Assembly: GCF_032191835.1 (NCBI RefSeq)
Contig: NC_083226.1
Span: 21,762,001 to 21,826,000 of the forward strand
Direction: 5' to 3'
DNA length: 64,000 nt
Origin: Heteronotia binoei
Lineage: Eukaryota
In this document: in pieces, positions 1 to 64,000 of the stretch
How positions within the stretch are numbered: position 1 is the stretch's first letter
Layout of the letters: each line of letters starts with the position of its first letter
Translations under genes and position numbers: made by a program
Notes under the pieces: generated by a model
Databases searched by the model: none
Told to the model about the DNA's origin: nothing
The model's input: only the letters and a program-made list of their open reading frames with translations

Positions 1-1065
1 TGTATTATTACCTCATTTGACCAAAGGTCTTAAGCATACCATCGCTACATCTCAAGAATACAAAACAAATGTACGTCATGGTGCAGCAACATTCAGAACA
101 GTGAAGCATAGAAGGTCATCACAAAAAATTAGAACAGATTAAACTTGATGGAACTGAAGCTTGTCTATATGAAAATAAACCAGCCTGGCAGCTAGAAAAC
201 TGCAGAGGGAGAGAAAATATGCAGAAGCTCAGAGCCTGATGCAATTTTGCTGCTAATTGATGGACAGCTACAAAATGCCGTGTGGAAAAACCTCTCTCTA
301 TATATTTTTAAAAATCAGACTGTTTTTAAAGATACCCACAAATTGTTGCTATCATGTTAATCTGTACATGAAAGTGAGAAATTATTCCAACCCCCCCCCC
401 TCCAAACTCTCCTGAGCAGTAAGAAGTTCCAGAGGTCTGTTAAGTCCCATTTCCTTCTGATCAGAGAGTACTGGAGACTTTGGATCTTTGTAATTTTTAG
501 TTTATTTACATACATAACTGGAGGCAAACAGGCATGAGGTCTGGAGAGCCATCCATTTGAATCCCCACTAACCATGGAACTCACAAGAATGTCATGGGCC
601 AGTCATACAGGCTAATCTACTTTGTAAGGTTTTTTTGAGGATAAGATGGAGGAAGACAGAACAAGAAGCTCTTCTCTGAGCTCCCTGGAGAAAACATTAA
701 ACTAAAAATTACTAACCAAATATATATAAGTAAATAATGATCCATCTGTAGTCTAACTAATCCCAGATCATTCCAGCTATGACTCATGAAAGCTCATACT
801 TTACCACAAATTTCAGTAGTCTTTAAGGTGCTAGTGGACTTTTGCTCTTTTCTACAAACACGGCTACCCGTCTTGATCTAATTCCAGCTCTTCACCCTCT
901 TCTTTTCCTCTGTCCATTCCCATTTCAAAAGTGCTGCTTTTCTGAGGCACACATGCCCTGAAGACTATGGGGTGGTGATCTGACCTCTCCAGGAGAATTG
1001 TCCATTCGGTGAACTGTCCACAGCCCAGAAGGTAACATCCTCGCCTTACATTCTTTGGGTAGGTT

Positions 1066-2007
1066 TTAAGACTGTGCTCTCAAATGGCATTTTAGATGAT
1101 GCAGCATCTGGACCCATGCCTGTTTCAGTTTGGGATTAATTAATATCAGGATAATGGCATGTCCAGCGGGATACACAGCACTCACATTTTCAAAAAATAT
1201 GGATGTCCAGTCGCGCTGGCGGCTTGTCCAGATCACAAGCGATTGCGAAGTGACTGCTACAAAACTGGACAGGTACAAAATAGCAAAGAACATGAGAGAT
1301 TTGATGGCAGTCAAATGAGCTTGCGTGCTGAGATCCCTGGGGTTGATTCCATTGCATCGCAGATGTCTTATGTGATTCCACAGGGAGGTTATTAACAATA
1401 GAGATGACGACAAAAATATTGTAATAGGAAGGAAATGGGGAGCAGTAGTTAGAATGATGAAGTACTTACAGGACTGAGGTATTTTAATGTCTGTATCGGT
1501 GCAGTTGCTTGGGCATATTTCGTAGGGATTGCAAGTGGACAAGCCATAGTTTGATGCTGTGATAATGATGATGTTCATAAAAGCAGAGAAGACCACTGAG
1601 CCCAGAAGCAGCCATAGGACCAATCCCGAGAATCTTTGCTTCACTCGGAGGAAAACGGGTTGGGAGAAGATGGCAATCTTCACAAAGTACATGACACTGA
1701 GCCAGGCAGCAAACCAAAGGCTCACCATGTTTGTAAAAAGCCACATGGTGATAAACATTAACCGAATGTAATTCTGTATATAGGTGCTCTTAAAAAAGAA
1801 AGTCATGGTTACCTTCATAATCACTATTGCCTGCCACATAAGTCTGGACACTCCAAGACAGCCCAGGATCAAGTCCGTTGGGGACAGTTTCTTGCTTCTG
1901 AACCAGTCAATACAAATGATGAGGACAATAAATCCATTCGTTATCATTCCAATGAGGGTTTCCGTAACAAGAAGTGTGAAGCCAGTTATCAACAATAGGT
2001 AAGCCAT
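1066..2007 (-). CDS. TAS2R: Bitter taste receptor (TAS2R family), intact, 313 aa
   Basis: 7TM ORF with TAS2R motifs NGFI, IDWFRSKKLSPTDLIL..L..SR, LWFAAWLS..Y..KIA, H.R.L..N...D..TQAH.TAIK, P.GHAIILILINPKLK. Start placed at the ATG after the conserved TTCAGAAAG (2005-2007), not the upstream ATG at 2160. Confidence 0.93.
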   Translation of the reverse strand: MAYLLLITGFTLLVTETLIGMITNGFIVLIICIDWFRSKKLSPTDLILGCLGVSRLMWQAIVIMKVTMTFFFKSTYIQNYIRLMFITMWLFTNMVSLWFAAWLSVMYFVKIAIFSQPVFLRVKQRFSGLVLWLLLGSVVFSAFMNIIIITASNYGLSTCNPYEICPSNCTDTDIKIPQSCKYFIILTTAPHFLPITIFLSSSLLLITSLWNHIRHLRCNGINPRDLSTQAHLTAIKSLMFFAILYLSSFVAVTSQSLVIWTSRQRDWTSIFFENVSAVYPAGHAIILILINPKLKQAWVQMLHHLKCHLRAQS

Positions 2008-2200
2008 CTTTCTGAACACAGAAGAATCAGAGTTTCTTCTACCGTGGTGTTCACGCTTCTGCCAATGCTGTCCTTTCAATGATGTTAATGCCACAGACTG
2101 CAACACAACTACCTTCTGGGATTTTTTGTTTAATTTTTTTTTTTTTTTACAGAATATCATCTGGAATGGCTGGAGCTGTTTTCAAGCATTGAGCACAGAA

Positions 2201-2268
2201 ATGCAAATATTGCTAGGAAGGATTGCACTACCAAATCTATAGCCTGATGAGAGATGTCAAATTTGCAT
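2201..2268 (-). promoter_or_regulatory. Paired inverted POU octamers upstream of TAS2R (1066-2007)
   Basis: ATGCAAAT at 2201-2208 and ATTTGCAT at 2261-2268; position conserved across paralogs. Function inferred. Confidence 0.6.
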
Positions 2269-2277
2269 AGTCTACCG

Positions 2278-2379
2278 ATCTTTGTATCTGAGTTCAGAAG
2301 GGGTGATGTGGTGCGGTATGTATGTACACAATCTTTGTATCTGAGTTCAGAAGGGGTGATGTGGTGCGGTATGTATGTA
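2278..2379. repeat. 53-bp tandem duplication (2 copies)
   Basis: ATCTTTGTATCTGAGTTCAGAAGGGGTGATGTGGTGCGGTATGTATGTA at 2278 and 2331. Confidence 0.9.
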
Positions 2380-2694
2380 GGATCTGTTGATTTAAAACTA
2401 ATATTTGCCAAATTCCATCGGAAAGGCCTTTCTATCCATTTGTCTAAAGGACTCCCTGACTTTGCGAGGAAAGTTGTTTTGATTAGTTGGATACTCGAAA
2501 CAGAACATTAAATTTTGCATAAATGAATGGAGTGTCGTCCACACATGAAGAGCAGGGCAAACAGAAGGGGAACTTTACCATAAAAAAAGCATTGGTTCTT
2601 CAATATCAGTATAGTTCATTCTGTCTGGCAGCAACCATCATCTCAGGTCTTTCACATCACCACTTCAATGAGGCTTGTATTAGGAGAGCATCTT

Positions 2695-3335
2695 AAGAAC
2701 ATAAGAACATAAGAGAAGCCATGTTAGATCAGGCCAATGGCCCATCCAGTCCAACATTCTGTGTCACACAGCGGCCAAATATATATATACACACACACAC
2801 ACACACACTGTGGCTAATAGCCACTGATGGACCTCTGCTCCATATTTTTATCTAAACCCCTCTTGAAGTTGGCTATACTTGTGGCCGCCACCACCTCCTG
2901 TGGCAGTGAATTCCACATGTTAATCACCCTTTGGGTGAAGAAGTACTTCCTTTTATCCGTTTTAACCTGTCTGCTCAGCAATTTCATCGAATGCCCACGA
3001 GTTCTTGTATTGTGAGAAAGGGAGAAAAGTACTTCTTTCTTTACTTTCTCCATCCCATGCATTATCTTGTAAACCTCTATCATGTCACCCCTCAGTCGAC
3101 GTTTCTCCAAGCTAAAGAGCCCCAAGCGTTTTAACCTTTCTTCATAGGGAAGGTGTTCCAGCCCTTTAATCATCCTACTTGCCCTTTTCTCCAATGCTAT
3201 AATATCCTTTTTGAGGTGTGGTGACCAGAACTGCACACAGTACTCCAAATGAGACCGCACCATCGATTTATACAGGGGCATTATGATACTGGCTGATTTG
3301 TTTTCAATTCCCTTCCTAATAATTCCCAGCATGGC
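2695..3335 (-). mobile_element. CR1 LINE 3' fragment (RT C-terminus + 3' tail)
   Basis: ORF 2814-3332 ...LEYCVQFWSPHLKKDI...ERLKRLGLFSLEKRRLRGD..., typical of CR1; (AAGAACAT)n tail; near-identical to 46812-47485. Confidence 0.92.
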
Positions 3336-3385
3336 TTGTGGGGTTATGCTCCAAGAGTCCTCTCACTATGATGCTTTGGGAGGTT

Positions 3386-4303
3386 TTAAGATGATGCTTC
3401 ACTCGGATGGCATTTTAAGTGACGTAGCGTCTGCATCCATGTCAGTTTCAGCTTGGGACTAATTATTATCAGGATAATGGCATGTCCAGAGGGATATAGG
3501 ACACCCACAATTCCTAAAAGTATAGATATCCAATTCTGCTCATACTTTCTCCTGGCCAATGTGGACCTCAAAGTGACCGCAACAAAACTGGAGAGGTACA
3601 GTATAGCGAAGGAAACCAGAGCTTTGATGGCAGTCAGGTGAACTTGTGTGCTGAGATCCTTGATGCCAGTTCCATTGTGTTGTACTTGTCTTATGTGCTT
3701 CCAAAGAGAGCTTATTAGGAAGACAGACGATAACAAAAATATCACAATTGGAATGAAGTTGGGGGCAGTAGACACAATAGTGAAGTTAAGGATTTCTGGA
3801 TTGCTGCTGCTGCTGAAAAGGGACTTGTAGGGATTGCAGATGGAGAAGTCAGGTCCCCAGGCTGTGATAACAATAATAGTCACAACAGCAGAGAAGACCA
3901 TCGAGCCCAAAAGCAGCCATGGGACCAGTCCAGAGAATATTTGCTTCATTTGGAGGAAAAAAGGGTGAGAGAAGATGGTGATCTTCACAAAGTACAAAAC
4001 ACTCAGTGAGGCAGCAAACCAAAGGCTCACATTGTTCGTAAAAATCCACATGATGTTGATGATTAACTGCATCTCATTCAGGATGTAGGTTTGCTTAAAA
4101 AAAGAAAACATAGTAGTTGCATTCAAAATAATGACCATCTCCAATAGAACTCTTGACAGCCCGAGGGAGCTCAGGATAAGGTCAGTTGGGGATAATTTTC
4201 TGCTTCTGAACCAGTCCATGTAAATGATGAGGACAATAGATCCATTTGATACCTTTCTGATTAGGGTATTTATAAGCAGAAATCCAAAGTCAAATAGTGG
4301 CAT
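3386..4303 (-). CDS. TAS2R: Bitter taste receptor (TAS2R family), intact, 305 aa
   Basis: Same TAS2R motifs. ATG at 4301-4303 follows TTCAGAAAG. ECL2 is shorter than in paralogs. Confidence 0.9.
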   Translation of the reverse strand: MPLFDFGFLLINTLIRKVSNGSIVLIIYMDWFRSRKLSPTDLILSSLGLSRVLLEMVIILNATTMFSFFKQTYILNEMQLIINIMWIFTNNVSLWFAASLSVLYFVKITIFSHPFFLQMKQIFSGLVPWLLLGSMVFSAVVTIIVITAWGPDFSICNPYKSLFSSSSNPEILNFTIVSTAPNFIPIVIFLLSSVFLISSLWKHIRQVQHNGTGIKDLSTQVHLTAIKALVSFAILYLSSFVAVTLRSTLARRKYEQNWISILLGIVGVLYPSGHAIILIIISPKLKLTWMQTLRHLKCHPSEASS

Positions 4304-4459
4304 CTTTCTGAATGCAGGAGAAACAGTGATATGTCTGCTGTGACGTTTACACTTACTCCAATGCCACCTTTTCAGTGCTATCAAAACCACAGATCACACC
4401 ACTTTGGCCTATTTATGTACAAAAACATCTGGAAAGGCTGGAGCTGTTTTCCGCTGTTG

Positions 4460-4467
4460 ATGCAAAT
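4460..4467 (-). promoter_or_regulatory. POU octamer upstream of TAS2R (3386-4303)
   Basis: ATGCAAAT ~157 bp upstream of ATG. Confidence 0.55.
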
Positions 4468-5541
4468 ATTACCAGAAAGGATTCTGTTACCAGATTTGTA
4501 TCTTGCTCTAACATGTCAGATTTGTGTATTCTACAGAGATGTTAAAAGTGACCTTTGCATCCATCTGCACATACCATTGTGGGATTTGATGGCTTAAAAC
4601 AAATGTTTGCCAAATCCCATCTGTTGCTATTATTTACATGAGTTTGAAAGGTCTCTCTATTGATTAGTCAAGACTGTGTTATGAAAGTTGTTCAAATTAG
4701 TTGATTAGTTGAATAATTAAAGCAGACTGTTGAACGTGCATATAAATAAGTGATGTTTCCACATACTATGGGGGTGGGTGGAGAGAATTTATCATGACTG
4801 GAAACTTTACAAGCAGGGCTTGTAGCCAAATACATTCACAGATGGACTATAGGAGGGGAAATGCATATTCCCTCCCAGCTCCAACTTCATTCCAATGGAT
4901 CCCTAAGTGTTCACTTTCCCAACTGTTCACATTCCCAAGTATTCACATTCCCAAACCATTCAGTAAGGCTTGCATTAGGAGGACATCTTGTGGAACTGTG
5001 CCCCAAGTTTTGTTTTGTTTTTTTGGTCCTTATAGAAGAGAATGTCCTCTCCGTAGGGTCTTTTGGGAGGTTTCAAGATGGTGCTTTCTCACAAATAGGC
5101 AACTTTGTAGCCCTATAATAGCAATTATATTATGACAACGCAATGCCCTTAAAGGGAAACATCCATATACAATTAGAAATACATTTCACCTTGCTGCATA
5201 AAGAGTCTCATTACAAAGATCTTCCGTCATGATGTAAATAAGCCCAATAGAAGAAAAGTCAATTCAAGGGACTGGTTTCAGTTTCAAAAACCTTCATCAG
5301 CCAAGGCTTTAGCTTTGCAGTTTAGTACACCATGGCTTTAAGCCACATAAAGAAAAGATACCTTGCTATTTGAAGCACCAGTCTTTCATATTTAGGACAA
5401 AAGTTCCATTATTTTCTGGGTGGTAATTGCTTCTCCAAGGGCTTTGTTGTTGTCATAATATAATTGCTATTATAGTGCTATGCAGTTTGCTATTTTTTCC
5501 TGTCTATGTGAAACTGTGGTTCTTTATTGCTGTAAGCTTTC

Positions 5542-6446
5542 TCAAAAATGGCATTCTAGGTGATGTAGCATCTGGACCCATGCCTGTTTCAGTTTGGGAT
5601 TAATTAATATCAGGATAATGGCATATCCAGCAGGATACACGGCGCTCACGTTTTCAGCAAGACAAGCTATCCAGTGGCACTCATCGTTTAGCCAGGGCAT
5701 TGCGACTTGTGAAGTGGCTGCTACATAACTGGAGAGGTACAAAACAGCAAAGGAAGCCAGAGCTTTGATGGCAGTGAAATGAACTGTGTGTTGAGATCCG
5801 TGACACCAATTCCGTTGTGCTGCCAATGCCTGAAGTGCTTTGAAAGAGAAATTATTAGGAAGATGGATGATGAGAAAAATAACAAAAGGGGAATGAAACT
5901 AGGGGCAATGGATAGAATAGCAAATGAGCTACAGGAATGGGGCATTTTACATTCTGAAGCATTGCTGTTGCTTGAAAGTGACCTGTAGGGGTGACAGATG
6001 GAGAAGACAGTAATGGTCACAGCAGCGGAGAAGACCACTGAGCCGAGAAGCAGCCATAGAATCAATCCAGAGAATCTGTTCTTCACTTGAAGGAAAACAG
6101 GATGGGAGAAGACGGCGATCTTTACAAAGTACAAAACACTGAGCCTGGCAGTGAACCAAAGGTTCCTAGTGTTCTTAAATAACCACATTGTGCCAAACAT
6201 TAACCATACGTAATTCCGTACATAGGCGCACTTGAAAAAGGAAGTCATAATTGCGTTTAGGAACACTATCACCTGCCACATAAATCTCGTCAGACTGAAA
6301 TAGCACAAGATCAAGTCAGCTGGGGATAATTTCCAGCTTCTGAACCAGTCAATACAAATGAAAAGGACAACAAACCCATTTGCCACCATTCTGACGAGGC
6401 TGTCCAAAACCAGAAGTGCCAAGCCAATTGACAGTAAGCCAGACAT
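5542..6446 (-). pseudogene. TAS2R: TAS2R pseudogene (1-bp deletion near 5785)
   Basis: ORF 5721-6446 gives TM1-ICL3; TM6-TM7 continue in another frame (ORF 5542-5826). ACA CAG TTC here vs ACA CAA GTT in paralogs. Also W>R in AWLS, H>Y in GHAIIL, and a deletion at the TM4/ECL2 boundary. Confidence 0.88.
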
Positions 6447-6616
6447 CTTTCTGAATACAAAAGAAACAGCAATAATTTTGCTGTGACGTCCACACTTTTC
6501 CTAATGCTGTCTTGTCAGTGCTGTGAACACCACACAGCTCAACACTTGGGCCTTCTATTTATGTACAAAAACATCTGGAGAGGTTGGTGTTGGTTTCCAG
6601 TGTCAACCCTGCTGGA

Positions 6617-6687
6617 ATGCAAATACTACTGGAAAGCATTTTGCTTTCCAGTAATATATATCTCGTTCTAATATGTCAGATTTGCAT
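6617..6687 (-). promoter_or_regulatory. Paired POU octamers upstream of the TAS2R pseudogene
   Basis: ATGCAAAT 6617-6624 and ATTTGCAT 6680-6687. Confidence 0.55.
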
Positions 6688-7098
6688 ATTCTACAGAGAT
6701 GTTAAGTGCAGTATTTGCCTCCGTCTTCACAAATGATGGTGCAGTGTTCTTGTGGCATGTGTTTAGCTTAAAATAAATGTCTTGCCAAATTCCATCTGTT
6801 ATTGTTATTTTGGGGGGGGGGGGTTGTAGCAGGAACTCCTTTGCATATTAGGCCACCCCCCCCCCCCCGATGTAGCCAATCCTTCAAGAGCTTACAGGGC
6901 TCTTCTTACAGGGCCTACTAGTAAGTTCTAGGAGAATTAGCTATATCGGGGGGGGGCATGTCTAGCCTTATGCAAAGGAGTTCCTGCTACAAAAAAAGCC
7001 CTGATTTATTTTCATGAGTTTCAAAGGCCTCTGTATTGATTGATTGAGACTTTGCCACGAAAGTTGCTCTAATTAGTTAATTAATTGAACACTTAAAA

Positions 7099-7203
7099 AA
7101 TAGCAGGGCTTGGCCCCCAGGCCCCTGATCATCCTTGTTCTTCTCTGCATCCGCTCCATTCTGTCCACATCCTTTTGGAAGTGTGGCCTTCAGAACTGCA
7201 TGC
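7099..7203 (-). mobile_element. Old CR1 RT fragment
   Basis: Diverged match to the CR1 CVQFW..H...D....E..QRR..RMIRG coding segment. Confidence 0.5.
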
Positions 7204-7884
7204 ATTTATTATAAGTGAGCTGTATGGTAGCATTACAATAACTTTGAAGTCAATAGAGATCCACACAGCTTTCAAGACTAGCCATTTTCTGCTTATCATG
7301 TCAAGGACAGAAGAGGAGTTAAGTGTAACCTGAATTTATACATTTATAATTCTACATTCAGATTGGCCACCCCTGTGCTAAGGTAATACAATGCAGCTGT
7401 TTGGAGTGCTGTCTTTGTCCCTTATCTTTGTCTTGCTGTCTCTCGCTTGCTTTTTCTGCATTTCCCTTTCATCACTTGTGACTGTATTACTTCATAGCGG
7501 GTGCGTGTGTGTGTTTTCCCCATGTGTTTTCTCCCTCTCTTGGTTGATTTGATATTTCATTGTTGTATATCTGGCATATTTCCCTACCATTTAAAACAGC
7601 AGGGAAATATGCTGGACATACAGCAGTGTAAAATCAAATCATCCACTAGAGGCAGCAAAAAGCATGTAGAAAGAGGGGCGGGGAAGAGAGAGACCATGAA
7701 GCAATAGAGATCTGCAAGTGATGAAAAGTCCCCTCTGTCTGTATCTCTCTCTTTTTCTCTTTCACACACTCACAAAAGTACATAAGTACTGGGTATTTTG
7801 TTTTGCATTTGCTTTACATATTGGATATATTGCTGATGGATAACAAATAGTGCCACCCTAAACAGAGTTAAACCCATCTAAGTG

Positions 7885-8660
7885 CATTAAGGTTAATAAT
7901 AATAATAATAATAAACTTTTATTTATACCCCGCCCTCCCCGCCTAGGCAGGCTCAGGGTGGCTAACAGGACATGGTAGAAACCATGATACAAATAAACAA
8001 TAGATAATACAGTTAATAATTTAAAGAATAAAACCAATAAAACAGTAAGACATTAAAATACAGTCGAATGGCATATAAGATGGCTCGGTATTATTGATTT
8101 TATCAAGAGTTGTCTTAAAAAGCTAGCCGGAAGAGGGCAGTTTTGCAGGCCCTACGGAACTGGTTAAGATCCCGTAGGGCCCGCACCTCTTCCGGCAATT
8201 GGTTCCACCATTGGGGGGCCTTTGTAGAGAACACCTGTTCTCTGGTAGCTTTTAATTTAGTTTCTTTTGGCCCAGGGATTTCAAGAAGATTTTTTGAGCT
8301 TGATCGCAGTGCTCTCTGGGGAACGTATGGAGAGAGGCGGTCCCTAAGGTAGGCAGGTCCTCGACCATATAGGGCTTTAAAGGTAATGACCAGCACCTTG
8401 TAACGAATCTGGTAAACAATTGGCAGCCAGTGCAACTCCCGCAGCCCAGGCTGCACATGTTCCCACCGAGGCAGTCCCAGTAGCAGCCTGGCTGCTGCAT
8501 TTTGCACTAGCTGCAGTTTCCGGGTTCGGTACAGGGGCAGCCCCATGTAGAGGGCATTACAGTAGTCCAACCTCGAGGTGACCATTGCATGGATCACTGT
8601 TGCCTGGTCGCCACGCTCCAGGAAGGGGGCCAGCTGCCTTGCCCATTTAAGGTGAAAAAA
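7885..8660 (-). mobile_element. L2 LINE 3' fragment
   Basis: ORF 8115-8597 ...VTSRLDYCNALYMGLP...LQLVQNAAARLL...LHWLPI..., diagnostic of L2; (TAA)n tail at ~7885-7912. Confidence 0.88.
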
Positions 8661-10084
8661 GGCGGGCTTGGCAGTATATACAGCTTAACTCTGCTTAAAA
8701 TTGCACTGGAAGGCATTTATATAATAAAAATCCATGAATATGCCAAAGAGAACATGGTCTATGCTATGCATTGACACATTTTGTGTTGTTAAAGCACAAA
8801 AACGAGGTTGGTAAGGAAGAAAACACTGCTTAAAATTTCCAGAAATTTTACACCTTGATTCATAATGTTTGCCAACATCAATCTCTCTTTGTTTTGTTGG
8901 CATCATTTCTAATAATTTTGGCTAGTGCCTGGCCAAAATTACCTTTGGCAAAGCCAGAATAAGACCTTTTTTTGCAGCAGGAACTCCTTTGCATATCAGG
9001 TCACACACCCCTGATGTAGCTAATCCTCCTGGAGCTTACAGTAGGCCCTGTACTAAGAGCCCTGTAAACTCTTGGAGGATTGGCTACATTAGGGGTGTGT
9101 GGCCTAATGTGCAAGAGTTCCTGGGAATGCTCTGTGACATTTTATAAAACCTCAAGGCAAAAATAGAGTTGGGAAAAGGAATATGAGTCTCTGACTGTCC
9201 ATGCAACATGACTGAATCTGAGCCTCCTGAGACAAGGGTTGGTTTATCAAGGTAGGAGATAAGGTATGGAGATTCCTGGGACACTGACTCAACCCAGCGT
9301 GACCAACAGACCATGCCTATCATGTTCTGCATTTTGACCCCATCAAGCAATCAAAGTCTAGTAAGAAACATACACAGACTCCATAGTTTGAATTAAAACT
9401 TCTTGAGCAGTTTATTGAAAGAAAAAGTTCAAAACTACAAGGAAGCAGAGGAAGAACTTAGGAGAGAAACAGAAGTACCTGAGCACATGGAGATTCAATT
9501 GAATTAGACCTTCAAGTTATGTTTTCTCTCCATCAGTGCCAACCTGTCCATTCTAATCTAAAGCTAAATAAAAAAATTATTCTAAACCTCGACACCCATA
9601 GCTAACAAATCAGAGGCCTCAGTGAAGGTAGCCAATTTTAGCCCTGAAGATTTTGTGGAGGTGTCTGGGGAAGGCAGAGTTTGGGGGAGGGGAGGAAACT
9701 CAGAAGGGATGTGATTCCATAGACTCTACCTTCCAAAGCTGCCATTTTCTCTAGAGAAACCAGTCTCTGCAATCTGGAGATCTATAGGCTGCATATTGGG
9801 AGATATCTGTTGATGGCTTGAATGAAGTTCTTGATGTGGAAGTGGAAAGTTGTTCTTGTTAGTTAGATACTTGATGCAAAGTGTTAAAATTTGTGCATAA
9901 AAATAAAAAGGGAGATCTTACTAGAGTTTACGATGGACTGAAAAAGTTGGTAGGCTTACAAGCAGGCCAATTTCAAATGGACAACTGGAGAGACAATGGT
10001 CCCTCCTTCCCTGGGGTCCTTCCCTGCCCACCTCATACTGCAGATATAGAGGCCCTGTAGAGCACGATGAAGACAGGAATAGCA

Positions 10085-10312
10085 CTGGATGGGTGAGGGG
10101 GAACCAGGTCTTTTTTGTAGCAGAAGAAGGACTTATATCCCACCCTATACTCTCAGAGTGGTCACAATCTCCTCTACCCACCCCCACAACAGACACCCTG
10201 TGAGGTAGGTGGGGCTGAGAGAGCGTTTACATCAGCTGCCCTTTCAAGGACAACTCCTGTGAAAGCTATGGCTGATGCAAGGCCATTCCAGCAGGTGCAA
10301 GTGGAGCTTTGC
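10085..10312 (-). mobile_element. Truncated SINE, same family as 17177
   Basis: rc of the SINE body (CCCCCACAACAGACACCCTGTGAGGTAGGTGGGGCTGAGAGAG...). Confidence 0.65.
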
Positions 10313-12790
10313 ATATTAGGCCACACCCCTTGATGTAGCCAATCCTCCAAGAGTTTACAAGGCTCTTAGTACAGGGCCAACTGTAAGCTCTTGGAGGATT
10401 GGCTACATCAGGGGTGTAAGGCCTAATATGCAAAGGTATCACTGCTACAAAAAAAGCCCTAGGGGTAAAGATGGAACAAACTATCATGTCAAATCACCAT
10501 CCAGGGTAGGCAATGAATCATCTCCCAGCTGAAGGTATGAAGGCCTGGACAAAACAATAGACAGGCAGACAGACAGACAGATCTGTCCCCCAGCCCTCCA
10601 GAGGACATTCTTTCCCCTTTCTAAATGGAAAAATTTGACATTTGGGGACATAGTGATGAAAACTCCTGTAAAAAAAGACTTTCGCTTTGAGAGTGAGGGA
10701 AATTATTTGTAAGGCAAAGTTTTATTCATTTGGAATGTTTAGTATGAAGATTGTTTTTATGTATGACTATAGTATTGGTTAATCATTCCTGCATGAGACA
10801 AAATACGTTCACAACATATTTTCAAGAATGTGTTTATTATTTAAATATTACTAATCTTGTCCACAATTAATATGCTCATAATGTGTAGGATGAGAACATG
10901 CTATTTCAGTGTTTTCAAGTGTTACAAATGTTAATTTGATAGCCAGATGTGCTGCTATTCACTGTGTGACTGTCTAGCCAGATAAAACTCTTTTGTTATG
11001 TAAAAAAGATGCTTTCTGTTTTCAATTTTCATTTTTCCTCATTTCAAATAGCAAAAACTCCAGGTCCAAAGTAAATGTGGTGTCCTGGGGCTGCTAACAT
11101 TATTTTGAAATATTTTAAAAATCCCTCCATGGCTTGACCCCACCTCATGAAGTGACAAAACAGCCACTGTCCTTCAGTGAGTGTTCCAGCATCTGAAAAT
11201 CCATGGGTGCCGGCAGACGGGAGGGACAACAGCACAGCGCTACGGGCATGATCAGGGTAGGCCCCTCCAGACATTTTTAAATTACTTTAAAACAGCGGTG
11301 GCAGGGCTCACTTTGTAGCAGGAGCTTCTTTGCATATTTGGCCACACTCCTCTGGTGTAGCCAATCCTCCAAGAGATTAAAAGACTCTTCTTACAGGACC
11401 TACTGTACATTCTTGGAGGGTTGGCTACATCAGAGGTGTGTAGCCTAATATACAAATGAGCACCTGCTACAAAGTAAGCCCTGGGTGGTGGTGTCCACTT
11501 ATTAATATAGTTAACACATGTCCTTGAGACAAGGGTTGGTTCATCGGGGGATTAAATAAGGAATGGAGATTCCTGGAACACTGACTCAACCCAGCGTGAC
11601 CAAGGGTTATCATGTTGTACATTTTGACCTAATCAAGCAATCAAGTAAGAAAACCATAAAAAAGAAACAGACTCCATAGTTTGGAGTTTACTTCAGCAGG
11701 TTATTGAAAGAGAGTACAAAACTACACAAAAGCAGAAGAAGAACTCAGGAGAGGAACAGAAGTACCTGACTGCATAGAGATTCGATTGAATTGGACCTTC
11801 AGTTGAAGAAGAACTTCAATTGCAGTTATGTTTTCATCTCCATAAATTCCTGCCCATTCTAATCTAAAGATAAATTGCAAAATTATTCTAAGCTTATAAA
11901 GCTTAGACACCCAAAACTACCAATTCAGATGCCTCAGTTCAGGTTGCCACCTCCAGCCTGGGGAATTCCTGGAGATTTTGTGGAGGAGTCTGGGGGAGGC
12001 AGAATTTGGGGGATAAGAGGATACTCAAGAGCAGGGCCTTTTTTGAGCACAGGAACACACAAGAACGCAGTTTCAGCTGACTTGGCATCAGGGGTGTGTG
12101 GCCTAATATGCTAATGAGTTCCTGCTGGGCTTTTCCTACAAGAAAAGCCCTGCTCAAGAGGGATGTGATTCCATAGGACCTACCCTCCAAAGCTGATGTT
12201 TTCTCCAATGGAACCAATTTCTGTAATCTGGAGATCTCCAGGCCGCATTTTGGGACATCTCCATGCCATACACGGAAGTTGTCAACTCAGGACCCTCAGG
12301 AGAAGTCCAGGACTTCAGGATCTCTTCTCACCAGGTACCCTAGCAGCTTCATTGGGCCCTTCCAATCCTCTGGCTTTTCTTAATTTATTTGCTCCAGAGC
12401 TGGGCATAGAATTATTAATTGCATTTTAGTTTTCAGACATCCCTAATGGTTCCCAAAACACTGCCCTCTTTCTCCTTTCATTTTTGTTAGCTTGTTTGTT
12501 TAAAACATTTGTATGCTGCCTTCTACCCTATTAGGGCAGAAAGAGGTCCACAAACATTTTTTTTTAAAAAAAAACTTACATTTTCTCTGAATCAGAGAGA
12601 ACTGGAGGCTTTGGGTGTCCTCATAACATTTATCTACATATAAGCAGAATTCCAGTGGAAGCTTAAAGGCACTGGGTATACTGAGGGAAGGTTCACATCC
12701 CTGCCTGCCATGAAACTGAAGGGAAGATCTTGGATCAGTCAGTCACTAATCTACCTCATAGCATTATTGTGAAGTTAAGATGAAGAAGGG

Positions 12791-13215
12791 AAGAACATAA
12801 GAGAAGCCATGTTGGATCAGGCCAATGGCCCATCCAGTCCAATACTCTGTGTCACACAGTGGCCAAAAAACCCAAGTCCCATCAGGAGGTCCACCAGTGC
12901 GGCCAGGACTACTAGAAGCCCTCCCACTGTGCCCCCCCCAAGCACCCAGAATACAGAGCATCACTGCCCCAGGCAGAGAGTTCCTACGATACGCTGTGGC
13001 TAATAGCCACTGATGGACCTCTGCTCCATATGTTTTTTTCCAATCCCCTCTTGAAGCTGTCTATGCTTGTAGCTGCCACCACCTCCTGTGGCAGTGAATT
13101 CACCCTTTGGGTGAAGAAGTACTTCCTTTTATCAGTTCTAACCCGACTGCTCAGCAATTTCATTGAATGTCCATGCATTCTCTTATTGTGAAAAAAGGGA
13201 AAAAAGTAAAAGTAC
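12791..13215 (-). mobile_element. CR1 LINE 3' fragment
   Basis: Same AAGAACATAAGAGAAGCCATGTTGGATCAGGCC tail and RT C-terminal remnant. Confidence 0.85.
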
Positions 13216-13462
13216 AATGCACAATTCCTTAGTACTTTGGGGGAAAGTACATTTTTAACTATATTAATAAATAATCCAGACCTTCTCCAGCTAAAAAATC
13301 TAATTTCTACTGATGACCACAATCATTTGCTTATGAGGAGATCCACTGTCATAATTCAATGGTGCTTGCCCGAAGAATTCCTCAGTGTATCATTCCCCAA
13401 GAGTACATCAAGCTCCATCTTGCAGGAGAGAATGTCCTCTCCCAAAGATAGGTTGGTTGGTT

Positions 13463-14395
13463 TTAAAATGGCACTTTACCCACACAACATTTTAAGTGCT
13501 GTATCATCCTGACCCATGCTTGTTTCAATTTAGGATTAATTAATATCAGGATTATGGCATGTCCGGAGGGGTACAGAGAACTCACATTAAAGAGCGGAGC
13601 TGTCGAGGTGTATTTGTTGCCCCAGACCAGTATTATTTGTAAAACAAACGCTGCCAAACTGATCAGGTAGAGAACTACAAAGGAAGCCAGAGCTTTGATG
13701 GCACTCAAATGTGCCTGTGTGTTGAGATCCCCCGTTCCAGTTCCATTGCATCGAACTCTTCTCATGTGCTTCCACAGAGAACTTATTAACAAGATGGATG
13801 ATGACAGAAACACCACTAAGGGGATAAAATAGAAGAAACCTAATAGAGCAATGGCATTCCTACATTCATATGAGATGTTCATTTCTGCATTGCTCCTGTT
13901 GTTTGAAAGTGATACGAGGGGATTGCAGGTATAGATGCCATAGTTCCAGCTTGTAGTAAGAATAATAGTCTTGACAGCTGAGGAGATCACTGAGCCCAGA
14001 AGGAGCCAGGGTACCAGCCCAGAGAACCGTCGCTTGACTTGGAGAAAAAGAGGGTGGGAGAAGATGGCGATCTTGGCTAAGTAGAAAACACTGAGGCAGG
14101 CAGCAAACCAAAGGTTCACAATGTTCACAAATATCCATATGCCCGTCAAAGTATATGCTGAGTTGCTCAGTGAATTGTTAAGCAAAATAAATAGAGTTAC
14201 CTGAAGAATCACTGTTGCCTGCAGCAAAAGTCTAGATAAGGCAAAACAGATCAGGATCAGGTCTATCGGGGACAATTTCCTGCTTCTGAACCAGTCAATA
14301 AAATTAATGAGGAAAATAGATCCATTCGCCACCATCCCAATGAGGATTTCCAGAACCAGAAGTACAAAGCAGAGTATTATGAATAGGATAGCCAT
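13463..14395 (-). CDS. TAS2R: Bitter taste receptor (TAS2R family), intact, 310 aa
   Basis: Full 7TM TAS2R motifs; ATG 14393-14395 after TTCAGAAAG (an in-frame ATG lies 12 codons upstream at 14431). Confidence 0.93.
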   Translation of the reverse strand: MAILFIILCFVLLVLEILIGMVANGSIFLINFIDWFRSRKLSPIDLILICFALSRLLLQATVILQVTLFILLNNSLSNSAYTLTGIWIFVNIVNLWFAACLSVFYLAKIAIFSHPLFLQVKRRFSGLVPWLLLGSVISSAVKTIILTTSWNYGIYTCNPLVSLSNNRSNAEMNISYECRNAIALLGFFYFIPLVVFLSSSILLISSLWKHMRRVRCNGTGTGDLNTQAHLSAIKALASFVVLYLISLAAFVLQIILVWGNKYTSTAPLFNVSSLYPSGHAIILILINPKLKQAWVRMIQHLKCCVGKVPF

Positions 14396-14562
14396 CTTTC
14401 TGAACACCAAAGGAAAGTGTGTGATGTTCATGTGTTTCCCAGTGCTGTTCTTTCAGTAATGCTAGCACCACGGAGTACAACACATCAGCCTTCTGTTTAG
14501 AAACAGGGGGAAAAAATCTGCAGAGGCTGGAGCTATTTTCAAGCGTTGCTGATCATATGGAG

Positions 14563-14570
14563 ATGCAAAT
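14563..14570 (-). promoter_or_regulatory. POU octamer upstream of TAS2R (13463-14395)
   Basis: ATGCAAAT ~168 bp upstream of ATG. Confidence 0.55.
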
Positions 14571-14837
14571 GTTATCAGGAAGGACTTGATTACTAGCACA
14601 ACAATCCTCAGGTGAGTTCTACTTATCTAAGCCCACTGTCTTTAATGGATTTTGATGGGAGTAACTCTTTTTAGGATTGCACTGTAAACCCATACCCTCT
14701 TCTGAAATGTCATCTTTGCATATGCTGCAGTGATGGTAAACATGATCTTTGCATTTGCTGTCAGATATGTTGATGTGGTATTCTTGAGAGATTTGTTGAC
14801 TTGGAATATTTTTGAAGTTCCATCTATTGGACACAAG

Positions 14838-15035
14838 AAGCTGCTTTATATAAAATCAGACCCTTAATCCACCAGAGTCAGTATTGTCTACTCAGACTGG
14901 CAGCAGTTCTCCAGGATCTCAGGCAGAGGTCTTTCACATCACTGGCTTCCTGATCCTTCGAACTGGAGATGCCAGGGATTGAACCTGGCATCTTCTGAAT
15001 GCCAAACAGTGGCTCTACCACTGAGTCACAGCCTC
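14838..15035 (-). mobile_element. tRNA-derived SINE with CR1-like tail
   Basis: B-box-like GGTTCAATCCC (rc GGGATTGAACC) and tRNA-like head at the right end. Related plus-strand copies at ~26545-26660 and ~31545-31670. Confidence 0.6.
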
Positions 15036-15803
15036 TTCCCAATTCAATATTCTTATTAGTTTTTGTTCAATGAGATTGAAAAGACTCTCGGTGGATTACT
15101 TCAATGAAGTTCTTGACTTTGTGTGGAAAGTTCTTCTTGTTAGTTGACTACTTAATGCAAAATATTACGTAATTTGTCCATAAAGAGGGATGTCTTATTA
15201 GAGTTCATTATGGAATGATACAGTTGGGAGACTTCCTACCTTTATAAGCAGACCTCACATAGGCAACAAACCAATTGCAAATGAACAACTGGAGGAACAA
15301 TGGCCGCTCCTTCCCTGGGGTCCCTCCCTGCCCACCTCTTCAGTTCTTCTCCTGCAGATCGAGAGGCTCAGTGGAGAAGGTGAAGACAGGTATAGCCATT
15401 GTGAGTTAATGATGAAGACGAGGTATTGACTGCTCAAAGCACCATCCAGGTGGGTTATGAATCACCCCCGGCTGGAGATATGAAGGTCTGGACAAAGCAA
15501 TATATATTTTCAATTGCAATTAAAACTATTTGGGAAATATTTTTGAAATATATATATATATATATTTGGGAAAATGTTTTTTTTTTCCCCAGAGGACATT
15601 CTTCCCCCAATTTCTAAAGGAAAAAAAATGGACATTTGGGGAAACACCGAAAAAAACTTTAATTTTCCCCCCTCTTTTGCAGTAAGGGAAATTATTTGTA
15701 AGACAGTTTTATTCATTTAGAAAGTGCAGAATAAAGACTGTTTTTATGTAAAACTATTTTCTATAGTATTAGTTAATCATTCCTGCATCAGCCAAAATAC
15801 TTA

Positions 15804-16065
15804 GACCAATTTTGCACTCAGCTTACCCCGTGGTCACGTTCCTCTTCTCTGTGCAGCGTCCGTCGGATTTCCCACTATCTGCGCCGGAGTTACAAGAACT
15901 GTCGCGGCTTTCGCACAGCAAACGGACACTGGTTTTAGCGGTTTCCGTTTGCTGCGCGAAAGCCGCGGCGCTTCCTGTAACTCTGGCGCAGATAGTGGGA
16001 AATCCGATGGCACTGTGCAGAGAAGAGGAACGTGACCGCGGGGTAAGCTGAGTGCAAAATTGGTC
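15804..16065. mobile_element. PIF/Harbinger-type palindromic MITE
   Basis: TIR GACCAATTTTGCACTCAGC, near-complete internal palindrome, TTA target duplication (15801-15803 / 16066-16068); absent in the paralogous block at ~10800. Confidence 0.85.
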
Positions 16066-16241
16066 TTATACAATCAATTTGCAAGAATATCTATTATTGA
16101 AACGTGAATAATCTTGTCCACAATGAATGTGCTCTAATATGTAGGATGAGCACATCCTATTAAAGATTTCAATATTTTCAAATGTTATAAATGTTAATTT
16201 GTTAGCCAGATGGTGCTGCTATTCATAATGTGACTGTATGG

Positions 16242-18402
16242 GATAGTTCTGGGGAAAAAGCAAAAAAGGAAAAAAGCCCAAAGAAAAAAGCCCACTGACA
16301 TAAATGCTCACAGGAAAAAAGTCTCCATGGAAACATTCCCACATGGAAATAAACCCACATGGAAAGAAGACCATATGGGAAAAGGCCCATACTGAAAGAA
16401 GCCCACATAGAAAAAAGTCCACATGGAAAAATATGTAAAACATCATAGATGTTTGTAATTGTGGATAACCATTAATAATAATGTTAATACATTGTGGTAC
16501 ACCCAGTGACTGCAACAAAAGACAATCTAGCCCTAATAGTAAAAGCAACAATTATTTAACAACAACAGTAATAACTCAGATATAATTCTTCATTGCAAAT
16601 CAGCCAATCTCTTTAAGCAACTAAGTTTATCTTCCACCTGCTCAGATTGCTGCACAGAAGTGGCAACCATGTCATGTAGTGCCTCATATTTCCTCTTTTT
16701 CTCTAGGTGACCTGCCTGTGCATTAGCAAAGGTTAGTTTGTGACAAGCCAGGTCCCTCTGCAGTCCATCAAATAGAGACCACACACTGGGATGACTGAAA
16801 TGGAACATGGAATTAACAGCATTGTGAAATCCCTCACAACAGTTCATAGTCTTTGGTAACTGTTCCAGGGTTGCATCATGATGATTCCATATTCTTATAG
16901 GAAACTGAGAATCTCTACCTGCTACACCCTCAATATATGTCTGTAAATTTGGCAACAGTTCTCACATCATTGACTGGGACAAAGGCTAATGCAGCAAGAG
17001 ATTTCAGTGTAATTTTTATGTTCATTTTAGTTTCATATTCAGTCTTCAAGCCAACACTGTTGATTTCCTAATGAGACTCTGACACAGGTGAAAATAACAC
17101 CCTTTGACCTCAGCGTGTGGAAAGGCAATCCTCACTGCCTTCTCAAAATCTACTAAAACCTTTTGAGGTGACAGATGGAGAGCCGGCTTGGTGGAGAGCC
17201 GGTTTGGTGTAGTGGTTAAGTGTGTGGACTCTTATCTGGGAGAACCAGGTTTGATTCCCCACTCCTCCACTTGCACCTGCTAGCATGGCCTTGGGTCAGC
17301 CATAGCTCTGGCAGAGGTTGTCCTTGAAAGGGCAGCTGCTGTGAGAGCCCTCTCCAGCCCCACCCACCTCACAGGGTGACTGTTGTGGGGGAGGAAGGTA
17401 AAGGAGATTGTGAGCCGCTCTGAGACTCTTCGGAGTGGAGGGCGGGATATAAATCCAATATCTTCTTCTTCTTCTTCTGATCTGGAATCAATAGCTTCAT
17501 TATTTCAAACATTCTATAATAGGTGTCCATGTTCTTTTTTGAAGTAAAATGTAAATACATGGTGGATATGAATTACTCACCTTGGCATGCCATATGTACA
17601 GTTGGTAAAATATATTTGGCACTATATCATAGATGGTATCTTTGTTTAATTCAAACATAAGATCTCTGTCACCTAAAACCAGAATTCTGCCTGGATTTCT
17701 CCACACTGGAATTGTGAAGTATCAGTTGCCTATACTTTTCAGGAATGTCAAAATGTATGATTTTGGGATTAGGCAAATTACTGCCTGCTCTGTGATGGCT
17801 TCTCTTTCTTAAATAACAGAAGTGGTTAAGGCCTCATTGATCTCAGAAGCTAAGCAGGACTGACTCTGGCAAGTATCTGGAAGGAAGAAATCAATATACA
17901 TAGTTGGAATTAATTTAAAAAATGGTATAATGGAGAATTGATCAATGGATATCTGGGGCTCGGAGGAGGGGCTGTTTTTGGAGATAGATGCACCACATTT
18001 CCAGCATAGAATCTGGTGCCTCTCCCCAGAATACCTCCAAGTTTCAAAAGGATTGGACCAGGGGGTCCAGTTCTATGACCCCCAAAAGAAGGTGCCCCTA
18101 TACATTATTTCCAGTGGAGGAAAGGCACTGAAAAGGAGCGTGGTCCCTTTAGATGTGATGGTCAGAACTCCCTTTGGAGTTCAATTGTACTTGTCACAAC
18201 CTTGCTCCTGGCTCCACTCCCCGTCTCCTGGCTCCACACCCAGAGTTCCCAGATATTTCTTGAATTGGACTTGGCAAACCTATTTCATGTGGGCTTCTTT
18301 CCATGTGGGTTTATTTCCATGTGAGCATGTTTCCATGTGGGCTTTTTTCCTGTGAGTATTTATGTCAGTGGGCTTTTTCCTTGGCGATTTTTTCCGGTTA
18401 TC
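16242..18402 (-). mobile_element. Mutator-like (MULE) DNA transposon remnant with long TIRs
   Basis: Transposase-like fragments RILVLG...DIVPNIFYQLYIWHA...CIYILL (17500-17706) and FPIRIWNHHD...KTMNCCEGFHN...HPSVW..F..L (16590-16955). ~150-200 bp inverted repeats at 16242-16440 and 18285-18402. Insertion relative to the paralog at ~10965. Confidence 0.72.
17177..17479 (+). mobile_element. tRNA-derived SINE with L2-like tail (abundant gecko-type family)
   Basis: Head TTTGGTGTAGTGGTTAAG...GGTTTGATTCCCCACT; tail GCCGCTCTGAG...GGGCGGGATATAAAT(CTT)n; nested in the MULE. Confidence 0.8.
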
Positions 18403-18520
18403 ATATGGAATTAGGGCATCTATCCAGATAACACTCTTTTATTACGTAGAAAAGACGCTTTCTGTTTTCAGTTTTCCTTATTTCAAAAAGTAAAAACTTC
18501 AGGGCCAAGTAGATTTTGAT

Positions 18521-18703
18521 TAGGGCTTTTTTTGGTAGTAGGAGCTCCTTTGCATGTTAGGCCACACACCCCTGATGTAGCCAGTCCTCCTGGAGCTTAC
18601 AATAGGCCCTGTAAGAAAAGCCCTGTAAGCTCTTGGAGGATTGGCTACATCAGGGGTGTGTGGCCTAATATGCAAAGGAGTTCCTACTACAAAAATAGCC
18701 CTG
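18521..18703. mobile_element. Palindromic hAT MITE (CAGGGCTTTTTTTGTAG TIR family)
   Basis: Fold-back copy. Other copies at ~6820-7003, 8960-9125, 10312-10461, 11302-11483, 12024-12152, 20929-21122. Confidence 0.8.
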
Positions 18704-19009
18704 GATGTGATGGTGTCTTAAACTGCTGCCATTATTTAAAACTATTTTAAAATATTTGGAAAATATTTTCGAAATCCTTCAGTGACATGTTCCTGACCTG
18801 GACCACAGCACAGCAGGCACTCTCGTTTCCACCCTGTGCAGAGTTACGCCCATCTAAGTGCACTGAAGTCAATAGGTTTAGATGAGTGTAGCTCTGCTTG
18901 GGATCGCACTGTAAAGCATTTATACTTTATAAATCCATGAATGTCTCAAACAGTACACTGAATATTCTGTGTACTGACAGAGGCTTAGAACGGTACAGCT
19001 CTGGTTAGG

Positions 19010-19400
19010 AAAGCTAGTTTGGTGCAGTGGTTAAGTGCACAGATTCCAGGGCTTTTTTTAAAAAAGAAAATGCCCAGCAGGAACTCATTTGCATATTAGG
19101 CCACACACCTTAACACCAAATCAGCTGGAACTGCGTTCCTGCGTGTTCCTGCTCAAAAAAAGCCCTGGTGGACTCTCATCCAAGAGAACTAAGTTTGATT
19201 CCCCACTTCTTCACATGCACTTGCTGAGTGGCTTTGGGTCAGTCACAGTTCTTGAAAGAGCTGCTTTTTTCTCAAGAGCAGTTCTCTCAGAGCTCTCACA
19301 GCCCCACCTCCCTCACAGGGTGTCTGTTGTGTTGAGGGAAACAGAAGGAGATTGTAAACTGCTCTGAGACGCCAAGTGAAATGGGTGTAAATCCAATCTC
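19010..19400 (+). mobile_element. SINE interrupted by a CAGGGC-TIR MITE (19046-19167)
   Basis: SINE head at 19010 resumes after the MITE (GACTCT...TTTGATTCCCCACT). Confidence 0.65.
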
Positions 19401-19846
19401 TCCTTCCTTGTTAATGATGTTAAAGCAGTTTCATAAGGAAGAATACATTGCTTAGATGTCAGGGTGACTTTTCCCCCATCTCAAGATTTTCATTTTGTTC
19501 CCAGCTCCCTCTGCTCTCTTTTAAACCTTGGGTTTAAACTTTCCAGAAGTTTTCGTTTTTATTTATAACATTTGCAAATAAAAAATGCCTCAGTTTTGTT
19601 GGCATCATTTCCTATGATTTTGGATACCTCTTAGCGAATCTCACCTTTACCAAAGCCAGAATGCTCTGTGAGGTTTTGCCTCTAGGGAATAATAGAGATG
19701 GATTGCAAAAAGGAATAGGATACTAGGACTGTCCATGGCCTGACTGAGCCCCCTGTCACAATGATTGGATTATCAGGGCAAGAGATGCAGAGTCCTGGGA
19801 TACTGACTCAGTCCAGTGTGGCCAAGGCACCATGCCTACCATGTTA

Positions 19847-20849
19847 AGAACATAAGAGAAGCCATGTTGGATCAGGCCAATGGCCCATCCAGTCCAACAC
19901 TCTGTGTCACACAGTGGCCCCCAAAATTATATATACACACACACACACACACACACTGTGGCTAATAGCCACTGATTAGGGGTCCCAATCCCCCCGCTTT
20001 AGCGGGAGACTTCTGGGTTCCCAGCTTAATCTCCCGGTCTTCAAAAATTGAGAACCGGGGGGGTGGGGGGGTGGAGGGGGGGAGAACATACCTATAGAGC
20101 TCCTGAGCAGTTTGTAAAATCCCTGTCCCTTTAAGGCTGGGCAGGAAGGAGGAAACAGGAAGGGCTTCGGAGAACGGCCCCTCCCTTCTTTGCTTTCGTT
20201 TTCACAGCAGGCACAGTTCTCCGGAAGAAGACCAAGTAAGTATTTGTGTGTGTGTGTGAGAGAGGGAGGGGGCAGGGAGGGGGATTCCCTCGTATGGAGG
20301 CCCTCCCCCCCTTTAGAAAGCGTGGGGGGGGAAATGTCTACTGGGCACTCTATTATTCCCTATGGAGAATGATTCCCATAGGGAATAATAGGGAATTGAT
20401 CCGTGGGTATTGGGGGCTCTGGGGGGGCTATTTTTTGAGGTAGAGGCACCAGATTTTTAGTATAGCATCTAGTGCCTCTCCCCAAAATACCCCCCAAGTT
20501 TCAAAACGATTGGACCAGAGGGTCCAATTCTATGAGCCCCAAAATATGGTGCCCCTATCCTTAATTATTTCCTATGGAAGAAAGGCATTTAAAAAGGTGA
20601 GCTGTCCCTTTAAATGTGATGGCCAGAACTCCCTTGGAGTTCAATTATGCTTGTCACACCCTTGTTCCTGGCTCCACCCCCAGTGTCTCCTGGCTCCACC
20701 CCCAAAGTCTCCTGGCTCCGCCCCCAAAGTCCCCAGATTTTTCTTTAATTGGACTTGGCAACCCTACCACTGATGGACCTCTGCTCCATATTTTTATCTA
20801 AACCCCTTTTGAAGGTGGCCATGCTTGTGGCCGCCACCACCTCCTGTGG
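19847..20849 (-). mobile_element. CR1 3' fragment with nested hAT MITE
   Basis: CR1 tail split by the MITE; flanked by a CATGTT duplication. Confidence 0.82.
19977..20766. mobile_element. Non-autonomous hAT element (TAGGG-type TIR)
   Basis: Imperfect TIRs TAGGGGTCCCAA / TTGGCAACCCTA; 8-bp TSD CCACTGAT. Partial relatives at ~17955-18280 and ~48050-48361. Confidence 0.88.
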
Positions 20850-21627
20850 CATGTTCTACATTGTGACCTCACCAAGAATCAACGTCTAGTAAGAAACCAG
20901 TCAAAAAGAAACAGACTCTATAGTTCAGGGCTATTTTTGTAGAAAAAAAACAGCAGCAACTCATATACATATTAGGCCACCCCCCCTGATGTCACCATCG
21001 TTTTGCACAGGGCTTTTTTTTGTAGAAAAAGCCCAGCAGGAGCTCATTTGGCTATTAGGCCACACCCCCTGACATCAAGCCAGCCAGAACTGCGTTCCTG
21101 TGCGTTCCTGCTTTTAAAAAGCTGTGTTTTTAATTGAAACTGCTTTAGCAGTTTATTGAATGAGAAAACACAAAACCACCAGGAAGCAAAAGAAGAACTT
21201 AGGAGAGGAACAGAAGTACCTGATTAAATGGAGATTCAATTGAATTGGACCTACAGGCCTTTTTTCATCTCCATAAATGCCAGCCAGAGCTAGGGTGACC
21301 ATAATGTCTGAAGGCCAGCCAGGGACACCTTTGGGGGGGGGAAGGTAGGGGTGCGTGTACGCAAAGCGTGCGCGCGCCGCCGGAAACAGGAAGTGACGTC
21401 ACTTCCGGTGACGTCATGCCACCGCCGGAAACAGGAAGTGACACCACTTCCTGTGACATCATTTCCCCCGCGTCACCTGCCGGAAACGGGAAGTGACATC
21501 ACTTCCTGTGACATCACTTCCCCCAAATGACATCATTTCCCCCAAATGCCACTGCCGGAAACAGGAAGTGACTTCACAGCACTTCCTGTGACGTCCCCAA
21601 AAATCCCCCAAATATCACCGCCGGAAA

Positions 21628-22525
21628 CAATTTTGTTCTCAGATCCTGTATTTACTTCATCAGTATATGGGATAAGGCACTTTCTCAACTGTGCTGCATA
21701 ATGCAGCCTATTTATTTTGTCCTGTTTGCTCTGTTGGCTCTATCTGCGCCACCTTCATCACTTTCGGGGTGTGGATCCCCCAGTGGGGTGGTCTCGCGAC
21801 TCCCTCTGCCGGCTGTTTCTGATAGCCCTGCGCCCCCTCTTTCATTTGATATGTGTCCCGTGCGGGTGCCACCCTCCCGCCAGGAGATGCCGCAAAATGA
21901 GCCCCCTTGAGGCTTATGGCGGCAGGGCTCGGGGGAAGCGAGCTAGACTGCTGTTCTTTTGAGGGGTTATAGAGTGTTTCGAGCCCGTCCCTGTGGCATC
22001 GGTCCCATCGTTGTGGGACCCAGGGGGCCAGCGCAGCAGCACGCCGAAGCAGCCTGTCACAGGTCGAGATGCAGGACAGGAACCCGGAAGTGACCGACAG
22101 GCTGCTTCAGCGTGCCGCTGCGCCGGCCCCCTGGGCCCCACAACGATGGGACCGATGCCACAGGGACGGGCTCGAAACACTCTATGACCCCTCAAAAGAA
22201 CAGCAGTCTAGCTCGCTTCCCCCGAGCCCTGCCGCCATAAGCCTCAAGGGGGCTCATTTTGCGGCATCTCCCGGCGGGAGGGTGGCATCCGCACGGGACA
22301 CATATCAAATGAAAGAGGGGCGCAGGGCTATCAGAAACAGCCGGCGGAGGGAGTCGCGAGACCACCCCACTGGGGGATCCACACCCCGAAAGTGATGAAG
22401 GTGGCGCAGATAGAGCCAACAGAGCAAACAGGACAAAATAAATAGGCTGCATTATGCAGCACAGTTGAGAAAGTGCCTTATCCCATATACTGATGAAGTA
22501 AATACAGGATCTGAGAACAAAATTG
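21628..22525. repeat. Long inverted repeat (~430-bp arms, 37-bp spacer)
   Basis: 21628-22058 is the near-perfect reverse complement of 22096-22525. Confidence 0.95.
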
Positions 22526-22532
22526 CACCAGA

Positions 22533-22876
22533 AGACACAAACACAAAGCTCCCTTACACTGAATCAGTGCTTGGGTCCACCAAAGTCAGTATTGTCCACT
22601 CCAGTCACAAACACAAAGCTCCCTTACACTGAATCAGTGCTTGGGTCCACCAAAGTCAGTATTGTCTACTCCAGTCACAAACACAAAGCTCCCTTACACT
22701 GAATCAGTGCTTGGGTCCACCAAAGTCAGTATTGTCTACTCCAGTCACAAACACAAAGCTCCCTTACACTGAATCAGTGCTTGGGTCCACCAAAGTCAGT
22801 ATTGTCCACTCCAGTCACAAACACAAAGCTCCCTTACACTGAATCAGTGCTTGGGTCCACCAAAGTCAGTATTGTC
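22533..22876. repeat. 70-bp tandem repeat (~5 copies)
   Basis: AGTCACAAACACAAAGCTCCC...GTCCACTCC at 22603, 22673, 22743, 22813. Confidence 0.95.
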
Positions 22877-23116
22877 ACATAAGAACATAAGAGAAGCCCT
22901 GTTGGATCAGGCCAGTGGCCCATCCAGTCCAACACTCTGCGTCACATAAGAACATAAGAGAAGCCCTGTTGGATCAGGCCAGTGGCCCATCCAGTCCAAC
23001 ACACTGTGTCACATAAGAACATAAGAGAAGCCCTGTTGGATCAGGCCAGTGGCCCATCCAGTCCAACACACTGTGTCACATAAGAACATAAGAGAAGCCC
23101 TGTTGGATCAGGCCAG
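22877..23116. repeat. 67-bp tandem repeat of the CR1 3' tail (runs into gap)
   Basis: ACATAAGAACATAAGAGAAGCCCTGTTGGATCAGGCCAGTGGCCCATCCAGTCCAACAC..., period 67. Confidence 0.95.
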
Positions 23117-23761
23117 NNNNNNNNNNNNNNNNNNNNNNNNNNNNNNNNNNNNNNNNNNNNNNNNNNNNNNNNNNNNNNNNNNNNNNNNNNNNNNNNNNNN
23201 NNNNNNNNNNNNNNNNNNNNNNNNNNNNNNNNNNNNNNNNNNNNNNNNNNNNNNNNNNNNNNNNNNNNNNNNNNNNNNNNNNNNNNNNNNNNNNNNNNNN
23301 NNNNNNNNNNNNNNNNNNNNNNNNNNNNNNNNNNNNNNNNNNNNNNNNNNNNNNNNNNNNNNNNNNNNNNNNNNNNNNNNNNNNNNNNNNNNNNNNNNNN
23401 NNNNNNNNNNNNNNNNNNNNNNNNNNNNNNNNNNNNNNNNNNNNNNNNNNNNNNNNNNNNNNNNNNNNNNNNNNNNNNNNNNNNNNNNNNNNNNNNNNNN
23501 NNNNNNNNNNNNNNNNNNNNNNNNNNNNNNNNNNNNNNNNNNNNNNNNNNNNNNNNNNNNNNNNNNNNNNNNNNNNNNNNNNNNNNNNNNNNNNNNNNNN
23601 NNNNNNNNNNNNNNNNNNNNNNNNNNNNNNNNNNNNNNNNNNNNNNNNNNNNNNNNNNNNNNNNNNNNNNNNNNNNNNNNNNNNNNNNNNNNNNNNNNNN
23701 NNNNNNNNNNNNNNNNNNNNNNNNNNNNNNNNNNNNNNNNNNNNNNNNNNNNNNNNNNNNN
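23117..23761. other. Assembly gap (N)
   Basis: Run of N; further gaps at 53967-54391 and 55587-55959. Confidence 0.99.
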
Positions 23762-23869
23762 GCCAGCCGCCCCCCCCCCCCGCGCTTTTGGCTTACCTGG
23801 ATCCAGGGCGGTGGCGGCCTCTCCTCCGGGCTGCTGGCGGGGCTGGCGGCGGCTGCGGAGGCCGGAGAG

Positions 23870-24392
23870 GCCGGCGCTGGTCTCTGGAGGCCTCCAGGGA
23901 CCAGCGCTGGCCTCTCCACGCTGCCTCCGCTGGTCTCTGGAGGCCTCCAGGGACCAGCGCAGGCCTCTCCACGATGCCTCCGCTGGCCTCTGGAGGCCTC
24001 CAGGGACCAGCGCCGGCCTCTCCACGAAGCCTCCGCTGGCCTCTGGAGGCCTCCAGGGACCAGCGCCGGCCTCTCCACGAAGCCTCCGCTGGCCTCTGGA
24101 GGCCTCCAGGGACCAGCGCCGGCCTCTCCACGAAGCCTCCGCTGGCCTCTGGAGGCCTCCAGGGACCAGCGCCGGCCTCTCCGCTGCCGGCGCTGGCCTC
24201 TGGAGGCCTCCAGGTTCCAGCGCCAGCCTCTCCACGCTGCCGGCGCTGGCCTCTGGAGGCCTCCAGGGACCAGCGCCGGCCTCTCCACGCTGCCGGCGCT
24301 GGCCTCTGGAGGCCTCCAGGGACCAGCGCCGGTCTCTCCACGCTGCCGGCGCTGGCCTCTGGAGGCCTCCAGGGACCAGCGCCGGCCTCTCC
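23870..24392. repeat. GC-rich ~53-bp minisatellite
   Basis: GGCCTCTGGAGGCCTCCAGGGACCAGCGCCGGCCTCTCCACGAAGCCTCCGCT and variants, ~10 copies. Confidence 0.93.
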
Positions 24393-24646
24393 GGACCCCG
24401 CGCGCGGGCGGGGAAGGCGGGGAGTGAGGCAGCCAGCGTCCCTGCGCGTGCGCACACAGCTGTGCGCACGCGCAGGGACGCTGGCTGCCTCACTCCCCGC
24501 CTTCCCGGCCCGCGCGCGCGGCCCCCCGGCTCCCCGCTGGCTATACCGGGACTTTGTAATGGTCCCGGTATAGGCAGCCCGGGAGCCGGGAATTGGTGGC
24601 CAGAACCGGGAAAGTCCCGGGAGACCGGGACGGTCTGGCCACCCTA

Positions 24647-25372
24647 ATTGGCAAGAATAATTGTCATTATTCGTATCTAATGGTTCCCATCTTGTGGATA
24701 TTTCTAAACACCACCACATCTTGGTTTGCCACCTGGCTCAGCGTTTTCTACTTGGCAAAGATCGCCACCTTCTCCCACCCTGTTTTCCTCCAAGTGAAGC
24801 AAAGATTTTCAGGACTGGTGCCCTGGTTGCTTCTGGGATCAGTTGTCTTCTCTGCTATTACGACTCTTGTTGTGGTCGCAAGCTTGAGCGACGGCTTCTC
24901 TATGTGTGATTCCAACAAATCATTTTTAAACATCAGTGATTCAGAAATTACACCCCCTGACTTATATATGTACCTAGCTTTTCTAGCTGCTGTCCCAAAT
25001 CTCATTCCTTTAATGATATTTTTGTCATCGTCTGTCTTGTTAATGACTTCTCTGTGGATGCACACAAGACGTATGCAACGGAATGGAATTGGCATCAATG
25101 ATCTCAGCACTCAAGCTCACATGACTGCCATCAAAGCTCTGGCTTCCTTCGCTGTTCTGTACCTGTCTAGTTTTTTAGCAGACACTGCTCAGGCAGTAAT
25201 GATCTGGAAAAACGTGGGTGACACTTGGCTATTTATGATGCTTAGTATCATAACTGTGTCTTGTCCTTCTGGACATGCCGTTATCCTGATACTACTAAAT
25301 CCCAAACAAAAACAGGCATGGGTCAAGATGCTGCTTCTCTTAAAATGCTGCTCTGGTGAAGTGCCTGTTTAA
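24647..25372 (+). pseudogene. TAS2R: 5'-truncated TAS2R (ECL1 to C-terminus), fused to a transposon end
   Basis: Homology to the 29488 gene starts abruptly at ATTGGCAAG, directly after the TIR ...GGCCACCCTA. TM1-TM2 are absent and the remaining frame is open. Confidence 0.85.
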
Positions 25373-26111
25373 AACCTATCACTGGACCACAGAGACAGGA
25401 CATTCTCTTTCCCAAGAAGGACCCTGAAAAACTCTTGGAGCACAATCCTTCAGGAAGCTCTTCATGGGTAGACATGCTCTTCCTCCTCTTTCACAGAAAG
25501 ATGCACGATGGGTGGATGATCACCTAGCTATTTCATCAGAATAAATTATTCTACATTGATGATGCATAGGTCAAATCATTCTTTTTTTCTGCTTCAGATA
25601 TGGTCAGAAAAATGCTGCTCTTGATTTGGACACAATGGCAGCGGGTGATATGTAAGTGATGATTTTATATAGAGAGAATTGAGGTTCAGAAATGCATTTA
25701 TTTCCCAGTTTTTTTGCTATCCTGTGGTTGTTTTCATGTACAAGTTTTACTGGAGATGCCATAAGAAAACTTATACAGTGAAGTCTTTATTACTTATGAT
25801 TTCTTTTATAAGTAATGACCATTCTTAAAATAAATATATGTCTAGAATCTATATATCAATTTTATTTTTCCTATATACGTATGTTATTGATATTATAGTT
25901 ATATTGCAACTGTCCTACTATTTTGGCTACCATCTGATATTGTTTTAATTGTTAGTCTATATTTCTTATTTTAAGTGTTTTATGTATTATTTTTTAGGTG
26001 TCTTGTTTATATTACTGTCCCCCTGCTTGCAGGGCAGCACGGGATAAAAATCAAATAAACTAATCTAAATGGATGATAGTTATAATTAGATTCAGACCAA
26101 ATGGTTAATAC

Positions 26112-26427
26112 CAGGGCTTTTTTTGTAGCAGGAACTCCTTTGCCTATTGGGCCACACACCCCTGATGTAGCCAATCCTTCAAGAGCTTGCAGGGCTCTTA
26201 GTGCAGGGCCCACTGTAAGCTCCAGCAGGATTGGCTACATCGGGGGGCGTGGCCTAATATGCAAAGGAGCTCCTGCTAGAATTCCATCCCTGGGCCACAC
26301 ACCCCTGATGTAGCCAATCCTCTAAGAGCTTACAGGGCTCTTCGTACTGAAATCCCCAGGAAGATTAGCTACATCAGGGGTGTGTGGCCTAATATGCAAA
26401 GGAGTTCCTACTACAAAGAAAGCCCTG
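26112..26427. mobile_element. Palindromic hAT MITE with internal duplication
   Basis: CAGGGC...GCCCTG TIRs with 8-bp TSD GTTAATAC. Confidence 0.9.
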
Positions 26428-27412
26428 GTTAATACACTGTTTTAAAAGTCCTTTTAGCTCCTTTGTTTTTTCTATTCAACTAGGGTTACTGTGCTCTTTT
26501 AGGTTTTCATTTCTGAGTCAGTATAAGCCAATTTAATTGAGGCAGGGTCTACAGTTCAGTGTCTGTGTGTCTGCTTTGCATGTAGAAGGTCCCAGATTTA
26601 ATTCTCAACATCTCCATTTAAAAGAATCAAGTTGTAGATGATAGGAAATACCTCTACCTGAGAGGCTTCTATGGTAACAACAACTATTGTTCTTTCTGTT
26701 GGCTAGTGCAGACAATTCCAGTCGCAAAACAGCCGGAAGAGAAGGTAATCAGATTAGTTTACCTAAGAGTGTCTCTGGCAATGTGGTTGTGCATATGTAA
26801 TTCAATTCCAAATAATTCAGGTTACAGGAATTGTAATGGTTTTTTTTTTAATGATGGGTAATTCTGATCTCCCAAATCTAGGGAGAAACTGGAATAGGGA
26901 TCATTGCAGAAGCATCCTTATTCAGAACTCCTGTGCTCACAAGGCTACTTCCTGAGATTAGGTGTGTGGAGAATTTTGCAACATAAATGTTTACCAGGTG
27001 AACATGCCTTGCTTGAATCTCTTAATTACTTGTGGGAAGCATTTCTGATCAGATTAACTTGCTGCTCCTCGCCAAGTTTGTCTTGAGCACTTTATCACAC
27101 TGAACAACTTTGCGACTGTGCAGTAGCCACTTGGTCATTGCCACTGGTGTTTGTTCTTACCCGGTCTGAGAACTAAACTACTGCAAACAGGGCAGCATCC
27201 CTCAGGGTCATGGTCACGTCCAAAAATTGACAGACCTGTGCCAAACCCAGAATCACTTGCCATTCATCCCCTCTTTGCACCTAAATAGACAAACTCAGTG
27301 CCCAGGATCAACAAATTCCATTTCCTATGAATTCCGTCTGCACAGTTTGTGGCATGCATTCAAGAACGAATGGCAGGAGTAGCAGGATCCATGGGCAGAA
27401 CACAGAGATACT

Positions 27413-27921
27413 GGCCCTGTTCAGACGCACAGTATAATCAGTTGTCACTGCTGTTTCATACCGGATTAAAAGTGGCTGATCAGACAGCGACATCTGCCTC
27501 CCAGTATTAACTCATGGTAGCTCCCCCTCCCCAATCTTTCACGGAACCAGAGTATTTTGTTACCAGCTCCTTTGCGGTGTTTTTTGAGTTCTCCGGTTTC
27601 ACCTCGTAGTCTCTCCATCTGGATAGTTCTCAACAAACTTCCGGATGTCTGAAGGCTATCATGGAGCAAAAGGAGCCTCAGACATCTGGTTTACTACTTA
27701 GCGATATGTGCATAACCACAAAACGTCTTAACCCATGCGCATGTGCATAATAGTGGAGAAAAAACAACTGCATGATGCCATCGTGTGGACTGCAGAAGAC
27801 GGTTTCACCGTGGAGTGATTCGAATTGCAGCATGGCAGTCTGATCGATAATATCCGGAACAAAGATATTCGGAACAGAACCGGATCAGTTTAACACGGAC
27901 TCAACGCGCTGCGTGAACAGG
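27413..27921. mobile_element. Harbinger-like MITE
   Basis: TIR-like GCCCTGTTCAGAC / GCGTGAACAGGGC; absent from the paralogous site at ~32572. Confidence 0.55.
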
Positions 27922-29311
27922 GCAAACTAAGTTGTAAATAATGAATCTCACACACACACAAAAAGAAATTTTAACTAGCCTATGTGACACAAGCTGAGCT
28001 GGGGCTTCCCTGATCTAGGTCGCATTCACAAATACCATTGCAGGACTCACCTGTCAAAGTGTAATTGCATGTGGAGGCTCATGAACTTTGCAAGAGGGGA
28101 GGGGGGAGGCTTCAGGCTTCCTTCCTGTGCTGTTTTCCTAAATTAAAATCAGCCACGAAGGGGCCAGTTCTCCCTTTCCGCGTGTCCTCAGATTATGTAA
28201 CACATGGTGCCCATCAAAGGGGCAAAGAGCTCCCCTGAGGACATTTCTGTGAGGAAAAAGAGCACAGGAAGGAAGCCTGAAACCTCTTTCTCCCCCTCAC
28301 AGCACTCAGTAGCCTGTACAAGGAAGAAAAGCTTTGGCAGGTGAGTCAAATGTTTTACAGGGGAAAGCTTGTAAGTTGCTTCAATGTTTTTTTCTCTGAC
28401 CATAGGAGCAGAATAAGGTGACTGGGGTGCTGTTGGGGGATTTTGGAGCTCAGGAGTATTTCTAGGACCCTCAGTTCGCTTGAGTTATTTTATTGGTTGG
28501 GTGGAGATTGGCAAGGGGCTTGAATTCAGTAAAAAGAGAGGCAGTTGTACTAAAACAAAACTACTTCATTTCATTGCAAGCCTTTAGGATAGAAAACACT
28601 TCATTATAAAATCTTGAACACAGAAAACCTAACTCCTCAATATTCAGCATATCATCTCATAATTCATTGGACCTAGACATACGTCTTCTGGGTGAGGATC
28701 TCCTCAACATGGAAGTGACAATCAACCCTGTGTTTCATTACCTAGGAGGACTCCAGATACTTCTGCCTTTACTCTGAAACAGTCCATCGAGACTGTGCTC
28801 ATGAAACTAAGCCAGAGCCACCTGAAGCTGAATCCACACATGACAGAGATAATGCTAGTCAGTAATGCCAAAGAAGCTCTTTGGAACATCTGGATAACCT
28901 TGTGATGGCAAATGCACAACAGTTTAAGACACTGGAAGTGCCCATGAGCCCAGCTTTGCTGTTTGTTTCTATCAGCTACATTTGCATCACAGGTTTCCCT
29001 CCTTTCTTTGCTTTTTCCACAATAATCCATGGTTTTGTACCTTGGCTAGTTTTCTGTAATGGACTCTATGTTGGGCTGCCCTAGAAAATGCCTGGGAGAA
29101 GGCTACTGGTGCAGAATTCAATCAAATTAATAACTAGTAATAATAGATGGATTTGGGGTAATGTCAATTTCAAGAAAACAAATCCCAAAAGAAGAGTGCG
29201 TCTCCATTTGTAAAGATGGATGCACATATATTCAGCATCTCTGTCGAATGCGGAAATATGAAATATCAGAACAGGATATCGCTATACAGTAACTCAACCC
29301 TTTCTGGTAAG

Positions 29312-29319
29312 ATTTGCAT
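29312..29319 (+). promoter_or_regulatory. POU octamer upstream of TAS2R (29488)
   Basis: ATTTGCAT 169 bp upstream of ATG. Confidence 0.55.
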
Positions 29320-29487
29320 CTCAACAGTGTCAACACTAGAAAAGAGCTCCTGCCTCTCCAGACGTTTTTCAGTTCCTAAATCAAAGGCTGCAGCGTTGTG
29401 TTCTACTGGGTCGATATCACTGAGAGGACAGCTTGGGGCAAACTGCAAACATTACAGAAGAAACAGTTTTGTTTTGTGCTCAGAAAG

Positions 29488-30426
29488 ATGACATCCATAC
29501 CAATGATAATCAGTTGTGTACTTCTGGTTATTGAAACCCTTGTTGGAATGGTTGCAAATGGATTTATTGTCCTCATGACTTGCATTGACTGGTTCAGAAG
29601 CAGGAAACTATCCCCAAATGACCAGATCTTGACCTGTCTTGGCTTGTCCAGACTTCCATGGCTGGGATTTGAAATTCTGCATATAACTACAGTCTTCTTT
29701 TCTATTTTCAAGCATAATTGCCATTATTTATATTCAGTGCTTCCCACCTTGTGGATATTTCTAAACACCACCACATTTTGGTTTGCCACCTGGCTCAGCG
29801 TTTTCTACTTGGCAAAGATCGCCACCTTCTCCCACCCTGTTTTCCTCCAAGTGAAGCAAAGATTTTCAGGACTGGTGCCCTGGTTGCTTCTGGGATCAGT
29901 TGTCTTCTCTGCTATTATGACTCTTGTGGTCGCAAGCTTGAGCAACGGCTTCTCCATGTGTGATTCCAACAAATCACTTTTGAACATCAGTGATTCAGAA
30001 ATTACAACCCCTGACATATATAAAAACCTAGCTTTTCTATCTACTGTCCCAAATCTCATTCCTTTAATGATATTTTTGTCATCATCTGTCTTGTTAATGA
30101 CTTCTCTGTGGATGCACACAAGACGTATGCAACGGAATGGAACTGGCATCGAGGATCTCAGCACTCAAGCCCACATGACTGCCATCAAAGCTCTGGCTTC
30201 CTTCGCTGTTCTGTACCTGTCTAGTTTTTTAGCAGTCACTGTTCAGGCAGTAATGATCTGGAAAAAAGTGGGTGACACTTGGGTATTAGTGATGCTTAGT
30301 ATCGTAACTGCCTCTTGTCCTTCTGGACATGCCGTTATCCTGATACTACTAAATCCCAAACTAAAACAGGCATGGGTCAGGATGATGCTTCACTTAAAAT
30401 GCTGCTCTAGTGAAGTGCCTTCTTAA
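29488..30426 (+). CDS. TAS2R: Bitter taste receptor (TAS2R family), intact, 312 aa
   Basis: Full TAS2R motifs; ATG after CTCAGAAAG. Confidence 0.94.
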   Translation: MTSIPMIISCVLLVIETLVGMVANGFIVLMTCIDWFRSRKLSPNDQILTCLGLSRLPWLGFEILHITTVFFSIFKHNCHYLYSVLPTLWIFLNTTTFWFATWLSVFYLAKIATFSHPVFLQVKQRFSGLVPWLLLGSVVFSAIMTLVVASLSNGFSMCDSNKSLLNISDSEITTPDIYKNLAFLSTVPNLIPLMIFLSSSVLLMTSLWMHTRRMQRNGTGIEDLSTQAHMTAIKALASFAVLYLSSFLAVTVQAVMIWKKVGDTWVLVMLSIVTASCPSGHAVILILLNPKLKQAWVRMMLHLKCCSSEVPS

Positions 30427-30463
30427 AACCTACCACTGGACCACAGAGACAGGACGTTCTCTT

Positions 30464-30752
30464 TGGTGTAGTGGTTAAGTTTGGTGTAGCGGTTAAGTGT
30501 ACAGACTCTTATCTGGGAGAACCGGGTTTGATTCCCCACTCCTCCACTTGCACCTGCTGGAATGGCCTGGGGTCAGCCATAGCTCTGGCAGAGGTTGTCT
30601 TGAAAGGGCAGCTGCTGTGAGAGCCCTCTCCAGCCCCACCCACCTCACAAGTGTCTGTTGTGGGGGGAGAAGATATAGGTGATTGTAAGCCGCTCTGAGT
30701 CTCTGATTCAGAGAAAAGGGTGGGGTATAAATCTGCAATTCTTCTTCTTCTT
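30464..30752 (+). mobile_element. SINE, same family as 17177
   Basis: Full body with a duplicated head; inserted 38 bp after the TAS2R stop. Confidence 0.8.
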
Positions 30753-32676
30753 TCACAAGATGGACCCTGAAAAATTCTTGCAGCACAGTCCTTCAGGAAG
30801 CTCTTCACGGGTAGACATGCTTTTCTTCCTCTTTCATGGAAAAATTACAATGGTTGGATGATCGACTAGATAGCTTATCAGAATAAATTAATCTACATTG
30901 ATAATGCATTACTCAAATCATTTTTTGTCTGTGATTCAGGTTAGAAATGGTGCTCTTGATCTGGATACAATGGCAGAAGTGACATGTAAGTGATGATTAT
31001 ATATATAGAAATGCAGTTATTTCCCAGTTTTGGGTACACTGTGGTTGTTTTCATCTACAAGTTATACTGATAATGCTATAGGAAAATTTATACATTGAAG
31101 TCTTTAGTACTCATGATTTTTTTTTACTGCATTGTGATGACCATTTATAAAATGAATATCTTTCTAGAATCAATATATAGTATTGTCAATTGTATTATAC
31201 CTACATATGCTATTGATACTGTAGTTAGGTTACAACTGTCTTAATGTTTCCACTGCCATCTGATATTGTTTTAATTGTTAATCTATCTATATATTATTTT
31301 AAGTGTTTTATTTATTGTTTCCAGTGTCTTATTTCTGTTACTGTTCTCTTGCTTACAGGGGAATGCGGGATAAAAATCAAGTAACCTAGTTTAAATCGAT
31401 GATATAATTAGATTCAAAGTGGTTTGAATACACTGTTTTAAAAGTCCTTTTAGTTCCTTTGTTTTTTCTGTTTGACGAGGATTACTGTGGACCCGCTCTT
31501 TTAGGTTTTAATTTCTAATTCAGTATAAGCCAGTTTACTTGGGGCAGACTCTATAGCTCAGTGGCTGAATGTCTGCTTTGCGTGTAGAAGGTTCCAGATT
31601 CAATCCCCAACATCTCCAGTTAAAAGAATCAAGTTGTAGATGATAGGAAATACCTCTACCTGAGAGTCTTCTATGGTAACTGTTGTACATGACAGAGTCC
31701 TCTTTATTTCCCAATCAGGAGACTCAGCAACAGAGGTGTAAAAGACATAGATATGCAGGTCTTTTACTGTTTTCACATTAATGAGGGAAGGAAAACAACC
31801 TTTTCACCCCCCTTCCTCTGTTCTCCTTCCCCTTCTCCATTCTCCTTCAGCTATTTTTTTCATGCAGTCTAGTGCAGACAATTCCAGTCACAAAACAGCT
31901 GGCAGAGGAGGTATGGTGATCAGTTTACCTAAAAGGGTCTCTGGCGATGTGGTTGTGAATCTGCTCTGTGTGTGTCTAATTCAGTCCCAAACATTTTCAG
32001 TTACAGGGTTTTTACTGGTTTTTTTTTTAATGATGGGTAATTCTGACCTCCAAAATCAAATTGGAATAGCACCCCTATTCAGAACTCCTGTGCTCACAAG
32101 GCTACTACCTGAGACTAGGTGCATGGAGAATTTTGCAACATGCATGCTTACCAGGGAAACACGCCTTGTTTGAATCTTTTAATTATTTGCAGGACGCGTT
32201 CCTGATCAGATTAACTTGCTGCTCCTCGCCAAGTTTGTTTTTAGCACAGTATCACGCTGAACAACTTTCTGACTGTACAGTAGCCACTTGTGTCATTGGC
32301 ACAGATGGCTGTTTTTTGCCCAGTCTGAGAACTAAACCTCCATGACTACTGCAAATGGAGCAGCATCCCCCAGGGTCAATGTCAGGTCACAAGACGTGTG
32401 CCAAACCCAGAATCACTTGCCATTCATCCCCTCTTTGCACCTGCATAGTCAAATTCAGTGCCCAAGATCAACAAATTCCATTTCCTACGATTTCTGCCTG
32501 CACAGTTTGTGGCATGCATTCAAGAACGAATGGCAGGAGTAGCAGGATCCATGAGCAGAACACAGAGATACTAAATAGTAACTAATGAACCTCACACACA
32601 CAAAAGAAATTTTAACCAGCCTATGTGACGGAAGCTGACCTGGTGCTTCCCTGATATAGGTCTCATTCATTGCAGG

Positions 32677-33030
32677 TGTAAAGTACTGGGGTCGGCGCAG
32701 TAAGAGACCAGAGTCGGAGAGTGATTTCAGCAAGCTTTACTTCAGGAACACACACTGAACTCTGTTCAAACTTCCCGCTCTCTTTTATACAGTTCTTGCC
32801 CCCTTCTGATTGGTCCTTAACTATTTACACGGATTGGCTATTTACAGGGCCCTAAGGGCCTATCAGGGGACAGTATGAGCCAGGATGTTGATAGGCTGCG
32901 TATGTTTCAATCCTTCCCCTGATTGGGCACGCTTAGGACTTCTCTGAACCCTGGTGTGGTGTTCAAGCTCTGGCTTGTTCGGCTTCCCTCCAAAAGTAAC
33001 AGTTCTCCCATTTGAGCCCAGGACACAACA
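32677..33030 (-). mobile_element. Solo LTR (354 bp)
   Basis: TG...CA ends and 5-bp TSD GCAGG; TATAAAA, CCAAT and AGTAAA on the minus strand; absent in paralogous units. Confidence 0.85.
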
Positions 33031-34208
33031 GCAGGACTCACCTGTCAAAGTGTAATTGCATGTGGAGGCTCATGAACTTTGCAAGAGGGGAGGGGGGAGG
33101 CTTCAGGCTTCCTTCCTGTGCTGTTTTCCTAAATTAAAATCAGCCACGAAGGGGCCTGCTCTCCCTTTCCTCAGGCTCCACATGTCCTCTGATTATGTAA
33201 CACATGGCACCCATGAAAGGGGCCAAGACCCCCCCCCCCCCCGAGGCCATTTCTGCCAGGAAAAAGAGTACAGGAGCGAAGCCTGAAACCTCTTTCGCCC
33301 CCTCACAGCACTCGGTAACCTGTACAAGAAATAAAAGCTTTGGCAATTGAGTCTCTGGTGGTATATGAGACTATGAGCCTGGCTTGCAGAACCCCAGGTT
33401 GGCTTGTATAACATGTACCTTTTTGTTAGATCTGCAGGGTTTGTTTTACAGGGGAAAGCTTGTAAGTTGCATCAATGTTTTTTCTCTGACCACAGGAGCA
33501 GAATAAGGTGGCTGGGGGGTTGTTGGGGATTTTGGAGCCCAGGAGTATTTCAAGGATCCTCAGTTCCCTCGAGTTATTTTATTGGTTGGGTGGACACTGG
33601 CAAGGGGCTTGAATTCAGTCAGAAGACAGACAGCTGTACTAAAACAAAACTTATTATAAGCTTTTCATTATAAGCTTTTAGGACAGAAAACACTTCGTTA
33701 TAAATCTTGAACACGGAAACCATAACTCTTCAATATTCAGCATATCATCTCATAATTCATTGGACCTAGACCTACGTCTCCTGGGTGAGGATCTCAGCAA
33801 CAAGGAAGTCACAATCAACCCTGTGTTTCATTACCTAGGAGGACTCCAGATGCTTCTGCCTTTACTCTGAAACAGTCCATGGAGGCTGTGCTCATGAAAC
33901 TAAGCCACAGCCACCTGAAGCTGAATCCACACAACTTAGACAGAAGTAATGCTAGTAAGCTGTTATGTATGTGGACTCAAGCGAAGACTATGGGTGTTCC
34001 TGCATGCCTCATTGGAGCCATACGGACTGAACTTGGGGACTTGGGAACAATGAGCTGCAGGATCCAAATCTCTGCAGCCCTCGACCAATCACAAGCCCCC
34101 ACCAGTTTGAATGACCCAATAACGTCCTTGCATGGGAACTCAGAGATGTATATAAGTTTGGCTCCATTGGCCCAGCCTCCAGTCTTGTAGTGGAGCCATC
34201 TACTATGC

Positions 34209-34344
34209 CATGGGTGGCCAACGGTAGTTCTCCAGATGTTTTTTGCCTACAACTCCCATCAGCCCCAGCCAGCATGGCCAATGGCTGGGGCTGATGGGAG
34301 TTGTGGGCAAAAAACATCTGGAGAGCTACTGTTGGCCACCCCTG
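34209..34344. mobile_element. Small hAT MITE
   Basis: CA(T/G)GGGTGGCCAAC TIRs, palindromic; TSD TACTATGC/TACTATGG. Confidence 0.75.
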
Positions 34345-34970
34345 TACTATGGTACTCTTAACAAAGAGCTTGTTATCACTGATCCTGAGACTGCGTAGAA
34401 AACACTTATACATTACTTATACAATATAAGTAATGCCAAAGAGGCAAATGCAGAACAATTTAAGATCTTGGGGGTATCCATGAACCTAGAAAGGGCAGCT
34501 TCTGGGAGAGCTCTCTCAGCCCCACCCACCTCCCGGGGTGTCTGTTGTGGGGGAAGAAGATAAAGGAGATTATGAGCTGCTTTGTGAATCAGAGAGAAGT
34601 ATAAATCTTCTTCTTTTGCTGTTTGCTTCCATCAGTTACATTTGCATAAAAGGTTTCCTCCTTTCTTTGCCTTTTTCACAATAACCCATGGTTTTGTACC
34701 CTGGCTAGTTTTCTGCAATGCATTCTATGTTGGGCTGCCTTAGGAGATGCCCAGGAAAGGGTTACCTGTGCAGAATTCAGTCAAATAAACAACTTGTAAT
34801 AATGAAAGGATTTGGGTAATATCAGTTTCAAGAAAACAAAGCCCAAAAGAAGAGTGCCTCTCGATTTGTAAACAGATGCTCTATCATATTCAGCATCTCT
34901 ATCTAATGTGCAAATATGAAATATTAGAAGAGGATATAGCTATACAGTAACTCAACCCTTTCTGGTAAAG

Positions 34971-34978
34971 ATTTGCAT
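34971..34978 (+). promoter_or_regulatory. POU octamer upstream of TAS2R (35147)
   Basis: ATTTGCAT 169 bp upstream of ATG. Confidence 0.55.
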
Positions 34979-35146
34979 CTCAGCAATATCACTACTAGAA
35001 AAGAGCTTTTGCCTCTCCGGATGCTTTTCAGTTCCTAAATCGAAGGCCATAGCATTGTGTTCTGTTGGGTGGATATCACTGAAAGGATATCTTGGGACAA
35101 ACTTCAAATATCACATAAGAAACAGTTTTGTTTTGTGCTCAGAAAG

Positions 35147-36085
35147 ATGACTTCCATACCAATGATAATCAGTTGTGTACTTCTGGTTATTGAAGTCCTT
35201 GTTGGAATGGTAGCTAATGGATTTGTTGTTCTCGTGGCATTCATTGACTGGTTCAGAAGCAGGAAACTATCCCCAAATGACCAGATCTTGTCCTGTCTTG
35301 TCTTGTCCAGACTAGTATGGCTGGCAGTCATGACTTTGTATACAACTAAGTTCTTCTTTCCTACTGGCAAGTATAATTGTCATGAATATCTAATACTTCT
35401 GATCTTGTGGATATTTGCAAGCACCACGAATCTTTGGCTTGCCACCTGGCTCAGCATTTTCTACTTAGCAAAGATCGCCACCTTCTCCCATTCTGTTTTC
35501 CTCCAAGTGAAGCAAAAATTTTCAGGACTGGTGCCCTGGTTGCTTCTGGGATCAGTTGTCTTCTCTGCTATTATGACTCTTGTTGTGGTCACAAGCGCGA
35601 GCAATGGCTTCTCTTTGTTTGATACCAACAAATCACTTTTGAACATCAGTGATTCAGAAATTACACCCCCTGATGTATATATGCTCTCAGCTCTTCTAGG
35701 TACTGTCCCAAACATCATTCCTGTAATGATACTTTTGTCATCATCCATCTTGTTAATGACTTCTCTGTGGATGCACACAAGACGTATGCAAGGCAATGGA
35801 ACTGGCATCAAGGATCTCAGCACTCAAGCTCACTTGACTGCCATCAAAGCTCTGGCTTCCTTCGCTGTTCTGTACCTGTTTAGTTTTTTAGCAGTTATGG
35901 CTCAGGCAGTACTGATCTGGCATGATATGACTGGCACTTGGCTATTTATGATGTTTAGTATCTTAACTGTGGTTTGTCCCTCTGGACATGCCATTATCCT
36001 GATACTAGTTAATCCCAAACTCAAAGAGGCATGGGTCAGGATGCTGCTTCACTTAAAATGCTGCTCTAGTGAAGTGCGTGCTTAA
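35147..36085 (+). CDS. TAS2R: Bitter taste receptor (TAS2R family), intact, 312 aa
   Basis: Full TAS2R motifs; close paralog of 29488 and 44475. Confidence 0.94.
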   Translation: MTSIPMIISCVLLVIEVLVGMVANGFVVLVAFIDWFRSRKLSPNDQILSCLVLSRLVWLAVMTLYTTKFFFPTGKYNCHEYLILLILWIFASTTNLWLATWLSIFYLAKIATFSHSVFLQVKQKFSGLVPWLLLGSVVFSAIMTLVVVTSASNGFSLFDTNKSLLNISDSEITPPDVYMLSALLGTVPNIIPVMILLSSSILLMTSLWMHTRRMQGNGTGIKDLSTQAHLTAIKALASFAVLYLFSFLAVMAQAVLIWHDMTGTWLFMMFSILTVVCPSGHAIILILVNPKLKEAWVRMLLHLKCCSSEVRA

Positions 36086-36424
36086 AACCCGCCACTAGAC
36101 CTTAGAGATAGGACATTCTCTTTTACAAGAAGGACCCTAAAAACTCTTGCAGCACAATCCTACAGGAAGCTCTTCATGAGTAGATATGCTATTCTTCTTT
36201 TTTCAGAGAAACATGTACAAAGGGTGATCCCTCCTTTCTTTGCCTTTCCATGTACAAGAGCTAGATCCATGACATGATTTCATGTGCAAAAGATAGATCC
36301 ATGACAGAATTCAGACCTGCTGGCTCTATGGAGTTCATTTTAAAACTCCAAAAGGCCCCCTCCCTGTGCGAAACCCTCTGGATTTCTGCCTGTGTCTTAT
36401 TTGTACCCTGATATTTGTAAAGTA

Positions 36425-36610
36425 TCATTCCTTTAATGATACTTTTGTCATCATCCATCTTGTTAATGACCTCTCTGGATGCGCACAAGACGTATGCAAG
36501 GCAATGGGACTGGCATCAAGGATCTCAGCACACAAGTTCACCTGAGTGCCCTCAAAGCTCTGGTTTCCTTCACTATTCTGTTCCTGGTTAGTTTTTTAGC
36601 AGTTATGGCT
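36425..36610 (+). pseudogene. TAS2R: Isolated TAS2R fragment (TM5-TM6)
   Basis: Diverged copy of CATTCCTTTAATGATACTTTTG...GCAGTTATGGCT with a 2-bp deletion; flanked by the direct repeat CTGATATTTGTAAAG. Confidence 0.8.
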
Positions 36611-36625
36611 CTGATATTTGTAAAG

Positions 36626-37135
36626 CCATGAAATTAAAAGGCGTTTGCTCCTTGGGAGGACAGCTATGGTGAACCTGGGTAGTATAATAAAAAGCAGAGA
36701 CATCACCCTGCCAACAAAGTCCGTATAGTCAAAGTGATGGTATTTCCAGTAGTAATGTATGGGTGTGAGAGCTGGACCATAAGGAAGGCCGAGCGCAGAA
36801 GAATAGATGCTTTCGAGCTGTGGTGCTGGAGAAGAATCTTCCCCTTGGGCTGCAAGAAGATCAGATCAGTCAGTCCTAAGGGAAATCAACACCGACTGTT
36901 CCCTGGAAGGTCAGATGCTGAAGCTAAGGCTCAAATACTTTGGCCACCAAAAGAGAAGGGAGCACTCCCTGGAGAAGATCCTGATGCTGGAAAAGACAGA
37001 AGGCAAAAGATGAGATGGCTGGACAGCATTACTGATGTAACAAACACGAATTTGAGCAGACTTCGGAGGATGATGGAAGACAGGAGGGTCCACGGAGTCG
37101 CAAAGAATTGGACTTGACTGTGCAACTGAACAACA
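36626..37135 (+). mobile_element. RTE-BovB LINE 3' fragment
   Basis: FPVVMYGCESWTIRKAERRRIDAFELWCWRR..., ends ACTGAACAACA; 10-bp TSD ATTTGTAAAG. Confidence 0.9.
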
Positions 37136-37729
37136 ATTTGTAAAGTACACAGAACTTCATGTCATACTCTGTATGGTGCTTGGACACACAATGCTCAGAA
37201 GGAAGCAAGAGGGGGGGGGGGAGGAAGCAGATGACAATCAGTTGCTTGGGGGCCTGATAGGAGCCCTCCGGGGGCCTAATTTGCCCCCGCCCCCAGGCCG
37301 TATGTTTGACACCCCTGCTTTAAAGGGTGTTTGAAGCATAGAAGTCTGGTCTCAAAAAGCTTAGTTGGCAGTGGTGGGTCTGCTGCCTACTAAGATTCCA
37401 GGTCATGGGGGTATGTGTCCTGGAACTAACTAAGACACCCGCATAGTCAAATTGTGCCCAAAACCAAGAAATTCCATTTCCTGTGATTTCTCTCTGCACG
37501 GTTTGTGACACACATTCAAGAATTAATGGCAGGAGTAGCACATGGGCAGAATACTGATATACTAAGTAGTAAGTAATGAATCTCACACTGAAAGAACAAA
37601 TCTTAACCAGCTTATGGGACACAAACTGAGTAGGGGCTCTCCTGATCTAGGTCGCATTCACAAATACCATTAGAGGACACACCTGCCAAAGTGCAATCGC
37701 TCGTGGAGGCTCATGAACATTGCAAGAGG

Positions 37730-37913
37730 CAGGGCTTTTTTTGTAGCAGGAACTCCTTTGCATATTAGGCCGCACCCCCTGATGTAGCCAATCCTCCTGG
37801 AGCTTACAGTAGGCCCTGTACTAAGAGCCCTGTAAGCTCTTGGAGGATTGACTACATCGGTAGGGTGTGACCTAATATGCAAAGCAGTTCCGGCTAAAAA
37901 AAAAAAAGCCCTG
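37730..37913. mobile_element. Palindromic hAT MITE
   Basis: CAGGGC...GCCCTG TIRs with 8-bp TSD GCAAGAGG. Confidence 0.9.
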
Positions 37914-38974
37914 GCAAGAGGAGAGGAGGGGCTTTAAGCTTCCATCCTGTGCTGTTTTCCTAAAGAAAAATCAGCCACGAAGGGGCCTGTTTTCCCCTTC
38001 GTCAGGCTTCACATGTGTTCAGATTGTAACTAGTAACACATGGTGCCCGTGAAAGGGCCAAAGAGGCCCCCTGAGGCCATTTCTACCTGGGAAAAGAGCA
38101 CAGGAGGGAAGCCTGGAAGCTCTCCTGCCTCCTCAAAGCACTCAGTAGCCTGCACAAAGAATAAAAGCTTTGGCAGGTGAGTCGCTGGTGGTCCATGAGG
38201 CTATAAGCCTGGCTTGCAGAACCCTGACTTGGCTTGTATAACATATATCATTTCTCTAGATCTGTAAAGTTTGTTTTAGAGTGGAAGGCTTCAATGTTTT
38301 TGTCTGACCATAGAAGCAGAATAAGCTGGTTGGGGTGTTGTTGGGGGATTTTGGAGCCCAGGAGTATTTCTAGGACCCATAGGCAAGACCGGCACTTTGG
38401 GCCGCCTCAGAGCCGCCTCTGATGTCAGTCCAAAAAATCCCTGCAGATGGCAACATCTGTCGGCCACCCTTCTCCCGTCCTCACCCCATCCTCCAGGCTC
38501 CATTGACTGGCTCAAAAAGCTACCACATCCAAAAGTGGTAGCAAATATTTGAGCCGGCTTTCAGTCGCCTCCCTGCCGTCTGGATGGGGAAGGGTGCACG
38601 TGAGGCGACTTGGTGGTCTGGAGCTGCGAAGCCATTCCAAACTGATCCATTTTTTTTAATGGAACCAATCAGTGCACCAGCACTTCCCCCCCAAAGGAAA
38701 AAAAGAGAAATCAGCTTCTAGGGTGCCTCCCTATGTGGAGGCGCCCAGCTGCCTCACAGACAGGATGGGGCCGCCTCGCCAGGGACCGTGCGGGGGCTCC
38801 AGGACGGCTCTTTTTGAGCTATCCTGCTTTCAGCTGCCTCCAAGCCACCCCAGAATGGCCATCTGTTCTCAGCTTTAGTGCCCTTATATTATTGGCTGGG
38901 TGGAGACTGGCAAAGGGCTTGAATTTAGTAAAGAGAGAGACAATTTTAGTAAGACAAAACTACTTTATTGTAGC

Positions 38975-41900
38975 TGTAATGTACTGGGAGACGAGACGTG
39001 GTAAAGGCATTGGTCTTTAATCGCTGGTACATTACAGAACTGGGGAACACGCGGCCGGGTCCGCTAATATATACATGCACCCCGGATCAACCCCCCTGCT
39101 GGCCAGCCCAATCCTGGCCAGTTAAACTTCCCGCGCTTGGTCTTGATTGGCGGTGACTTTTCCCGCGCTGCGCCAGGTAACCCAAGGACGTCCCGGCTTA
39201 CGCGGCGCGGGTGCAGAGTCCGATACTCAACACTCCTCCCCCCTTAGTTTAAACCACATAGTCCCGGAGGTACGCCGGTGCTCTCCGTTCCCGTGTCGAT
39301 CTCCTCGGGGTCGCTCTTGGTGCGGAGGCTGGTTCCGTTGTGGGCGATGCTGCTTCTGGCTGCGGGATGTTGGGGTCTGTTTCAGGCTCCGGCTCTGGTT
39401 CGGTGTCTCTGGGGGCGTCATAAGTGGGTAGTTCCTGTATTGGCGAGCGCCCTTCCGGACCTTCGGTTGCCCGCGGTTCCCTATTCCCTACCTCCTCTGT
39501 TTCTTCGGGTAGGGTGCGGCGGCGCAGCTGATCTATGTGCCGCCTTAGTACCTGGCCCCCTTCGGTGGTCACCTCGTATGACCTGGAACCTGTCACCCTA
39601 AGGACTCTCCCCGCGACCCACTCGGGACCGCTTGCGAAGTTCTTCGCGTATACCGGGTCACCCGGAAAGAACCCCCGCACCGCCTCCCGGACCTCTGGGG
39701 ACCCGCGGACCTCGGGGGCCCGGTCGGGGTGCAGCCTGTCTAGGCGTGTTGTCAGTTTCCTCCCCATAAGCAGTTCTGCGGGGCTGGATCCCGTTATAGG
39801 GTTTGGGGTGATCCTGTTGTGGAACAGGAAGGCTGAGAGGCGGTGGTCCCAATCCCCTTGTACTATTCTCCCCAGTGCTTCCTTGGTGGTCCGCACCATC
39901 CGCTCTGCCTGGCCGTTGGTGGCCGGATGGAAGGGTGCGGATCTTATGTGTCGTATGAGGTACCTCTCCGTGAACTCCCGGAATTCCCGGGAGGTGAATG
40001 CAGTACCGTTATCCGTCACCAGGGTGTCTGGGATCCCGTGCGTGCATAGGACCCTCCTGAGTGCCCGGACGGCTGCTGCTGTGGAGGTCGAGGCTACTGG
40101 AATCACCTCCAGCCATTTTGTGTAGGCATCCACAAGTATAAAAAAGATTTGGCCCTGATACGGGCCTGCAAAATCTAAGTGGAGGCGGGACCATGGTCGC
40201 CTGTTAGACTCCCATCTGTGGACCGGGGCTGATGGGGGATCGGGCCGGGATTCTTGGCAGGGTTGGCACCTCCTCACCCACCCCTCTATCTCCTCATCCA
40301 TGCCCGGCCACCACACATAACTACGGGCCAGGGCTTTCATCCTCACGATGCCCGGGTGGGTCTCGTGGAGGTCTTCCAGCACCTGCTTGCGCAAGGGGGG
40401 GGGAACCACCACCCGGCTGCCCCAAAGCACACACCCCTTGTGGGTTGATAGCTCGTCCTTCCTGGACGCGAACGGCCTGAACGCGTCTTCGACTTTGCCT
40501 GATGGCCACCCCCTCCCCACCCAGTCCCTGACCCGTGCCAGGATGCGGTCCCTCCCTGTTGCCCGAGCCACCTCCGCCGCGTGCAGGGGGCGCTCGGGGA
40601 GCGATTCAATGAGCATTACCCCATGTGCAGGGGCGGGATCCGGTTCTGTCATGGGGAGCGGCAGGCGGCTGAGGGCATCGGCGTGTCCCATGGCTTTACC
40701 CGGGCGGTGGACCAGTTCATACGTGTAGGAGTTCAGGAACTGGTTCCACCTCAGGACCCTCTGGGATAGGATTTGGGGGGTCTGACGGTCTGGAGCTAGG
40801 AGGCCCAGGAGCGGCTTGTGGTCCGTGGCGATGGTGAAACGCCTACCGTAGAGGTAGTCGTTGAACTTGTGCACCCCCGCCACGATCGCCAAGGCCTCCT
40901 TGTCAATTTGAGCGTAGTTCCGCTCCGCTGGAGATAGAGTCCGTGAATAGTACGCGACTGGCACTTCCCTCCCGTCCGGGAGTTGGTGCCCCAAAACCGC
41001 TCCTACTCCGTAGGGGGAGGCGTCGCAAGCTAGGATCAGGGGTAGGTTTTCGTCGTAGTGGTGAAGTACCGCGTTAGAGACCAAGAGGTCCTTCACTGCT
41101 TGGAACGCCGCGGCTTGGCGTTGGCCCCAGACCCACGGGGCCTGTTTATCCAGCAAACGGTGCAACGGTTCCGCTACGGCGGCTTTGTGCGGTAGGAACG
41201 TGTGATAAAAGTTCAACAATCCTAAAAAACTCTGTAGTTCTGCCTTGCATTTGGGCGCAGGAGCCTGGACTATGGCCCTGGTCTTGTCCGCCGTCGGGTG
41301 TATTCCCGCCGCGTCCACGGCGAACCCCAGGAACTCCACTCGCGGGACCCCTAACAAACATTTCTCCTTTTTGACTCTCAGCCCCGCCGCTTGGAACCGC
41401 CTGAGGACCTCGCGCAGGCGGCAGCAGAACTCTCCTTCATTGGGGGCGGCGATTAAAACGTCGTCAAAGAAGGGTTGAACTCCGGGGATCCCTTTAAGGA
41501 GAGAGTCCATGATGCTCTGGAATATCCCCGGAGCCACACTGACCCCGAACTGCAGCCGTTTAACCCTGAACGCGCCCCTGTGGGTCACGATCGTCTGCGC
41601 CTCCGCTGTCTTAGCGTCGACCGGCAGTTGCTGGTATGCTTGTGCTAAGTCCAGCTTCCCAAAAACCTTCGCCCCGGCTAGCGCTGCTAGGACGTGGCTG
41701 ACCACCGGGACTGGGTAGGGGTTGTCTTGTAGCGCCTTATTGATCGTGCACTTGTAGTCAGCGCAGATCCTCACCTCCCCATTGGGTTTGACGGGCGTTA
41801 CTATGGGGGTTTCCCATTCCGCGTATGTTACCGGTTCTAGGACGCCCTGGGCCGTTAGGCGGTCCAGTTCTGCCTCTATTTTCGGCTTAAGGGCGAACGG

Positions 41901-43592
41901 GACGCGCCTCGCTTTAAGCCTTATGGGCCTGACCATTGGGTCAATCGGTAGGGTGATGGGCGGACCCTTATAGCTCCCCAAAGACCCATCAAAGACCTCG
42001 GGGAACTCTCGGCAGACCCCGTCGAAATTGCTTGCCTGCAAGTGGTCCACCCCCACCAGCTGGATCCCCAGGGGATTGAACCAAGCCAACCCTAGAAGTG
42101 TGGTCAGTTGGCGCTTGACCACTAGGATGTCCAGGGGCCCTCTGAAACCCCTTCTTTCCACATGCACCCGGGCCCACCCCACGATGTGTACTGGGTTCTT
42201 CTGAAAGTCCCTCAGTACGAAGTCCGCTGGCCTCGTTTGAAGGCGGCGGTGGGGGCATAGTTTCTTGAGGGTTTCCTCCGAAATGATGGAGATGGAGGAA
42301 CCCGAGTCCACTTCCATGGTGCAGGGGGCGCCCTCGATTAGGACCGACATTTTGACCTTGTCTGGGGCCGATAGGGGCAAGTTCAATACCTGCAGAGTGG
42401 TGGATGCCGTCGTGTGGGTGTCCAGGGAGTCGTGATGCGCTGATGGTTGTCGGCGGCTGTTCTTGGCCCGGCAAGCCCAAGCGATGTGGCCCGTCTTTCC
42501 GCAGCTGCGGCAGTCCAGGTTGCGGTACGGGCAGTCCCGGCGCTCGTGGGGGTCGCCGCAGCTGGCGCACCTGGGACCGGTGGTGGCGGTGGCCCTCTCC
42601 GTCGCTCGCTGTCTAGTGGGGGCCCTTGTGTCCGTTCTTTGGGGCCGCCGGAGTTGAAACGCTTCTTCCTCTGTTCGGTCTTCTGGCTCCGTTTCCCCTT
42701 GGTGGACTGCTTCACCTCGTGGCTGGCCGAACGCCTTGGTGGCCCTCTCGAAGGCCGTTGCCTCGTTGAAGGCTTGTTGTAGCGTTAGCTCCTCCTTCGC
42801 GAAGAGCTTCTGCTGCAATCGCTCGTCGCGGAGGCCCCAGACGAAACGGTCCCGCAGGGCTTCGTCCCTTTTGTCAAAGTTGCAATTTCCGGCGATCTGC
42901 CGAAGGGCCGCCAGGTAGACCGCCGCTGTCTCCCCCGACTTTTGGTCCCTCTTGTGGAAGAGGAATCGGCGGGCGACGATGGACGGTTGGGGTGAAAAGT
43001 GGCCCGTGAGGAGCCTCACGACTTCCCGGTAGGTCCTCTCCGTCAGCTTAGCTGGAGCGGAGAGACCTCGTGCGATCTCGAAGGTCTCTTCGCCACAGAC
43101 GCTCAGCAGGACGTCTCTCTTTCTCTCGTCATCGTCGATCAGGTTCGCCCGCAGGTAGCACTCGACCCTTTCGGTGTAGGTCTCCCATCTCTCGGGGTGC
43201 TCCGGGTTGAATTCCGCAAGATGGCCCGTCGTTACGCTCGAGTTCGCCATGGTGGCGGCGGGCTGCCCGATCCTGCGGTCTCTCGCCTTCCTCGTCTCCG
43301 GCCGGACCTATCTAGATCCCATCCTCGTCGCCAGTGTAATGTACTGGGAGACGAGACGTGGTAAAGGCATTGGTCTTTAATCGCTGGTACATTACAGAAC
43401 TGGGGAACACGCGGCCGGGTCCGCTAATATATACATGCACCCCGGATCAACCCCCCTGCTGGCCAGCCCAATCCTGGCCAGTTAAACTTCCCGCGCTTGG
43501 TCTTGATTGGCGGTGACTTTTCCCGCGCTGCGCCAGGTAACCCGAGGACGTCCCGGCTTACGCGGCGCGGGTGCAGAGTCCGATACTCAACA
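38975..43592 (-). mobile_element. Full-length Ty3/Gypsy (Mag-like) LTR retrotransposon
   Basis: 258-bp LTRs (38975-39232, 43335-43592) with one visible mismatch; TSD GTAGC; 18-nt PBS at 43316-43333 complementary to the 3' end of tRNA-Ser(GCT); PPT at 39233-39245. Confidence 0.97.
39249..43250 (-). CDS. Gag-Pol polyprotein, 1333 aa, single intact ORF
   Basis: Two CCHC-type knuckles (CASCGDPHERRDC, CRSCGKTGHIAWAC), protease DSG, RT FFDD, RNase H LACDAS...TDHKPL, integrase HHCC and DDE (LDFAG, TDNG, AER). Confidence 0.96.
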   Translation of the reverse strand: MANSSVTTGHLAEFNPEHPERWETYTERVECYLRANLIDDDERKRDVLLSVCGEETFEIARGLSAPAKLTERTYREVVRLLTGHFSPQPSIVARRFLFHKRDQKSGETAAVYLAALRQIAGNCNFDKRDEALRDRFVWGLRDERLQQKLFAKEELTLQQAFNEATAFERATKAFGQPRGEAVHQGETEPEDRTEEEAFQLRRPQRTDTRAPTRQRATERATATTGPRCASCGDPHERRDCPYRNLDCRSCGKTGHIAWACRAKNSRRQPSAHHDSLDTHTTASTTLQVLNLPLSAPDKVKMSVLIEGAPCTMEVDSGSSISIISEETLKKLCPHRRLQTRPADFVLRDFQKNPVHIVGWARVHVERRGFRGPLDILVVKRQLTTLLGLAWFNPLGIQLVGVDHLQASNFDGVCREFPEVFDGSLGSYKGPPITLPIDPMVRPIRLKARRVPFALKPKIEAELDRLTAQGVLEPVTYAEWETPIVTPVKPNGEVRICADYKCTINKALQDNPYPVPVVSHVLAALAGAKVFGKLDLAQAYQQLPVDAKTAEAQTIVTHRGAFRVKRLQFGVSVAPGIFQSIMDSLLKGIPGVQPFFDDVLIAAPNEGEFCCRLREVLRRFQAAGLRVKKEKCLLGVPRVEFLGFAVDAAGIHPTADKTRAIVQAPAPKCKAELQSFLGLLNFYHTFLPHKAAVAEPLHRLLDKQAPWVWGQRQAAAFQAVKDLLVSNAVLHHYDENLPLILACDASPYGVGAVLGHQLPDGREVPVAYYSRTLSPAERNYAQIDKEALAIVAGVHKFNDYLYGRRFTIATDHKPLLGLLAPDRQTPQILSQRVLRWNQFLNSYTYELVHRPGKAMGHADALSRLPLPMTEPDPAPAHGVMLIESLPERPLHAAEVARATGRDRILARVRDWVGRGWPSGKVEDAFRPFASRKDELSTHKGCVLWGSRVVVPPPLRKQVLEDLHETHPGIVRMKALARSYVWWPGMDEEIEGWVRRCQPCQESRPDPPSAPVHRWESNRRPWSRLHLDFAGPYQGQIFFILVDAYTKWLEVIPVASTSTAAAVRALRRVLCTHGIPDTLVTDNGTAFTSREFREFTERYLIRHIRSAPFHPATNGQAERMVRTTKEALGRIVQGDWDHRLSAFLFHNRITPNPITGSSPAELLMGRKLTTRLDRLHPDRAPEVRGSPEVREAVRGFFPGDPVYAKNFASGPEWVAGRVLRVTGSRSYEVTTEGGQVLRRHIDQLRRRTLPEETEEVGNREPRATEGPEGRSPIQELPTYDAPRDTEPEPEPETDPNIPQPEAASPTTEPASAPRATPRRSTRERRAPAYLRDYVV

Positions 43593-44248
43593 GTAGCACT
43601 TCATCAGTTATAAATCTTGAACACAGAAGCCATCATTTTTCAATATTCAGCATATTATCTCATATTCATTGGACCTAGATATACATGTTCTGGGTGAGGA
43701 TCTCCTCAACATGGAAGTGACAACCAACGCTGTGTTTCATTACCTAGGAGGACTCCAGATGCTGTTGCCTGCACTCTGAAACAGTCCATCGAGGCTGTGC
43801 TCATGAAACTAAGCCACGGCCACCTGAAGCTGAATCCACACAAGACAGACACAATGTTAGTAATGTCAAAGAAGCCCTTTGGAGCAAGCGGATAATCTTG
43901 TGGTGACAAATACAGAACAGTTTAAGACCTCGGGGATGCTCATGAGCCCCGTTTTGCTACTTGCTTCCATCAGCTGCATTTGCATCACAGGTTTCCTCCT
44001 TTCTTTGCCTTTCCCACAATAACCCATGGCTTTGTACCCTGGCTAGTTTTCTGCAATGCACTCAATGTTGGGCTGCCCTAGAAGATGCCCAGGAAAGGGC
44101 TACGGGTGCAGAATTCAGTCAAATTAAACACTAGTGATAACAGATGGATTTGGAGGTAATATCAGTTTCAAGAAAACAAATCCCAAATGAAGAGTGCATT
44201 TCCATCTGTAAAAATAGATCCGCTTATCATATTCAGCGTCTGTCAAAT

Positions 44249-44319
44249 ATGCAAATATGAAATATTAGAACAGGATATCACTATACAGTAACTCAACCCT
44301 TTCTGGTAAAGATTTGCAT
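44249..44319 (+). promoter_or_regulatory. Paired POU octamers upstream of TAS2R (44475)
   Basis: ATGCAAAT 44249-44256 and ATTTGCAT 44312-44319. Confidence 0.58.
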
Positions 44320-44474
44320 CTCGACAGTGTCAACACTAGAAAAGAGCTCCTGCCTCTCCAGATGTTTTTCAGTTCCTAAATTGGAGGCCATAGCATTGTG
44401 CTCTGCTGGGTGGACATCACCGAAAGGGCAAACTGCAAACACTGCAGAAGAAACAGTTCTGTTTTGTGCTCAGA

Positions 44475-45422
44475 ATGATGGTGGCTTCCTTATTGATGAT
44501 AATCAGTTGTGTACTTCAGGTTACCGAAGTCCTTGTTGGAATGGTAGCAAATGGATTTATTGTTCTCGTGACATTCATTGACTGGTTCAGAAGCAGGAAA
44601 CTATCCCCAAATGACCAGATCTTGTCCTGTCTTGTCTTGTCCAGACTAGCATGGCTAGTGGTCATAATTCTGTATATAGCTAAGTTCTTCTTTTCTATTG
44701 GCAAGCATAATTGCCATTATGGAAATCTAATGCTTCCCTTCTTGTGGATATTTACAAGCACCACAACTTTTTGGTTTGCCACTTGGCTCAGCGTTTTCTA
44801 CTTGGCAAAGATCGCCACCTTCTCCCATCCTGTTTTCCTCCAAGTGAAGCAAAGATTTTCAGGACTGGTGCCACGGTTGCTTCTGGCCTCAGTTGTCTTC
44901 TCTGCTGTTACGACTCTTGTTGTGGTCGCAAGCGTGAGCAATGGCTTCTCTAAGTGTGATTCTAACAAACCAATTCTGAACATCAGTGATGCAGAAATTA
45001 AACCCCCTGACTTATACATGTACATAGACCTTCTAGCTACTGTCCCAAATCTTATTCCTTTCATGATATTTTTGTCATCAGTCATGTTGTTAATGACTTC
45101 TCTGTGGATGCACACAAGACGTATGCAAGGCAATGGAATTGGCATCAAGGATCTCAGCACTCAAGCTCACTTGACTGCCATCAAAGCTCTGGCTTCCTTT
45201 GCTGTTCTGTACCTGTTTAGTTTTTTAGCAGTCACTGCTCAGGCAGTTCTGTACTGGTGTGACATGACTGGCACTTGGCTATTCATGATGTCTTGTATCG
45301 TAACTGTGTTTTGTCCCTCTGTACATGGCATTATCCTGATACTAGTTAATCCCAAACTCAAAGAGGCATGGGTCAGGATGGTGCTTTGCTTAAAACGCTG
45401 CTCTAGTGAAGTGCCTTCCTAA
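44475..45422 (+). CDS. TAS2R: Bitter taste receptor (TAS2R family), intact, 315 aa
   Basis: Full TAS2R motifs; starts ATG ATG after CTCAGA. Confidence 0.93.
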   Translation: MMVASLLMIISCVLQVTEVLVGMVANGFIVLVTFIDWFRSRKLSPNDQILSCLVLSRLAWLVVIILYIAKFFFSIGKHNCHYGNLMLPFLWIFTSTTTFWFATWLSVFYLAKIATFSHPVFLQVKQRFSGLVPRLLLASVVFSAVTTLVVVASVSNGFSKCDSNKPILNISDAEIKPPDLYMYIDLLATVPNLIPFMIFLSSVMLLMTSLWMHTRRMQGNGIGIKDLSTQAHLTAIKALASFAVLYLFSFLAVTAQAVLYWCDMTGTWLFMMSCIVTVFCPSVHGIILILVNPKLKEAWVRMVLCLKRCSSEVPS

Positions 45423-46109
45423 AACCTACTACTGGACCACAGAGATAGGCATTCTCTTTCACAAGAAGGACCCTGATAAACTCTTGCAGTGCAATCCTAA
45501 AGGAAGCTCTTTATGGGTAGATATGCTATTCTTTTTTCAGAGAAACGTGTACATAGGGGTGGATGATCTCTTTGACTGGCTTTTTCAGCAGAATGAATTA
45601 ATGTACACTGATAACACATTGGTCAAATCATTCTTTTCTCTCCTTCAGAATTGATCATGTTAGAAATGCTGCTTTCAATTTGGATACAATGGCAGAAGGT
45701 GATACAGACGTGATTATAGGTATCTTGAAAAATTTATATTTCTATAGAAATACAGTTATTTTCTAGATTTTGGTATACTGAGGTCATTATCATGGATATG
45801 CTGCTAACATAAAAACTTATACATTGAAATCTTTATTACTTAGAATTTCTTTTATAATGTTCTGATGACTGTTCAGTCATCATTCGTTCTTTTATAATGT
45901 TCTGATGACAGGATATCGCTATGCAGTAACTTAACCCTTTCTGGTAAAGATTTGCATCTCAACAGTCTCGACACAGTGTCCTACCTCTCCAGATGTTTTC
46001 CTAAATCAAAGGCCATAGCGCTGTGTTCTGCTGGGTGGATATCACTGAAAGGACAGCTTGGGGCAAACTGCAAACATCACAGAAGAAACAGTTTTGCTTT
46101 GTGCTCAGA

Positions 46110-47726
46110 ATGATGGTGCCTTCCATATTGATAATAATCAGTTGTATTCTTCTGGTTAGTAAAACTCTTGTTGGAATGGTCACAAATGGATTTATTGCCC
46201 TTATGAATTACATTGACTGGTTCAGAAGCAGGAAACAATCCCCAAATGACCAAATTTTGACCTGTCTTGTCTTGTCCAGACTTTCATGGCTGGGATTTGT
46301 GAGTCTGCATATAACTACGTTCTTCTTTTTTTATTGGCACGCATAATTGTCATTATTTCTTCATAATGGTTCCCACCTTGTGGATATTTATGAACACCAC
46401 CACTATTTGGTTTGCCACCTGCCTCAGCATTTGCTACTTGGCAATGATTGCCATGTTCTCCCACCCTGTTTTCCTCCAAGTGAAGCAAAGATTTTCAGGA
46501 CTTGTGCCCCCGTTGCTTCTGGGATCAGTTGTCTTCTCTGCTATTATGGCTCTTGTTGTGGTCGCAAGCTTGAGCAATGGCTTCTTGATGTGTGATTCCA
46601 ACAAATCACATCAGTGATTCAGAAATTAAACCCCCTGACTTATACATGTTCTCAGCTTTTTTAGCTACTGTCCCAAATCTCATTCCTTTAATGATACTTT
46701 TGTAATTGCCCATCTTGTGAATGACCTCTCTGTGGATGCACACAAGATGTATGCAAGGCAATGGAATTGGCATCAAGGATCTCAACACTCAAGCTCACAG
46801 GACTGCTATCACTGTCAAGACAGTGTGCGTTTGCAATAAAAAAGGCCAACGCCATGCTGGGAATTATTAGGAAGGGAATTGAAAACAAATCAGCCAGTAT
46901 CATAATGCCCCCATATAAATCGATGGTGCGGTCTCATTTGGAGTACTGTGTGCAATTCTGGTCACCGCACCTCAAAAAGGATATTATAGCATTGGAGAAA
47001 GTCCAGAAAAGGGCAACTAGAATGATTAAAGGGCTGGAGCACTTTCCCTATGAAGAAAGGTTGAAACGCTTGGGACTCTTTAGCTTGGAGAAACGTCGAC
47101 TGCGGGGTGACTTGATAGAGGTTTACAAGATAATGCATGGGATGGGGAAAGTAGAGAAAGAAGTACTTTTCTCCCTTTCTCACAATACAAGAACTCGTGG
47201 GCATTCGATGAAATTGCTGAGCAGGCAGGTTAAAACGGATAAAAGGAAGTACTTCTTCACCCAAAGGGTGATTAACATGTGGAATTCACTGCCACAGGAG
47301 GTGGTGGCGGTCACAAGTATAGCCACCTTCAAGAGGGGGTTAGATAAAAATATGGAGCACAGGTCCATCAGTGGCTATTAGCCACAGTGTATGTGTATAT
47401 ATAAAATTTTTTGCCACTGTGTGACACAGAGTGTTGGACTGGATGGGCCGTTGGCCTGATCCAACATGGCTTCTCTTATGTTCTTAAAGCTCTGGCTTCC
47501 TTTGCTTTTTTTGTACATGTTTAGTTTTTTAGCGGTCACTACTCAGGCAATACTGATCTGGAATGACATGGAGCACAACTGGCTATTTATACTGCTTGGC
47601 ATCATATCTGTTTCTTGTCCTTCTGGACATGCCATTATACTGATACTAGTAAATCCCAAACTCAAAGAGGCATGGGTCAGGATGGTGCTTCGCTTAAAAT
47701 GCTGCTCTGGTGAAGTGCCTTCTTAA
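46110..47726 (+). pseudogene. TAS2R: TAS2R pseudogene with two frameshifts, a premature stop and a CR1 insertion
   Basis: +1 T in the T-run at ~46325-46332; 8-bp deletion at ~46609; TCA>TAA at ~46705; CR1 inserted in ICL3/TM6 at 46812-47485; C-terminus resumes at 47486. Confidence 0.9.
46812..47485 (+). mobile_element. CR1 LINE 3' fragment inserted in TAS2R
   Basis: RT C-terminal ORF to 47381 plus tail ending TTATGTTCTT; TAS2R coding sequence resumes on both sides. Confidence 0.93.
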
Positions 47727-47871
47727 AACCTACCTCTAGACCATAGAGAGGACATTCTCTTTCACAAGAAGGGCCGTGAACAACTCTTGGAGCGCAATCC
47801 TACCAGAAGTTCTTCATGGGTAGATGTGCTGTTCTTTGTCCTTCACAGAAACATGCACGATGGGTGGATGA

Positions 47872-48585
47872 TTACTGCCTGCTCTGTGATAGCTTCTCTT
47901 TCTTAAATAGCAGAAGTAGTTAAGGCCTCATAGACCTAAGAAGCTAAATAGGACTGACTCTGGCAAGAATCTGGAAGGAAGAAATCAATAAACATAGTTG
48001 GCATTGATAGAAAAAAATGGTATAATGGAGAATTAATCCACTGGTATCTTGGGCTCTTGGGAGGGGGTGCTTTTTGAGGTAGATGCACCAAATTTGCAGC
48101 ATGGCATCCAGTGCCTCTCCCCAAAATACCCTCCAAGATTCAAAAGGATTGGACCAGGGGGTCCAATTCTGTGAGCCCCAAAAGAAGGTGCCCCTATCTT
48201 TCAATATTTCCTATGGAGTGAAGGCATTTAAAAGGAGCATGGTCCCTTTAGATGTGATGGCCAGAACTCCCTTTGTTCAATTGTGCTTGCCAAAACCCTG
48301 CTTCTGGTTCTACCCCCAAAGTTCCCAGATATTTCTTGAAGTGGATTTGGCAACCCTATTCACTATTCCACGGCAACCCTATTCCACAATTATAAACATC
48401 TATGGTACTTTACATATTTTTCCATGGGGGCTTTTTCCCATGTGGGCTTCTTTCAGTATGAGCTTTTTTCCGTGTGGGCTTCTTTCCATGTGGGCATGTT
48501 TCCAAGGGGGCTTTTTTCCTGTGAGCATTTATGCTCTTGAGGGTTTTTTTCCCTTTGGGCGTTTTCCCTTTTTGCTTTTCTCCTA
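47872..48585 (-). mobile_element. Second partial copy of the MULE end (with the same nested hAT MITE)
   Basis: Aligns to ~17775-18400, including the TIR repeats TTTCCATGTGGGC. Confidence 0.65.
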
Positions 48586-48841
48586 GAACCCTGAGCTGCA
48601 GCATTAATTAGGGGTGTTTGTTTTTCAGTTCTGTGCATCAAATCTCTGCTAAGGGGACAGGACACTGTTTTCGTGGCCAGAGTGTTTGGGAAGCAAAAGC
48701 TGTTGAGAGTTTAAATGGTTGTAGCTTAGAGGCATGGATTATTTGCCCTTCTTGCTGAAATACTTGGGTAAGCCTGTCCCAACCCAAGTTCCTCCGGTCT
48801 GCCAGGTCTTTTGCTGAGGACTGGGAATGGGTCTGAGTGCC

Positions 48842-49059
48842 TAGGGTTGCCATCCTTCAGGTGGGGCCTGGAGATTTTCCAGGATTACAACTCATCTCCA
48901 GATGACAGAGATTGGTCCCCATGGAGAAAATGGCCTCTTTGGAGAGTGGCCTGTGTGCCATGACACCTCACTGAGCTCCCTCCTCTGCCCAAACCTTAGC
49001 CTCCTCAGGCTCCACCCCCAAATCTCCTGGAATTTCCAAAACCACAGCTGGCAAGCCTA
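48842..49059. mobile_element. hAT MITE (TAGGGTTGCCA TIR)
   Basis: TIRs and near-perfect 8-bp TSD (T/G)GAGTGCC. Confidence 0.8.
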
Positions 49060-49569
49060 GGAGTGCCTCAACCACACACCTTTCCATTTCCCCTGGTGCT
49101 TTCCTTTGCTTCAGTCTCATGTATGGATTACATTGCTTCTGTAGCATATTGTTCTTAGTACCGTAATAAATGGTTTAATTCTTATCAGTTAAACCCAAGA
49201 ATTGCTGTCTTCCTACTGGGAAGGATCCAGGGGAACACCTTCAGGAGCAAAAAGTCTGGAAAACAGCACATTGTCGGAACAAAGCTAAAAGGAGCCCACA
49301 GTACCCCCCCCCCCCACTCGCAAAAAAAAAATACCCCAGTAATAATTGATTTGTTCATTGATGGGATTTCCATCCCACCCATCCTGCCAAGGCAAGCTCA
49401 GGGTAGGTTGCAAAGAGGCTATAGTGCAATATTTCATAAAAATATAAAATATGAAAATTCTCAATATAAAACAATATGCAATAAGCCATTTAAAACAGCA
49501 AGATGGCGCTATCTCCCTAAGTCTGCTCATAAACATTCTGATTCCCGTTTAAAACCACAAGATGGTGCT

Positions 49570-51637
49570 ATTTTATTTTATTTTATTTTATCGGATTTAT
49601 ATCCCGCCCTCTCTGCCAAAACAGGCTCAGGGCTGCTCACAACAATAAAACATTTACAATGTTGCTCTTTAACTTTAAACAAATTAAACAATAAACAATT
49701 AAAATATTTTTAAAACTATTGGTGCTCGTGTTATTTCCAGTGTCTTCATCCCTCATTGGGTATCCTCATATGCTACTATCAGTTGAAGGTGAGTTGAAAT
49801 AGACTTGTCTTACAAGCCTTACAGAACTGGAGAAGGTCCTGCAAGGCTCTTACTTCTTCTGGGAGCTGGTTCCACCAATAGGGGGCCACTAGAGAGAAGG
49901 CTCTCTCTCTAGTGGTCTTCAATCTTCACTCCCTCGGCCCAGGGATCAATAACAGATTCTGTGTCCCTGATCTAAGTACCCTCTGGGGGACATATGGGGA
50001 GAGACGGTTCCTAAGGTAGAAAGGTCCTTGGCCATATAGGGCTTTAAAGGTAATAACCAACCACTTGTAGCGAATCCGGTACACTATCGGCAACCAGTGC
50101 AGCTCCCACAGCCCAGGCTATATGTGCTCCCGCATGGAGAGCCCCAGTAACGGCCTGGCCACTACATTCTGCACCAGCTGCAGTCTCCGGATTCGTGACA
50201 AGGGCAGCCCCATGTAGAGGGCGTTACAGTAGTCCAATCTCAAGGTGACTGTAGCATGGATTTATTTATTTTATTTTATTTATTTATTCGGGATTTGTAT
50301 CCCGCCCTTCCCACGAGTGGCTCAGGGCGGCTTCCAACAATAACAATTTAACAATTTAAATATAAACAATTAAATACTTCACATTTAAAACATTAAAACC
50401 AATACATTTCAATTCATAAAACAATGCAGCTTAAAACCAATAACATATCATTTTATATAAACAGATGGCAGGCCAGTTACGTCAGGTTCCATCCCGGCTA
50501 GGTGTAGGCTAGCCGGAAGAGGGTCGTCTTACAGGCCCTGCGGAATTGAGCCAAGTCCCGCAGGGCCCTCACCTCTTCCGGCAGCTGATTCCACCAAGTG
50601 GGGGCCATAACGGAGAAAGCCCTATCTCGAGTGACTTTCAGGCGGGCTTCTTTTGGCCCGGGGATAGAGAGGAGATTTTGTGTTCCTGACCTCAGTGCTC
50701 TCTGGGGAACGTATGGGGAGAGACGGTCCCTCAGGTAGGCAGGTCCCAGGCCATATAGGGCTTTAAAGGTGATAACCAGCACCTTGTACCGGACTCGATA
50801 CATCACTGGAAGCCAGTGCAGAGTCCGAAGACCCGGCCGAATGTGTCCCCACTTTGGGAGACCCAATAACAGCCGGGCCGCGGCATTCTGCACCAGCTGC
50901 AGCTTTCGAGTCCGGGACAGGGGCAGCCCCATGTAGAGGGCATTGCAGTAGTCCAACCTCGAGGTGACCGTAGCATGGATCACTGTTGCTAGGTCGTCGC
51001 GCTCCAGGAAGGGGGCCAGCTGCCTTGCCCGCCTAAGATGAAAAAAATGCGGACTTGGCAGCGGCTGCTATCTGAGCCTCCATCTTTAAGGAAGGCTCCA
51101 ACAGCACCCCCAAGCTCCTGACTCTGTCCGCCGCCATCAGCGGCGCACCGTCAAAAGCTGGCAGGGGGATCCCCCCCCCCCCGGGCCGCGGCGACCCAAG
51201 CAAAGGACCTCTGTCTTCGTAGGATTTAGCTTCAGCCCACTCAGTCTGAGCCACTCAGCCACGGCCTGTAATGCCCGGTCCAGATTTTCCGGGGCGCAGA
51301 CCGGCCAGCCGTCCATCAGTAGATAGAGCTGGGTGTCATCAGCATACTGGTGACACCCCAGCCCATACCTTCGGGCTATCTGGGCAAGAGGCCGCATGTA
51401 GATATTGAATAACATCGGGGAGAGAACCGCCCCCTGGGGCACACCACAATCAACTGGATCACAGTTGCCAGGTCGCTGCGGTCAAGGAAAGGGATCAACT
51501 GCCTTACCCACCTGAGATGGGAAAAGGTGGATTTGGCAGTGGCTGCTATCCGGGCCTCCATTGTCAATGAAGGCTCCAGCAGTACCCCCAAGCTTCTGAC
51601 CTTGGGCGCCATTGAAAGTGGTGCACCATCAAAAGCT
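49570..51637 (-). mobile_element. Older L2 fragment split by a younger L2
   Basis: Outer copy 49570-50261 resumes at 51455-51637. Confidence 0.8.
50262..51454 (-). mobile_element. Younger L2 LINE fragment (RT core and C-terminus)
   Basis: PQGAVLSPMLFNIYM...HQYADDTQLY and TSRLDYCNAL ORFs; TSD TGGAT. Confidence 0.9.
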
Positions 51638-51767
51638 AGCTCCCTAATTCTGCTCCTAAACACTGATTCCCATTTAAAACCACAAGATGCTGCTATCTCC
51701 CTAAGTCTGCTTATAAGCATTCTAATTTCCTTCCAGTTCAGTTCATATAGTTCATGAGCAGTTAGAG

Positions 51768-52215
51768 CAGTGGTCCCCAACCTTTTTGGCACCAGCAATC
51801 TATTTTGTGGAAGGCAATTTTTCCATGGACCAGCGAGGGGGGGGGGGCAATGGTTTTGGCATGATACAATTGCGCACTTTATTTTGGTGTGGTGGTTAAG
51901 CGTGCAGTGAACTGGATTTGATTCCCCACTCCTCCGCTTGCAGCTGCTGTAGTGGCCTTGGGTCAGCCATAGCTCTTGCAGAGCTGTTCCTGAAAGGGAA
52001 GCTTCTGGGAGAGCTCTCTCAACCCCACCCACCTCACAGGGTGTCTGTTGTGGGGGAAGAAGATCAAGGAGATGGTGAGCCACTATGAGATTCAGAGTGG
52101 AGGGCAGGATATTAATCCAGTTGTTTTTTCTTCTTCTTCTTTTACAACTCACAGCCCGGTTGCTAACAGGCCATGGACTAGTACTGGTCCACGGCCCTGG
52201 GGTTGGGGACCCCTA
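51768..52215. mobile_element. hAT-Charlie-type MITE with nested SINE (51885-52141)
   Basis: CAGTGGTCCCCAACCTTTTTGGCACCAG... / ...GGTTGGGGACCCCTA; 8-bp TSD AGTTAGAG. Confidence 0.8.
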
Positions 52216-52325
52216 AGTTAGAGAACACATTTGGACTAATTTCATCAAGTATTCGTGGTCTTAGCTAAAAGCTTGGCCAGAAGAGCTCCATCTTATAGGC
52301 CCTCTGGAACTGTAGTAAGTCCCAC

Positions 52326-52590
52326 TGAAGAAGAAGAAGATATTGGATTTATATCCACCCTCCGCTCTGAGTCTCAGAGCAGTAGCTCATAATCTGCTAT
52401 ATCTTCTCCCCCCACAACAGACACCCTGGGAGGTGGGTGGGGCTGAGAGAGCTCTCACAGCAGCTGCCTTTTCAAGGACAACTTCTGTGAGAGCTACAGC
52501 TGACCCAAGGCCATTCCAGCAGGTGCAAGTGGAGGAGTGGGGAATCAAACCCAGTTATCCCAGATAAGAGTTTGCACACTTAACCACTGC
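52326..52590 (-). mobile_element. SINE, same family as 17177
   Basis: Reverse-complement full copy. Confidence 0.75.
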
Positions 52591-53115
52591 ATCAAACAGG
52601 GCCCTAATCTCTATGGAGAGCTCATTCCACCAGGCTGGGGCCAGAGCCAAAAAGGCCCTGGCCTTTGTTGAGGCCAAACAGATCTCTCTTGGGCTGGGAA
52701 CTACCAGCCGACATTGATTAGGCAATCTTTAGGCCCTTTGTGGGACATATGGGGTGAGGCAGTCCTGCGGGAATAAGGCATTCCCCCCCGCCCCCAAAAA
52801 ATAATCTCACTAACAGGGGCCAGAGGACTGGCATTGCTAATTTCTCAATATGTCCCTCCAGCTGTCCCTTTAATACCAGCTTGGGCTGCAACGTTTATCA
52901 GGGGATGTTGTTGAGCTCCATCCCAAGTAAAGCTTAAACCAGTTTAAAACCACAAGATGGTGCTATCTCCCTAAATCTGCTCATAAACATTCTGATTCCA
53001 GTTTAAAACCACAAGATGGCGCCATCTCCCAAAATCTGCTCATAAGCATTTTGATTCCATGTAGAAAGATCCAAGAGGGCAGCCGTGTTGGTCTGAAGCA
53101 GTTGAACAAAGCAGG

Positions 53116-56100
53116 TAGGGTGGCCAGACCGTCCCGGTCTCCCGGGACTTTCCCGGTTCTGGCCACCAATTCCCGGCTCCCGGCTGCCTATACCGGGACC
53201 ATTACAAAGTCCCGGTATAGCCAGCGGGGAGCCGGCGGGCCGCGCGCGCGGGCCGGGAAGGCGGGGAGTGAGGCAGCCAGCGTCCCTGCGCGTGCGCACA
53301 GCTGTGTGCGCACGCGCAGGGACGCTGGCTGCCTCACTCCTCGCCTTCCCCGCCCGCGCGCGGGGTCCGGAGAGGCCAACGCTGGTCCCTGGAGGCCTCC
53401 AGAGGCCAGCGGAGGCATCGTGGAGAGGCCGGCGCTGGTCCCTGGAGGCCTCCAGAGGCCAGCGGAGGCATCGTGGAGAGGCCGGCGCTGGTCCCTGGAG
53501 GCCTCCAGAGGCCAGCGGAGGCATCGTGGAGAGGCCGGCGCTGGTCCCTGGAGGCCTCCAGAGGGCAGCGGAGGCTTCGTGGAGAGGCCGGCGCTGGTCC
53601 CTGGAGGCCTCCAGAGGGCAGCGGAGGCTTCGTGGAGAGGCCGGCGCTGGTCCCTGGAGGCCTCCAGAGGGCAGCGGAGGCTTCGTGGAGAGGCCGGCGC
53701 TGGTCCCTGGAGGCCTCCAGAGGGCAGCGGAGGCTTCGTGGAGAGGCCGGCGCTGGTCCCTGGAGGCCTCCGCTGGTCCCTGGAGGCCTCCAGAGACCAG
53801 CGGAGGCAGCGTGGAGAGGCCAGCGCTGGTCCCTGGAGGCCTCCAGAGACCAGCGCCGGCCTCTCCGGCCTCCGCAGCCGCCGCCAGCCCCGCCAGCAGC
53901 CCGGAGGAGAGGCCGCCACCCGCCCTGGATCCAGGTAAGCCAAAAGCGCGGGGGGGGGCGGCTGGCNNNNNNNNNNNNNNNNNNNNNNNNNNNNNNNNNN
54001 NNNNNNNNNNNNNNNNNNNNNNNNNNNNNNNNNNNNNNNNNNNNNNNNNNNNNNNNNNNNNNNNNNNNNNNNNNNNNNNNNNNNNNNNNNNNNNNNNNNN
54101 NNNNNNNNNNNNNNNNNNNNNNNNNNNNNNNNNNNNNNNNNNNNNNNNNNNNNNNNNNNNNNNNNNNNNNNNNNNNNNNNNNNNNNNNNNNNNNNNNNNN
54201 NNNNNNNNNNNNNNNNNNNNNNNNNNNNNNNNNNNNNNNNNNNNNNNNNNNNNNNNNNNNNNNNNNNNNNNNNNNNNNNNNNNNNNNNNNNNNNNNNNNN
54301 NNNNNNNNNNNNNNNNNNNNNNNNNNNNNNNNNNNNNNNNNNNNNNNNNNNNNNNNNNNNNNNNNNNNNNNNNNNNNNNNNNNNNNNNNNNCTGGCCTGA
54401 TCCAACAGGGCTTCTCTTATGTTCTTATGTGACACAGTGTGTTGGACTGGATGGGCCACTGGCCTGATCCAACAGGGCTTCTCTTATGTTCTTATGTGAC
54501 ACAGTGTGTTGGACTGGATGGGCCACTGGCCTGATCCAACAGGGCTTCTCTTATGTTCTTATGTGACACAGTGTGTTGGACTGGATGGGCCACTGGCCTG
54601 ATCCAACAGGGCTTCTCTTATGTTCTTATGTGACGCAGAGTGTTGGACTGGATGGGCCACTGGCCTGATCCAACAGGGCTTCTCTTATGTTCTTATGTGA
54701 CACAGTGTGTTGGACTGGATGGGCCACTGGCCTGATCCAACAGGGCTTCTCTTATGTTCTTATGTGACGCAGAGTGTTGGACTGGATGGGCCACTGGCCT
54801 GATCCAACAGGGCTTCTCTTATGTTCTTATGTGACAATACTGATTTTGGTGGACCCAAGCACTGATTCAGTGTAAGGGAGCTTTGTGTTTGTGACTGGAG
54901 TAGACAATACTGACTTTGGTGGACCCAAGCACTGATTCAGTGTAAGGGAGCTTTGTGTTTGTGACTGGAGTAGACAATACTGACTTTGGTGGACCCAAGC
55001 ACTGATTCAGTGTAAGGGAGCTTTGTGTTTGTGACTGGAGTGGACAATACTGACTTTGGTGGACCCAAGCACTGATTCAGTGTAAGGGAGCTTTGTGTTT
55101 GTGTCTTCTGGTGCAATTTTGTTCTCAGATCCTGTATTTACTTCATCAGTATATGGGATAAGGCACTTTCTCAACTGTGCTGCATAATGCAGCCTATTTA
55201 TTTTGTCCTGTTTGCTCTGTTGGCTCTATCTGCGCCACCTTCATCACTTTCGGGGTGTGGATCCCCAGTGGGGTGGTCTCGCGACTCCCTCCGCCGGCTG
55301 TTTCTGATAGCCCTGCGCCCCCTCTTTCATTTGATATGTGTCCCGTGCGGATGCCACCCTCCCGCCGGGAGATGCCGCAAAATGAGCCCCCTTGAGGCTT
55401 ATGGCGGCAGGGCTCGGGGGAAGCGAGCTAGACTGCTGTTCTTTTGAGGGGTCATAGAGTGTTTCGAGCCCGTCCCTGTGGCATCAGTCCCATCGTTGTG
55501 GGGCCCAGGGGGCCGGCGCAGCGGCACGCTGAAGCAGCCTGTCGGTCACTTCCGGGTTCCTGTCCTGCATCTCGACCTGTGACAAGNNNNNNNNNNNNNN
55601 NNNNNNNNNNNNNNNNNNNNNNNNNNNNNNNNNNNNNNNNNNNNNNNNNNNNNNNNNNNNNNNNNNNNNNNNNNNNNNNNNNNNNNNNNNNNNNNNNNNN
55701 NNNNNNNNNNNNNNNNNNNNNNNNNNNNNNNNNNNNNNNNNNNNNNNNNNNNNNNNNNNNNNNNNNNNNNNNNNNNNNNNNNNNNNNNNNNNNNNNNNNN
55801 NNNNNNNNNNNNNNNNNNNNNNNNNNNNNNNNNNNNNNNNNNNNNNNNNNNNNNNNNNNNNNNNNNNNNNNNNNNNNNNNNNNNNNNNNNNNNNNNNNNN
55901 NNNNNNNNNNNNNNNNNNNNNNNNNNNNNNNNNNNNNNNNNNNNNNNNNNNNNNNNNNNCCCCCGCCAGCCGCCCCCCCCCCCCCCCCCCCCCCCCCCCC
56001 GTGCTTTTGGCTTACCTGGATCCAGGGCGGGTGGCGGCCTCTCCTCCGGGCTGCTGGCGGGGCTGGCGGCGGCTGCGGAGGCCGGAGAGGCCGGCGCTGG

Positions 56101-56559
56101 TCTCTGGAGGCCTCCAGGGACCAGCGGAGGCCTCTCCACAAAGCCTCCGCTGGCCTCTGGAGGCCTCCAGGGACCAGCGGAGACCTCTCCACGCTGCCGG
56201 CGCTGGCCTCTGGAGGCCTCCAGGGACCAGCGCCGGCCTCTCCACGCTGCCGGCGCTGGCCTCTGGAGGCCTCCAGGGACCAGCGCCGGCCTCTTCGCTG
56301 CTGGCGCTGGCCTCTGGAGGCCTCCAGGGACCAGCGGAGGCCTCTCCACGAAATGATGTCACAGGAAGTGGTGTCACTTCCTGTTTCCGGCAGTGGCATG
56401 ACGTCACCGGAAGTGACGTCACCGGAAGTGACGTCACCGGAAGTGACGTCACTTCCTGTTTCCGGCGGCGAGCGCAGCGCTCCGCGCACGCACACCCCTA
56501 CCTTCCACCCCCCCCCCCCAGGTGTCCCTGGCTGGCCTTCAGACATTATGGTCACCCTA
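53116..56559 (-). mobile_element. Composite hAT/Foldback-like element, copy 2 (inverted)
   Basis: Same TIRs and modules as 21291-24646 in reverse: 53-bp arrays at both ends, 67-bp array 54392-54836, 70-bp array 54837-55103, palindrome arm and loop 55112-55586; two N gaps. Confidence 0.8.
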
Positions 56560-56664
56560 TATATCCAGAGTTCAGCTTGTTTGGCTGTCTTACCATTTTC
56601 CTGCATGAATTCCAGTGTTTTTCTAATCATTTTATGTGATTCATGTGCTGCTTCTTCTTTTTCA

Positions 56665-57660
56665 GACCCCAAGATGATATGTGCTCAATAAAGTGGTGCA
56701 CAAAAGAGAAAACTGGCAAAAAAAAAAAAAAAGAACCAACAAAAGGCATTAAATTTAGTGGCGAAGACTGGAAAGCCGACAAATTATTTCACTCAAATTA
56801 CACAACGTGATCTTCCAAATCAAAACCAGCCTCCGTCATCAGAAGCCTGCTGGCATTGTGTCTGACTCTGACAAGATGAAAATTGAACAAAACTCCACTC
56901 TTTTCAGGACCACTTCAGGGTCTGACTATCATCATGATATTGTGCTGCCAGAGGCTGGCTCAACTGGCACCAGTACTGTAAATTCTTTACTGCAAATGTC
57001 GATGCAAGTTGCTTTGCAAGGCAGTCTGAAGTTGCAAATAAGATGCAAGAGCTAGAATTTGTTTATTATGGTGATCAGGCGGGGTGAGATTTTGCAAATG
57101 GTTCAAAGAGCAGTTCAACTTATGCAAAAAGAAGGATGGGAAGTTAAAAACATGTGCAGGTCCGTACAGGTTACTAGCTGACCAACTACCCATACTTAAG
57201 GAGAGAATTCTGAAAGATTTGAAGCACTTGCAAAGGAAGTGCCACCGGTTGGTAACGGAGATGCTGCTCAAACTGAAATGCAGCTCAAACCTGCAATCAC
57301 GTCAGAAAGAAGGTACCCAGTGATGGAGGTGCACCAAAAGTGGATCTGAATGCCAGAGATAAATTTTATCACTACCTTTTACACAGCTATTGACAAACTA
57401 AGAAAAGGAGAGGTGTACAAAGAAAGGGCTGACAAATTTTCTTTTATAAGTGATGTGCTAAATGATGTTACTTCATGTGCTGAAACGGAAAGTTTCAGTG
57501 TTTTCAAAAGCTAATTGATGCTTACCTAGAAGACTTGCCTTGTCTCTGCTAAGAACGGGAGCAGACTTGTTAGGTCAGATAAGTTTTGAGGACTTGATCA
57601 AAGACTCTGCAACCTAAAAAAGTAGAAGAAAACTTCTAAAGTATAAATAAAGTTGTAAGT
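56665..57660 (+). pseudogene. Degraded, internally deleted hAT-type transposase remnant
   Basis: Manual translation gives SGAQKRKLAKKK at the start and RKK...LNARDKF/ITTFYTAIDKL...EVYKERADKFSFI, resembling hAT transposase segments; many stops and frameshifts. Confidence 0.5.
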
Positions 57661-57742
57661 AGGCAACTATAAGCATTATTTTGTATCTTCTGACCATTTA
57701 TATTGAAAGGCTAGATTGTCTGTCTGTCTGTCTGTCTGTCTA

Positions 57743-58052
57743 TCAGAAGAAGAAGAAGAAGAAGACCAGGAGGAGTAGGCTGCAATTGGATTTATACCCA
57801 GCCCTTCACTACCCAAGGAGTCTCAGAGCAGCTTTCAATCTCCTTTCCCTTCTCCTCCCCACAACAGACACCATGTGAGTCAGGTAGGGCTGAGAGAGCT
57901 CTTCCAAGAACTGTTCCTGAGCAGAATAGCTCTAAGAGAAGTATGGCTGACCCAAGGCCATTCCAGCGGCTGCATGTGGAGGACTGGGGAATCAAACCCC
58001 CTTCTCCCAGATAAGAGCCTGTGCACTTAACCACTACATCAAACTGGCTTTC
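57743..58052 (-). mobile_element. SINE, same family as 17177
   Basis: Reverse-complement full copy with (GAA)n tail. Confidence 0.75.
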
Positions 58053-59519
58053 TGTACCTGCAGCACCTACCTTAAAATGCTTCCTGAATTATTATTGTCA
58101 TAATAAAACCTTACTCCCTTCATACATTCTAAGTTACTTTCTCCTGTGTGGCCACAGTGGCATGATGAAGATTTCCATCTGCCTGCTTTATATGTTTTGG
58201 TTATTTCCCCATTTTTGTGGGGGGAAATATTAGAAAGTTTGTCAAATCTTAGAGTTCAGCAAACTTCTCACAGGGGATTTGAACAATGGAGCCCAGAAGC
58301 AAGTATTTGGGGGTGGGGGGAAGAAAGAAAGAGCACAATAAAATTTAGAGGTTCCTGAGCTCCTTTCCTGTGAGCACCTGCCCAAAACGAGTGTCCCAGC
58401 TCCAGAGAACCCAGATTTTGTCTCCTTGGGAAAGAAACCGGGAGCCAAAGCAAACAGAAAGTGTGAGGAATAGTACCCAGGCCTCTACCTTGTCCTTTGA
58501 GATGTGGGGTGCCAGGCCACAAACCCCCATGGGCAGGAGAGATGTGAGCTGAACCAAACAGGGTCTGTCTCCCTTGAGTTCCTGATGCCCTTTGATGCCC
58601 TTCAAAGCCCTGCAAGGGAACCACGGCAACCAGCATCAACACTTTTGAATTTAGAACCTTCCTTCCAACTGCCACTTCCAGGTGGTTCTCTGGGAAGAAA
58701 GACTAAGGCATTCCCCCCCCCCCCCCCCAATAATCTCAGCCAGAGGATTGGAGTTGCCAAGTTCTCAAAATGTCCTCCCAACTGTCCCTTTAATACCAGC
58801 TTGGGCTGCAACATTTATCGGAGGATGTTATTGAGCTCCAGGCCAAGTAAAGCTTCAACAGCCCCTTTCCACATATGAAACCTCTGTTCAAGGAGACATG
58901 AATTTTCTCCCTTGAGGAGAGAAACAGTGGGCCAAAGGAAGCACAACTTGTGAGGAACAGTATCCAGACTATCTGATCTTCAGGAAGTGGGGGGCCAGTT
59001 GAGAAACCTCTGTGGGAAAGGGAGGAATCAAGTGGGGTCTGCCTCCCTTGATGTCCAGATGCCTTCTGGGAGCTCTGGGCAGGGAGCCATGGCAACCGGG
59101 CTCAGCACTTGTGAATTTAGAAGCTTCCCTCCAGATGATTCTCTGGGGAGGCCAAATAGGCATTTTGTAAATCAGCGGCTCAGAAGGGAGTCATTAGCAA
59201 CATTAAAAAAAAAAAAAAAGGTTGAAGAACCCTGTTCTAAATAAACTCACTGACAGGGTTGGGAAGGCTTTGGGTTGCCAAGTTTCACATGCATCCCTCC
59301 AGCTGTCCCCTTCATATCAAACTGAGCTGCAGCATTTATTATGGGATTTTTTTTTAAAAAAAACTGCTGTTCCAAGAACATCCTCTTTCTGTGCAAGAAA
59401 CCTTTGTTAAAGGGACAGGACACTGTTTTCATGGCTAGAGTGTTGACTAGCTAAGAGATGAGAAACTTTAAAAAGGTAAAGGTAGTTCCCTGTGCAAGCA
59501 CCAGCCGTTTTTGACTAGG

Positions 59520-59764
59520 GGGTTACGTTGCTTTCACGTTTCACAGCAGACATTTTTCCGGGGTGGTTTGCCATTGCCTTCCCCAGTCATCTACACTTTC
59601 TCCCCAGCAAACTGGGTACTCATTTGACCTACCTCGGAAGGATGGAAGACTGAGTCAACCTGGAGCCGGCTACCTGAACCAGCTTCCGCTGAGATCGAAC
59701 TCAGGTCGTGAGCAGAGGGCTCCAACTGCAGTACTGCAGCTTTACCACTCTGCACCATGGGGCT
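59520..59764 (-). mobile_element. Sauria SINE
   Basis: Core GGGTACTCATTTGACCTACCTCGGAAGGATGGAAGACTGAGTCAACC and GGTTTGCCATTGCCTTCCCC match the Sauria SINE as recalled. Confidence 0.65.
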
Positions 59765-59959
59765 ATTGAGAAACTTTAGATACCAAGATTTTCTCACTGG
59801 ACATTATCTGAGCCCAGCTGATATCTAAGGGAGATGGACATTAGCCAACATGGGAGTGCGTCTGCTCTAGCAGGTGCTAAGAAAGATGTCAAAGTAAGAT
59901 TAGTAGGTGATATTTATCTGAAATAAGCATGTGAAAAGAGAAGAGTTCTCAAAGTTCTC

Positions 59960-60120
59960 ATAGCCAGTTTGGTGTAGTGGTTAAGTGCATGGACTCTTTT
60001 CTGGGAGAACTGTGTTTGATTCCCCACTCCTCCACTTGCACCTGCTGGAATGGCCTTGGGTCAGCCATAGCTCTGGCAGAGGTTGTCCTTGAAAGGGCAG
60101 CTGCTGGGAGAGCTCTCCAG
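59960..60120 (+). mobile_element. 3'-truncated SINE, same family as 17177
   Basis: Head and body only. Confidence 0.7.
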
Positions 60121-60419
60121 GAGAGTTCCGTAACAAGGCAGGAACGCCAGCCATCTCTGCCTGAGATGGTTTGTGGGGGTTGCAACTGTGTGCCAAGAGG
60201 AGGAATCAGGTACGGCAGGAGGGTGATCGCCTGGAACCTTGCCAGGTCGGTCTCCCATGGGCTTCCATTTTCAGTGGTCAAGAATCCTGGGGTGCTAGGA
60301 TTGCTTGAGTACCTGGCACCCTGGTACAAAATTCTTGCTAGAACCACCATTAGCAGGACCATTGTGCCATCTGTTTTCAGGGTGACCAGATCTGTGGTGA
60401 AGGAGCATTTGTCCCATGC

Positions 60420-63400
60420 TGTGGAGAAAAGCCATCTTAGTCAATGTTGGTGCTTCATTGTGAGGGATCAGTAAAATCCTAAGCAGGCTTTGGCCTAGCC
60501 TCCCTCCAACCCTCCCTCCCTTCCAGAGCCAAACCAACAACTCTAGGGGGAAAGTCTCCTAGAGAGGCAGGAAGTTCTTTTGTTCTTTGTATTGGAGTTA
60601 GCAGGAAGAGAAGGCAGTTGGCAACTGGCGCTCAAGGGAGCATGTGGTGAGCATGGGGGCTCCTGCCTGTGAGGCCCCCAGGCAGTCAGACCAAGTAAGT
60701 CATCCCCAAGGCGGGGCAAGTTTAGACCAGGGACAGTAGGATGCGTTTATAACACCTTTCCTTTGTCATGCTGTTTGCTGTGCGGGTGCTGTGCTGTGCT
60801 AACTTTTTATATGCAACTGTTTTTGTTTTGTTTTTCTTTCCCTTTCTTTTTCTCTTGTAAATAAATATTTTTTTCTGTTTTGAATGCTGGCAGTCAAACT
60901 CTGTACCACATAGATCCCCAACCGCCTTAGACCACACTGCTTTATAAAGGGGGCCCCGGGGAAGGCATGCAGTTGGATAAGGTGCCAATCCTCCAGGGGT
61001 GCCCCAAAGAAGTGCTGAGGTCTCTGTGATACCCAAGTACTGGGTGGCAGAGGGCCTTGAGGCCTGGCCTCATAGCTGGAGAGGGGGATTGGGAGTCCTG
61101 TTCCTCTCAATCTGAACCCCTAGACCGAGCAGGTGGTGGCAGCGAGCCCAAGTGGCAGGAGGAGAAATAGCTCCCTCCAGGAGTTGGCGACTCAATAGGG
61201 AGTTGATGGGACCGGGTCTGAAGGCAGAATCGGGCCGGTTCCGCCACATTTGGTGGCAGCGGTGGGATAAGAACAAACAGGGAACTTGATTGGCCAGGCA
61301 TTTTTGTTTTTTTGATACGTGCAAGCACCCAGAGGAAGCAACAGAGGTTTTGTTTTATTTTCGGGTCAACTGGAATAGGGTAAGTTTAGTTAGTTAGGAT
61401 GGAGCGTGCTAAGAGACTGGAAATCCTGAAGATGACAAAGCCACAGCTCCAGGAAGAGTGTGCAAAGCAAAAGCTGGAGTGTGACAACATGACTGTAGCA
61501 GATATGAAAGACCTCCTGTTGGAGCATCATCAGCATGCAGGGGCACCTGCAGAAGTGCCCCTCACCCAGTCAGAAGCAATCTTGCGGCTACAGTTGGAAC
61601 TGGAGAGAATGCGTATCGAGGCGGACCGAGACCGCAGACGGGAGGAAAGAGAGAGGGATGAGATCCGCAGACAGGAGGAAAGAGAGAGAGCTGAGATCCG
61701 CAGACAGGAGGAAAGAGAGAGGGATGAAAGACAAGCTGAGATCTGCAGACAGGAGGAAAGAGAGAGGGATGAAAGACAAGCTGAGATCCGCAGACGGGAG
61801 GAAAGAGAGAGCTGAGATCCGCAGACGGGAGCAGGAAGAGCAACGTCGCCATGAGCTTGAGGTGCTACGTCTGAAAGCTGAACAAAGCAAAAAGATCAAA
61901 GTCACCCCCAAAGACTTTGCAGTGTACAAAGAGGGAGAAGACCCCTCCATATACCTCTCCAACTTTGAGGAGGCAGCCAAACAGTGGGGGATTGCAGAGG
62001 AAGACTATATGTCTTACCTCTGTAGCAACCTGACTGGAGAACTTTCAGCCATCTATTACAGCATGCCGATGGAAGATGGGGGGATAACTTTTGCAGCCTA
62101 TAAAGCCACTGTATTTAAAAGGTTTAAACTGGGGCCAGACCACTCCCGAAAGCAGTTCAGGGGTTTAGCTCCACAAGAATGCAAATCCTATTCTGAATTT
62201 GGGGTAAGGAAGGAACAGACAGTTCCAGTGTTATTGGGCCGGGATTTGTTGGTTGGCCAGTACTCTATCAATGCTGTAACCCGCAGCCAAACCCTCAGAG
62301 GAAAGTGGGAGGAGGAAGGCAACTTTAGGGAAGCCACCTCACAACCAGCCAGGGAGGGGGAAATAGCCCAGGTTACTGAGGACGAAGAGAGGTCAGTCAC
62401 CCAGGAGGGGGAGGACCAGCCTGTCTCAAGCCCTGGAGTAGGGTGTTCCCAAGGGGAAGAGGGGTGTAGCTCTCCCCAAGTGCAGCAAGAGGCTGTGGAT
62501 GTTCCTAGCGAGGAAAGGAACCTGTCTAGCGTAAAGGATGTGCATGCTGGAGAGACCAAGGTGGAGAGTGGAGATTTCACAGGAGGTTCTGAGAGCAGCA
62601 AGGCTAATGTGGGCTCAGAGGAGCACATAGCTGAAGGCTTGGGGGAATGGGAGTGGTTTCAGAAGGAGGTCCTGAGTGACCTTAGGTTGGAACCGGTTCA
62701 CCAAGTAGCTGTGGATCAGAAAGTGGGATCTTTTGAGACACTCTCAGAGCAGGTTGTCTCGAAGCAGGGCAGACAGGAGTCCTGGGAAGCTGTGGGACCT
62801 TCCAGGCAGGAGGGGGGTCAGTTGGGTAGTGCTGAAAAACCAACCGAGGGGACTGAGAACCCAAGCCAAACCCTTGCTGAGGATTCTGGAAACAGTGGGA
62901 CTAGGGGTGGCTTGAAGGAACAGATGATAGGAAGTCTGGGGGAGCCAGAAATGTTCCTGTCTGAGGTTCAAAGTGACCCTAGGCTGGACCCACTGTGTGA
63001 GGTGGCAAGGGACCAGAAAGTGGAGTTCTCAGAAGCTGAGACAGGGGATAGGGTGATGGTTTTCCTGCCACTTCATACTGGTGAATGGAAAGCGGAATGG
63101 GAGGGACCCCATGTGATTGTGGATGACCTGGACAAGGCTACTTATGTGGTGGCTATGGAGAAGACTGGAAAGACAGTTAAAGTGGGGCAGGTGAATATAC
63201 CACAGCCATTCTCTGCGAGGTCCATGATGTTGCATATAAGTAGGAAGGAAGGAGACAAAAAGAAGCTGGAACAGCAACTGTTTGGAGCACCAGAGGTGGT
63301 TTTCTGGGAGGTCAGAGTGGACAGAGGGAACATCCCACCAATGAGGGATAAAGAAGAAGCAACTGTGTGGGAACTGGGCAGTTTCCAACCTCGTATGTGG

Positions 63401-64000
63401 GGCCAGGAATTTCCTCCTTTGATGGACCACTCATCCCAGCAACAGCAGCAACTGAGGGAGAGCACCAAACTCCAGAGGTGGTCCTGGGAGATGGAGGAGT
63501 ACATCTTAAAGACTGGACATTCCTTCTGAAGGCAGCAATGCATCTTTTCGTCCAGAAAGGACATGGACACCTAGGGTGTGGGACTTTGTGTATTGTTGGG
63601 GAAATGCCTAATCTTGGTAAATGTTCTGTTTGGGTTAACGGGTTTCTCCTTGTTTGGTTGGATTCTGCTACGGGGTCACCTCTGTAGGAGGCAACCCCTC
63701 CGGCTCAGAATTTAAGGAGGGGGACGTGTGGAGAAATGCCATCTTAGTCAATGTTGGTGCTTCATTGTGAGGGATCATTAAAATCCTAAGCAGGCTTTGG
63801 CCTAGCCTCCCTCCAACCCCGTTTCCCTTCCAGAGCCAAACCAACAACTCTAGGGGGAAAGTCTCCTAGAGAGGCAGGAAGTTCTTTTGTTCTTTGTATT
63901 GGAGTTAGAAGGAAGAGAAGGCAGTTGGCAACTGGCGCTCAAGGGAGCATGTGGTGAGCATGGGGGCTCCTGCTTGTGAGGCCCCCAGGCAGTCAGACCA
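60420..64000 (+). mobile_element. Non-autonomous Gmr1-like Gypsy LTR element (runs off window)
   Basis: 5' LTR 60420-61248 (TG...CA); PBS TGGTGGCAGCGGTGGGAT (tRNA-Leu) at 61251-61268; PPT at ~63711-63724; 3' LTR from 63727, about 97% identical over the visible part. Confidence 0.9.
61399..63529 (+). pseudogene. Gag fused to degenerate pol remnants; one 2-bp frameshift at ~61805
   Basis: Coiled-coil repeats, capsid-like YLSNFEEAAKQW...LTG, start of a SCAN-like motif (RKQFRGL), protease C-end PVLLGRDL..AVTRSQ, integrase C-terminal GDRVMV..WEGP, RNase H end FQPRMWGQEF..MDH..LQRW. No RT core. Confidence 0.75.

Follow-up and report, generated by a model that had tools for sequence, protein, structure and literature searches.

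A perfect octamer standing at a nearly fixed distance and in a fixed orientation upstream of the start codon is, with a probability that we put at roughly 0.6, the core of an ancient, selectively kept TAS2R proximal promoter driven by POU2F3 and OCA-T. In the window, by which we mean the whole 64-kb stretch of Heteronotia binoei DNA analysed, the gene-sense octamer ATTTGCAT was found without mismatch 160–201 bp upstream of the ATG in all eight TAS2Rs that have a 5′ end. The sequence-only reading had named eight such sites at about 150–195 bp from the ATG; each is an exact gene-sense ATTTGCAT, and the range was essentially right (−201 to −160). Altogether, 16 octamers were counted in the window, 14 of which are TAS2R-associated, compared with 3.85 ± 1.71 in shuffled sequences, and none of 100 shuffles reached 16.

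The genes themselves were readily assigned to the family. The six intact ORFs (A, B, D, E, F and G) matched the Pfam TAS2R profile PF05296 above its curated cut-off (E 1e-69 to 1e-77), with near-complete coverage of its 303 positions, and in Heteronotia, as in other reptiles, homologues bear the name TAS2R. The minus strand carries A (1066..2007, 313 aa), B (3386..4303, 305 aa), the frameshifted pseudogene C and D (13463..14395, 310 aa); the plus strand carries E (29488..30426, 312 aa), F (35147..36085, 312 aa), G (44475..45422, 315 aa) and H, the coding sequence of which is disrupted by frameshifts and a retroposon insertion. We set the ATGs at 2007, 4303, 6446 and 14395 on the minus strand (A–D) and at 29488, 35147, 44475 and 46110 on the plus strand (E–H), in agreement with the NCBI models. 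Genes A–D are ~50–55% identical to one another and to E–H, and the mutual identity of E–G is ~76–79%. The proximal octamers are located at 2201..2208 (A, −201), 4460..4467 (B, −164), 6617..6624 (C, −178) and 14563..14570 (D, −175) on the minus strand, and at 29312..29319 (E, −176), 34971..34978 (F, −176), 44312..44319 (G, −163) and 45950..45957 (H, −160) on the plus strand.

We also assessed the distribution of the octamer throughout the H. binoei genome. A perfect sense octamer was present between −227 and −112 in 45 of 61 TAS2R 5′ ends, with ~0.9 expected from the local background; its position had a median of −166 (interquartile range −176 to −150), and between −250 and −100 there were 45 sense octamers versus 8 inverted ones. 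Some tandem TAS2R pairs are >90% identical, and ~300 bp of upstream sequence can be aligned within the main cluster, but the octamer-bearing set also includes paralogues with ~30% protein identity whose flanks are unalignable. In the distant genes on C4 and at C1:16276978, the octamer was perfect in five of five. Six further C1 genes, which form one gecko clade, all displayed CAGTAACAGAATAC...ATTTACAT, three intact gecko genes had an imperfect octamer, and the promoter of the intact gene C4:21497266 has been shifted by >1.4 kb by a retroposon. Octamer retention was not significantly different between pseudogenes (11/15) and intact genes (28/32; p = 0.25).

The rate of change was determined from Fitch parsimony counts on a tree built from the coding sequences of 44 genes of the main cluster, with a total length of 5.6 substitutions per site. 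The mean number of changes was 4.45 for upstream columns and 4.90 for third codon positions, rates from which ~36 changes would be expected in the eight octamer columns; only 9 were found (Poisson p = 1e-7), indicating that the octamer changes about four times more slowly, and 5 of the 9 fall in two pseudogenes. The lowest four of 296 eight-column windows all overlap ATTTGCATCTC, the next best having a count of 15, and 1 of 920 coding-sequence windows scored as low as the octamer. The column preceding the octamer underwent 6 changes; on its 5′ side, the conserved run ends where the octamer does. Judged from these counts, purifying selection marks the octamer as a putative working promoter element.

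Single-copy orthologues displayed the same footprint. In a 370-column alignment of a single-copy TAS2R from five squamates of different major lineages (Heteronotia, Eublepharis, Lacerta, Hemicordylus and Rhineura), no invariant run was longer than CATTTGCATT; because single-copy orthologues share this run, gene conversion among paralogues is excluded as its cause. The octamer was also found in Paroedura (3/3) and Podarcis (4/4), and in Anolis it was perfect in one of three genes and had one mismatch in the other two. Outside squamates, where the evidence comes from one locus per species and the mammalian evidence from one rat locus, the octamer is located at −221 in turtle, at −192 in frog and at −195 in rat TAS2R41, the mouse counterpart of which we take to be Tas2r126; in bird, ATTTACAT was present at about −200 in 4/4. 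The earlier claim that the module is more conserved than its flanks once duplication is accounted for therefore holds, with the Fitch counts, the orthologue footprint, the deep paralogues and the other species all in agreement. The octamer module is no reptile peculiarity, given that the frog gene and rat TAS2R41 carry the octamer at the same place. We tentatively suggest, at somewhat less than even odds, that the ancestor of all tetrapod TAS2Rs already had an octamer promoter and that it has been kept for >300 million years, in which case POU2F3 and OCA-T would directly switch on the receptors and not only the lineage.

The octamer is accompanied by several other blocks. In gene sense, the module consists of AGTAAY, 17–19 bp containing CCTTYC, ATTTGCAT(CTC), ~25 bp, GAAAATAGCTCC, a CAGATG-like E-box and a TATA-like box; AGTAAY (19–24 bp upstream), GAAAATAGCTCC and the TATA-like CTAAA are co-conserved with the octamer. 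Both of the shared blocks proposed previously, AGCTCC.GCCT.TCCAGATGTTTT and ATGGAATTTGG, were recovered in the upstream alignment. AGTAAY, which the sequence-only reading lacked, lies 23–24 bp upstream of the window octamers (AGTAAT at 14589–14593 in D; GTAAC at 29289–29293 in E, 34947–34951 in F and 44288–44292 in G). Of the 51 genes with ATTT[G/A]CAT, 40 had GTAAY at a distance of 19–24 bp on the upstream side of the octamer, compared with 5.8% of control windows, and 44 had one within 40 bp. The downstream blocks on the plus strand are AGCTCCTGCC (29345–29354) and CTAAA (29376–29380) in E, CTAAA (35035–35039) in F, and AGCTCCTGCC (44345–44354), CAGATG (44359–44364) and CTAAA (44376–44380) in G. 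The TATA-like CTAAA/CATAAA is located 50–70 bp past the octamer and 99–143 bp ahead of the ATG. MYB, MEF2, ETS and PAR-bZIP factors were considered for AGTAAY or GAAAATAGCTCC and rejected, as their consensus sequences fit inconsistently.

Additional octamers were found further upstream. Perfect inverted octamers had been noticed upstream of A (2261..2268, plus strand, 60 bp upstream of the proximal site), C (6680..6687, plus strand) and G (44249..44256, minus strand), and all three were confirmed, 60–63 bp upstream of the proximal site. The suggestion that the octamer often forms an inverted pair stands only in part: the second site is real, but it is mostly degenerate (perfect in just 5 of 39 genes of the main cluster), with near-average change rates and no special constraint in its columns. 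A third, sense octamer, absent from the earlier description, lies 331–334 bp further upstream in E (28980..28987, plus strand, −508), F (34640–34647) and G (43978–43985) and is subfamily-specific.

The TAS2R octamer is probably read by POU2F3 (Skn-1a). In the mechanism that we propose, set in type II taste cells and in tuft or solitary chemosensory cells, this class-2 POU factor would dock on the octamer and bring in the DNA-dependent coactivators OCA-T1/T2, further factors on the neighbouring blocks would act together with them, and transcription would begin shortly downstream of the TATA-like box. All perfect sites and every variant seen (ATGTAAAT, AGGCAAAT, ATGCAAAA, ATGCAAAG and ATATAAAT) retained adenine at octamer position 5, and POU2F3-OCA-T complexes need adenine at this position (PMC12755459). 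In mouse, Pou2f3-positive tuft cells express Tas2r126 (PMC5670347), and POU-family motifs are enriched in the open chromatin of type II taste cells (PMC10239704); in the mouse scATAC data, the Pou2f3 gene score was uncorrelated with motif accessibility, and a repressor role was suggested (PMC10239704).

OCT1, OCT2 and other POU factors bind ATGCAAAT just as well, which leaves the sequence unable to single out POU2F3. A functional octamer could instead be a site for OCT1/POU2F1, which is ubiquitous, or for a different POU factor, as is the case in histone H2B and snRNA promoters, with taste-cell specificity provided by AGTAAY, GAAAATAGCTCC, the E-box or distant enhancers. We consider this unlikely, although the same octamer is recognised by all class-2 POU domains and the co-conservation of several additional blocks would suit it. 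The gecko genome contains four class-2-like POU loci and POU2AF1, with three weak OCA-peptide-like matches ≤180 kb from the latter; the gecko POU-specific exons fit the POU-specific region of OCT1, OCT2 and POU2F3 almost equally, the two alignments shown being identical. Heart is among the POU2F3-negative tissues from which TAS2Rs have also been reported (PMC5670347). The sequence itself offers no counter-argument to OCT1; indirectly, the dependence of TAS2R-expressing taste, tuft and solitary chemosensory cells on POU2F3 and the POU motifs enriched in type II cell chromatin speak for POU2F3. The position-5 adenine fits coactivator recruitment, yet OCA-B with OCT1/2 needs this adenine too.

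That the element acts within the transcript, as part of a 5′ UTR or non-coding first exon, or serves a non-POU protein so that its likeness to an octamer is incidental, appears very unlikely to us. The conserved TTCAG/AAAGATG that immediately precedes the ATG has the look of a splice acceptor, GCTCAGAAAG ahead of the ATG ranks with the better conserved windows and is similar to a 3′ splice site, and the conserved run extends 3 bp (CTC) past the octamer. However, the 5′ edge of that run is the octamer boundary, the TATA-like box comes at a fixed distance of 50–70 bp (in frog, TGTATATAGG lies 34 bp downstream), the strict orientation and distance suit a promoter site, and the ATGs set here are also those of the NCBI models. 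We rejected a short intron in the stretch separating the module from the ATG, as this stretch is too short and lacks a plausible donor site; the acceptor-like TTCAG may be spliced to far-upstream exons.

Passive copying of a functionless octamer along with upstream sequence in gene duplications, or its homogenisation by gene conversion, is hardly credible and was rejected: the tandem duplicates with their >90% identical pairs and alignable ~300 bp would permit it, but the upstream region changes at the third-codon rate and the octamer four times more slowly, the octamer survives in paralogues with unalignable flanks, and it recurs in the single-copy orthologues of five squamates and in turtle, frog and rat.

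In the literature searched, from which subscription-only papers were excluded, octamers were nowhere described for TAS2R promoters, and no TAS2R promoters were found there among the described POU2F3-OCA-T targets. The POU2F3-OCA-T1/T2 sites that have been described are chiefly distal enhancers of lineage genes. The TAS2R octamers resemble the POU2F3-OCA-T1/T2 elements of tuft cells and tuft-like lung cancer in their motif, in the position-5 adenine and in belonging to a TAS2R-expressing lineage. Olfactory receptor genes have a common short motif pair, homeodomain and O/E sites, near the start site; their motifs and factors differ from those of TAS2Rs, and a one-receptor choice mechanism is not known for TAS2Rs. 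If an octamer promoter does date back to the tetrapod ancestor, the TAS2Rs would possess a cis-code across the whole family, much as olfactory receptor genes do, and the ~150-bp module (AGTAAY, octamer, GAAAATAGCTCC and TATA-like box) would be a compact, portable bitter-taste or tuft-cell promoter. As in the immunoglobulin V-gene promoters, which use OCT1/2 with OCA-B, nearly every TAS2R has a perfect octamer at a short, fixed distance ahead of a TATA-like box. The V-gene octamer likewise needs the position-5 adenine for coactivator docking (PMC12755459). Unlike the V genes, TAS2Rs would involve another cell type and another POU/coactivator pair, and their octamer-to-TATA distance is 50–70 bp. 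Upstream of TAS1R4, a conserved Oct-like motif in distant vertebrates, including lizards, has been ascribed to Skn-1a/POU2F3, whereas no Oct sites were reported for the other novel TAS1Rs and TAS2Rs were not mentioned (Nishihara et al. 2023, PMC10781636). In both cases, ATGCAAAT stands upstream of the ORF of a taste receptor; TAS1R4 is one orthologous class-C gene, whereas TAS2Rs are a multigene family of another receptor class, with a fixed octamer position and a quantified rate deficit.

Little is known about what turns bitter-receptor genes on in taste and tuft cells. The octamer would tie POU2F3 to these genes in a direct, testable way; it would also supply reporters with a short candidate promoter, and genome annotation with a mark separating expressed TAS2R copies from promoter-less ones. 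One copy in the window, at 24652..25366 on the plus strand, is truncated at its 5′ end: it starts at about codon 74, its homology to gene E beginning at codon ~74 of E, and its promoter is gone. This copy is cut by a repeat-built element that contains the assembly gap (N) at 23117–23761, which affects none of the eight TAS2R promoters. The 53-bp-period repeats of this element also border the gaps at 53967 and 55587.

The octamer ATTTGCAT, the POU site proximal to the TAS2R genes, was found 16 times in the window by pattern search, compared with 3.85 ± 1.71 times in dinucleotide-preserving shuffles, none of which exceeded 9. An ORF listing and tblastn defined TAS2R genes A–D on the minus strand (ATGs at 2007, 4303, 6446 and 14395) and E–H on the plus strand (ATGs at 29488, 35147, 44475 and 46110); they also revealed a copy lacking its 5' end at 24652-25366 and a short remnant at 36421-36622. 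Of the eight genes, six have unbroken ORFs, all matching Pfam TAS2R with E values of 1e-69 or lower; C carries a frameshift, and H is interrupted by a retroposon as well as by frameshifts. The sequence-only reading had placed a perfect octamer at a fixed distance from all eight starts, and its eight coordinates proved exact in the pattern search, each site lying on the sense strand of the adjoining gene. The octamer begins 160-201 bp before the ATG in all eight genes and forms the longest stretch without variation when their upstream regions are aligned with MAFFT. The N run at 23117-23761 is neither inside nor adjoining any of these promoters, and the octamer claim is independent of continuity across this gap.

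A six-frame search of the 2.63-Gb Heteronotia binoei assembly, in which the window spans C4:21,762,001-21,826,000, yielded 93 TAS2R matches, from which 61 distinct 5' ends were placed. A perfect sense octamer was present at -227 to -112 in 45 of these 61 (median -166, IQR -176 to -150), whereas the background rate of the same loci predicts 0.9. Orientation between -250 and -100 was strongly biased (45 sense versus 8 inverted). In the main cluster, the octamer was retained in 28/32 intact genes and 11/15 pseudogenes. The exceptions included three intact genes with a 1-2 bp variant, one pseudogene with CTTTGCAT, another in which the octamer was destroyed while the flanks remained 82% identical to the consensus, and two genes whose promoter had been moved >1 kb off by retroposon insertion.

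To separate selection from shared descent, 46 main-cluster genes were aligned from -340 to +930, a tree was built on the coding part, and parsimony changes were counted per column after two genes with non-homologous upstream sequence had been dropped. The upstream region as a whole drifts near the neutral rate, because its mean of 4.45 changes per column is close to the 4.46 of the coding part and the 4.90 of third codon positions. The eight octamer columns, however, accumulated only 9 changes versus ~36 expected (Poisson p = 1e-7), five of them in two pseudogenes. Among 296 windows of eight columns, the top four in conservation each overlap ATTTGCATCTC and the next has 15 changes; only 1 of 920 coding windows was equally conserved. 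The octamer is thus more constrained than its flanks once duplication is accounted for, and it is very likely a functional promoter element under selection.

The site was also kept in TAS2Rs whose proteins share only ~30% identity with those of the main cluster and whose flanks are unalignable. It was present in 4/4 deep-paralogue genes at C4:21.987-22.009 Mb, 161 kb beyond the window, in an isolated gene at C4:23.86 Mb and in a gene at C1:16276978, and another six C1 genes each have CAGTAACAGAATAC and, after it, the one-base variant ATTTACAT. Other squamates have one orthologue each of the isolated C4 gene, and the upstream regions were aligned for Heteronotia, Eublepharis, Lacerta, Hemicordylus and Rhineura. 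With a mean column identity of 69%, the longest invariant run was CATTTGCATT, preceded by conserved CAGGTGC, TTAG and CAGTAAC blocks. The invariance of CATTTGCATT in single-copy orthologues therefore rules out gene conversion between paralogues as the cause of octamer sharing.

Across species, the octamer was found in 3/3 TAS2R 5' ends of Paroedura (-163 to -189) and in 4/4 of Podarcis (-144 to -186), the latter with the same flanking blocks; in Anolis, it was perfect in one of three genes (-197 and -147) and had one mismatch in two (-163 and -154). Single sites were present in the turtle Carettochelys (-221, with AGTAATAGAAT and GAAAATAGCCC), the frog Ascaphus (-192, with TGTATATAGG 34 bp downstream) and Rattus rattus TAS2R41 (-195), and the bird Sylvia has ATTTACAT in 4/4 at about -200. 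In total, 15 of 21 sampled non-Heteronotia 5' ends, counting four orthologue loci, have a perfect octamer (chance 0.014 per gene), suggesting a tetrapod-wide feature of TAS2R promoters on a sample of one locus per species outside squamates.

Read 5' to 3' in gene sense, the module starts with an AGTAAY block, in which GTAAY precedes the octamer by 19-24 bp in 40 of 51 genes having ATTT[G/A]CAT (5.8% of control windows) and within 40 bp in 44 of the 51. A CCTTYC block with two invariant T columns follows, and then the central block, ATTTGCAT with CTC. Beyond it are an TTGAAAATAGCTCC block, most columns of which show 1-2 changes, a CAGATG-like E-box under weaker constraint, a TATA-like CTAAA/CATAAA (50-70 bp past the octamer and 99-143 bp ahead of the ATG) and GCTCAGAAAG, which directly adjoins the ATG on its 5' side. 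The proposed inverted partner was recognisable with at most one mismatch in 25/39 main-cluster genes, located -60/-64 or -87/-94 from the proximal octamer (controls 9%), but only five have it in perfect form, and the rate of change in its columns is close to the average. A third, sense octamer ~330 bp further upstream is confined to the E/F/G subfamily. This arrangement fits a proximal promoter with the POU octamer as its key site; the putative transcription start site was placed from the TATA-like box.

As for the factor, TAS2R expression occurs in type II taste cells and in tuft or solitary chemosensory cells, which depend on POU2F3 (cited in PMC10781636; PMC5670347), and open chromatin in mouse type II cells is enriched in POU motifs (PMC10239704). 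POU2F3 binds the octamer and recruits its coactivators OCA-T1/T2 only with adenine at position 5 (PMC12755459); this adenine is kept in all octamer sites and variants observed. The main rival is that OCT1 or another POU factor reads the site. Four class-2-like POU loci and POU2AF1 were located in the gecko genome. POU2AF1 is located at C12:9.009-9.019 Mb, and a class-2 POU gene at C12:12.127 Mb is a candidate POU2F3. Three weak matches to the POU2AF1 OCA peptide (50-67% identity over 24-30 aa), all within 180 kb of POU2AF1, are candidate OCA-T1/T2 sequences (C12:8831232-8831303, 8900604-8900675 and 9056616-9056705). Human OCA-T genes are likewise placed close to POU2AF1. We assign a probability of about 0.6 to reading by POU2F3/OCA-T, under which POU2F3 would bind the TAS2R octamer in type II taste or tuft cells and recruit OCA-T1/T2.

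Full-text searches of the literature turned up no description of the octamer in TAS2R promoters, and promoters are not a topic of a 2025 review of bitter receptors. The nearest precedent is TAS1R4, with a conserved upstream ATGCAAAT in many vertebrates, lizards included, likewise ascribed to Skn-1a, that is, POU2F3 (PMC10781636). The TAS2R case would be of a kind already known, an octamer-dependent promoter in a POU2F3 lineage; what is notable is that an entire receptor family is covered and how deep the conservation reaches.

Several other features were observed. At the single-copy TAS2R of Lacerta agilis, the promoter and first codons are partly tandem-duplicated (2881-3100 versus 4100-4260); the octamer is retained in the upstream copy and lost from the downstream one, and the NCBI model has a splice leading from the upstream copy into the body of the downstream gene. 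The 3' part of one retroposon (ORF ending ...KRGLDKNMEQRSISGY) is copied at 2814-3332 (-), 12984-13322 (-) and 46761-47381 (+), and one copy breaks gene H. A further copy, with a (TA)n run, lies upstream of C4:21497266, where it sits between an intact TAS2R ORF and its promoter; no octamer occurs within 1.49 kb, and this gene is a natural 'promoter-less' copy.

A 53-bp-period array, in ~90-94% identical copies, lies beside each of the window's three N gaps: at 23762-24646, right of the first gap, and at 53116-53966 and 55986-56352, by the gaps at 53967 and 55587. The assembly probably broke at these places because of it. The truncated TAS2R is homologous to gene E from an abrupt start at 24652 (E codon ~74), the 5' end of this copy having been removed by a repeat-built element. 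An ATG-initiated 664-aa ORF at 61535-63529 (+), where GC skew is strong, has no Pfam match. Between genes F and G lies a GC-rich (58-60%) Ty3/Gypsy-type LTR retrotransposon (39249-43250, -) with one unbroken 1333-aa gag-pol ORF containing RT, RNase H and integrase by Pfam. The E-F-G-H block (29488-46110, +) has an 85-94% identical inverted copy at C4:21721966-21738498 (-), ~53 kb left of gene E and outside the window; the TAS2R cluster thus contains a large segmental duplication in inverted orientation.

What the first reader, a model, noticed from the sequence alone, without database searches (positions are those of the whole stretch)
21291..24646. Composite hAT-ended, Foldback-like transposon built almost entirely of repeat modules
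Seen: between hAT-type TIRs (TAGGGTGACCA...TGGCCACCCTA) there is no coding sequence. The modules are ETS/CRE repeats, a ~900-bp palindrome, a 70-bp array, a 67-bp array, a GC-rich 53-bp array with an internal GGAGGCCTCC palindrome, and a perfect 46-bp stem (24411-24456/24461-24506). A second inverted copy with the same modules at 53116-56559 shows that the composite moved or duplicated as a unit. Known: Foldback elements have modular tandem-repeat arms, and hATs have short TIRs with 8-bp TSDs. Inference: an undescribed non-autonomous family that carries and disperses minisatellites and cruciform-forming DNA.
Basis: partly seen in the sequence, partly recalled or inferred. Interest (0 to 1): 0.78.

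Follow-up and report, generated by a model that had tools for sequence, protein, structure and literature searches.

The report
Repeat-filled hAT-type transposon, two copies
Two nearly identical 3.4-kb copies of a cut-and-paste (hAT-type) transposon with no transposase gene, filled with palindromes and short tandem arrays, lie in a lizard bitter-taste-receptor gene cluster; this kind of element is known, and the odd points are that neither copy has the usual target-site duplication and one copy abuts a half-deleted receptor gene.

Summary
The two copies (21291-24646 +, 53116-56559 -) stop being alike exactly at 11-bp ends, TAGGGTGACCA and TGGCCACCCTA. These ends are 9/11 identical to the TAGGGTTGCCA ends of two neighbouring elements that do have 8-bp target-site duplications (TSDs).

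The copies share module order and the order of unit variants inside the 70-bp and 67-bp arrays, so the composite was copied as one unit. The 67-bp and 70-bp units are the 3' tails of a CR1-like LINE and a tRNA-type SINE. The other modules are CpG-rich and palindromic. No readable ORF has a Pfam domain.

Two things weaken the hAT filing. Neither copy has a TSD in any pairing of the four flanks. Copy 1's flanks were never neighbours: the right one is a TAS2R gene lacking its first ~81 codons, and the left one is unrelated intergenic DNA.

Continuity across the gaps could not be tested, because no public run covers the unique flanks. Foldback membership fails: the terminal repeats are short and the arrays are internal.

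Earlier notes of this scan report similar repeat-filled hAT shells on other pieces of this genome.

Verdict: a new member of a known kind, of moderate to low interest.

The parts
21291..21376 (+). Copy 1 left end: 11-bp terminal inverted repeat TAGGGTGACCA (21291-21301) plus a unique subterminal stretch with a G-run
   Evidence: The first 40 bp are identical in copy 2, after which identity over the 86 bp falls to 90.6%.
21377..21627 (+). Short repeats carrying ETS-like (GGAAGT) and CRE (TGACGTCA) motifs; each core is an 18-bp palindrome
   Evidence: CpG o/e is 0.78 against 0.19-0.29 in the flanks.
21628..22525 (.). 898-bp palindrome: arms 21628-22058 and 22096-22525, 37-nt spacer
   Evidence: The arms are 98.1% alike. 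The right arm is 99.8% alike between the two copies.
22536..22876 (-). 70-bp array, 4.9 units; each unit is the 3' tail of a tRNA-type SINE, sense on the minus strand
   Evidence: (alignment A3 to the SINE at 14831-15040)
22873..23116 (-). 67-bp array, at least 3.6 units, cut by the gap; each unit is the last 67 bp of a CR1-like LINE 3' UTR, sense on the minus strand
   Evidence: (alignment A2 to the tails at 2699, 12791, 19845 and 47420)
23117..23761 (.). Assembly gap of 645 N; not read, continuity not shown
   Evidence: No record bridges it.
23762..23874 (-). C-run and GC-rich stretch; read on the minus strand it ends in a splice-donor-like CAG|GTAAGC (23791-23799)
   Evidence: It is 100% alike between the copies. 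The exon reading is inference only.
23875..24392 (.). 53-bp GC-rich array, 9.8 units; each unit is a roughly 48-bp near-palindrome centred on CTGGAGGCCTCCAG
24393..24524 (.). Hairpin with 64-nt arms that includes the perfect 46-bp stem
24525..24646 (+). Copy 1 right subterminal region; nine CCGGGA/TCCCGG hexamers lie between 24503 and 24630. Right terminal inverted repeat TGGCCACCCTA (24636-24646)
   Evidence: The background rate of the hexamer is 0.12 per 200 bp.
24647..25372 (+). Truncated TAS2R gene abutting copy 1; Pfam TAS2R profile positions 82-302 of 303
53116..53966 (-). Copy 2 right part: terminal repeat, CCGGGA region, hairpin, 53-bp array (9 units), GC-rich stretch with the donor-like site
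53967..54391 (.). Copy 2 gap of 425 N, at the same internal position as copy 1's gap and with the same letters on each edge
54392..55586 (-). Copy 2 67-bp array (at least 6.6 units), 70-bp array (3.9 units), right palindrome arm and palindrome centre
55587..55959 (.). Copy 2 second gap of 373 N, where the left palindrome arm would be expected
55960..56352 (-). Module found only in copy 2: an inverted copy of the GC-rich stretch with the donor-like site and 5 units of the 53-bp array
   Evidence: (95.5% to the right-hand version)
56353..56559 (-). Copy 2 ETS/CRE repeats (fewer units than in copy 1) and left end with terminal repeat TAGGGTGACCA

Best explanation
The unit is a transposase-less member of a multicopy DNA-transposon family with Ac-like, hAT-type ends: 11-bp imperfect terminal repeats beginning TAGGG, and a hexamer-rich subterminal region on one side. 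It would be moved in trans by a hAT transposase encoded elsewhere.

Its interior is not a designed cargo. It records repair and slippage:
- a CpG-rich, promoter-like block (ETS/CRE sites, GC-rich stretch, splice-donor-like site), which is either the remnant of the parent element's 5' region or captured host DNA;
- two severely 5'-truncated retroelement tails, one CR1-like and one SINE/LINE-type, each grown into a minisatellite;
- several palindromes, made by fold-back (hairpin-primed) synthesis during gap repair.

The whole composite was then copied as one piece to a second site 29 kb away.

The missing TSDs are best explained by rearrangement at the element ends after or during insertion. For copy 1 this would be a deletion that removed the first ~81 codons of a TAS2R gene and the adjoining intergenic DNA. 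It could have arisen by transposase-induced adjacent deletion or alternative transposition, or by recombination between two direct copies.

Shown: the anatomy, the shared ends, the unit-wise duplication, the retroelement origin of two arrays, the non-contiguous flanks, and multicopy status in other runs.

Inferred: the transposase, the repair origin of the palindromes, and the way the flanks were lost.
For: - Likeness between the copies stops exactly at both termini.
- The ends match each other at 10/11 positions. They match at 9/11 the TAGGGTTGCCA ends of element 19977-20766, which has a perfect TSD CCACTGAT and an empty paralogous site at 2821-2828, and of element 48842-49059, whose TSD matches at 7/8.
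- TAS2R paralogues have no TA before the junction, so the terminal TA belongs to the element.
- Nine CCGGGA/TCCCGG hexamers lie in about 130 bp at the right end (24503-24630), against 0.12 per 200 bp in the window.
- The copies share the order of unit variants in the 70-bp and 67-bp arrays. The palindrome arms differ by 1.9%, but the right arm differs by only 0.2% between the copies. So the arrays and the palindrome are older than the duplication.
- The 67-bp unit aligns end to end with CR1-like 3' tails, and the 70-bp unit with a SINE 3' tail.
- CpG o/e is 0.6-0.9 in the non-retroelement modules, against 0.19-0.29 in the flanks.
- Two DNA runs that do not cover the single-copy flanks still assemble contigs of 523 and 486 bp that join the ETS repeats to the left palindrome arm. 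In a third run, contigs run past 24646 into other sequence.
- No Pfam domain was found in any readable ORF, and the 108-aa palindrome ORF has no homologue.
- hAT elements are documented to cause deletions and inversions at their ends (PMC3239180, PMC8225341) and to sit at inversion breakpoints (PMC12368964).
Against: - No 8-bp TSD in either copy, nor in any cross-pairing of the four flanks, direct or reverse-complemented. Two out of two is more than a single accident.
- The left end has only the 11-bp repeat and no CCGGGA motifs.
- No autonomous partner was found, and no transposase fragment inside.
- Every copy is joined across at least one assembly gap whose continuity I could not test.
- The left 86 bp differ by 9.4% between the copies while the rest differs by at most 0.8%. 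A simple recent transposition does not predict this.
Confidence: 0.6

Rival explanations
1. Assembly collapse or mis-join. Each 'copy' is two or more near-identical elements lying close together, merged by the short-read assembler across the N gaps, with the DNA between them dropped. The elements would then be ordinary hAT insertions with TSDs, and the 'missing' TAS2R half would sit on an unplaced contig.
For: - Each copy is held together only through a gap of estimated size.
- The homologous gaps in both copies start at the same phase of the 67-bp unit and resume at the same letter, so the contig ends were set by the repeat itself.
- A collapse of two direct copies gives exactly the signature seen: intact ends, no TSD and non-contiguous flanks.
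- No read or contig bridges the gap.
Against: - The same module order across the gap was obtained at two loci.
- The copies differ in array lengths and in one whole module, so they were not simply built from one read pile.
- Swapping the middle contig's orientation does not restore TSDs either.
Confidence: 0.15
2. The copies were not integrated by transposase. An excised element was captured by end-joining, or one copy served as template, during repair of a chromosome break in the TAS2R cluster. That would give an insertion without a TSD together with loss of target DNA.
For: No TSD at either copy, and target DNA is missing on both sides of copy 1. The two copies are only 29 kb apart and 99-100% alike over most of their length.
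Against: All four termini are complete to the last base, which end-joining seldom leaves. Templated repair has no reason to start and stop exactly at the terminal repeats. Contigs in another run show the same right end next to other DNA, which points to normal dispersal.
Confidence: 0.12
3. It is a true Foldback-type or Mutator-type element, or belongs to another superfamily (Tc1/mariner with a TA TSD, or PIF/Harbinger), and the resemblance to hAT ends is coincidental.
For: It has a modular build of tandem repeats and palindromes, as in Tetris (PMC4079207). Copy 2 has roughly 370-bp inverted blocks on either side of the centre. TA is present at all four ends.
Against: - The terminal repeats are 11 bp, not hundreds of bp, and the arrays do not reach the termini.
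- There is no 8-10-bp TSD.
- TAS2R paralogues show no TA at the target, so TA is part of the element.
- The 3-bp flanks do not match each other: CTA/TAA and ATA/TAC.
- The ends are 9/11 identical to proven hAT-type neighbours.
Confidence: 0.05

Closest known systems
Ac/Ds-type non-autonomous hAT elements (maize Ds and relatives)
   Same: 11-bp imperfect terminal repeats that begin TAGGG or CAGGG, and short hexamer repeats in a subterminal region (Ac facts from my own knowledge). The interior is rearranged and lacks a transposase. The ends are associated with deletions and inversions of flanking DNA (PMC3239180, PMC8225341, PMC3744419).
   Different: No 8-bp TSD at either copy. The hexamer repeats lie at one end only. 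The interior is dominated by palindromes and minisatellites, not by a simple deletion derivative. No autonomous partner is known.
Tetris / Foldback elements of Drosophila (PMC4079207)
   Same: Non-autonomous and modular, with internal tandem repeats that vary in number between copies. Many copies are rearranged. Related to a small element found at inversion breakpoints.
   Different: Tetris has terminal inverted repeats of up to 1.7 kb that contain the tandem repeats, and 8-10-bp TSDs. Here the terminal repeats are 11 bp, the arrays are internal, and two of them are unpaired retroelement tails.
Tandem-repeat-containing MITEs (DTC84 / pearl family, PMC3879986)
   Same: A cassette of short inverted-repeat ends around core tandem repeats. 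Each repeat holds a palindrome, and the variants keep a fixed order in the array while the copy number changes.
   Different: Those elements are small, carry one repeat type and have an AA TSD. This one is 3.4 kb, carries four arrays of different origin, and has hAT-like ends.
hAT MITE clusters at Atlantic cod inversion breakpoints (PMC12368964)
   Same: Vertebrate hAT-derived non-autonomous elements that lie exactly where gene order or orientation changes, explained by ectopic recombination.
   Different: There the elements are tandem MITE insertions at megabase-scale inversions. Here a single composite element sits at the strand switch of a TAS2R cluster, and no inversion was demonstrated.
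Other repeat-filled or promoter-carrying hAT shells noted by this scan in the same genome (s1-333682, s1-322614, s1-333703, s1-321106, s1-328447)
   Same: By their titles: hAT-bounded and non-coding, carrying GC-rich palindromic arrays, CR1-tail arrays and promoter-like CpG-rich DNA.
   Different: I could not read those sequences, so I do not know whether they belong to the same family. At least some of them were reported as clean insertions.

Membership tests
hAT superfamily (non-autonomous member) | Short terminal inverted repeats fitting 5'-YARNG | tested here: met
   TAGGGTGACCA and TAGGGTGGCCA, 10/11 alike, lie at the exact limits of likeness between the two copies.
hAT superfamily (non-autonomous member) | 8-bp target-site duplication | tested here: not met
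   The flanks are GCCAGAGC/ATTGGCAA for copy 1 and TGGATATA/CCTGCTTT for copy 2. Every pairing matches at 1/8, and no exact duplication of 2-10 bp exists. For copy 1 the flanks are shown to be non-contiguous, which can explain the failure there.
hAT superfamily (non-autonomous member) | Ends related to those of elements with proven hAT-type insertion | tested here: met
   Element 19977-20766 has a perfect TSD CCACTGAT and an empty site at 2821-2828. Element 48842-49059 has a 7/8 TSD. Both end in TAGGGTTGCCA-type repeats, 9/11 identical to this element's ends.
hAT superfamily (non-autonomous member) | Autonomous partner encoding a hAT transposase with the same ends | not testable with these tools
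   No genome-wide search is on hand. Nine ORFs elsewhere in the window were scanned, and none had a hAT domain in Pfam.
hAT superfamily (non-autonomous member) | Subterminal short repeats (transposase binding sites) at both ends | tested here: inconclusive
   Nine CCGGGA/TCCCGG motifs lie between 24503 and 24630 at the right end, and none in the left 200 bp.
Foldback elements | Long terminal inverted repeats (hundreds of bp to kb) that reach the termini | tested here: not met
   Inverted likeness of the two ends stops after 11 bp. Definition taken from PMC4079207.
Foldback elements | Tandem repeats forming part of both terminal arms | tested here: not met
   In copy 1 each array occurs once and is internal. 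Copy 2 has the 53-bp array on both sides in inverted orientation (5 and 9 units), but 200-480 bp inside the ends.
MITE | Small size (under about 800 bp) and high copy number | tested here: not met
   About 3.4 kb including the gaps. Copy number is only roughly indicated: depths of 13-27 in runs with no coverage of the single-copy flanks.
Tc1/mariner | TA target-site duplication | tested here: not met
   Four TAS2R paralogues read ...TTTTCT|ATTGG at the junction, with no TA. The TA is therefore part of the element.

The most novel reading that the evidence does not exclude
The family is a mobile promoter cassette. Its ETS/CRE array, CpG-rich stretch and splice-donor-like site would drive outward transcripts. 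Insertion without a TSD, with loss of neighbouring DNA, would be the family's rule and not an accident, making it a recurrent agent of gene loss and strand switching in the TAS2R cluster.
Probability: 0.07. Interest if true: 0.6.

Novelty: new member of a known kind. Interest (0 to 1): 0.3.

Why it matters
This is a clear vertebrate example of how a cut-and-paste transposon shell gathers promoter-like DNA, retroelement tails and palindromes, turns them into minisatellites, and carries them to new sites.

One copy marks the exact point where a bitter-taste-receptor gene lost its 5' third and where the gene cluster changes strand. It is therefore a candidate case of transposon-linked gene loss in a fast-evolving receptor family.

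If the absence of target-site duplications proved to be the rule for the family, that would say something new about how such elements integrate. With two copies, both interrupted by assembly gaps, this cannot be claimed.

Tried and rejected
- Gap continuity. Four public runs were laid on 20900-25400. None covers the unique flanks or bridges the gap, so there is no verdict. I did not try to infer the unread letters.
- Expression. Raw RNA reads cover the left half on both strands at low depth. The family is multicopy and the TAS2R flank is silent, so there is no verdict on promoter activity.
- TSD rescue. I tried cross-pairing of flanks, as expected after recombination between the two inverted copies or after a flipped contig, and reverse-complement pairings, as expected after alternative transposition. 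None matched.
- A TAS2R 5' half next to any element end: none in the window.
- An empty site for copy 2 from paralogous DNA: none found.
- Rfam: only sub-threshold hairpin look-alikes of microRNA models.
- Pfam on element ORFs: nothing above threshold.
- Word-based protein search with the 108-aa palindrome ORF: no hit.
- Exact-pattern scans of metagenome contigs with both termini: 0 hits, as expected for host DNA.
- Literature search for the terminal strings: only chance primer matches.
- PIF/Harbinger and Tc1/mariner readings of the ends: rejected from the flanks.
Full report
SETTING. The window is a TAS2R (bitter taste receptor) gene cluster in a repeat-rich vertebrate genome. Intact or nearly intact TAS2R ORFs lie on the minus strand up to 14431 and on the plus strand from 24647 onward. 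The repeats are of reptile type: CR1-like LINE tails, a tRNA-type SINE, and a Ty3/Gypsy element. Earlier notes of this scan call the genome a gecko. I did not verify the species.

OBSERVATION.
- The ends are TAGGGTGACCA (21291-21301) and TGGCCACCCTA (24636-24646), 10/11 inverted matches.
- From left to right the interior holds:
  - ETS/CRE short repeats at 21377-21627. All six TGACGTCA sites of the window lie in the two copies.
  - An 898-bp palindrome with 431-bp arms that are 98% alike.
  - A 70-bp array of 4.9 units, and a 67-bp array that runs into the gap.
  - The 645-N gap.
  - A GC-rich stretch.
  - A 53-bp array of 9.8 units, each a near-palindrome around CTGGAGGCCTCCAG.
  - A hairpin containing a perfect 46-bp stem.
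  - A 122-bp right subterminal region.
- The second copy, at 53116-56559 on the minus strand, has the same order.

THE GAPS.
- Copy 1 has one gap and copy 2 has two.
- The homologous gaps of the two copies begin at the same phase of a 67-bp unit and resume at the same letter. The contig ends were therefore set by the sequence itself.
- I laid four public runs on 20900-25400. None covers the single-copy flanks and no record bridges the gap, so continuity is untested.
- Element length and the statement 'no coding sequence' therefore hold only for what is readable. At the estimated sizes (645, 425 and 373 N) no gap could hold a transposase gene.

IS IT ONE UNIT?
- Likeness between the copies ends exactly at TAGGG... 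on the left and ...CCCTA on the right. The flanks beyond share nothing.
- The palindrome's right arm, the GC-rich stretch and the right end are 99.2-100% alike between the copies.
- The 70-bp array has unit variants in the order C,T,T,C in copy 1 and C,T,T in copy 2. The 67-bp array runs a,b,b in copy 1 and a,b,a,b,b,b in copy 2.
- The 53-bp arrays share first and last units but differ in between.
- The palindrome arms differ from each other by 1.9%, while the same arm differs by only 0.2% between the copies.
- So the arrays and the palindrome existed before the duplication, and the composite was copied as a whole, with later gain and loss of units.
- Copy 2 has one extra module: an inverted copy of the GC-rich stretch plus five 53-bp units at 55986-56352. 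This gives copy 2 a more symmetric, fold-back look than copy 1.

ORIGIN OF THE MODULES.
- The 67-bp unit, read on the minus strand, aligns end to end with the last 67 bp of a CR1-like LINE 3' UTR. Four dispersed copies of that tail lie in the window, one of them directly downstream of a reverse-transcriptase C-terminal ORF.
- The 70-bp unit aligns at about 76% with the 3' end of a tRNA-type SINE at 14831-15040.
- Both arrays are therefore amplified 3' tails of retroelements, both in sense on the minus strand. This agrees with an earlier first-reader note (s1-345564), and I checked it here.
- The other modules are CpG-rich, with CpG o/e of 0.6-0.9 against 0.19-0.29 in the flanks, and all are palindromic.
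- In copy 2 the order from the left end is ETS/CRE sites, GC-rich array, then a stretch ending in CAG|GTAAGC. This resembles a promoter, a 5' exon and a splice donor.
- The neighbouring element 19977-20766 has a similar layout and shares the 12-mer GGAAACAGGAAG. That hints that this block is a remnant of the parent transposon's 5' region and not a captured host promoter. This is inference only: a nine-letter donor match and one shared 12-mer are weak.
- No readable ORF has a Pfam domain, and the longest non-repetitive ORF (108 aa, in the palindrome) has no homologue in the word-indexed protein search.

WHICH KIND OF ELEMENT?
- The ends fit the hAT rule YARNG. By my own knowledge they have the same form as the 11-bp imperfect repeats of maize Ac.
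- Two neighbours in the window carry TAGGGTTGCCA-type ends, 9/11 identical to these, and are proven hAT-type insertions. Element 19977-20766 has a perfect 8-bp TSD (CCACTGAT) and an empty paralogous site in the CR1 tail at 2821-2828. Element 48842-49059 has a 7/8 TSD.
- Nine CCGGGA/TCCCGG hexamers lie in about 130 bp at the right end (24503-24630), against 0.12 per 200 bp in the window. The left end has none.
- TAS2R paralogues read ...TTTTCT|ATTGG at the junction, so the terminal TA belongs to the element. That excludes a TA duplication.

THE PROBLEM: NO TSD.
- The 8-bp flanks match at 1/8 in every pairing of the four ends, direct or reverse-complemented. No exact duplication of 2-10 bp exists.
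- For copy 1 the reason is visible. The right flank aligns with four TAS2R paralogues starting within the first few bases after the element (exactly at 24647 for two of them), which corresponds to Pfam profile position 82 of 303. The first ~81 codons and the upstream region are nowhere nearby.
- The left flank is homologous to intergenic DNA at 9387-9549 and 11691-11845. The continuation of that DNA is also absent on the other side of the element.
- The two flanks were therefore never neighbours, and the junction coincides with the strand switch of the cluster. This agrees with first-reader note s1-345529, tested here.
- The truncated gene is 93.7% alike to its nearest paralogue, while the two element copies are over 99% alike over most of their length. 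The truncation is therefore tied to the element and not to the older gene duplication.
- For copy 2 no paralogous empty site exists in the window.

HOW THE FLANKS WERE LOST. This cannot be decided here. The options are:
- A deletion starting at the element end, or alternative transposition, as documented for Ac/Ds (PMC3239180, PMC8225341, PMC3744419).
- Recombination between two direct copies (compare the hAT MITEs at cod inversion breakpoints, PMC12368964).
- Capture of an excised element at a chromosome break.
- An assembly collapse of two close copies across the gap.

EVIDENCE FROM OUTSIDE THE WINDOW.
- Two DNA-type runs do not cover the single-copy flanks at all, yet they assemble contigs of 523 bp (21495-22017) and 486 bp (21479-21963), with 1.3-1.9% differences. 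These join the ETS repeats to the left palindrome arm.
- One contig links the left end to the ETS block, with a 68-bp stretch replaced.
- In a third run, two contigs carry the right end and then run into other DNA beyond 24646.
- The family is therefore multicopy, with the same right boundary at other sites.
- The 53-bp GC array is almost uncovered, as expected for GC-rich hairpin DNA in short reads.
- Earlier notes of the scan describe similar composites on other pieces of this genome: s1-333682 (CR1-tail array, palindromic GC array, promoter-like DNA), s1-322614 and s1-333703. I could not read those sequences and count them as leads only.

UNEXPLAINED. The left 86 bp differ by 9.4% between the copies, and the ETS block differs in unit number, while the remaining roughly 3 kb differ by at most 0.8%. 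Either the right part has been homogenised by gene conversion between the two inverted copies, which would make the copies older than they look, or the CpG-rich left part mutates much faster. Claims about the element's age are therefore uncertain.

COMPARISON WITH KNOWN SYSTEMS.
- It works like a Ds-type non-autonomous hAT.
- Its modular, repeat-laden, rearrangement-prone build parallels Tetris/Foldback (PMC4079207) and tandem-repeat-containing MITEs (PMC3879986).
- It fails the defining Foldback feature, long terminal repeats made of tandem repeats.
- Membership in hAT is supported by the ends and by proven relatives in the same window, but the TSD criterion is not met. I therefore file it as 'hAT-type by its ends, membership not complete'.

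VERDICT. This is a real feature, correctly described, and a new member of a known kind that is common in this genome according to earlier notes. The points worth following up are the absence of TSDs at both copies and the TAS2R truncation at the strand switch. Both need long reads before anything unusual can be claimed.

Noticed in passing
window 19977-20766: A 790-bp non-coding hAT-type element (ends TAGGGGTCCCA / TGGCAACCCTA) with a perfect 8-bp TSD, CCACTGAT, inserted in a CR1-like tail. The uninterrupted paralogous tail at 2790-2850 shows the empty site. It carries an ETS-like GGAAACAGGAAG and a donor-like CAAG|GTAAGT about 170-270 bp from its left end.
   Followed up: partly
window 48842-49059: A 218-bp hAT MITE (TAGGGTTGCCA ... 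TGGCAAGCCTA) with a 7/8 TSD (TGAGTGCC / GGAGTGCC). A related right end lies at 48019-48358.
   Followed up: partly
window 45908-47762: A TAS2R pseudogene split at paralogue position 30187 by a 5'-truncated CR1-like insertion of about 675 bp (46812-47485). The insertion includes a reverse-transcriptase C-terminal ORF and the same 3' tail that forms the 67-bp array.
   Followed up: partly
window 39249-43250 (-): An open 1333-aa Ty3/Gypsy pol-type ORF (protease, RT, RNase H, integrase by Pfam) in a GC-rich block at 39-43 kb. It looks like a young LTR retrotransposon.
   Followed up: no
window 24593-25372 (+): An open frame runs from inside the element's right end straight into the truncated TAS2R. 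It has no ATG until after the junction, so a receptor lacking its first ~81 codons is the most it could encode.
   Followed up: no
window 24592-24646: The last 55 bp of the element are themselves a small palindrome. A degenerate inverted copy of the right terminal repeat (TTGGTGGCCAGA) faces the true end (DNA fold, z = -11.9 for 24525-24646).
   Followed up: partly
window 21291-21640 versus 56340-56559: The left 86 bp of the two copies differ by 9.4% and the ETS block differs in unit number, while the rest of the element differs by at most 0.8%. This may reflect gene conversion over the right part or fast CpG decay on the left.
   Followed up: partly
window 61535-63529 (+) and 59977-60474 (+): A 664-aa ORF and a 165-aa ORF without Pfam matches. 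From memory, the second recalls the N-terminal region of hAT transposases; this is unverified.
   Followed up: no
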